Below are positions 1-32,000 of a DNA stretch of 32,000 bases, one piece after another (positions within the stretch are counted from its first letter, which is position 1; every line of letters starts with the position of its first letter). The DNA comes from Haloferax volcanii DS2. GTDB lineage: Archaea; Halobacteriota; Halobacteria; Halobacteriales; Haloferacaceae. The translations under genes were made by a program, and so were the position numbers. The notes below the pieces were generated by a model, which saw nothing but the letters and a program-made list of their open reading frames with translations, ran no database searches and was not told where the DNA came from. The DNA lies in the NCBI RefSeq assembly GCF_000025685.1, contig NC_013966.1, forward strand, positions 30,001 through 62,000, written 5' to 3'.

Positions 1-357
1 CACCACGAGGCGTTCTTCGTGGTGTCGACGACGTTCGAGGTGACCGCCTATCGGACGCTGTGGTTCGGGCTCCAGTACGACTCGGAGACGGTCGAACAGG
101 GAGAGACAGTCGGGAACGGCGCGCTCGCGACGGTGCGCTGGTACGACGGCGAGCCGGTCGGCGACGGCCACCTGCAGGGCCAGTTCGCGGCCCTCAAAGA
201 CGTCGTCGGCGATATGCTCGACAAGGGCGTCTTCACGCCGTCGACGGCGAGACAGTACCTGAAACGGAAGCTGGCCGAGCGGGTCGGAGACCGACAGGAG
301 CTACTCATTCCGACCGGGGAATCACCCTTCGAGAAGGCGAGCCTAAATCACTCCTAG
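1..357 (+). CDS. hypothetical protein, 5' end outside window
   Basis: Frame 1 is open from base 1 (HHEAFFVVSTTFEV...) to TAG at 355-357. Composition is acidic and haloarchaeal in type. A T-tract cassette copy follows 27 nt later. Confidence 0.6.
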   Translation, partial: HHEAFFVVSTTFEVTAYRTLWFGLQYDSETVEQGETVGNGALATVRWYDGEPVGDGHLQGQFAALKDVVGDMLDKGVFTPSTARQYLKRKLAERVGDRQELLIPTGESPFEKASLNHS

Positions 358-382
358 TTCGGTCTGCTTCGTGGCCGCTGCT

Positions 383-423
383 GTTTTTCAGAGACCGGAA
401 TGGGTGAGCCCCGCCGTAGGCTC
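383..423 (+). promoter_or_regulatory. intergenic T-tract / GAAtGGGTG cassette, copy 1 (hairpin displaced: GAGCC 406-410 / GGCTC 419-423)
   Basis: The sequence is ctgTTTTTCagagaccgGAAtGGGTGagccccgccgtaggctc. It lies between the stop at 357 and the ATG at 432 and shares the TTTTTC...GAAGGGTG pattern with 9 other intergenic sites. Confidence 0.5.
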
Positions 424-431
424 GTGATTCG

Positions 432-848
432 ATGACCTCAGACGACGATCCATTCCACGACTGCGAGTTGGACCCCGAGGCAATCCTCGGGGCACACACA
501 TTCGAAGACGTCCTGTTCACCGACGACACGGAAGCCCCGGTGAACGTGCTCACCGGCGAGACACCAGCACATTCGCAAGCAACCGTCGAGGAAGCGAAGG
601 AGTTCGCTGCGAGTATCGACACGGAGACGCCCCAGATCGCGCTCCCGGCGTCGGTGGAGACGCAAATCGAGAGGCAGAGCAAGCCCTACACGTCGGCTGC
701 GTTCTTCCACTTCAAGGCGACAGGCTCACTCGAGCGTCACCGCGCCTACCACGCCGCCTACGACTCGGACGCGTTCACCGTCGACTTCGAAGCGGACTAC
801 GAATCCGGGAATCTGACCATCACTGTCGACCGAGCGGACAAATCCTGA
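432..848 (+). CDS. hypothetical acidic protein
   Basis: 138-aa ORF, D/E-rich, co-directional with its neighbours. I recognise no motif. Confidence 0.6.
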   Translation: MTSDDDPFHDCELDPEAILGAHTFEDVLFTDDTEAPVNVLTGETPAHSQATVEEAKEFAASIDTETPQIALPASVETQIERQSKPYTSAAFFHFKATGSLERHRAYHAAYDSDAFTVDFEADYESGNLTITVDRADKS

Positions 849-867
849 GACGCAACCACCAGGGCAG

Positions 868-899
868 GTTTTTCGAGCGCCGGCGATGGGTGCCGGCGC
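868..899 (+). promoter_or_regulatory. intergenic T-tract / hairpin cassette, copy 2
   Basis: gTTTTTCga is followed by a perfect 8-bp stem, GCGCCGGC (877-884) / GCCGGCGC (892-899), with loop gatgggt. The T-tract starts 21 nt after the stop at 848. Confidence 0.55.
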
Positions 900-954
900 A
901 GCAGGAGCGAGCGAGCAACGACTCCGGGTGCGTTGGCGTTTCGAGGTGTTCGAG

Positions 955-1446
955 ATGCACATGGTAATTTACTCCCTCGTAGAGGCATCGACCCACGACG
1001 ACGCGCTGGCCACCGGAAAGACGGTGTTCGACCGACTGGTCGGCGCGGACCCACACGCCGGCGCCGTCTTCGACTACTACGTGACTTTCGAGGAGGAGGA
1101 CACGTCCGTTGCGGGCAAAGCGCGGTGGGGCGAGCTTCCGACTGCGGTTCCTGTCGACTCCGACGACGGCCAGGACCTGCTCGAGCGTGGGTGGGAGGCG
1201 ACGAAAGAAGAGTTCGAGCGCAATCTCGACCGGGTGAAAGAGGCCATCGAGGAGCTCTCCGACGAGGAGATCATGCGCGATGAGGACCTCGCTCGGCACG
1301 CGTTCCATCAAGTCGGCGCGTACGACGGTCCGTCGGTGTTCCTGTACACCGAACACGCAACCGGCATTCGCCACCGTGGACAGCTGGATCGACTCCTCGA
1401 AGAGAGTGAAGAACTCTGGATCGTGCCCGCTGACGTCCACTTCTGA
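955..1446 (+). CDS. hypothetical protein
   Basis: The ORF track gives 886-1446. The first 23 codons overlap the cassette hairpin and are Arg/Ala-rich, so ATG 955 (or 961) is the more plausible start. The rest (MHMVIYSLVEASTHDD...) looks like genuine acidic protein. Confidence 0.6.
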   Translation: MHMVIYSLVEASTHDDALATGKTVFDRLVGADPHAGAVFDYYVTFEEEDTSVAGKARWGELPTAVPVDSDDGQDLLERGWEATKEEFERNLDRVKEAIEELSDEEIMRDEDLARHAFHQVGAYDGPSVFLYTEHATGIRHRGQLDRLLEESEELWIVPADVHF

Positions 1447-1449
1447 ATA

Positions 1450-1815
1450 ATGCCCCGCATCACCAACTGGCGACGCGAGAGCCGCTCGCCGACACTCGCG
1501 TATCGGAACACCGAGACCGGTGCGCGAGCCGTCCTGCATCGAGCGCCGGACTCCGACCGGTACAAATGGCGTGGGGCAATCCTCGTCGACGGCTACCCGG
1601 TCTGGTCACATGGGTACGAGATGAAAGACGCGAAGTCGTTCCGTAACGAGCTCCGGAAACGGCCATCGCCCGAACTGAGTTGTCCGGAATGTCTCCACGA
1701 CGACATTGTTGTCGGTGGAAAGTCGGCTGACGGCGCGAAAGTCCAGCGCTGGTTCGAGTGCCGAAATTGTGGATACGAATCCCCCTCCTGCCTCGTCTAC
1801 GGTGCCGAGCGCTAG
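1450..1815 (+). CDS. hypothetical protein with C-terminal zinc ribbon
   Basis: The ATG lies 3 nt after the upstream stop, suggesting an operon. The C-terminus has CPEC...CRNC (CxxC-x26-CxxC). Confidence 0.65.
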   Translation: MPRITNWRRESRSPTLAYRNTETGARAVLHRAPDSDRYKWRGAILVDGYPVWSHGYEMKDAKSFRNELRKRPSPELSCPECLHDDIVVGGKSADGAKVQRWFECRNCGYESPSCLVYGAER

Positions 1816-1899
1816 CCTATTGCACTGGATTCACTCTAAAGAGAGAGAGATTGTCTACCAGCTTACGAATGGGTGCCTTGATCGAGACAGGGGTATCCA

Positions 1900-3084
1900 T
1901 TAAAAAAGCGAGTCGAGTTCGTCGGCATCATCTCCAAGAATCGATTCGAGATGGCGATCCGAGGAACCCGTCCTCTCCGCGCCCGTGGTCTGTGCTTCAC
2001 TTCCGATTGATCGCAATTCGTGAAGTCGATCAGCGCCGGAAATACCAGAGAACAGAACAACGACCGCGACCGTGTTCGACTCTGGAAGTGGGTAGTCACC
2101 ACCCCGTATCGAAAGACACCCGGTTTGCTCTTCTACCCATGTTCGCCCACGTTCGATTCCTTTTCGATTGAGACAGTCACTGGGACCAGCGACAATAACG
2201 AGACCGCGGTCAATCGAGACGTTGGCGGGTTCGACTGGGAGGGTGAGACGACCAAGGGTTGCACGGCGAACGAGACTTGTTATCCGATTCGTTCCCCCAG
2301 CTGAATCCGTGGAAGACTCACGCTTAAATCGGGAGAGGAGACCGGCTGCCTCAGCACCATCCTCCTCCTCGAGTGACTGGGAGGCATATCCGAGTGTGGA
2401 GACACCACCCCCCTTGAGAGTATTTATGATTTCGCTTGCATCGACGACACTTTCTGGATTCGCGGTTCCCGTGTCAATGTCACCCGCTCCGAAGAGGACG
2501 CCAAGGCGAGTCGCGAGCTCACGATTGATCGCTGCGTATCCGCCCGTCAGTGACTCGTTTGCCTGTCGATGGGCGTCGTTATCGAAGATAAGGAGGTTGT
2601 CCAGTTCCCGGACAGCAGTCTGTAAGGAGCGAGCGGCGTTGAGTGAATAGAGCCCGCCTTCATTGGTGCTCGGGAGGATGCCGAGTCCATAGACCGGCTC
2701 AGTATACAGCTGCTTGAGGTGCCGGCCGACGACGGGAAGGGCACCACTTCCCGTCCCTCCACCGAGGGCAGCGACGAGGAGAAACGCATCGATTTCATGT
2801 ACAGAGATCGTATCGATGACGTGCTGGATTTCGGTGATATCTTCGGTGGTGATTGTGGCACCAAGCTCGTTATCGCCACCGACACCTTGCCCGCCGACCT
2901 GTGACTTCCCGATGAGCACCCGTGCGTCCGCTGGAATATGCTCGAGTGCATTGAGATCAGCCGTTGCTGTATTGACCGTGAGTGCATCATGGACGATGTG
3001 GCAGTTCGTTCGCTGATCGTACTCAAGGAGGGCATCAACGATTTTCCCGCCCGCTTGGCCGAGACCGACGACGCCGAGTTTCAT
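1900..3084 (-). CDS. cetZ: CetZ-type tubulin/FtsZ-superfamily GTPase
   Basis: N-terminal GLGQAGGKIVD, tubulin signature GGGTGSG, an FDND segment, 394 aa, and an acidic C-terminal tail. It resembles haloarchaeal CetZ more than FtsZ. Confidence 0.85.
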   Translation of the reverse strand: MKLGVVGLGQAGGKIVDALLEYDQRTNCHIVHDALTVNTATADLNALEHIPADARVLIGKSQVGGQGVGGDNELGATITTEDITEIQHVIDTISVHEIDAFLLVAALGGGTGSGALPVVGRHLKQLYTEPVYGLGILPSTNEGGLYSLNAARSLQTAVRELDNLLIFDNDAHRQANESLTGGYAAINRELATRLGVLFGAGDIDTGTANPESVVDASEIINTLKGGGVSTLGYASQSLEEEDGAEAAGLLSRFKRESSTDSAGGTNRITSLVRRATLGRLTLPVEPANVSIDRGLVIVAGPSDCLNRKGIERGRTWVEEQTGCLSIRGGDYPLPESNTVAVVVLFSGISGADRLHELRSIGSEAQTTGAERTGSSDRHLESILGDDADELDSLF

Positions 3085-3277
3085 ATGGGACCACCCTACC
3101 TACCCGGTAGCAGCTTGTAAAGCCAGTTTCCCGGTTTCGGGTAGTGAAACGGTGTACATCTCGGTTGTTAACTCGATGAGTTCCGCTCTCTCGAGTCTTC
3201 GGTCACGAAGTGTGGCCCTTCGATCCGGTTTACAGGTGGTCGGAGCGAATACACCGGGGCTTGACCCCCGAGGCGAT

Positions 3278-3661
3278 TCACTGGTCAGAAATTCGGTCAT
3301 CGTCCCCGGATTTTCGAACCGCCGAAGGTAACCGGTTAATACAATTGTGGCAGTATCGATATCCGACGGGATTCCGTGCGCTACAGTTTTGGCAGACAAC
3401 AACCCAGTCATCTGCTTTTGAGGTATCCTGTTGCACCTTCCGTGCTTTGACCGCGATAGCAGGATGGGAATGGCGGCGACGTCGTAGACGGGGGAGTACG
3501 AAGAAATACCCGAAGACGAGCAGTACACCGATCGCAACAAGGGCGATTTTGGTTTCATCCGAGACCGTGATTTCGGACATCCATTGGCGAACAGAACGAA
3601 CGAACTCAGTCAGCATTTCGTCTAGAAGTGAAAGCTTCGATATGACGTCCTGCACGGGCAC
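3278..3661 (-). CDS. membrane-anchored zinc-ribbon protein
   Basis: One central TM helix (IALVAIGVLLVFGYFFVL) is followed by an RRRR stop-transfer and then CQNC...CHNC. It lies upstream of cetZ on the same strand. Confidence 0.65.
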   Translation of the reverse strand: MPVQDVISKLSLLDEMLTEFVRSVRQWMSEITVSDETKIALVAIGVLLVFGYFFVLPRLRRRRHSHPAIAVKARKVQQDTSKADDWVVVCQNCSARNPVGYRYCHNCINRLPSAVRKSGDDDRISDQ

Positions 3662-3977
3662 TATTCGTGCAATCGTTCGCCAATGGTATCTCCGTTAAGC
3701 ACGGTTTCGGATAGCGAAGCCCAGAGTCCCATTAACAAGGACTAAACTCAACGGTCGAATTGGGTATCTATGATATCCGGAAACCCACGGTGAACGGAGA
3801 TCACGATACCTCAAAAGCCGGTTGAAAACAGATTAGAGGTACCCTTCGATTCGTCGTGCCCACCCCTCGTCTGTAGCTCCCTTCCCCACCCCTGCCCCTT
3901 TCCACTACGGAACTCGACACTATTAGGAAAGATTGATACGACAACCGTAGCAAAAGCTGAATACGAACGGTTGCGGG

Positions 3978-4475
3978 ATGTCTTCGGACCGTGAAGCCCA
4001 TCCCGCAATCGTACATACGCGGGGAAGCAACGCAGAGGTGGCATGGACTGTGAGCAAAGAATGGGAGCCAGAGAACGTGTTCGACGTCCTCGGAAGCGAG
4101 GTTGCTCGGCAAATTCTTGCGTTAGCCAGCCTCAAACCCCTGTCAGCCACCGAACTCGCCGAACACTGTGGAGTCTCGGAGCCAACGATCTATCGACGGA
4201 TTCACGCGCTCCAGGAATATGATATGCTGGACGAACAGTTGGAACTCGACGATGAGGGCCATCACTACAAACGATTCAGAACGAGCCTCAAGGAGGCACG
4301 GTTCCAGGTTGATGAAGGACAGTTCGATATCGATATCCAGCTCAAGAAAGACTACTCCGACAAGTTCTCGGATTTCTGGAACGATCTCGAAAAGGGAGCA
4401 AAAGAGGTCTCGAACGATACGACCACAGATTCTCGTCACCGTGATAGTTCGTCGTCTGATCTCAGTGGTGGATAA
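3978..4475 (+). CDS. ArsR-like winged helix-turn-helix transcription regulator
   Basis: VFDVLGSEVARQILALASLKPLSATELAEHCGVSEPTIYRRIHALQEYDML is a typical ArsR/wHTH core. The tail is acidic. Confidence 0.7.
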   Translation: MSSDREAHPAIVHTRGSNAEVAWTVSKEWEPENVFDVLGSEVARQILALASLKPLSATELAEHCGVSEPTIYRRIHALQEYDMLDEQLELDDEGHHYKRFRTSLKEARFQVDEGQFDIDIQLKKDYSDKFSDFWNDLEKGAKEVSNDTTTDSRHRDSSSSDLSGG

Positions 4476-4477
4476 TC

Positions 4478-4780
4478 ATGGCTGAGCCGCCGGAGTTCTG
4501 GAGTTTCCTCGTAGCCAATTCACTCCTGTTCATCGCCGGAGGAAGCTTGACCGCGCTCAGCTATCGTGCCTACCTCCGCGTCCAACAATACAGCCTCCGC
4601 CTCGCAGCAGGAGGCTTCGCACTCATCACTCTCGGTGGCCTCCTCGACATCATCTATCAGCTCGGTGTTCGGCAAGATTATAGTCTCGGTGCTCGTGAAT
4701 CGCTTGCGCTTCAAACGCTTGATAGCCTGGTTATTACTGCAGGGCTCGTCGTTATTTTCTATGCCCTATCTCGCTACTGA
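4478..4780 (+). CDS. small integral membrane protein (3 predicted TM)
   Basis: The ATG lies 2 nt after the stop of the wHTH gene, indicating coupling. There are three hydrophobic segments. Confidence 0.65.
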   Translation: MAEPPEFWSFLVANSLLFIAGGSLTALSYRAYLRVQQYSLRLAAGGFALITLGGLLDIIYQLGVRQDYSLGARESLALQTLDSLVITAGLVVIFYALSRY

Positions 4781-4843
4781 CTGTTTACAAGGGAAGGCTG
4801 TCGGACGCTCTGTTTCGGACTTGGTTGATTATCACCCGTTGGA

Positions 4844-5500
4844 TTAGTCAGTTGTCGTAGGTGGGGGTGCGTTCGATGATCGGTCATCTTCATTTGGAGC
4901 ATCCGGTTGTGGCGCTTCTCCAAACCCGCAACTGATAATTCGGATGAGGGCATCCTCAGTGGATTCATCGAGTTCTGTTACGTCCTCCGTCTCAAGTTCA
5001 ACGACAAACCCTGTTGTGATGTTCGGTGCCGTCGGAATGAACACTACATCACGTCCATCCGACGCACGATTTCCAGTCTTGAATCCAGTCATATACATCC
5101 CGGGCCACGTTTCAACTCGCACTGGCGTGCGTAGGTGGTCAGTGCCGTCAACAACCGTCTCGATTCCCATTTTCGAGGCGTTATAGACGATTCGCAATCC
5201 AGGGATACGATTCACGAGCGTATCCAGTGTGGCTTCAACGATTGTTCCAGTCGTCGTCCGCATTAATGAGCCGGTGACCAAGACGAGCCCAGCGAACCCG
5301 GCGAGAACAATTGCGACGCGAACGATTGGTAGCTGCACAGCATTCAATACCGGGAAACTGGCAAGTACACTGTATATCCATATGACAACATACGCTATGA
5401 CGAGAAGCGGAGCAAGAACAACAAGACCACTCGCCGCATCTCCTCGCCACGTTGTGAGCCGGCCAGGCATATAATTAATCCAGACACCCCCAGCAGTCAT
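4844..5500 (-). CDS. DUF502-family membrane protein
   Basis: Two N-terminal TM helices are followed by NRIPGLRIVYNASK, a GFKTG segment, VFIPTAPNITTGFVVE and a C-terminal IISCG. All are characteristic DUF502 blocks. The start could instead be the internal Met 10 codons downstream. Confidence 0.75.
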   Translation of the reverse strand: MTAGGVWINYMPGRLTTWRGDAASGLVVLAPLLVIAYVVIWIYSVLASFPVLNAVQLPIVRVAIVLAGFAGLVLVTGSLMRTTTGTIVEATLDTLVNRIPGLRIVYNASKMGIETVVDGTDHLRTPVRVETWPGMYMTGFKTGNRASDGRDVVFIPTAPNITTGFVVELETEDVTELDESTEDALIRIISCGFGEAPQPDAPNEDDRSSNAPPPTTTD

Positions 5501-5743
5501 CGCGTTTAGTAGAGATGAGAGTCATGACGTGAGACGGCAAAATATCCACATCGATTTCTTGGAGTGAATTGGCCCTGCTACCGGATCGAAAGCAGAGATG
5601 AGTCATAATTCCTCGTTCATAGTTTCATTCCCCGAAAGCTAGGTACCACATAGCGACCAGCTTCTCGGTGGCTCCCACAGTTTCGGTATATGTAACTCTC
5701 CGTTTCCTTCCTTATCAGCACAACGTGAGGTCCCACGTGGACG

Positions 5744-6763
5744 ATGAACGGAAGAAAACTTGTTACTAGCCTCGTAGTCATAATGCTCTTGGTGGGCGCA
5801 ACGCCAATGGGCGCCCTTGCGCAGGGAGCGTCAGATCCCCAGCCAGTACTACTGGACCAAGATACGACCCACATTGCAGACATCACTGTTGACGGACAAC
5901 AGTACAGCGTCTACGAACACAAGAACGTCTTCTCCTGGGCCAGTGGCATCGACATCTACACGAATGGTGAGCGTGTCACCTCGGAATCGACTGCTGAAGC
6001 GGTCCTGACAGCACTCGCACAACGACGGGCCGTCCAAGATCTCGGAGCGGAGGACATCAGTCAACTCCGTACGACGTCACAGAACACCAGCACGGCAGCA
6101 ACCAACGTATCATCGACGGCCACTGCGATCAACGAGACGCTCGTGTACATGGAGCGGATGAAAACGGTCCGCGAAAACGGGACGACGGTCTATAACGCGT
6201 CAGTCGAGGCAGCACCCCAGATCACCGAATTCAACGAAACCGCACGCGAACTGCACCCGCAACTTCGCTCCTTCGAGAACGCTTCGACCGCGTACCGGTC
6301 GAATGCGACAGCCCTCATCGACCTGCTCGAGCAGCGGGAGAACGGAACTGACGTCGATCCCCAGCGGCTCTACGCTCAGTACGCGGCGACACTCAACGCG
6401 AAAAACGACGTTTCGGATCATCTTGGGTTCAGCAGTATCGCCGAGCCGCTCGGCGAGGTGGCCAGCACCAGTGAGACCATCGCGATGAACGTCTCGTCAG
6501 TTCCCGAACGCGGAAACGGAACGGCACAACACTTCTGGCGGGTTCACAACGAATCGACTGTCGCTGCAAACCAAACCGCAGCACTCCGCCTCGACGACTT
6601 CGAATTCGACGATGTCCAAGACCGGGCCGAATCACTCGAAGAGGACTGGATGGAAGACTGGGACGAACGGCGGAGTCCCGCGTCCACAGTCTATCAGTCG
6701 ATAGCTGCTATCGTAGTTGGTATTGCTGCAGTGGGTGGATACATCGCCTGGCGTCGACGCTAA
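5744..6763 (+). CDS. secreted, C-terminally membrane-anchored protein rich in N-glycosylation sequons
   Basis: There is a signal-peptide-like N-terminus (MNGRKLVTSLVVIMLLVGATPMGALAQG), about 13 N-x-S/T sequons and a C-terminal TM plus basic stop (IAAIVVGIAAVGGYIAWRRR). Confidence 0.7.
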   Translation: MNGRKLVTSLVVIMLLVGATPMGALAQGASDPQPVLLDQDTTHIADITVDGQQYSVYEHKNVFSWASGIDIYTNGERVTSESTAEAVLTALAQRRAVQDLGAEDISQLRTTSQNTSTAATNVSSTATAINETLVYMERMKTVRENGTTVYNASVEAAPQITEFNETARELHPQLRSFENASTAYRSNATALIDLLEQRENGTDVDPQRLYAQYAATLNAKNDVSDHLGFSSIAEPLGEVASTSETIAMNVSSVPERGNGTAQHFWRVHNESTVAANQTAALRLDDFEFDDVQDRAESLEEDWMEDWDERRSPASTVYQSIAAIVVGIAAVGGYIAWRRR

Positions 6764-6820
6764 TCTCGTCGCCCGCGCACTCAATCAACAACTGTATGAA
6801 TCGAGGCTGACGGGCTTAAC

Positions 6821-7042
6821 TCACTCCGATTGAGTGAGTTCGGACTCGTCGAGTCCACCATCGAAATCCCGCCCCAGAAACTCCTCGATATATGCTTTCC
6901 AGCACTCTGCACAGAGCCGTTCGAGACACGGCGGCTGTGGAGTGTTGACGAAATCTCGCCGAACAATTTCTGTGTGTTGTGTCGTGATCGGAAAGGCTGT
7001 TCCACAGCGCGAACACGTGTATGTCGTCAAATTTCGTTCCAT
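6821..7042 (-). CDS. small CxxC...CxxC zinc-finger protein
   Basis: MERNLTTYTCSRCGTAF...LCAECWKAY. The longer 148-aa ORF (to 7267) has a Ser/Arg-rich upstream part that looks non-coding, so the internal ATG at 7042 was chosen. Confidence 0.55.
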   Translation of the reverse strand: MERNLTTYTCSRCGTAFPITTQHTEIVRRDFVNTPQPPCLERLCAECWKAYIEEFLGRDFDGGLDESELTQSE

Positions 7043-7088
7043 ATTTTCACATCCGGATTTATCGCGGTTGGGTGGGTGAATCCTCTCC

Positions 7089-7340
7089 TTAGCGGTCTGA
7101 AGCAACGAATGTGGGAATGATAAATTCCCACATTGTCCAAGAGAACGCCCCAATAGTGATGAGCCAGAAGAGCAATCCGAGTAGTAAGAGTGGGAGACTC
7201 TCCTGAAGGCTCTCCGCGTACCATGACTGTGTATAGATGAGTAGAACCGTTCCACCACCAATACCACCCCAGTGGACGAGCACTTTGGTCAGCTGCTCGT
7301 CTACTAGAAGGGAGTTCGTCTGTTCTTCAGCAGTCGTCAT
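7089..7340 (-). CDS. small membrane protein (2 TM)
   Basis: The internal start MTTAEEQ... was chosen. There are two hydrophobic helices (GGIGGGTVLLIY; LPLLLLGLLFWLITIGAF). Confidence 0.5.
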   Translation of the reverse strand: MTTAEEQTNSLLVDEQLTKVLVHWGGIGGGTVLLIYTQSWYAESLQESLPLLLLGLLFWLITIGAFSWTMWEFIIPTFVASDR

Positions 7341-7547
7341 TTCGAGTGACTGTAACCGTCTATTGCCTTTGGATGTGGAGTTCGCCTTCAGAAGCCGAAG
7401 GAGAGAATCCGTGTTCTTCCCAGGAATATTCGAGACGAGCAAATTCCGACTGGAGGGGATTCAGTCGATAGACACTACTACCATTCCAGAACGGGTTCGT
7501 GTTGACTCACGCAGGCTCCGCGCATGCGTGAAGATGTAGTATTCGAC

Positions 7548-8603
7548 TCACTCTGAAGTAAACGAATAGCCAGTACGTGAGTTGCCATCGATTAGACCAG
7601 CACACTTCAGATCCTCTATTGCAGTGGTGAGGCGCTGGATAGACGGTGACGATCCTCTCTCAGCGAATAGAGAATACAGTTCATCAAGCGTCCAAGGACC
7701 GAGCCTGTCGTCGTGTGCGTGTTTCGCAAGCGAGTAGAAATCGAAACCATGAGTTCTCGATATCGTTAAGAGTTGGAGCGCCTGGAAAAGCGACTGGGTT
7801 TTCTGAGTCGCTTTGAACATCATCTTTTCTCGTATCGCATCGCCCATGATCAAGCCCCGCTCTTCCAGTTTCGAGAGCCGTTCGAGTGTTTTCTTTTGAT
7901 TCTTCGCTAACGCGGACGCTATTTCTTGTGGACGCACCCATTCATGTTTGGAGTTCACTAGATAGTGTACATCTTCAATCTCATATGGGGTATAAAACTC
8001 TGTTCCGTCGATTCCATCCCGAAACGCAACTGCTTCGCTTCCATCCCAGCCTAAATACCGCTCGACATCCAGTGACTCCAACGCTCGTTTGCCCGTATCG
8101 GTTACCCGATATCGCTTCGGGCTCTTCGAAAATGGTTCCCACCACCGCTCCAAGAACTCCTTTTCACGTAACCGTTCGGCAGCAGCCCGGACATTTGATC
8201 GCGAGCCCCCGAGCTGTTCACTGAGATCTGCAGCGTCGAAGGCGTTCACCTCGGTCGCAAACTCACAAATCGAGTACTGTTTCGCGGATCGTAACTCGCC
8301 GAGCGCAGAGACCAGATGTGGCTCTAACGCAATATCTGCGGGCTCATAGATACCATATCCCGTCTTCTCAATAAGACCGACGGTTTGTAGCTTGTCTAAT
8401 GTCGAATACGTAACTGATTTCGAGACGTCAAGGTCGCGCCGAATCGCTTTCGGTCTCGTCTCCTCGTGGGTAACGATGTACTCGTAGATCTCAGGTAACG
8501 CGCTCGGTTTGTGTGTGACGAGAACCGTTGGATCGAAGTCTGTCGCAGGCGTCTGTGTGGTTCCCTGCCGTCTCGGGTCAGTCGCCATAAGCGATCTATT
8601 CAC
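7548..8603 (-). CDS. multi-winged-helix DNA-binding protein (about four wHTH-like repeats)
   Basis: Four segments of about 70-80 aa each show a helix-turn-helix-wing pattern. Examples: AIRRDLDVSKSVTYSTLDKLQTVGLIEK; LSEQLGGSRSNVRAAAERLREKEFLER; IASALAKNQKKTLERLSKLEERGLIM; IQRLTTAIEDLKCAGLIDG. The region looks lower in GC (about 45% in a hand-counted 60-nt sample). Confidence 0.6.
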   Translation of the reverse strand: MNRSLMATDPRRQGTTQTPATDFDPTVLVTHKPSALPEIYEYIVTHEETRPKAIRRDLDVSKSVTYSTLDKLQTVGLIEKTGYGIYEPADIALEPHLVSALGELRSAKQYSICEFATEVNAFDAADLSEQLGGSRSNVRAAAERLREKEFLERWWEPFSKSPKRYRVTDTGKRALESLDVERYLGWDGSEAVAFRDGIDGTEFYTPYEIEDVHYLVNSKHEWVRPQEIASALAKNQKKTLERLSKLEERGLIMGDAIREKMMFKATQKTQSLFQALQLLTISRTHGFDFYSLAKHAHDDRLGPWTLDELYSLFAERGSSPSIQRLTTAIEDLKCAGLIDGNSRTGYSFTSE

Positions 8604-9045
8604 CCGAATTCGATGTTTCTACAAGATGTCTCAGCCCCAATTCACCGACCGGAGATGAGATAGTGGCACATAGTGGCATACCCTGATGGCCTGTTGGTGA
8701 GGTACAGTATGTAACTACGCTGGCTCAGTTTCGCGACGCGAAGCCAATGGTTCCTGCCTCTGCTCCGAATGTCCGGCAGTTGGGGCGATTACCTTAGCTT
8801 TACCCGAGGCGATTCATCAAAATCATCCGGACAACAGGCGTTAGAACCTCGATCCGAACTGGCGGTGTGAGTCCCCCTGCAGGCAGATAATTGCTCGTTG
8901 CTGACGGTGTGAAGATCACGGTTGTAGGGGTCAAATTTTTGATAGAGGATGTCGCATTCCTATTCCCACGAAATTCCCGTTACGCAGAAAGCCGTTGAAA
9001 TGACTGGCAGATAGCGATCGCATCATTATCGAAGGAAGTAATCTG

Positions 9046-9957
9046 TCACCTAGTTTCAGAGATATCGCTATTATTCCGTGCTGAGAGTACGACGCTGTCT
9101 GCGTCGGCTCGCACGGTAGCGTTCGTCGAGCCGAAGATGAACCGGCGAAGGCGACTTTTCGTCGGGGCTCCAATAACCGTGAGTCCATAGTAGCGCGATT
9201 GGTCGATGATTGCCTTGGCGGTATCCGGTGCCTCAAGTACCCAGGTGGCAGTTGTTTCGGGGCGGGCGATCCGATGGGAGATGTCCTCAACGAGCGTCTC
9301 GGCCCGTTCTCGCTGGTGATCGGGTGCCTCCTCGTCAATGACGTGCAAGATGTCGATCCACGCATCATAGTCAGCAGCAATAGAGGTTGCCACGTCTGCA
9401 GCTAATCCCGAGTGAGGACCGCTAGCGATCGGGAGGAGAATCGACGCTGCCTTCGAGAATCCTGCCTGTCCGTTCACGACGATGACGTCAGCATCGGCGT
9501 GTGTCGCCAACTGTTCGGTCATCCTCTTACGAAGGCGGCTCGTTCCTGAGCTGCTCGGTACCAGCAGCGTATCGACATCACGTCGTCGGACTGCCTGGAG
9601 GACGCCCCGCACAACGTCCCAGGCGTACAGGAAGTCGCTCTCGACCTGCGGGAGTGACTCGTCGGTCTGTTCGAACACCCAGTCAAGGAGTGAGGCATTC
9701 TCGCAATCCGTGGCTTCGTGTCGGTACACGTTCGGTGCCTGCTCGGGGTCGGGAAACGGATTAATGACGGTCAGAGACGCGCCAGTGACACGGGCAAGCG
9801 TGGTTGCGACCTTGAGTTGGTCAGTCAAGACAGGCACTTCACGAGTAAGGAGCGGAACGAGGATCTGGTCGCCATCAAATCGCCCTGCGACCAGCGGTGT
9901 CTCGGCGGATGTCTGCCCTTCATCTACAGGACATCCCCCCGACGACTGAGAAGGCAT
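9046..9957 (-). CDS. tandem universal stress protein (UspA) domain protein
   Basis: Two USP-like halves are present. The C-terminal half carries GAPTKSRLRRFIFGSTNATVRADADSVVL, the USP ATP-binding-type motif. Confidence 0.8.
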   Translation of the reverse strand: MPSQSSGGCPVDEGQTSAETPLVAGRFDGDQILVPLLTREVPVLTDQLKVATTLARVTGASLTVINPFPDPEQAPNVYRHEATDCENASLLDWVFEQTDESLPQVESDFLYAWDVVRGVLQAVRRRDVDTLLVPSSSGTSRLRKRMTEQLATHADADVIVVNGQAGFSKAASILLPIASGPHSGLAADVATSIAADYDAWIDILHVIDEEAPDHQRERAETLVEDISHRIARPETTATWVLEAPDTAKAIIDQSRYYGLTVIGAPTKSRLRRFIFGSTNATVRADADSVVLSARNNSDISETR

Positions 9958-10247
9958 ATATACTCAACCAGGGCCATTCTACAAAAGTCAGACGTCGAAG
10001 TGTCAGAGGGCGAAGTTCGATTCTATCATCCGGTACCGTTCTCATCCCCACGTACCAACATTCTCCCGGTGCATCACTTGACCTCTATCTACCGATAGGT
10101 GACGCTATCCACCGCTGGTGCGTGAACGGTTATCTCCTGTAGACAGTCTATCTTTCTGCGAGGAGAGACTCCCGCCGTGTATACCCCGGAGGCGATCTCG
10201 CCGAGTCACCGAATCAGTGGGTCTCGATGCATCCAATGGAGATGTAG

Positions 10248-10484
10248 TCAGGTATAGGTCTGGTAGGCGATGAACGCAGCGACTGCGAGCGAGGCGACAC
10301 CAAGTCCACGGACAATCCATGTCCACTGGTCAGGGATGGTATCGTCAGTGCCGTAGTCACCGCGGCGACGACGGGTCGGGCCAACAAACACGGACAGCCG
10401 GAGAGCCGTACGCGGCGCGGCGAGCAACCCAATGCCTAACAGGACACCGAGGACGACCGCAAGGAGTTCACGGAGGCCGGGCAT
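10248..10484 (-). CDS. small membrane protein (2 TM), coupled to htpX
   Basis: Its start codon at 10482-10484 directly abuts the htpX stop at 10485-10487. There are two hydrophobic helices. Confidence 0.55.
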   Translation of the reverse strand: MPGLRELLAVVLGVLLGIGLLAAPRTALRLSVFVGPTRRRRGDYGTDDTIPDQWTWIVRGLGVASLAVAAFIAYQTYT

Positions 10485-11372
10485 CTACGAGCGAAGCCGT
10501 TCGATGCGCTTCTCCATCGGCGGGTGCGTAGAGACGATCCGCTGGAGGAAGCCACGGTCGGGACTAGAGATACAGAGCGCGCTCACCTGCTGGTCGACGT
10601 TCGCGTCGCGGCGCCGGTCGCGGCGAGCACGGCCGTGACTCCGCTGGGCAGTCCGGGCCGACTCGCGAGCCTGCTGGTTCCCCTGCTGGATTTTCTCGAG
10701 GGCGCGGGCGAGTGGGTCGCCGGAGTCGATGACACGTTTCGCATCGGCGTCGGCGACGTACTCGCGATACCGCGAGATAGCGAGCACGAAGATCATCACG
10801 AGGAACTGGACGATCTGGCCGACGACGATGGCGAGAAAGAAGTCCGCGAGATCATTATCGCCCGTAAAGAGCACGACGTACTGGGCGACGATGGCGACCA
10901 TCGAGGCGATGCCCTGCCCGAGCTGCATCGTGATGACGTCGCGGTTGTCGATGTGGGCGAGTTCGTGGGCGACGACGCCCTCGAGTTCGTCGCGGTCGAG
11001 CAGCTGGATGAGTTCCCGGGAAATAACGACGGTCCCGTTGCCGCGACGGCCAACCGCGAACGCGTTCGGCACGCCCATACTGGCGATCTTCAGCGACGGT
11101 TTCTTCATGTTCTTCTCGTCGCAGACCTGCTCGACGAACTGGTGGATCTGCGCGTACTGGGTCTCGGGGAGGTCCTCGGCACCGACGCTTCGTAAGGCAG
11201 CCCACTTCCCGATTTTGTACTGGAAGCCGACGAGGAGGAGACTGCCGACGATGGCGATCGGGAGGATTCCCTGGCCGAACACCACCATCGCGACAGCAAC
11301 AGCGACGAGATAGAACGCCGCGAGGATGGCACCGACGACGGCCATCCGGATCTTGAGTCCCAAATGTCTCAT
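10485..11372 (-). CDS. htpX: HtpX-type M48 zinc metalloprotease
   Basis: HELAHIDNRD (HExxH) lies after two N-terminal TMs, with further TMs following. The overall layout is that of HtpX. Confidence 0.9.
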   Translation of the reverse strand: MRHLGLKIRMAVVGAILAAFYLVAVAVAMVVFGQGILPIAIVGSLLLVGFQYKIGKWAALRSVGAEDLPETQYAQIHQFVEQVCDEKNMKKPSLKIASMGVPNAFAVGRRGNGTVVISRELIQLLDRDELEGVVAHELAHIDNRDVITMQLGQGIASMVAIVAQYVVLFTGDNDLADFFLAIVVGQIVQFLVMIFVLAISRYREYVADADAKRVIDSGDPLARALEKIQQGNQQARESARTAQRSHGRARRDRRRDANVDQQVSALCISSPDRGFLQRIVSTHPPMEKRIERLRS

Positions 11373-11391
11373 ACGGGGTGATTACAGAGTC

Positions 11392-11405
11392 GGGTTTATA
11401 AACCC
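11392..11405 (-). promoter_or_regulatory. palindromic TATA-like element upstream of htpX
   Basis: GGGTTTATAAACCC is a perfect 14-bp palindrome, 20-33 nt upstream of the htpX ATG at 11372. This position suits an archaeal TATA box for a leaderless or short-leader mRNA. Confidence 0.5.
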
Positions 11406-11598
11406 AGGTACTACAATCTAATCAGATCGTCAATTGCTACGTCAGTGAAGCCGCCACCACAGACCGTGCATTCGGGTAGGTGATCGGGAGCGGAGGGCCT
11501 TCTATGTGGACGGCTCCAAATTCGGACAGACTTCGAACTGTAACTCAATCATACACCCCAATCATTGACGCCGGACAATCTCTTTAAAAGAGCCGTTA

Positions 11599-12171
11599 TC
11601 ACAGCACAGAAATGACACCCCCAAAGAGGGAGAGCGTCACGACGAGTCGTCCCAGGCTCCCCACAAATGTGGCGAGTGCGAACTTCAGATAGTCTTCTTC
11701 GAGAATGGCGAACGCATAAATTGAGAGTGTATCCGGAAAGAACGGGACACACAGTGCGAGAGCCAAGCCACTATATCCATATCGTCGAGCGAGCGAAACA
11801 GTCCGTCGTTCGGACCATTCGATGACATCGAACCGAGACCGACGTAACCACCGAACGATCGGACCAGCCTGTTTTGCCTCCTGGCCGAGATGGAAGGCCA
11901 CCAGACTCCCAACGGCTTTCCCCGTTGCACTGACGCCCATAATAAGGCCAAGATGCCCCCAGAGCGGAACCCCGAGATCGAGCGGAGCAGCAAGCACAAC
12001 CTCACTCGGGCCGGGAAGCACGAACGCGATCAAAAACGAGTAAACAAAGATGATTCCTAGACCGGGCCAGCCAGTCGCGCCATCAACTGCGGTATGCCCG
12101 TACTCGAGAAGTCCGGTTGTGAGATCACTAGACACAAACTCAAAGACACGGGAATTGACAGATAGAGGCAT
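11599..12171 (-). CDS. DedA/VTT-family membrane protein
   Basis: 190 aa and polytopic. The N-terminal FVLPGPSEVVL segment and the overall size and topology resemble DedA (SNARE-associated) proteins. Confidence 0.6.
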   Translation of the reverse strand: MPLSVNSRVFEFVSSDLTTGLLEYGHTAVDGATGWPGLGIIFVYSFLIAFVLPGPSEVVLAAPLDLGVPLWGHLGLIMGVSATGKAVGSLVAFHLGQEAKQAGPIVRWLRRSRFDVIEWSERRTVSLARRYGYSGLALALCVPFFPDTLSIYAFAILEEDYLKFALATFVGSLGRLVVTLSLFGGVISVL

Positions 12172-12423
12172 TTACTAATATATGTTCTTGCTGCAGAAGT
12201 TGCTATAGGTTTTTGGATGCATCTGGTTGGCACCGGGTGAATCATCCGCGTGGGCGAACAAGCAATCGGTGATAGTATGGAGGATTGTTCGACAGGTGGG
12301 GATATCCCCCGAATAACCGCCGAGTAACTCATGTATATACGAACACCGAGAAGTGACGCTGAAACGATATCCGTCGTGGGAACGCCTTAGAAAACACTTC
12401 CCGTATGGGCCCGTATTGAGAGT

Positions 12424-13293
12424 ATGTACGAAAATATCCTGTTCCCCGTCGACGACAGCGAGGACAGTAGTGAGATTCTACACCATGTCGGGGAACTCGC
12501 GAACTGGGCGGACGCAACGATCCACCTCTTGTTCGTCGCAGATACGACGCGCGACAGCGTCACCGTCGTCGAAAACACGGTGGTCGATGCGCTCGTCCAG
12601 GAAGGCGAAGGCATCGTCGAGGATGCAAGCAAGACCTTGTCGACCCTTGGGGTCGAGTACGAAACTGACGTCGTGCAGGGGAATCCAGCCCCCACAATTG
12701 TCGAGTACGCTGATCGGTACGGGCACGATCTAATCGCGATGTCAACCCACGGGCGAAGGGGGGTGTCACGGTATCTTCAGGGCAGTGTCAGCGAGAAAGT
12801 CGTCCGTCTCTCTTCGGTCCCTGTTCTCACCGCGAGAATGCAACCCGACGAGCAGCTGGTATTCCCCTACGAAAATGTGCTCATCACAACGGATGGCAGT
12901 GCTGGTGCAACCCGGGCAGCGCAACATGGCTTGGCGCTCGCGGAGTCGCTTGGGGCGACCGTCCACGTCCTCTCTGTCGTTGACGACGCGTCGCTCAGTC
13001 TCGATATCCGGTCAACTATCTCTGGACAAGAGCACGAACAGGCAGCAACGGAAGCCGCCAAGGAGATCATCGAAGATGCGGAGACATATGGCGTTACTGA
13101 TACGGTACAACATATCGAACAGGGAGATCCAGCGGATGTAATTCTCAACTGTATCGACGCCAATGACATCCACGTTGTCGTGATGGGGACGACGGGGAGG
13201 CGCGGTACGGATCGGATCCTCCTCGGCAGCGTCGCCGAAAAGACGGTCCGGTCGGCACCAGTGCCCGTGCTCACGATCGGTGGAGTAGAGTAG
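12424..13293 (+). CDS. tandem universal stress protein (UspA) domain protein
   Basis: Two USP domains, each ending in a G-x2-G-x9-G(S/T) type motif (MSTHGRRGVSRYLQGSVSEKVVR; MGTTGRRGTDRILLGSVAEKTVR). Confidence 0.9.
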   Translation: MYENILFPVDDSEDSSEILHHVGELANWADATIHLLFVADTTRDSVTVVENTVVDALVQEGEGIVEDASKTLSTLGVEYETDVVQGNPAPTIVEYADRYGHDLIAMSTHGRRGVSRYLQGSVSEKVVRLSSVPVLTARMQPDEQLVFPYENVLITTDGSAGATRAAQHGLALAESLGATVHVLSVVDDASLSLDIRSTISGQEHEQAATEAAKEIIEDAETYGVTDTVQHIEQGDPADVILNCIDANDIHVVVMGTTGRRGTDRILLGSVAEKTVRSAPVPVLTIGGVE

Positions 13294-13401
13294 TACGTCG
13301 ACACGACTTCGCAACAACAACGAAGGTCCTCCCCAGTGGCCGTATGAGCCAGTTCGATTGGATCGGTGCATTCGAGCGTCGAGACAGCTGGAGTCTGTGC
13401 C

Positions 13402-13689
13402 TCACTCGATCTCTAACGGACCGTTCCCACCGCCACCGTCACTACCGTCTTCATCCCATTCGAGTTCGAATTCGATACTCAATTCACCGGGCCCGTTCGC
13501 CGGGCCCTCGCGTTCGGCTTTGACCTCGAACGTCGGACGAGCGGGCGGCTCTAGCGTCACGGATTCGCTCCCCGCTTTCAGCGTAATCGCGTCTCCGTTT
13601 TCGAGATTGTCCGCGACTCTCCGCAGCAGTGCAGCAATTTCTTCTCGGGACTGGCCGCTCTCGGATTTGAACAAGACTTCTTCGGGCAT
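13402..13689 (-). CDS. amphi-Trp domain-containing protein
   Basis: SREEIAALLRRVADNLENGDAITL...FEVKAERE...ELSIEFELEWDE matches my memory of the small amphi-Trp family. Confidence 0.55.
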   Translation of the reverse strand: MPEEVLFKSESGQSREEIAALLRRVADNLENGDAITLKAGSESVTLEPPARPTFEVKAEREGPANGPGELSIEFELEWDEDGSDGGGGNGPLEIE

Positions 13690-13830
13690 ACAATATCGGA
13701 TAGGCTCGGAGGCCGCATAAGTGACCCTCTAGCTCGACGTTCTGTCTCCGAGAATCTCTGGTATCCTGCTAATTGTTCGAGAACTCGTGGAGTAGTCATA
13801 GCCGGACTGGCCAGTCTCCGCTTTTGAGTG

Positions 13831-13848
13831 CGGTCACTAGAGTGACCG
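13831..13848. promoter_or_regulatory. perfect 18-bp palindrome in a divergent intergenic region
   Basis: CGGTCACT-AG-AGTGACCG. A second palindrome, GACTGGCCAGTC, lies at 13805-13816. Both sit between the divergent amphi-Trp and CNNM genes. Confidence 0.35.
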
Positions 13849-13971
13849 GTATCCCACCGTGTGGCAGACGCGTGTTCGGTGGATAAGCGGACGAGTAGCG
13901 GTTGTGGGGGCAGTCGTGTTACGTGACGCTGTATCCATCGTCTAAAAGTCCCCCGGAGGATAATCGGGCAT

Positions 13972-15318
13972 ATGGTAGACTTGATTTCCGTCGGCGGGTT
14001 GCTTCTCGCGTTCTTTCTCGTCGTCATGAACGGCGTGTTCGTGGCCGCTGAGTTCGCATTCGTGAAACTCCGGCCGACTCGAGTGAACACACTCGTCGAC
14101 CGCGGGAAGCCCGGTGCGGGGCTGGTGCAGGATGCCATCGAGAATCTGGATGGCTATCTCGCAGTCAGTCAGCTCGGGATTACGCTCTCCTCACTGGGTC
14201 TCGGGTGGATCGGCGAACCGGCTGTGGCAGCACTTATCGAACCAATTCTCGGTGAACTCCTACCCGCAGGAGCGATTCATCTCGTCGCCTTCGCGCTGGG
14301 ATTCGGCTTCATCACGTTCCTCCACGTCGTGTTCGGCGAGCTCGCGCCCAAGACGTTCGCCATTCAGGAGGCTGAACGGGTTGCGTTCCTCGTCGCCCCC
14401 CTCATGAAGTTCTTCTATTACGTGTTCATCCCGGGTATCATCGTCTTCAACGGCACTGCAAACTACTTCACCAGCCTGTTTGGCGTCTCGCCAGCGGCAG
14501 AAGGTGAAGAGACTCACTCCGAAGAAGAAATTCTGATGATTCTCACTCGCTCCGAAGAGACTGGAGAAATCGACCTTGACGAGGTCGAGATGATTGAGAG
14601 TGTCTTCGAACTCGGCGACACGATCGCCCGCGAAATCATGGTTCCACGTCCCGACGTGGAAACCGTCTCTGCGTCGATGACGCTCCCGGAACTCCGGTCT
14701 GTTGCCGCCAGCGGAACATACACGCGGTATATCGTGCTTGACGAGGACGGGGAGCAGCCGATCGGATTCGTCCACGCGAAGGACATCCTGAAGGCGAGTG
14801 AAACCGAAACCGATCACGGCGACCCAATCACTGCACATGACATCGCACGCGACGTCCTCGTCGTGCCGGAAACGCGTCGGATCGACGCGATTCTCGCCGA
14901 GTTTCAGACGCACGGTGGGGGGCAGATCGCCGTCGTTATCGACGAATGGGGCGTCTTTGAGGGGATTGTCACGATCGAAGACATTCTCGAAGAGATCGTC
15001 GGCGATATTCGAGGCGAATTCGACACAGCACCGCAGGGCCCTACTATCGAGGAACGAGACGACGGTACGTACGTCGTTGACGGCGGCGTGCCAGTCCGGG
15101 AAGTGAACGAACGGCTCGGCGTCGAGTTCGAGGCCGATGAGGTCGAGACGATCGGTGGGTTCGTCTTTAGCCGACTCGGGCGAGAACCCGAGATAGCTGA
15201 TGAGATCGAGCAAAATGGGTATGTCCTTCGCGTCGACTCCATCGACAACGCGAGAATCGAACGGCTCGTGATCCAACCTCCAGAACGATCTCAGAAACAG
15301 ACCACTGAAGAGGACTAG
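13972..15318 (+). CDS. CNNM/DUF21 + CBS pair + CorC_HlyC domain protein ('hemolysin family', putative Mg/Co efflux-type)
   Basis: N-terminal DUF21 TM domain (FVAAEFAFVKLRP, GELAPKT), CBS region (IMVPRPDV...) and a C-terminal CorC/HlyC-like domain (YVVDGGVPVREVNERLG...GGFVFSRLGREPE). Confidence 0.85.
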   Translation: MVDLISVGGLLLAFFLVVMNGVFVAAEFAFVKLRPTRVNTLVDRGKPGAGLVQDAIENLDGYLAVSQLGITLSSLGLGWIGEPAVAALIEPILGELLPAGAIHLVAFALGFGFITFLHVVFGELAPKTFAIQEAERVAFLVAPLMKFFYYVFIPGIIVFNGTANYFTSLFGVSPAAEGEETHSEEEILMILTRSEETGEIDLDEVEMIESVFELGDTIAREIMVPRPDVETVSASMTLPELRSVAASGTYTRYIVLDEDGEQPIGFVHAKDILKASETETDHGDPITAHDIARDVLVVPETRRIDAILAEFQTHGGGQIAVVIDEWGVFEGIVTIEDILEEIVGDIRGEFDTAPQGPTIEERDDGTYVVDGGVPVREVNERLGVEFEADEVETIGGFVFSRLGREPEIADEIEQNGYVLRVDSIDNARIERLVIQPPERSQKQTTEED

Positions 15319-15330
15319 TCCTCACGCGGT

Positions 15331-15365
15331 GTTGTTTGTATCCGGGCAAAGAGAGTGACCCGGAT
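15331..15365 (+). promoter_or_regulatory. intergenic T-rich / hairpin cassette, variant copy 3
   Basis: gTTGTTTGt is followed by a perfect 7-bp stem, ATCCGGG (15340-15346) / CCCGGAT (15359-15365), with loop caaagagagtga. The cassette begins about 13 nt after the stop at 15318, and the next ATG is at 15386. Confidence 0.45.
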
Positions 15366-15385
15366 GAACCAGGTCTGCTCTAACA

Positions 15386-15781
15386 ATGACCCGCGAAGTA
15401 ATCGACCGACACAGCGAAGCACTGTTCGAGTTCCTCTGGTGTCCCGTCTGTGGGCACGAGGTGTTCAGCCACATCCCCTTCGAGGGGGTGTTCTGCAAGA
15501 ACTGCAACACGCAGGTTGAACTCCAAGAATCACATGAGGATCGTGGCTACGAGGAAGCCGTCCTCGCGTGCTTCGATACCGACACGACCTGGAATCTCCA
15601 CGTCGACGAAAAACTTCGTCGTGACCTGCCTGACGGGTCGGCTCGGGTGAAGATTCTCGGCGCACCGGGTGCCTACGAGATCGACTGGTGGAGTCCCGAA
15701 CCCGGCGACGGCTGGGAGCCGGTCGAGCGCGGTGAATTCGCTGACATCGAAGAACCTGCCGACGTGTCTCACTTGGCGTAA
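15386..15781 (+). CDS. hypothetical zinc-ribbon protein
   Basis: CPVCGH...CKNCN near the N-terminus, with an acidic C-terminus. It is the first gene after the cellular-type block. Confidence 0.65.
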   Translation: MTREVIDRHSEALFEFLWCPVCGHEVFSHIPFEGVFCKNCNTQVELQESHEDRGYEEAVLACFDTDTTWNLHVDEKLRRDLPDGSARVKILGAPGAYEIDWWSPEPGDGWEPVERGEFADIEEPADVSHLA

Positions 15782-15801
15782 GGAGAGGCGTTCGTTGGGG
15801 A

Positions 15802-15854
15802 GTTTTTCCACCCCCTGAAGGGTGTAGGGGTGTTCGAACGAGCCCCCCTCGAAC
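15802..15854 (+). promoter_or_regulatory. intergenic T-tract / hairpin cassette, copy 4
   Basis: gTTTTTC-CACCCC(15809-15814)-ctgaagggtgta-GGGGTG(15827-15832), followed by GTTCGA...TCGAAC (15832-15854). The T-tract starts 22 nt after the stop at 15781, and the next ATG is at 15861. Confidence 0.55.
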
Positions 15855-15860
15855 AGAACT

Positions 15861-16265
15861 ATGAGTGGAATTAGTGATCCACAGCCGATCGAACAGTCAC
15901 GGCCTTCGGATGATTCCGACGTCGTCTATGTCGGCTACCGTCGTCGAGGCCGCGCCATCGTCGAGAAACAGCCCGACCAAGAACAGCTGACGCCGGAGCG
16001 GACTCTCGAGTTGGCCAATCACAGTCCGAGCGGATTCAGCTGGGGATACGCTGGCAGCGGGCCGGCCCAGCTCGCGCTCGCGCTCCTCCTCGACTACACT
16101 GACGACGAGGACGTCGCCCTCGAGGAGTACATGGAATTCAAGACCAAGGTCGTGAGCCAGCTAGAGTGTACAGAACCAGACGGCTGCTGGCGACTCACCG
16201 GGCGTGAGATCGATACAGCCCTTCGTGAGACAGTCGGTGAACCAGTCGCACCGTCCGTCAACTAA
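15861..16265 (+). CDS. hypothetical protein, paralog A of a conserved about 90-aa domain
   Basis: It shares LEL..S.(P)GF.WG..GSG.AQLA..LLLDYTDDE.VA..Y..F...VVSQLEC..P..CW.LTG..I..AL with the 16903-17589 product. Confidence 0.75.
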   Translation: MSGISDPQPIEQSRPSDDSDVVYVGYRRRGRAIVEKQPDQEQLTPERTLELANHSPSGFSWGYAGSGPAQLALALLLDYTDDEDVALEEYMEFKTKVVSQLECTEPDGCWRLTGREIDTALRETVGEPVAPSVN

Positions 16266-16284
16266 CGTTCACAGAGAGCAATCC

Positions 16285-16563
16285 ATGTCAGAACCCACCC
16301 AACAGTCCCGTACGAACGCAGAATCGACCGACAACAGTGCGCGACAGACGCCGACTGAATACGTCGAGCGAAGCGATGTCGGCGTCTCACTCACCGTGAA
16401 GCTCACTCGCGGTACTGGCACCCGCGATCAGGACAAGCTCACGGCCAAAGTGAAGGCGAAAACGCTCGAAGAGGCCCGCGAGGACATGGAGACGCTTCGG
16501 GAGTACATCCACGACCTCGCCGAGGACGCCCGGCAGATCCAACCGGGGGAAGACGACGAGTAG
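16285..16563 (+). CDS. hypothetical small acidic protein
   Basis: An internal ATG at 16285 was chosen because the upstream part of the 16204 ORF overlaps the previous gene. The sequence is MSEPTQQSRT...DMETLREYIHDLAEDARQ. Confidence 0.6.
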   Translation: MSEPTQQSRTNAESTDNSARQTPTEYVERSDVGVSLTVKLTRGTGTRDQDKLTAKVKAKTLEEAREDMETLREYIHDLAEDARQIQPGEDDE

Positions 16564-16575
16564 CGAGCAGGTGCG

Positions 16576-16606
16576 GTCTATTTCGCCTCCCTAAGAGCGG
16601 AGGCGA
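16576..16606 (+). promoter_or_regulatory. intergenic T-rich / hairpin cassette, variant copy 5
   Basis: ctaTT is followed by a perfect 8-bp stem, TCGCCTCC (16583-16590) / GGAGGCGA (16599-16606), with loop ctaagagc. The cassette begins 15 nt after the stop at 16563, and a GTG start lies at 16613. Confidence 0.45.
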
Positions 16607-16612
16607 TCATCA

Positions 16613-16831
16613 GTGAGCGACACAGAAGAGCAAGAACGAGATTCGAACGAACTGTCGCCAGCACAGCGACTCGAACCGCCAAACTCGCGACTCATCAACG
16701 CGGGGGTCGTGACGATCCACGATATGGAGACGCTCCGGGAATGCGTCGCCTACGAGAACGCAAATCAACAGCGTGTCCGGATTCTTCGCCAGCTCAAACA
16801 GCAGGCCGACGAAATCCGTTCAACAGACTGA
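16613..16831 (+). CDS. hypothetical small protein (GTG start)
   Basis: 72 codons starting at GTG. It is acidic and helical (..IHDMETLRECVAYENANQQRVRILRQLKQQ..). Confidence 0.55.
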   Translation: MSDTEEQERDSNELSPAQRLEPPNSRLINAGVVTIHDMETLRECVAYENANQQRVRILRQLKQQADEIRSTD

Positions 16832-16850
16832 ATCACTGCTCGTGGAGGCT

Positions 16851-16900
16851 GTTTTTCACCCCCGGTAGGGGTGCGGGGGGTTCGACCTCCCGCGTTCGAC
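16851..16900 (+). promoter_or_regulatory. intergenic T-tract / hairpin cassette, copy 6
   Basis: gTTTTT-CACCCC(16857-16862)-cggta-GGGGTG(16868-16873)-cggggg, followed by a direct GTTCGAC x2. The T-tract starts 21 nt after the stop at 16831, and the next ATG is at 16903. Confidence 0.55.
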
Positions 16901-16902
16901 AC

Positions 16903-17589
16903 ATGAAGACGGATTCTACCGACGATCCCAGAACAGACGTACAGACTGCGAGCGACCCTTGCCAGACGAACAGAGACCACATCGAGTATGTGGGGATGCG
17001 CGTCGACGACAGACCGGTCGTACTCAACCTCACCGAACACGAGCGACTCGCCCCCGATCGAAGCCTCGAACTCGTACGACAGAGTAGGCCGGGGTTCGAG
17101 TGGGGCGACACTGGCAGCGGTTCGGCACAGCTCGCCTGTGGACTCCTCCTCGATTACACCGACGACGAAGCCGTCGCCTCCCAGCACTACATCCAGTTTC
17201 GCGATGACGTGGTGAGCCAACTGGAGTGCAGTGGACCAGCCAATTGCTGGCATCTCACCGGCGACGATATCGAAGCCGCACTCGCGGGCGTCACCAAGCA
17301 CGAAGCACTCACGCCGGATGGTGGAACGCCAACCCCGTCACTTCCAGTAAACTGGAGTGCCGTGAATCGGTCAGAACGGACAGTCTTCCAGCGGCGAGAC
17401 ATCGACCACTACGTCGTCCTCGGTGAAGGGACCGAGGAGTGGCTGCTCCTGCTCTGTGCGCAGGGCGACCGTGCGTATCCCGCTCCCCTCGACATACGAA
17501 CAGTTCCGATTGAGGAGGATCCTGCTCCCGCCGTGCGGGAACTCGTTGTCGAGAGCAACGACCTCGTCGAGCCGGAGGAGGATGTGTGA
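16903..17589 (+). CDS. hypothetical protein, paralog B (conserved domain plus C-terminal extension)
   Basis: ATG 16903 was chosen because the 16741 start would run through the previous gene and the cassette. The domain is shared with 15861-16265, followed by a 110-aa extension. Confidence 0.75.
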   Translation: MKTDSTDDPRTDVQTASDPCQTNRDHIEYVGMRVDDRPVVLNLTEHERLAPDRSLELVRQSRPGFEWGDTGSGSAQLACGLLLDYTDDEAVASQHYIQFRDDVVSQLECSGPANCWHLTGDDIEAALAGVTKHEALTPDGGTPTPSLPVNWSAVNRSERTVFQRRDIDHYVVLGEGTEEWLLLLCAQGDRAYPAPLDIRTVPIEEDPAPAVRELVVESNDLVEPEEDV

Positions 17590-17747
17590 TGGAGACCCTG
17601 CGACTCTCTCGAGCCACATACCAGCTCATCGAACGCGCAATCGAAGCGCGGGAGCACATCGGCCACGAACTCGAGCGGTACAACGACCGGCGGGAACGCG
17701 AGAGAACCGAGAGCACAGACGTTTCGGCGGGGCGTGGCGATTCATGA
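17589..17747 (+). CDS. small helical protein (52 aa), not in the ORF track
   Basis: I translated METLRLSRATYQLIERAIEAREHIGHELERYNDRRERERTESTDVSAGRGDS by hand. Its ATG overlaps the upstream TGA (TGATG), and its TGA overlaps the downstream ATG (ATGA). Confidence 0.5.
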   Translation: METLRLSRATYQLIERAIEAREHIGHELERYNDRRERERTESTDVSAGRGDS

Positions 17748-18408
17748 CCAGCGTCCACCACAGTGATTCGACTGGCCAGACCGGGTTTCAGTTCACACCG
17801 GCGTCGGGCGGGTGCGACTGTCCGATCCATCACGATAGCAACCCGGTCACGGCGCCGCTTGGATTGCGGTTCGCCGAGCGAGTCCAAATCGAGGCGATCC
17901 CCCAGCACGTCGCTGGCGCAATCTACGAGGCCCATCATTCATACATGGACGACATCCCGCTCACCAACCTGGTTCACCACGGGCTGAGTTACCAGGGACA
18001 GCTCATGGGCGCGATTACGTGGCGACATCCGCTCATCCGGTCGTTAAAGCTCGATGAAACACGGTACGGAGGCGACGAGATCGTCGAGGCAGCCCGCATC
18101 TGTATCGGCGTCGACTTCCCGAACCTGGCATCGGCAGCGCTCGCACGGTCGATGGATCAGTTCATTCGACGTGAAGCACGTCGACGCGGGATTCGACTCC
18201 TCCTGACGTTCGTTCGAGCGGATTACTCTGGATCAATGGTGAAAGCACTCCGAGCCAAGGGTGGCACTGTACGGGAAAGACGGGGACAGGCCAAGCAGGG
18301 AATCGACCGGACAAGCCGATTCGTGAGACGCCGAAATGGCGATTCGTGTGCGAGGTATCCAGTGGTCACGATAGCACACAAACGACAGTTGAGCAGTGGT
18401 CAGCATGA
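17744..18408 (+). pseudogene. Mom/XF1762-like (GNAT-fold-type) protein gene interrupted by a 1-nt frame shift near 18260-18262
   Basis: From ATG 17744 the sequence (MTSVHHSD...AIYEAHHSYM...GAITWRHP...LLLTFVRADYSGSMVKALRAKG) is protein-like up to 18262 and then turns Arg/Ser-rich. The -1 frame continues WHCTGKTGTGQAGNRPDKPIRETPKWRF... and ends at TGA 18406-18408, overlapping the next ATG. The family call rests on my memory of the motif. Confidence 0.5.
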
Positions 18409-18692
18409 CTCAGAAAGCGACTCTCGATCACTTCGCGACGAGTGCGACCGAGGAATCCAGCATGCTCACGCTAGAAGAGCGGCTTCTCAGCCCGATTTCC
18501 CCATCCGTTGGTCTTCGACTGATTCCTGGTCAAGGCGATCCGCTGTATCTCCAGAACCGAGGCACGGAGCGGTATCTCTTCCGTGATGACCACGGGCGGT
18601 GGTTCATCATCCAGCCGTCAGCGAAGAATTCAGAAGATGCGTTCGTTCGCTGGGTGTATCTTCCGGACAACAAGCCGAAGCGGCTCTGTTGA
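18405..18692 (+). CDS. hypothetical protein
   Basis: MTQKATLDHFATS...RWFIIQPSAKNSEDAFVRWVYLPDNKPKRLC. The ATG lies in an ATGA overlap with the reconstructed upstream gene. An alternative GTG start is at 18396. Confidence 0.6.
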   Translation: MTQKATLDHFATSATEESSMLTLEERLLSPISPSVGLRLIPGQGDPLYLQNRGTERYLFRDDHGRWFIIQPSAKNSEDAFVRWVYLPDNKPKRLC

Positions 18693-18694
18693 AA

Positions 18695-19565
18695 TCCTCA
18701 GAGAGTTACAGGTTCGACCAGTAGTGTGACCGAATGCAGGCCCTCCCAAAGTCGCGGTTGCTCCGATTTGTTGAGCAGGCATTTCACTTGGCTCGTCGTA
18801 CGGTTGCTCGCTACTCCTCGAAATTCTCGAAACAACGGTACACACTTCACCAGCACATTGTCCTCCTCTGTCTCAAGGTGCGGAAGAACACGACGTACCG
18901 GACGCTTCTTGACGAACTTATCGAGATGCCTCGGATTCGGAGCGCCATCGACCTTGAGGAACTCCCAACACCTTCGACATTGTGTAAAGCGTTCAATCGC
19001 CTTGACATGGCTGTTTGGCGGGTTCTTCTCAATCTCTCAGTCACGCTTCTCCCAACCAACGGTGTCGTCGGCATCGACGCATCCGGATTTGACCGGAGCC
19101 ACGCCTCAAAACACTATACGAAGCGAACAAAGCTAACGATTCAGCAGTTGAAAGTTACACTTCTCGTTGATACGAGGGCGAATGCTATCATCGATTTACA
19201 CGTGACAACGACACGAAAACACGACTCACAGATCGCGCCGTCGCTCATCAAGCGAAATACCGGTGAAGTGGCGATTCTCCTCGGTGACAAGGGATACGAT
19301 GACCAGAAGATTCGCGCGTTGGCTCGTGACGAGGGCGTTCGTCCGCTTATCAAACACCGAAAGTTCTCATCACTTCACAAAGCGTGGAACGCTCGCTTGG
19401 ATGCTGATATCTACGGACAACGGAGCCAGAGTGAGACAGTAAACTCTAATCTAAAGCGTAAATACGGCAACTTTGTTCGTTCACGATATTGGTGGAAACA
19501 ATTCCGCGAGATAACCATGAAGTGTCTCGTTCACAATCTTGATTCGGCTCTCTGAACGGGGAGGT
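18695..19565 (+). mobile_element. IS5/IS4-type insertion sequence (ends not resolved)
   Basis: A single DDE transposase gene begins 42 nt after the end of the upstream operon. GC appears lower here than in the flanks. I could not identify convincing terminal inverted repeats or a target duplication. Confidence 0.45.
18734..19555 (+). CDS. IS5-family (DDE_Tnp_1-type) transposase
   Basis: Candidate DDE triad contexts are GIDASGF, LGDKGYD and SETVNSNLKRKYG. At 273 aa it has the typical size of haloarchaeal IS5-group transposases. Confidence 0.8.
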   Translation: MQALPKSRLLRFVEQAFHLARRTVARYSSKFSKQRYTLHQHIVLLCLKVRKNTTYRTLLDELIEMPRIRSAIDLEELPTPSTLCKAFNRLDMAVWRVLLNLSVTLLPTNGVVGIDASGFDRSHASKHYTKRTKLTIQQLKVTLLVDTRANAIIDLHVTTTRKHDSQIAPSLIKRNTGEVAILLGDKGYDDQKIRALARDEGVRPLIKHRKFSSLHKAWNARLDADIYGQRSQSETVNSNLKRKYGNFVRSRYWWKQFREITMKCLVHNLDSAL

Positions 19566-19568
19566 GAC

Positions 19569-20078
19569 TCACTCCGTGTGAGAACCTCCTCCCGAAGAGC
19601 GAAGTAAAGCCGCAACTGAATGATAGAGTTCAATCTCAAAGACATATGCCAAGAGATAGGCGAAGACAACTCCACCAAGATAACCAATAATAGCTGTAAC
19701 TGACATAGCACGCGTGATGTAGTAATCTGGGAGTGGGTACAGACCAATAGCTGACAGTACGATCGGTGCAAAGAGTGTGAGAGACAGACCCCACACGACT
19801 AAGGCAAAAATAAACTCGACTCTCTTTTTATGATCTTGCCGTTCCTGTTGCTTAGACGATGTCTGTGTTGAAACCCAGAGAAATCCACCAATAAGTCCAA
19901 TAACGGGTGTCCCAACCCAAAGAATCCGAAGGATCGACGCAACACCACTTTGCGAGAGGGGTTGGTAGCTGGTGAGGGTGCCAAATATTACATTAGCAAA
20001 AATCTCACCGAGAATTCCCCATTGGAGGGCACCAGTCAATCTTGCAGTGATTGATGTCCGGTAATTGTTGGGGGCCAT
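19569..20078 (-). CDS. integral membrane protein (about 4 TM), low GC
   Basis: 169-aa ORF with four hydrophobic segments. GC appears well below the window average. It lies directly beside the IS5-type element. Confidence 0.5.
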   Translation of the reverse strand: MAPNNYRTSITARLTGALQWGILGEIFANVIFGTLTSYQPLSQSGVASILRILWVGTPVIGLIGGFLWVSTQTSSKQQERQDHKKRVEFIFALVVWGLSLTLFAPIVLSAIGLYPLPDYYITRAMSVTAIIGYLGGVVFAYLLAYVFEIELYHSVAALLRSSGGGSHTE

Positions 20079-20310
20079 ATAATGATGGATGAATGTACAT
20101 ACATATCATGACTTCGGAATGCCGAGAGTTACTTTTCCGTGACTAGCTGAAATCTGGAGATGGATCCAACAACTAATGTAGGCAAAGTAGATTTCAACAG
20201 AGCCGCCGAAGCGACTTGCGCAGTCAGCACTTCGTCGGCGGACGGTCATCGGCTACGACTATGTTCGGCGGTCGGATGCACCAGACCCAGTCCAGTCGAC
20301 GGTGACAGCG

Positions 20311-20469
20311 ATGTTCGTCACGGGATGCTGGCCCGAGACGACCTACGAGTGTGGATCATGTGAAGCCCGATTCGACACGGCACGAGAACACGCACTTCAC
20401 TGCTGGGATGCACATCCCTGGGTGCCGAATCCGGAGCAGGTACGCCGACGACACTCCCCTGACGAGTAA
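20311..20469 (+). CDS. mini C2H2-type zinc-finger protein (52 aa), not in the ORF track
   Basis: I translated MFVTGCWPETTYECGSCEARFDTAREHALHCWDAHPWVPNPEQVRRRHSPDE by hand. The C-x2-C-x12-H-x4-H spacing matches a classical C2H2 finger. Confidence 0.4.
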   Translation: MFVTGCWPETTYECGSCEARFDTAREHALHCWDAHPWVPNPEQVRRRHSPDE

Positions 20470-20507
20470 TCGGTGGAGGGCAGTCCAGCTCCGACTCCGT
20501 TTAGGCT

Positions 20508-20550
20508 GTTAACCAACAGACACCCATCCCTACCGCTTGTGTTGGTTAAC
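20508..20550. promoter_or_regulatory. palindromic site 1: GTTAACCAACA-N21-TGTTGGTTAAC
   Basis: Perfect 11-bp inverted arms at 20508-20518 and 20540-20550. The spacer contains ATCCCT. The site lies 18 nt upstream of cassette copy 7. Confidence 0.6.
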
Positions 20551-20567
20551 GGCTTCCAGTAATCCGG

Positions 20568-20600
20568 TTTTATTTTCCCCAGAAGGGGTGCGGGGCGGCC
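20568..20600 (+). promoter_or_regulatory. intergenic T-tract / hairpin cassette, copy 7
   Basis: TTTTATTTT-CCCC-agaa-GGGG-TGCGGGGCGG. The next ATG is at 20627. Confidence 0.5.
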
Positions 20601-20626
20601 AGAAGTTGCCGTTCCGGGCCCTACTC

Positions 20627-21628
20627 ATGTCGCTCGATATCAGTTCTAGCAGTAGCACCGCACGTGAGATTGACGCTGCAAAGCAAACCGACTACGTGGC
20701 GTTCTTGCACCGGGCCCCATTCGCGCTGGACGCCTTGAAAATCGGCTTCCTGCCCGGCTTTCGTGAAGACTGCAGCTTTCAGCAATCCCAATTTCAGGGG
20801 TTAGAGATTCCCGTCGGGATGCTCGATAACGACTTTCGAAATCCCGACCTGACTCGATACGTCGACCGGTTTTTCGAACACGAGCCGCGAGTCGGCGTCA
20901 TTGGGGACGCATACGATCCCGACGATGTCGATGATTACGTCGCTGCTGCTCGCGAAATCCAAGCGAGCTACCCCGATGCAGAGCTCGTCATCGTTCCTAA
21001 GTGCAGGGAGGTGATCGAGATGATTCCAGACGACATCGTGCTCGGCTACTCTCGGGGCTACGCTGATCGGCTGGCCCACGAGTTCTCCGAGCCGACCGAC
21101 TGGCGTGGCCGACGCGTCCACATCCTCGGGGGGAGCCCACCGAAGCAGCTTGACGTCATTCAGCAGTTGACCCGACCGACTCTCACGGATGACCCACCCG
21201 CAGATATCGTCGGTGTTGACTGGAACGGACTCCATCGTGGCGCGCAGTTCGGAGAGTTCTGGACAGCTGCCGGATGGGACGATAGCGGCCGGGACGCTGA
21301 CCACGTCACAGTTCGGAAGACCGTTCGTCACAGCCTTGGTCGACTCCGAGAATTCTGGCAGGGACACGGCGTCTGGCCAGATTCGACACCGCAAGATGTC
21401 GGTCTGGATGTAGGGTACGAGGGGCCATCATCGAGTGATCTCGACGGTGCTGCCTGTACTGGATGCGGGACAAATGTCTGGAGAACCCCTCGTGGTCCCT
21501 TTGTTGCCGAGTATGATACGGGAGATGTCTGTGGATACTGCAGCTACGACTGCTACTTCTCGCATCGCCATCGGAACAATCTCGAGGAAATAGCCGGCGA
21601 GAAGAGCGTCTACTTCCCACCGGCGTGA
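20627..21628 (+). CDS. conserved hypothetical protein with C-terminal Cys-rich zinc ribbon; possible distant TGT/DpdA-like fold (unverified)
   Basis: ATG 20627 was chosen because the 20537 start would run through the palindrome and cassette. The C-terminus has CTGCG...CGYCSYDC. Internal blocks AAREIQASYPDAELVIVPKC, RRVHILGGSPPKQLD and IVGVDWNG loosely resemble tRNA-guanine transglycosylase blocks as I remember them. Confidence 0.6.
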   Translation: MSLDISSSSSTAREIDAAKQTDYVAFLHRAPFALDALKIGFLPGFREDCSFQQSQFQGLEIPVGMLDNDFRNPDLTRYVDRFFEHEPRVGVIGDAYDPDDVDDYVAAAREIQASYPDAELVIVPKCREVIEMIPDDIVLGYSRGYADRLAHEFSEPTDWRGRRVHILGGSPPKQLDVIQQLTRPTLTDDPPADIVGVDWNGLHRGAQFGEFWTAAGWDDSGRDADHVTVRKTVRHSLGRLREFWQGHGVWPDSTPQDVGLDVGYEGPSSSDLDGAACTGCGTNVWRTPRGPFVAEYDTGDVCGYCSYDCYFSHRHRNNLEEIAGEKSVYFPPA

Positions 21629-21638
21629 CTCGGAGAGT

Positions 21639-21670
21639 GTTTTTCGAGCCCCTGAGAGGGCGAAGGCTCC
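21639..21670 (+). promoter_or_regulatory. intergenic T-tract / hairpin cassette, copy 8
   Basis: gTTTTTCga-GCCC-ctgaga-GGGC-gaaggctcc, with the alternative pairing GAGCC/GGCTC. The T-tract starts 12 nt after the stop at 21628, and a GTG start lies at 21692. Confidence 0.5.
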
Positions 21671-21691
21671 ATCGAGAGTCTTCATCCAGAG

Positions 21692-22048
21692 GTGAATCAA
21701 GTGAGTCAGCGACAGCATGCGAACGACGTCTCGGTCGATGAGATTCCAATCGATATTTCGAACACACAGTCCGGGGAAATCGATCCAGGTGATGTTCCTG
21801 CGGAGATCGAATCCATCACTCGTGGACTGGCGAGTGAACAGCCGCCGACGAACCCACTCGTCGTTCTCAAAGCAGCTCGGTGGTGGTACATCCACGGCAA
21901 AGGTGGGTCAGATCCCGCGTTCCGGTGGGCCATCGAGTGGGCGCGACACCTCGCGACAGACACATCGAGCGACGTAGAGATGTTCGACGAGTATCTCAAA
22001 TACCTCGTTGCAGTCGGTTTCGCGGACGAACCACACGAACTCCGGTAA
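21692..22048 (+). CDS. hypothetical protein (GTG start)
   Basis: 118 codons starting at GTG 21692 (alternative GTG at 21701). The sequence is acidic (..LKAARWWYIHGKGGSDPAFRWAIEWARHL..). Confidence 0.55.
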   Translation: MNQVSQRQHANDVSVDEIPIDISNTQSGEIDPGDVPAEIESITRGLASEQPPTNPLVVLKAARWWYIHGKGGSDPAFRWAIEWARHLATDTSSDVEMFDEYLKYLVAVGFADEPHELR

Positions 22049-22061
22049 CTCTCAAAGGAAG

Positions 22062-22100
22062 TTGTTTTTTGCGCCCTGAAGGGTGCGGCGCGTTCTGAAT
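22062..22100 (+). promoter_or_regulatory. intergenic T-tract / hairpin cassette, copy 9
   Basis: tTGTTTTTT-GCGCCC-tgaa-GGGTGC-GGCGCGttctgaatcg, with the alternative pairing GCGCC/GGCGC. The T-tract starts 17 nt after the stop at 22048. Confidence 0.55.
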
Positions 22101-22134
22101 CGATGCAGTTGCGGTAATTCGAGTCCTGAAAATC

Positions 22135-23061
22135 ATGGCTACGAGTAGTGATTCGTCGGTCTCGTTCGAGGAGACCGACACCCGGCACGACGAGATGCAC
22201 AGTACCATCGAAGCGTGGATCGACGACCTCGTCGACCACGTTGACGATGCACAAGCCAGTGAGGAGTTCCAAGAGTGGCTGGAAGTCCAGAGTCGCTTCC
22301 ACGACTATTCGCACCGAAACACGCTCCTCATCAAGCTCCAGTGTCCCGAGGCAACGAAGGTCGCAGGCTACAACACATGGCGGAACGACTTCGAACGGCA
22401 CGTCCAGGAAGGCGAACAGGCCATCTGGATCTGGGCACCAATCATCACCAAGCGATGTCCCGAATGTGAGAACTCGATCAGCTACCACGAGAACATCGGT
22501 TGTGAGTACGACGAGACGCCGCAGGATGAATGGTCGAAAGGCCTCGTTGGGTTCAAGCCAGCACCAGTCTTCGACGTATCTCAGACGGAAGGAGAACCGC
22601 TTCCCGAACTGGAGACGGCGGCGACGGGCGACGCCAACGACCTGGTGCCAGCGCTCAAAGATGCAGCTGATGAACTCGGTGTGACGGTTCGCATCGTCGA
22701 TGCCGACGACTGGGAGCATGGTGACGCGAAAGGGGTCTGTAAGTATCGGAGCCTACACGACTTCCAGCCAGTCGTCGAAGCAAGAGCCCGATCGAACCAC
22801 GCAGATCTCGCGGTCACGCTGATTCACGAGTACGCCCATGCGCTGCTCCACTTCGATATCGAAGATGAACCCGAACGGGCAAAACGCGAGGTCGAAGCAG
22901 AAGCCGTCGCGTACATCGTCGGTCGATATTTCGGACTCGACACGAGTGGCTCAGCGTTCTATCTCGCTGCATGGCAGGGCGATGATCCGGAGGCGATTCA
23001 AGAGCGTCTCGGTCGAATCAGTTCCACCGCTCAGGAGATTATTCGATCACTCGGGGAGTGA
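22135..23061 (+). CDS. ArdC-like antirestriction-type protein (N-terminal ssDNA-binding DUF1738-like domain + HExxH metalloprotease-like domain)
   Basis: FHDYSHRNTLLIKLQCPEATKVAGYNTWRNDFERHVQEGEQAIWIWAPI matches the ArdC N-domain pattern. There is an inserted CPEC...C zinc knuckle and a C-terminal LIHEYAHALLH (HExxH). Confidence 0.75.
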   Translation: MATSSDSSVSFEETDTRHDEMHSTIEAWIDDLVDHVDDAQASEEFQEWLEVQSRFHDYSHRNTLLIKLQCPEATKVAGYNTWRNDFERHVQEGEQAIWIWAPIITKRCPECENSISYHENIGCEYDETPQDEWSKGLVGFKPAPVFDVSQTEGEPLPELETAATGDANDLVPALKDAADELGVTVRIVDADDWEHGDAKGVCKYRSLHDFQPVVEARARSNHADLAVTLIHEYAHALLHFDIEDEPERAKREVEAEAVAYIVGRYFGLDTSGSAFYLAAWQGDDPEAIQERLGRISSTAQEIIRSLGE

Positions 23062-23134
23062 CGCTTCGGCTAACCTCCGAACAGCACTCACAGTCGAAAC
23101 TATTCGAGTGAAGCCTCAGGTGCGTTGAAAGACG

Positions 23135-23175
23135 GTTTTTCACGCCGTCGAAGGGCGACGGCGTGCGCGAACTCG
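23135..23175 (+). promoter_or_regulatory. intergenic T-tract / hairpin cassette, copy 10
   Basis: gTTTTT is followed by a perfect 10-bp stem, CACGCCGTCG (23141-23150) / CGACGGCGTG (23156-23165), with loop aaggg, and then cgcgaactcg. The next ATG is at 23198. Confidence 0.6.
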
Positions 23176-23197
23176 TCACGTCGATTCAGCCGAAATT

Positions 23198-23737
23198 ATG
23201 ACCGAACGAACTGACGACGTCGAGACACAGAACGAAGACGAAACAGAACATGAAGAGCGGGTGTACTCTCCTGATGGTGGAGTTGTAGCATCGACTCCTG
23301 CAGCTTCGACACCTACTGAAGCTGGCCAACAACTCACTATTGGCGGAGACCCGTCTCAGGAGGAACTCGAGCCCCGCACAAAGCGAGCTCGAACCGAAGA
23401 GATGGACGTCTCGTTACTGCAGAAGGGAGGAATCTACGAGGTACAATCGGAGTCAGGGAACATCTACGAGGTCGACGTTGCGAGTGAGACGTGTACGTGT
23501 CCAGATTTCTCGAAGCGGGACCCGAGCGGTGGATGCAAGCATCTACGGCGGACTGATCTCGAAATTCGGAGTGGGAACGTCCCTCGTCCCGATGGCCGTC
23601 TCCCAGAAACAATGGACGTTGTCGAACAGCTTTCTACGGAGATTCGCGAGCTGGAGCAAGAGATCGAAGAACGCGTGGAGCAACGGCGGAAACTCGAAAC
23701 TACGGTTGGGGTTCTCAAGGAATTCTCGATTGAGTAG
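23198..23737 (+). CDS. SWIM zinc-finger protein with C-terminal coiled coil
   Basis: CTCPDFSKRDPSGGCKHLRR fits the SWIM pattern CxC-x(n)-CxH. The N-terminus is acidic and low-complexity, and the tail is helical. Confidence 0.7.
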   Translation: MTERTDDVETQNEDETEHEERVYSPDGGVVASTPAASTPTEAGQQLTIGGDPSQEELEPRTKRARTEEMDVSLLQKGGIYEVQSESGNIYEVDVASETCTCPDFSKRDPSGGCKHLRRTDLEIRSGNVPRPDGRLPETMDVVEQLSTEIRELEQEIEERVEQRRKLETTVGVLKEFSIE

Positions 23738-23747
23738 ACGGTAGGTT

Positions 23748-24794
23748 CGCTCTTATGTAGAACTGTGGAGTGACCCCGTAGCAAGGCAATCGACGACGAT
23801 TTCGAGGGATGCGCCGACCAAGTTCAATGAGCGAACGATACCGAAGGTGTGAGCGGCCTGTTCCAAGCCCTGCTTGGACAGGCCGCGAAACTTCCGCAGC
23901 CACGGTTTGACTAGTGAGAAGAGGCACTCGACCTGGTTGATGTGGACGCCGTCGGCCGAAACGTACCGTTCGTCGTGGATAACGGTTCGGTGATCGTACT
24001 CCATCTCTCGATACGCTTGGAGTCCATCAGTCCAGACCTCTCCCAGCCGCTGGGAGAGGTCTTCAGCCTCTTGCAGTACCGGTTCGAGGTCTCCCTGGTA
24101 GCTGATTCCAAGGTGACCGCGAATCACCCGAAGCACGTCGCGGCACGCCGCGACGAGCGTTATCTGGTCTCCGTGACGGCCCTTCCATCGTGAGCGCCCC
24201 GATCGGGACGACCCGCCGCGGTACCGACTGGTCCGCGGCGGGTCTTGGCCTTTGTAGCCTGAACAGACCGTGCTTGATTCGTCGATTTGTGTTGGGCCCG
24301 AGATGGAGTGTTGGAATTGCTCCCAGACGAGGGGGAAGCCGCGCGTGACCGCGGCTTCCACCTCTCGAATGGCGTAATAGACGGTCTTGTACGCCCTGTC
24401 GAGCACAACCGCGATTTGTGAGATACTGAGCAACGTGTCTGCATAGAGGAGGTACGCGAGAAGCACCTCTCCGGTGGTGAGGTGCTTCTCGTGGAAGGGC
24501 GTGCCATAGGTGTAGACCGGTTTAAAATTGCAATCTCGGCAGATAACGCGGTCGGACGAGTCCCACGTGTGAATGCTGGGGTGGCCGCAGCGAGGACACG
24601 TGGTATACTCCCAGAACTGCTTGAGTCGCCGCTCGATGAGGGCATCGAGCGGCTCGGTGTCCAACTCGAACAATCCAAGATCAACGAGCTGGCGAAGCAT
24701 TCCACCGAACGCTGGCTGAGTCTGAGACATAACCTCATGATTTCGGCTCGTTCACCGTAACTACACGGTCGTTCCTCAGCTCTACATAAGAGCG
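23748..24794 (-). mobile_element. IS1595-family (ISH4-like) insertion sequence, complete, 1047 bp
   Basis: The terminal inverted repeats are CGCTCTTATGTAGAACTG (23748-23765) and CAGCTCTACATAAGAGCG (24777-24794), matching at 17 of 18 positions. A perfect 8-bp direct repeat, GGTAGGTT, flanks them at 23740-23747 and 24795-24802. Confidence 0.9.
23753..24730 (-). CDS. IS1595-family DDE(NK)-type transposase
   Basis: N-terminal zinc ribbon CPRCGH...CRDCN, catalytic-region blocks QIDESS, WTDGLQAY and HINQVECLFSLVKPWLRKFRG, 325 aa. The stop codon lies inside the left TIR. Confidence 0.85.
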   Translation of the reverse strand: MSQTQPAFGGMLRQLVDLGLFELDTEPLDALIERRLKQFWEYTTCPRCGHPSIHTWDSSDRVICRDCNFKPVYTYGTPFHEKHLTTGEVLLAYLLYADTLLSISQIAVVLDRAYKTVYYAIREVEAAVTRGFPLVWEQFQHSISGPTQIDESSTVCSGYKGQDPPRTSRYRGGSSRSGRSRWKGRHGDQITLVAACRDVLRVIRGHLGISYQGDLEPVLQEAEDLSQRLGEVWTDGLQAYREMEYDHRTVIHDERYVSADGVHINQVECLFSLVKPWLRKFRGLSKQGLEQAAHTFGIVRSLNLVGASLEIVVDCLATGSLHSST

Positions 24795-24801
24795 GGTAGG
24801 T

Positions 24802-24828
24802 TTAACCAACAATCCCTGTGTTGGTTAA
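24802..24828. promoter_or_regulatory. palindromic site 2: TTAACCAACA-ATCCCTG-TGTTGGTTAA
   Basis: Perfect 10-bp arms at 24802-24811 and 24819-24828 with a 7-nt spacer. The arms and the ATCCCT core are the same as in site 1. The site lies 14 nt upstream of ATG 24843. Confidence 0.6.
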
Positions 24829-24842
24829 CACGAGAATAGCCG

Positions 24843-25166
24843 ATGTCCTACGAACCCCCGACCCCGCCGGCGAACCTTCCGACGGAAATCAACAGCTCAC
24901 TCAACGAATCGACTCCGGAGCGGCTCCGAGAGGTTGCAACGTACGCCGAAGCGCTAGCCGAACACAAGGAACGGGAGGCCCGTCTTGAGGAGTCGGCAGC
25001 CCAGGAAGAAGTCGAGGAGCGACCAGACGACCTCCCGGACGACGTCCCTACCAAAGCAACGATCACGATCAAGGAGATCAACGACAACCGCTACTACTAC
25101 TGGCAGTGGAGGGAAGGCGACAAGGTGACCTCCAAATACAAAGGCCCAGTCAATCCAGACGAATGA
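24843..25166 (+). CDS. hypothetical acidic protein
   Basis: 107 aa with an acidic centre and a C-terminal KEINDNRYYYWQWREGDKVTSKY block. I recognise no family. Confidence 0.6.
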   Translation: MSYEPPTPPANLPTEINSSLNESTPERLREVATYAEALAEHKEREARLEESAAQEEVEERPDDLPDDVPTKATITIKEINDNRYYYWQWREGDKVTSKYKGPVNPDE

Positions 25167-25181
25167 ACTCGAATAGACGGT

Positions 25182-25374
25182 CACCCCCCGTTTTCGAGTT
25201 GTAAATGGGAAAGGGCACGGGGACGGCACATCACATACAATAGAACGTCGGATCTCTAACGTCACCCACCCCCCGTTTTCGAGTAGTAACGAGAAATCTG
25301 ACGGGTGACACCCCCCATTTTCGAGCTGTAACGTACCACCCGAGCCGCGAACACCCCCCGTTTTCGAGTAGTAA
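25182..25374 (+). repeat. origin recognition box (ORB) cluster, 4 direct copies downstream of orc1
   Basis: The 23-mers CACCCCCC(G/A)TTTTCGAG(T/C)(T/A)GTAA lie at 25182-25204, 25267-25289, 25309-25331 and 25352-25374. A C-string next to a conserved core matches haloarchaeal ORB architecture. Confidence 0.75.
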
Positions 25375-25397
25375 GCGCGGGGCGGATTTGGGCGAGA

Positions 25398-26897
25398 TTA
25401 GTTCTTGCTCCGGAACTGCTTCAGCCGTTCGCGGACAACCGCGCTGATAGTCGCCTCTTCGTGAGCTAGATCTTCGAACCGGGAATCCTCACGAATCGTC
25501 TCCATAATCGTTTCCGGATCCTCGGAGAGGGAGAAATACATATGCACTCCTCGGCCTCGCCCCTTGCCTCGACGCTCGAAGTCCAATACGCCGTACGTAC
25601 TCTGCTCTGTGACGTGATTGACGAACGTCTCGCGACTGTACTGATCTGCATCCATCGTATCAGCAATGAATTGGTACGTCTTGAACGCAGGTCCAGCAGG
25701 TATCCACTCAGGGTGTTCTCTTGTGTAGTGGGCGGTGGCCGCCACAGCGTAGATGGAGAGTTTCTTTTGAGTGGAGATCCCGCTAATATGACGAAGTTTG
25801 CGATTCTCGGTGTATTTCTCCTGGGCATCACGGACATCAGTCTCGGTAACCGTGTCAGCTCCACGCCGCTCGGCTAATTCGCCAGCCCATCTGAGGAGAT
25901 CTATTGCTTTCCGTGCATCTCCATGCGTTTGGGAGCCGAATGCAGCAACAAGCGGAACGACGTCATCTGCCAGTGATTCTGGCTTGAAGGCGTCTCGTCG
26001 GTTGTGGAGAATACTACGGAGTTGATTCGCATCGTAATCGTCGAAGAAGATGTCGTCAGGGTTGTAGGAACTCTGTGCGCGGCTGTTGAGGTCCTTCATG
26101 AAATCAGCGTAGTTCGTGATAGTCGTGAGAGAAATCGGGCCGTCAAAGTCGGCGAGCTTTCGAGCCCGTGAAAGCTGATAGATGAGGGAATTGTACTCTG
26201 CCTCCTGATACGGCCCCTCAAGCATATCGATCTCATCGAGGATGAAGATGACACCGTCATAGTACTCACGCATCAGTTCGTACAGTCGCTCGAGCTTCTG
26301 ATCCGTTGAGACGCCGGTTTGAGGAACACCAGGTTCGACACCAAGGTCGTCGGCAGCAGCTTTAACTAGCCGATAGACAGCTCGATCTGCAGTCTTCGGT
26401 CCCTCGCAGTTGATAGAGAGGACTCCGAAGGTCTTACCCTGTGACTCGCACAGTTCGACGATCTGTTTGCAGACAGCATGAATGATGAGCGATTTCCCCG
26501 TTCCAGATGGCCCACTCAGGAGCATATCAGGGATCCCCTCATTCTGGAGGACCGGTTTTAGGTTGTCGACGACACGGCCCAGCTGGTCGTCACGACCAAC
26601 GATACGATCCTCGTCGATGATAGTATCAGACCGAACGAGGTCCTTGTTCGCAAAAACGCCTCCGGACGACTCGGTTTGTAACCGATCTCGAATTGAGATG
26701 CCCCCACCGTCGCCGTTGGTCGCCTGTTGAGACGAATCAACTGGATCCGAGCCGTTCTCAAAAGTCGTTTGTGACGTACCGGGCGAATCTCCATCCTCAC
26801 CCGTCGATCCAGGGGTTTCAGGATCAACAGAAGAGGATTCACGATCCTCCTCATCTTCCGGATGATTCGATCCTGCTCTACGTCCCTCTCGTCCCAT
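25398..26897 (-). CDS. orc1: Orc1/Cdc6 replication initiator
   Basis: Walker A LSGPSGTGKS, Walker B IFILDEIDML, an AAA+ lid and a C-terminal winged-helix region. There is a disordered acidic N-terminal extension of about 100 aa. The gene is flanked by ORB repeats. Confidence 0.9.
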   Translation of the reverse strand: MGREGRRAGSNHPEDEEDRESSSVDPETPGSTGEDGDSPGTSQTTFENGSDPVDSSQQATNGDGGGISIRDRLQTESSGGVFANKDLVRSDTIIDEDRIVGRDDQLGRVVDNLKPVLQNEGIPDMLLSGPSGTGKSLIIHAVCKQIVELCESQGKTFGVLSINCEGPKTADRAVYRLVKAAADDLGVEPGVPQTGVSTDQKLERLYELMREYYDGVIFILDEIDMLEGPYQEAEYNSLIYQLSRARKLADFDGPISLTTITNYADFMKDLNSRAQSSYNPDDIFFDDYDANQLRSILHNRRDAFKPESLADDVVPLVAAFGSQTHGDARKAIDLLRWAGELAERRGADTVTETDVRDAQEKYTENRKLRHISGISTQKKLSIYAVAATAHYTREHPEWIPAGPAFKTYQFIADTMDADQYSRETFVNHVTEQSTYGVLDFERRGKGRGRGVHMYFSLSEDPETIMETIREDSRFEDLAHEEATISAVVRERLKQFRSKN

Positions 26898-26920
26898 TAT
26901 GAACCCCCTCGAACTCCGGA

Positions 26921-26932
26921 TATAAAAATATA
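26921..26932 (-). promoter_or_regulatory. TATA-box-like element for orc1
   Basis: TATAAAAATATA lies 24-35 nt upstream of the orc1 ATG (26897) and is the only AT-rich patch there. Confidence 0.5.
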
Positions 26933-26933
26933 G

Positions 26934-27430
26934 GCCCTTTTAGAGTTGTAACCACGCGAAAACAGGCTATCTAACGGCTATAGCCCTGCATCCTCGAAAT
27001 ATGCCAATTACCGTCTTCGGAATCTATCACCCTCCGTTGTCGAGTTGTAATCGATCGTCAGGAATCGCTATCATCGAAATTCCTCGATGACCTACACCCC
27101 CCTTTTTCGAGTTGTAAGCCTTCGAGGAGCGGTAACATACCTGGTCCGGTTTTCCCATCCGCCCCATTTTCGAGCTGTAAGCAACGGTGAGTCGCACTAA
27201 GTATAGAAGCAAATCTGTACCGTCAGGGTTTTGCGAATGATGCTCAGGGTGAAACGGTCTATCCCACGCCCCCCGTTTTCGAGTTGTAAGCCCCAGAATT
27301 GCCGTGAAAGGGCGACTCTCGTATGACCAGTTCACGAATACGAGAAATACCGGCCTCCAGATACGATGGTTGGTGAAGCTCGTTTAGTGAACTCGACTGT
27401 TCACCCCCTCCCCCCTTTTTCGAGTTGTAA
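26934..27430 (+). repeat. ORB cluster upstream of orc1: 5 good direct copies plus 1 degenerate copy
   Basis: Copies end in ...TTT(T)CGAG(T/C)TGTAA at 27028-27050, 27095-27117, 27158-27180, 27267-27289 and 27408-27430. A degenerate copy lies at 26934-26951. All share the orientation of the 25182-25374 cluster. Confidence 0.75.
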
Positions 27431-27785
27431 ACTCGTGATGACGGGAGGGGGGTGAACAGCAGGAGTGACTGCAGAACGGTCGATTGTGGCGTATACATAC
27501 GATAGGGGGACTGAGGATTGATTTCTCTAACTTGCAACTATAAATGCGAAAGTTTATCCCATAGACCACCTTACCACATCCGTAGTAGAAATAATGAAAA
27601 TATATCTTCTAGCTCCGCTAGAAGAGTGAGATCATTGGGTATGGAGATCATCATATAATTCCGAACCCGAGAATAATCACGCCTCAACGCTCCTACGTCC
27701 AGTTTTGTGAACTCTGTTCTCACTACATAGCGTCTGTAGCAGTCTGCACCCAACGACTTACAACTCGAAAAAGGGGGGAGGGGGT
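27403..27785. other. replication origin core: 28-bp perfect inverted ORB pair flanking an AT-rich unwinding region
   Basis: ACCCCCTCCCCCCTTTTTCGAGTTGTAA at 27403-27430 is the exact reverse complement of 27758-27785. The 327-bp spacer contains the most AT-rich stretch I saw in the window (about 27530-27720). Confidence 0.75.
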
Positions 27786-27788
27786 TCG

Positions 27789-29942
27789 TCAGGCCCACTC
27801 CGTGATACCGACTACACGTATTCCATTGAGCTCCCGTCGAACATCATTCCGATCCCAGCCAAGGGGGGAAAGTACGCTCTCGACAGCTTGGACCAACTCC
27901 GTCTCGTAGTACGAGGCGTCGTAGGTCTCGATCTCTTCGTGGGAGAGGGCGACACGGTCACGCGAGATCTTCTCGTCGTCGTCGACCACGTATTCGATAT
28001 CCTGTCCCGGGTGGACAGCGAGGTCTTGATCGCGAGCCCGTTTCAAGGCCGCCACGTTCTGAGTATTCTGCGTATAGCCTTCCAACGGCTTGGAGACGCG
28101 ATTCCGTTCGACGAGCTGTTCCACTCCTACAGCACCTGAGTGCAGTTCCTTGATTGCTCGTTCGAGACGTCCGAGTACCGCGTCTGGGGACTGCGTGGCA
28201 TCGAGTCGGTTGAGACAGTCCCGCTGGACATCTTCGATGAACGGCGGGGTCGAGCGTTGCCGGGCTTCGATGCCTCTGATTTTGAATTCGTCGTCGCCGG
28301 CGACCTTCCCGAAGTACTTCGTCAGCGCGCCGGCGCCGCTCTCGCGCTGCGGGACGAACGCCACCCAGTCGTAGTGGGCTTCGTGTTCGAGCCGAATCTC
28401 GACGCGTTCCGTGATCTCCGTCGCGAGCGTCTCGAGGTCCTCGCGGTCATCGTCGTCGATGTCGGGGTCCGGCGTCACCCAGATGGAGTCGACGATTCCG
28501 TGGACGACCCGCCAGCCGCCAGCTTCCAGTCGCTGTTTCGCTGTTAGTAGGATCTCGCGAGCGAACGCGTTGATCGCTTCGTGGCACTCGATGCGGCCGA
28601 ACTTCGCGTTGCTGAACCCCTGATAGCCGAAGCAGGCGACGAGGATCCACTTCAGCGCTCCCGACCGTCCCTCGAGCTCCGCCAGCCGGTCCTCGTCGGG
28701 GTTGTTCCGTTCCTTCTCGCGACGGATGGCCGCCTTGATCTCGTCGCGCGCGTCGATGATCGGCTGCAGCACGTCGACGAGGTAGCCCCGGTCGTCGCAG
28801 ATCGAGTACCCGAGGCCGGGGACGTCGTCGCGGCCGCTGTGGCAGTCACACCGGATGACGTCCGGCGAGACGTTTCGCGTACAGATGATGTTCGGATACA
28901 ACGAGGAGAAGTCGAGTTCGTGGACGTTCTCGTGGAGGCCGACCTCGGGCGCGAAGATGAAGCCGCCACGGTCGGCGTCGTGGAGCGTCCCCATCGGCTT
29001 GTAGAACTCATGACGCCAGGAGTTCCACGGCACGAGGACGCTGCGGTCGTGAGCCTCGCAGATCTGGATCGCCGTGAGGACGTTCCCGATCGACGCCCAC
29101 ACGAGCTCCTGGACGGGCTTTTTCGAGCGCGACACAAGGTCGAGGACGCCGTCGAGGTTCGTCTCCCCGTAGAAGAACGTGTTCGACTCGTCGATGATCG
29201 CCCGACCGGGCACGTTGTACCGCGCCGGAGAGTGACCGACACGACCGTAACTCGAGTACGTCGACCGACTCGCGAGCTGCTGGTAGTCGACGTCCGGCCA
29301 TCGACTCAGCGAGAAGTCGTCGACGTCGGCGTCCGTCGTCATCTCGTACAGGGTCGGGATGATCTCGCTCGTCGAACAAACCAGGACGTCCGGATTGTGC
29401 TCCTCGAGCGCTGCTTTGACGGCGGTCAGGATCTCCGTCGGCGAGCCAGTGACGGTGTCGCCGGCGACGGACAGCTCCCCGTAGACATCGTTGCTTGTTT
29501 CGGTCACCGGGACGCTGAGTCGGAGCGACGACAGCTCACTCGCCGGCGTCGGGTTGACGCCAGTCTCCAGACAGTACCGGAACTCTCGCGAGAAGTCGAC
29601 ATTGAAGCAGGCGATATCCCCGATTGGATAGTCCGACAGCTGGCGCGCTTGCCGGGCAAGTGGGGTGACGCGATCGATGTGGGCGACGTCGACGGCAAGG
29701 ACCGGTTCCTCGTCTCGTCGAAAGCCGGGCCGCCGCGCAACCATCTCGGTCGCGACGATGTCTGGGTGCTGGTCGTACACCGACTGGAGCGTCGTGAGAT
29801 CGAGGTCGGTCTCTGGGTCGCGAGCAGCGACGTAGAAGCGTGGAGTGTAGTCATCGCGCTCGGTCGCGACGGCGCCGTCGGCAGTTGCCTCCCACTCCAG
29901 GACGCGGCCGTCGTCCAGAAAGTCGATAGTAAACTGCCCCAT
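27789..29942 (-). CDS. polB: family B DNA polymerase, exonuclease motifs not recognisable (PolB2-like?)
   Basis: Motif A is DFSSLYPNII, the motif B region is KWILVACFGYQGFSNAKFG, the KxY region is LTKYFGKV, and motif C reads HGIVDS instead of YGDTDS. I could not find canonical ExoI (DxE), ExoII or ExoIII. Confidence 0.8.
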   Translation of the reverse strand: MGQFTIDFLDDGRVLEWEATADGAVATERDDYTPRFYVAARDPETDLDLTTLQSVYDQHPDIVATEMVARRPGFRRDEEPVLAVDVAHIDRVTPLARQARQLSDYPIGDIACFNVDFSREFRYCLETGVNPTPASELSSLRLSVPVTETSNDVYGELSVAGDTVTGSPTEILTAVKAALEEHNPDVLVCSTSEIIPTLYEMTTDADVDDFSLSRWPDVDYQQLASRSTYSSYGRVGHSPARYNVPGRAIIDESNTFFYGETNLDGVLDLVSRSKKPVQELVWASIGNVLTAIQICEAHDRSVLVPWNSWRHEFYKPMGTLHDADRGGFIFAPEVGLHENVHELDFSSLYPNIICTRNVSPDVIRCDCHSGRDDVPGLGYSICDDRGYLVDVLQPIIDARDEIKAAIRREKERNNPDEDRLAELEGRSGALKWILVACFGYQGFSNAKFGRIECHEAINAFAREILLTAKQRLEAGGWRVVHGIVDSIWVTPDPDIDDDDREDLETLATEITERVEIRLEHEAHYDWVAFVPQRESGAGALTKYFGKVAGDDEFKIRGIEARQRSTPPFIEDVQRDCLNRLDATQSPDAVLGRLERAIKELHSGAVGVEQLVERNRVSKPLEGYTQNTQNVAALKRARDQDLAVHPGQDIEYVVDDDEKISRDRVALSHEEIETYDASYYETELVQAVESVLSPLGWDRNDVRRELNGIRVVGITEWA

Positions 29943-29943
29943 C

Positions 29944-31230
29944 CTACTCGCTCACGGCTTCGCCGTTCGCTTCGTTGCGGGTGGGGCTTTCGCGTGGACT
30001 CCCGTTCTGTCCGCTGTCGGCGGAAGGCTCGTAATCGCCATTCACGTTCAACGCCCCGCGATTCAAGCGCACGTTTACGGGTGCGCCTCCGCCCGACGAC
30101 TTTTGCGCCGAGCGGAGATACTTCAGGCCAATATTCTTCGCCGCGTTGTAGTCTGCGTGGGGCGAGTATCCACACTTCAGGCACTCGAATACGTTCTGCC
30201 CGTCCGAGGTTGGACGGTTGTTCTCGTGGGTGAACCCGCACTTGGAACACCGCTGGGAGGTGTAGGCGGGACTCACTTGTTCGACCGAGATGCCGACCAC
30301 TTCGGCCTTGTACTCGACATACTTGAACAGGCGTCGGAACGCCCACGCGTGGAACTTTTTGGCGTTGGGCATCCGCTCACGAATCCCCGTCAGGTTCTCG
30401 AACGCGATCACGTCGCAGCCATACTCGACGGCTTCCGCAACGAGTTCCTTCGAGACAGTGTGTAAGAAGTGGTCGTACCGACCCGTCTCGGTGCGTCCAA
30501 CCGACTGGATGGTTTCGTGGGCGGCCCGCGTGCCACGCTGGTGGAGTGACCCGCGCCGCTTCTCGAACTCGCGGTGCCAGTGATTCAGCTCCGACCCGTT
30601 CCAGAATGTCCCTGTGGAGGTGACGGCGATGTTTTCGATGCCGAGGTCAACGCCGAGGACTGTGCTGTGCTCGTCGTTGCCGTCGTCGGTAGTCTCGAAC
30701 TCCACGTCCGCCTTTGTTCGGACGTGAAGGTAGAACTCGCCGTCGCGGTAGTGCAGTTCTGCGCCCGTCACTTCGTAGTCGTCGTTGTATAGATACTCCG
30801 AGTGTGGTGTCTCGCGGTTCTCGTCGGGGAGGACGTATTCGGCGGTGATTCGTCCTTCGACGGTCGAAAGCGTGGCGTGGTCGTCGTTGAACGTCGCACA
30901 CCGCTTGTCGTAGACGAGCGTCGGGGCGGTGAAGTGCGGTTTTCCCGCGTAGTCACCGTGCTTCCACCGAGCGACGACGCTCTGTACGGCATCGGCGGCC
31001 TTGTTGCGGGCGTTCTGGACGAGATTCGCTTGAAGCCTCGTTTCGGCCCGCACGTCGTCGTAGGTTTCGCGTTGAAGTTCGGCTTTGCTCGTAGTCTTGT
31101 ACTCGCCTTGCCATGCGTGGTCGACGACGTAGTTGGCGGCCCACAGGAACTCGGAAATGGTTTCGCGGAGGAGGTCGGCGTCGCTGTCGGCCACGTCGAG
31201 TTTGACGGGGACGGTGCGACGTACCTCCAT
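29944..31230 (-). CDS. tnpB: TnpB (IS200/IS605-family, IS1341-group) RNA-guided-nuclease-type protein
   Basis: RuvC-I is [12 protein letters not shown], RuvC-II is [12 protein letters not shown], the zinc finger is CSKCG...CLKCG, and RuvC-III is [10 protein letters not shown]. The protein is 428 aa and there is no adjacent tnpA. Confidence 0.9.
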
Positions 31231-31256
31231 CCGTGGTTCAGATGTAGTGCCATGTC

Positions 31257-31265
31257 TTTATATTA
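31257..31265 (-). promoter_or_regulatory. TATA-box-like element for tnpB
   Basis: The minus strand reads TAATATAAA, centred about 31 nt upstream of the tnpB ATG (31230). Confidence 0.4.
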
Positions 31266-31403
31266 GCCATGATTCGGTGGGAGTCGGTAACCCATCGAGC
31301 GTGGGTGGTACAGTATCGTGTCGGTTTCCTCTCCACACAATCGCTCGCTTCGCTTGCCCCGTGAGGGCGAAAGCTCCACCTTGCATCACGCTGAACGGCA
31401 TCG

Positions 31404-31709
31404 TCACGGGTTCGAGTCCGGTGGGCCACTCTCTTGATCATCGCGTGCTGCGACCGCGGCTTCGAGCTCTTCGAGGCGTTCCTCGTGGTCGTCGAGGCGG
31501 GCCTCCTGTTCGAGATCGATGCTGAGAAGCGCCGGCAGTAGCGGGTTCTGATGGTTCAACAGCCCGCTCGCGTCGGCGTGTTCGCGGGCGTACTCGAACA
31601 GCTGGTCAAATCGTGGCTGGTCGCGACGCCGCAGTGCCCGGCGGAACTCTGCCCACCGCTCTTCGATGGCCCGGAGCGCATCCCGGTACGTCGGGTTTGT
31701 GCGCCCCAT
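31404..31709 (-). CDS. hypothetical helical protein
   Basis: The internal start MGRTNPTYRDALRAIEERWAEFRRAL... was chosen. The preceding 11 codons (MDRDRDRRPIA) overlap the upstream gene's end. Confidence 0.6.
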   Translation of the reverse strand: MGRTNPTYRDALRAIEERWAEFRRALRRRDQPRFDQLFEYAREHADASGLLNHQNPLLPALLSIDLEQEARLDDHEERLEELEAAVAARDDQESGPPDSNP

Positions 31710-31711
31710 CG

Positions 31712-31978
31712 CTATCGGCCTCCTGTCCCGGTCGCGGTCCACGCATCGAGCAAGGGGTCCGCAGTGGCCGCCACCGTCTCACCGTCAGCTGTGACACCCG
31801 TTCCGACACCCTCCGGAGTCGGCGTCGACGGCGTCGGAGTTGTCGGTTCCACGCCGACCTGCGTGGCGCGTGCCGCGAGCAGCTGCCGCCAGTACGCGAG
31901 CGTCGTCTGGTAGTACGCGCCGTCGTCGACGGGATAGACGAGCGTCTCGAAGTCCTCGCCGACGACCCGTGGGCCCAT
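31712..31978 (-). CDS. hypothetical protein with Thr/Pro-rich linker
   Basis: 88-aa ORF MGPRVVGEDFETLVYPVDDGAYYQTTLAYWRQ.... Its stop lies 2 nt before the next gene's start codon. Confidence 0.5.
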   Translation of the reverse strand: MGPRVVGEDFETLVYPVDDGAYYQTTLAYWRQLLAARATQVGVEPTTPTPSTPTPEGVGTGVTADGETVAATADPLLDAWTATGTGGR

Positions 31979-32000
31979 CCGCGTCTGTTCACACTCCAGG

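Follow-up and report, generated by a model that had tools for sequence, protein, structure and literature searches.

A repeated T-tract and palindrome cassette as a candidate composite terminator-promoter of haloarchaeal megaplasmid genes

The window analysed here, a 32,000 nt stretch of Haloferax volcanii DS2, belongs to a megaplasmid from the T4SS/ArdC/TFIIB/Orc1 family of haloarchaea and contains ten copies of an intergenic cassette of approximately 40 bases, which sits before most genes of a conserved haloarchaeal megaplasmid block. Its layout, placement and distribution suggest that each cassette is probably a compact composite terminator-promoter, owned by the gene 3′ of it. Polymerase arriving from the upstream gene would terminate at the T5C run, 12–27 nt past the stop codon, and TBP would bind the same T-rich hexamer as a TATA box, with transcription of the downstream gene predicted to start about 31–35 nt past the first T, at a conserved Y-G-A-A after the second G-rich arm. 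As this putative start site lies past the second arm, the GC-rich palindrome with its NGARA-GGGG(T/C)GC box would be the spacer between TATA box and start site, and would lie outside the mRNA made from that promoter.

Cassette layout and distribution

The cassette opens with gTTTTTC and a C-rich arm, followed by an NGARA loop, the conserved box GGGG(T/C)GC and a complementary G-rich arm; YCGAA often comes next. All ten sites listed in the initial annotation were present and the stems it gave are complementary as written; seven copies are canonical (869, 15803, 16852, 20568, 21640, 22065 and 23136) and three degenerate (384, 15334 and 16581).

384–424, plus strand: degenerate cassette preceding gene 432–848; T5C at 384–389, GGAATGGGTGA box at 397–407
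406–423, plus strand: hairpin GAGCC/GGCTC of cassette 384, 3′ of the box
869–899, plus strand: cassette preceding the unit 955–1446 plus 1450–1815 (DUF7568); T5C at 869–874
877–884 / 892–899, plus strand: stem GCGCCGGC/GCCGGCGC of cassette 869, loop GATGGGT
15331–15365, plus strand: degenerate cassette (15334) preceding DUF7567 (15386–15781); T-rich TTGTTTGT
15340–15346 / 15359–15365, plus strand: its stem ATCCGGG/CCCGGAT, loop CAAAGAGAGTGA, z −4.2
15803–15839, plus strand: canonical cassette preceding the unit DUF6166 (15861–16265) plus DUF7389 (16285–16563); T5C
15809–15814 / 15827–15832, plus strand: its arms CACCCC/GGGGTG, box GAAGGGTG, then TTCGAAC
16579–16605, plus strand: degenerate cassette (16581), weak T-tract TATTTC, preceding a 72-aa gene (GTG, 16613–16831)
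16584–16590 / 16599–16605, plus strand: its stem CGCCTCC/GGAGGCG, start codon 8 nt past the stem, z −4.3
16852–16888, plus strand: canonical cassette preceding a second DUF6166 gene (16903–17589); T5C, CACCCC/GGGGTG or CCCCCG/CGGGGG, then TTCGAC
20568–20605, plus strand: canonical cassette preceding DUF6610 (20627–21628); TTTTATTTTC, CCCC-AGAA-GGGGTGC-GGGGC
21640–21676, plus strand: canonical cassette preceding a 118-aa gene (21692–22048); T5C, box GAGAGGGCGA
21646–21650 / 21665–21669, plus strand: its stem GAGCC/GGCTC
22065–22100, plus strand: canonical cassette preceding an ArdC-like gene (22135–23061); T6
22071–22075 / 22087–22091, plus strand: its stem GCGCC/GGCGC, box GAAGGGTGC, then TTCTGAA
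23136–23172, plus strand: canonical cassette preceding a 179-aa gene (23198–23737); T5C, loop AAGGG, then CGCGAAC
23141–23150 / 23156–23165, plus strand: its 10-bp stem CACGCCGTCG/CGACGGCGTG

Cassette 384 has the T5C and GAATGGGTGA box in register, with the hairpin placed after the box and not around it; it was matched by neither the profile nor the covariance model (CM), and its orthologue at locus L006 reads TTTGTC. The T-tracts of cassettes 15334 and 16581 are weak in the window and are T4–T6 in orthologues on other plasmids: those of 15334 (L001/L006 2945, L007 2951) have T4/T5 and differing stems, and those of 16581 have T5–T6 or TTTGTTG, with 34–37 nt from the first T to the start codon. 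Near-identical counterparts of cassette 869 were present in L001, L004, L006 and L007, and cassette 23136 recurs at L006 13735. The top CM score in the window was for cassette 20568 (38.4 bits). A palindrome, TTAACCAACA...TGTTGGTTAA, was also observed at 20509–20560, immediately 5′ of that copy. The ArdC-like product of gene 22135–23061 matches ArdcN / Peptidase_M78 in Pfam.

Runs of at least five Ts are rare, occurring 15 times on the plus strand of the window and nine times on the minus strand, with 7/15 of the plus-strand runs being cassettes, and a strict pattern gave three window matches versus 0.00 expected (100 shuffles). Profile HMM and CM each found seven window copies, all on the plus strand, and neither found a cassette in 1816–15320 or 23200–32000 (cargo and replication regions), which bears out the earlier proposal that the copies are confined to the plus strand and to the modules outside these regions, and the intergenic regions of the window do not carry the cassette in general. 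Among related plasmid and metagenome loci, the profile identified 336 copies in ~1.06 Mb and the CM 315 matches in 878 kb, every one on the gene strand; the IMG/VR viral contigs searched held no cassette clusters. The cassette-bearing genes form an ‘establishment’ block (ArdC-like, DUF6610, DUF6166 and small zinc-ribbon proteins) of widespread haloarchaeal T4SS-encoding megaplasmids. On NZ_CP083669 and on the Halobacterium salinarum NRC-1 plasmid pNRC200, a cassette also lies upstream of the plasmid-encoded TFIIB gene. The initial annotation could match the element to no described motif, and likewise no Rfam family matches it and no paper on it was found; the sequence family appears to be so far undescribed, and repeated cassettes of comparable kind are already known in phages and other mobile elements.

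T-tract, start codons and mosaic blocks

The TTTTTC of the cassette is the T5C terminator hexamer, which gave 95% termination in an H. volcanii reporter (PMC7237163), and is also compatible with the haloarchaeal TATA motif TTWT (PMC4983044). In orthologous copies the T5C is replaced by TTTATC, TTTATT, TTTATG, TCTATC or TTTGTTG, changes which are tolerable for a TATA box and not for an oligo-U terminator. The T-tract is the sole A/T-rich element from −70 to +50 of 260 unique cassettes (A/T 0.85–0.98 versus ~0.45 elsewhere), and their aggregate profile lacks an A/T peak ~27 nt 5′ of the T-tract. One divergent junction has a weak candidate, CAAATAC, about 24–31 nt 5′ of the T-tract. The 12–27 nt spacing from stop codon to T-tract noted earlier for eight copies was reproduced, with a mode of 12 nt in the larger set, and runs of at least five Ts were found in 143/167 cases with a co-directional ORF end ≤45 nt upstream versus 119/167 otherwise (Fisher p 0.002), although these counts, like the block-end statistics below, come from related, non-independent sequences.

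Cassettes are present before the first gene following divergently transcribed genes (L003 3002, L001 13343 and L006 7638), and are absent behind the last gene at convergent junctions and from overlapping or tightly spaced gene junctions. Three unrelated gene families have their start codon 34–37 nt past the first T and 3–8 nt past the hairpin, without a Shine-Dalgarno sequence, and nine more metagenomic variants show the same 34–37 nt spacing with no ATG start nearer; GTGs closer to the box look like in-frame codons that arose by chance. At the canonical orc1/cdc6 promoter of the window (TTTTTATATCC at 26928, minus strand) the ATG lies 31 nt past the first T, and 72% of H. volcanii mRNAs are leaderless (PMC4983044).

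Over 59 loci, 20.4% of homology-block ends lay between −15 and +50 relative to a cassette, versus 2.1% of random positions, and the left ends cluster at −10 to +9 of the T-tract. Since the blocks start at the T-tract, the cassette is judged to travel with the downstream gene, and because every gene has its own cassette, the cassette-plus-gene units would be building blocks shuffled between plasmids. The cassette at L002 7225 is a chimera made up from two other copies.

Several features count against the composite terminator-promoter. It would be an atypical promoter, as neither a CGAAA-like BRE 5′ of the T-tract nor WW at −10/−11 was found in the cassettes, the DNA that has to melt would have an extremely high G+C content, and most downstream genes would have leaders of 12–55 nt, compared with the mostly leaderless haloarchaeal mRNAs. 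The model also does not explain the self-complementarity of the spacer.

The palindrome and alternative explanations

The complementarity of the hairpin arms is real, yet modest. Folded as DNA, only cassettes 869 (−13.1 kcal/mol, z −3.9), 15334, 16579 and 23136 (−14.2 kcal/mol, z −3.2) exceed dinucleotide shuffles (z −3.2 to −4.3), and the six copies with CCCC/GGGG arms fold no better than shuffled sequence (z +0.3 to −0.8), since any C-run with G-runs after it will fold; most hairpins are weak as DNA (−4 to −7 kcal/mol). Among 42 diverged representatives, cognate arms surpassed permuted arms in pairing (4.88 versus 4.20 bp, z 4.8) and energy (−10.9 versus −9.3 kcal/mol, z −4.7). A fixed-register count showed 69% of cells paired, with covariation of 0.190 versus 0.117 when shuffled (reached in 0/500) and 0.198 at a −2 slide. 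Beside the helices, G-T versus A-C numbered 38/17 outside (null 32/13) and 4/54 inside (null 7/44), which is no G-T excess beyond that predicted from composition. Of the covarying hairpin in the initial annotation, arm-specific complementarity appears at family level and the fixed-register covariation is equivocal. The selection on structure proposed there receives only modest support, mostly as 1–3 family-specific pairs over a generic C-run/G-run, with long unrelated stems in a minority of cases. For stems of 5–10 bp and loops of 5–14 nt alike, the hairpin ends 27–32 nt past the first T, and Y..GAA comes next at +33 to +35.

Three readings had been offered earlier with none chosen; a terminator joined to a promoter or operator and a T-tract serving as TATA box are now favoured in combination, and RNA processing or stability is disfavoured. 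We regard it as unlikely that the block is transcribed into long polycistronic RNAs in which U-tract and hairpin form an intercistronic signal, be it by cleavage in the U-rich single strand with a 5′ hairpin shielding the downstream mRNA, or by protein binding to the loop. Arms that stay complementary across many sequences, the four strong stems in the window, inner loops that are often GNRA-like (GAGA, GAAA) or UGAA, and the exclusive use of the sense strand are consistent with such an element. However, cassettes head units after divergent genes and the aggregate profile offers no A/T element ~27 nt upstream, T5C with 95% termination in Haloferax would leave little read-through RNA after eight serial copies, starts 3–8 nt past the hairpin without Shine-Dalgarno sequences in three families suit leaderless and not internal initiation, helix-flanking G-T is no commoner than composition predicts, and an Rfam match is lacking. 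It is more doubtful still that the cassettes are intra-operon T5C terminators grading expression of the block, with promoters elsewhere and the GC-rich DNA past the T5C slowing polymerase or binding a roadblock: the verified T5C activity (PMC7237163), the T-tract position 12–27 nt (mode 12 nt) past stop codons and the excess of T runs behind co-directional genes agree with this, but cassette and hairpin are kept where there is no co-directional upstream gene and where the T-run has decayed to TTTATC/TCTATC, cassettes are missing behind last genes, homology blocks begin at the T-tract and so carry the cassette along with the downstream gene, and there is no further conserved promoter-like element.

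Two DNA-level roles appear even less probable. In presumed T4SS-mediated transfer, the hairpins may form in the entering strand and act there as ssi-like sites, at which a plasmid primase would initiate on the T-tract preceding the hairpin. They may instead be single-strand promoters of the Frpo or N4 type, from which anti-restriction genes would be expressed early. In line with such roles, the plasmids belong to type MPF_T and encode VirB4/VirD4-like ATPases, a primase, an SSB and an ArdC-like protein with homology to the ArdC/LtrC proteins of conjugative plasmids in bacteria. The cassette is strand-specific, with a conserved loop and a variable stem, and, in keeping with DNA, shows no wobble signature. 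Priming needs no placement 34–86 nt before nearly every start codon or at mosaic-block starts, though, most hairpins are weak as DNA, and, with the T-tract not included in the hairpin, single-stranded DNA would not rebuild a duplex TATA box. The least probable role is that of a structure-specific, attC-like recombination site, with which the plasmid XerA, for which no recognition site is known in this family (PMC13532300), or an integrase would insert and excise gene cassettes. Highly variable gene content between cassettes, block boundaries that coincide with cassettes and the chimera L002 7225 point towards it, but the boundaries lie just 5′ of the T-tract and not within the hairpin, the element is at the 5′ end of the unit, opposite to attC, the block in the window has no linked recombinase gene, and recombination over short homologies in the repeated promoters, of the kind known for the PeSLs described below, accounts for the same data.

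For the favoured composite terminator-promoter, the palindrome could be a common control site joining about 10–15 plasmid promoters, including that of the TFIIB gene, into a regulon, with some plasmid factor, or the plasmid TFB, as its possible reader. Ranked second is a DNA hairpin or cruciform making the promoter responsive to DNA topology or strandedness, and third an aid to pausing or termination at the T5C.

Relation to known elements

The virion RNA polymerase promoters of phage N4 are short DNA hairpins in which the stem varies and the purine-rich loop is conserved, placed immediately 5′ of the early-gene start. They share with the cassette a variable-stem hairpin near early genes of an invading element, but serve the phage's own single-subunit polymerase and lack a TATA-like element; we know of no N4-type single-subunit polymerase for the cassette plasmids. 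The CUP repeats of IncN pKM101 are far longer than the ~40-nt cassette but, like it, are repeated, strand-specific, structured intergenic elements that precede co-oriented genes for anti-restriction and establishment, ArdC-type genes among them, on T4SS plasmids. The Frpo/ssi single-strand promoters of bacterial conjugative plasmids (PMC11541004, PMC9849209) share these features, whereas Frpo is a hairpin of about 300 nt that rebuilds −35/−10 boxes. For the cassette block, leading-region status and single-strand transfer are assumptions.

The canonical haloarchaeal basal promoter has a CGAAA BRE, a TTWT TATA box and WW at −10/−11 (PMC4983044); the cassette shares its T-rich TTWT hexamer and a leaderless-start distance as in the canonical promoter of the window, but lacks BRE and WW and has a G+C-rich, self-complementary spacer. 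The T5C terminator of H. volcanii (PMC7237163) has the identical TTTTTC soon after the stop codon, yet needs nothing 3′ of it, while the conserved GC palindrome and G-box belong to the cassette only, and some orthologous cassettes have no T5 run. The promoter-carrying repeats of halovirus HF2 (PMC8707807) are likewise element-specific repeated intergenic sequences on a haloarchaeal mobile element; each has a TATA box about 26–32 nt upstream of the start, and a conserved start-site block that putatively binds element-encoded regulators. They are, however, viral, rich in AT motifs, with a BRE position and without a GC palindrome, are unrelated in sequence, and have experimentally mapped start sites, whereas those of the cassette are predicted from sequence.

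The promoter-early stem-loops (PeSLs) of T4-type phages (PMC2839356, PMC4122927) are bacterial and combine a σ70 early promoter with a hairpin-then-T terminator, in contrast to the archaeal T5C/TATA-like T-run of the cassette, which precedes the hairpin, the predicted location of that hairpin between TATA box and start site, and the unrelated sequence. PeSLs are likewise small repeated intergenic combinations of terminator, promoter and stem-loop, and like the cassette they occupy plastic regions, ahead of genes that are small, variable and for the most part unknown, and mark points of module exchange between related genomes.

Cassette layout and occurrence

All ten sites of the initial annotation were present as described on the plus strand (384, 869, 15334, 15803, 16579/16581, 16852, 20568, 21640, 22065 and 23136, by start of the T-tract or stem). 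Runs of five or more T are scarce in the window (57% G+C), with 15 on the plus and 9 on the minus strand, and 7 of the 15 plus-strand runs open a cassette motif; a strict cassette pattern gave three matches, versus 0.00 expected from shuffled sequences. About 60 copies, taken from the window and from related plasmids, were parsed to obtain the layout. It opens with g-TTTTT-C and continues with arm A, which is C-rich and varies in sequence, an NGARA loop (TGAA, GAGA or GGAGA), the conserved G-box or box B (GGGG(T/C)GC) and arm C, the G-rich complement of arm A; YCGAAC or YTGAA often comes next. Seven window cassettes are canonical; site 384 has TTTTTC (T5C) and box B in register but carries its hairpin 3′ of the box, and sites 15334 and 16581 have weak T-tracts, with T4–T6 in orthologues elsewhere. 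At least five T were found in the T-tracts of 7/10 window copies and of 262/334 copies overall. The T-tract starts 12–27 nt past a co-directional stop codon (mode 12 nt), and it precedes the hairpin, as had been noted from the sequence. A bacterial-type intrinsic terminator (GC hairpin, then a T/U run) was rejected, since this order is reversed on the plus strand, and since a run of A, not T, comes after the hairpin on the minus strand.

The plus-strand genes behind the window cassettes encode DUF7568, DUF7567, two DUF6166, DUF7389, DUF6610 and ArdC-like proteins and several unknowns, the ArdC-like protein having 34% identity to ArdC/LtrC of Gram-positive conjugative plasmids. The window further carries orc1/cdc6, a family-B DNA polymerase gene and IS elements:

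1816–15320: 13.5-kb cargo insertion (CetZ tubulin, HTH/TrmB regulators, DUF502, two Usp genes, M48 peptidase, VTT-domain protein, CNNM/CorC transporter)
18734–19555, plus strand: IS5-type DDE transposase gene, interrupting the establishment block (ArdC-like, DUF6610, DUF6166 and small zinc-ribbon protein genes) between the DUF6166 unit and DUF6610
23753–24730, minus strand: insertion-sequence gene, IS1595-type transposase
25398–26897, minus strand: orc1/cdc6
27097–27123 and 27410–27436, plus strand, and 27752–27778, minus strand: CCCCCCTTTTTCGAGTTGTAA (G-string on the opposite strand), two direct copies and one inverted
27789–29942, minus strand: family-B DNA polymerase gene
29944–31230, minus strand: insertion-sequence gene, TnpB/Cas12f-like

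The cargo insertion is cassette-free and interrupts a block that is contiguous in two related plasmids (loci L001 and L006); a weak Rfam match within it to CRISPR-DR29 (6435–6466, plus strand; 23.4 bits, E 0.82, under the gathering score) is most likely due to chance. The three CCCCCCTTTTTCGAGTTGTAA copies, located between orc1/cdc6 and the polymerase gene, look like the origin-recognition-box repeats of a plasmid replication origin.

DNA homologues of window positions 15301–23300 were found in 240 PLSDB plasmids from many genera of Halobacteria, mostly with <90% identity and a few with higher identity. Among the matches listed, Haloferax was represented by Haloferax lucentense only, with no plasmid of Haloferax volcanii. 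All nine plasmids inspected typed as MPF_T, except Halorhabdus tiamatea pHTIA. The plasmid family was recently described around pHdsl9-3 and has a conserved core in which a VirB4/VirD4 cluster is joined by Orc1/Cdc6, SSB, TFIIB and an ArdC-like protein (PMC13532300).

With a profile HMM trained on 28 copies, we obtained about 70 matches in the window and ten plasmid loci, all on the gene strand, and 248 matches in 80 metagenomic loci (799 kb, retrieved via DUF6610), all on the plus strand. At E values up to 0.05 the combined ~1.06 Mb contained 336 matches, and the minus strand had none. A covariance model gave 315 matches in 878 kb; among the matches listed, all 300 were on the plus strand. 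The complete plasmid NZ_CP083669 has copies in the establishment block and ahead of four other genes, one of which is its full-length TFIIB gene. On pNRC200 of Halobacterium salinarum NRC-1, a cassette precedes one of the two tfb genes (PMC2121645); this copy (TTTGTC-ACCCCCC-GAAGA-GGGGTGC-GGGG; pNRC200 locus L224 11935–11975, NC_002608.1 ~308348–308388, minus strand) lies upstream of the TFIIB gene VNG_RS11900 (tfbC or tfbE).

No copy was found in the cargo or replication regions of the window, IMG/VR viral contigs gave 12 single matches and no clusters, and Rfam covariance models had no match in any cassette at E values up to 1; the cassette is therefore not generic but specific to this plasmid backbone. 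As a negative control, profile clusters were found in only 2/120 loci picked by a loose IUPAC pattern; the scan of genome contigs with that pattern gave mostly single chance matches in bacteria and is uninformative on distribution.

Complementarity of the cassette arms

The hairpin had been reported to covary between copies. Complementarity of the arms proved to be kept at the family level, but mostly through only 1–3 specific pairs over a generic C:G core. In DNA folding, the copies with unrelated long stems (869, 15334, 16579 and 23136) were better than shuffled sequences (z −3.2 to −4.3), while the six CCCC/GGGG window copies were not, because a C-run and two G-runs will fold in any order. 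With a fixed register, as in a covariance-model alignment, 69% of cells in 109 distinct sequences were paired and covariation was 0.190 versus 0.117 in shuffles (reached by 0/500), but a slide of −2 gave an equal value. The register of the stem differs from family to family, and since such fixed-register counts are equivocal, we compared cognate with permuted arms. Among 42 representatives with at least 8 differences over 33 positions, the cognate arm C was the better partner of arm A, both in length of the perfect helix (4.88 versus 4.20 bp, z 4.8) and in duplex energy (−10.9 versus −9.3 kcal/mol, z −4.7), and the cognate values were reached by 0/5000 permutations. At least 15 different stem sequences occupy this same place. 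Arm complementarity is thus maintained, with most copies having only 1–3 specific pairs atop the generic C:G core.

A tally of G-T versus A-C pairs, for RNA or the plus strand versus duplex DNA, gave no excess of G-T and thus no RNA-type signature, although we judged this tally uninformative. RNAalifold predicted no structure on a MAFFT alignment of the cassettes, as arms from different families do not line up in register. Likeness to the haloarchaeal type I-B CRISPR repeat and to lambda boxB (GCCCUGAA(A/G)AAGGGC) was dropped, as it is confined to a CCC-N4-GGG core with variable arms, and there was no Rfam match at the cassettes. The GA-containing loop was also considered as a K-turn or K-loop, which was dropped since the 3′ side lacks a conserved partner GA.

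A candidate terminator-promoter and its palindrome

We consider the cassette probably to be a composite terminator-promoter, in which T5C would end the upstream transcript and serve as TATA box for the next one. When tested as a terminator in Haloferax volcanii, T5C gave 95% termination (PMC7237163), and the haloarchaeal TATA motif is TTWT (PMC4983044), with which the T-tract agrees. Orthologous variants of the T-tract (TTTATC, TTTATT, TTTATG, TCTATC and TTTGTTG) retain TTWT-like cores, a pattern that would suit TBP binding rather than oligo-U termination, and in this set of related sequences they are found somewhat more often at sites that lack a co-directional gene end close by. In the aggregate profile, no A/T-rich element other than the T-tract occurs between −70 and +50, and an A/T peak is missing 27 nt ahead of it, where a TATA box would be needed for transcription to begin at the T-tract itself. 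In three unrelated gene families the start codon lies 34–37 nt past the first T and 3–8 nt past the hairpin, without a Shine-Dalgarno sequence, and no ATG start is nearer than this; GTGs closer to the box are apparently in frame by chance. For comparison, a haloarchaeal basal promoter has its TATA box about 26–32 nt ahead of the transcription start, and the canonical orc1/cdc6 promoter in the window has its ATG 31 nt past the first T of TTTTTATATCC. The 3′ end of the hairpin is 27–32 nt past the first T, whatever the stem or loop length, and is followed by Y..GAA at +33 to +35. Together, the spacing, start codons, A/T profile and Y..GAA point to a transcription start that would lie just past arm C, so that the palindrome would fill the spacer between TATA box and start.

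Upstream of the T-tract there was no CGAAA-like BRE (at most 0.3 bits per position, with a weak G at −1/−2 and −7), and there was no WW element at −10/−11, these positions being G or C in >75% of 260 cassettes. The proposed promoter would thus function without BRE or −10 WW, with a very G+C-rich region to melt. Among the antisense TSS and TSS-associated small RNAs published for Halobacterium NRC-1 that were checked, none lies at the pNRC200 TFIIB cassette.

The palindrome is a candidate mark of a regulon, recognised by a plasmid factor or TFB, a candidate structure sensitive to topology or strandedness, or a candidate aid to termination. The plasmid-encoded TFIIB gene is itself headed by a cassette, and a more specific possibility, which we regard as unlikely, is a dedicated promoter class read by plasmid TFIIB, in which the G-box or palindrome replaces BRE as specificity element and the hairpin, as cruciform or single strand, is a switch timing a burst of anti-restriction and establishment gene expression on plasmid entry into a new cell. 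If true, archaea would have a counterpart to zygotic induction and to the Frpo and N4 hairpin promoters. If the plasmid TFB does read the hairpin or G-box, this would also be a rare instance of an archaeal promoter with its specificity element on the downstream side of the TATA box.

Two other palindromes, of conserved sequence, are found near cassettes. Some cassettes (DUF6610 and an 822-nt gene) have TTAACCAACA, followed after 7–24 nt by TGTTGGTTAA, immediately ahead of them, and GACAGTACGTTGCAACTGTC followed by repeated TACGTTGCC lies in a divergent promoter region of the related plasmid loci L003, L004, L006, L007 and L008:

Window 20509–20560 and 24802–24840; L001 13300–13342 and 7620–7640; L003 10530–10575 and 15040–15080: TTAACCAACA/TGTTGGTTAA palindrome
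L003 2938–3001, as an example: GACAGTACGTTGCAACTGTC/TACGTTGCC, between a restriction endonuclease gene (minus strand) and a DUF6166 cassette

The first is probably an ordinary operator bound by an HTH regulator and is not the covarying hairpin, which therefore probably does something else; at the second, a regulator of the restriction endonuclease gene is likely to bind.

Exchange of gene units and comparison with known systems

The gene served by the cassette is the downstream one. Cassettes stand ahead of the gene that comes first after divergently transcribed neighbours (L003 3002, L006 7638 and L001 13343). They are absent where genes overlap and, at convergent junctions, after the last gene. 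Ends of homology blocks fell within −15 to +50 of a cassette in 20.4% of cases, versus 2.1% at random (59 loci of related sequence), with left ends clustering at −10 to +9 of the T-tract and right ends at −40 to −20; the conserved unit is therefore the cassette with its downstream gene. An integron attC-type site, with an imperfect palindrome at the 3′ end of each cassette gene and the crossover inside it, was rejected, as the cassette moves with the downstream gene and blocks end just upstream of the T-tract. A chimeric cassette was observed at 7225–7265 of locus L002, its 5′ half being that of the 1161-nt gene's cassette and its 3′ half that of the DUF6610 leader (compared with L004 5034 and L001 9152), which implies that two cassettes recombined within their common GAGAGGGGYGCAGGGCG, with a deletion as the result.

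The T4SS/ArdC/TFIIB/Orc1 plasmids are spread over dozens of haloarchaeal genera and are presumed vehicles of gene exchange. A single 40-nt signal ahead of about 10–15 backbone genes, the plasmid's general transcription factor included, defines a candidate regulon and offers a handle for reporter, ChIP and dRNA-seq work. It would also give a mechanical account of the shuffling of gene-plus-promoter units between plasmids. The cassette would also be a compact case of one hexamer acting as both terminator and TATA box.

A single-strand promoter of the Frpo/ssi type, in which a long hairpin rebuilds duplex promoter boxes, does not fit the cassette, with its stems of 4–10 bp and a T-tract outside the stem. 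Closest in kind are the PeSL motifs of T4-type phages, composite terminator/promoter elements which likewise mediate modular shuffling (PMC4122927), and the promoter-bearing intergenic repeats of halovirus HF2 are also close (PMC8707807). Like PeSL, the cassette is a repeated intergenic motif ahead of variable genes and coincides with the boundaries of exchanged modules (20.4% versus 2.1%, and the chimera at L002 7225); terminator and promoter activity are predicted for it. It differs from these known systems in sequence and domain-specific signals, in how T-run and hairpin are ordered, and in where the hairpin lies.
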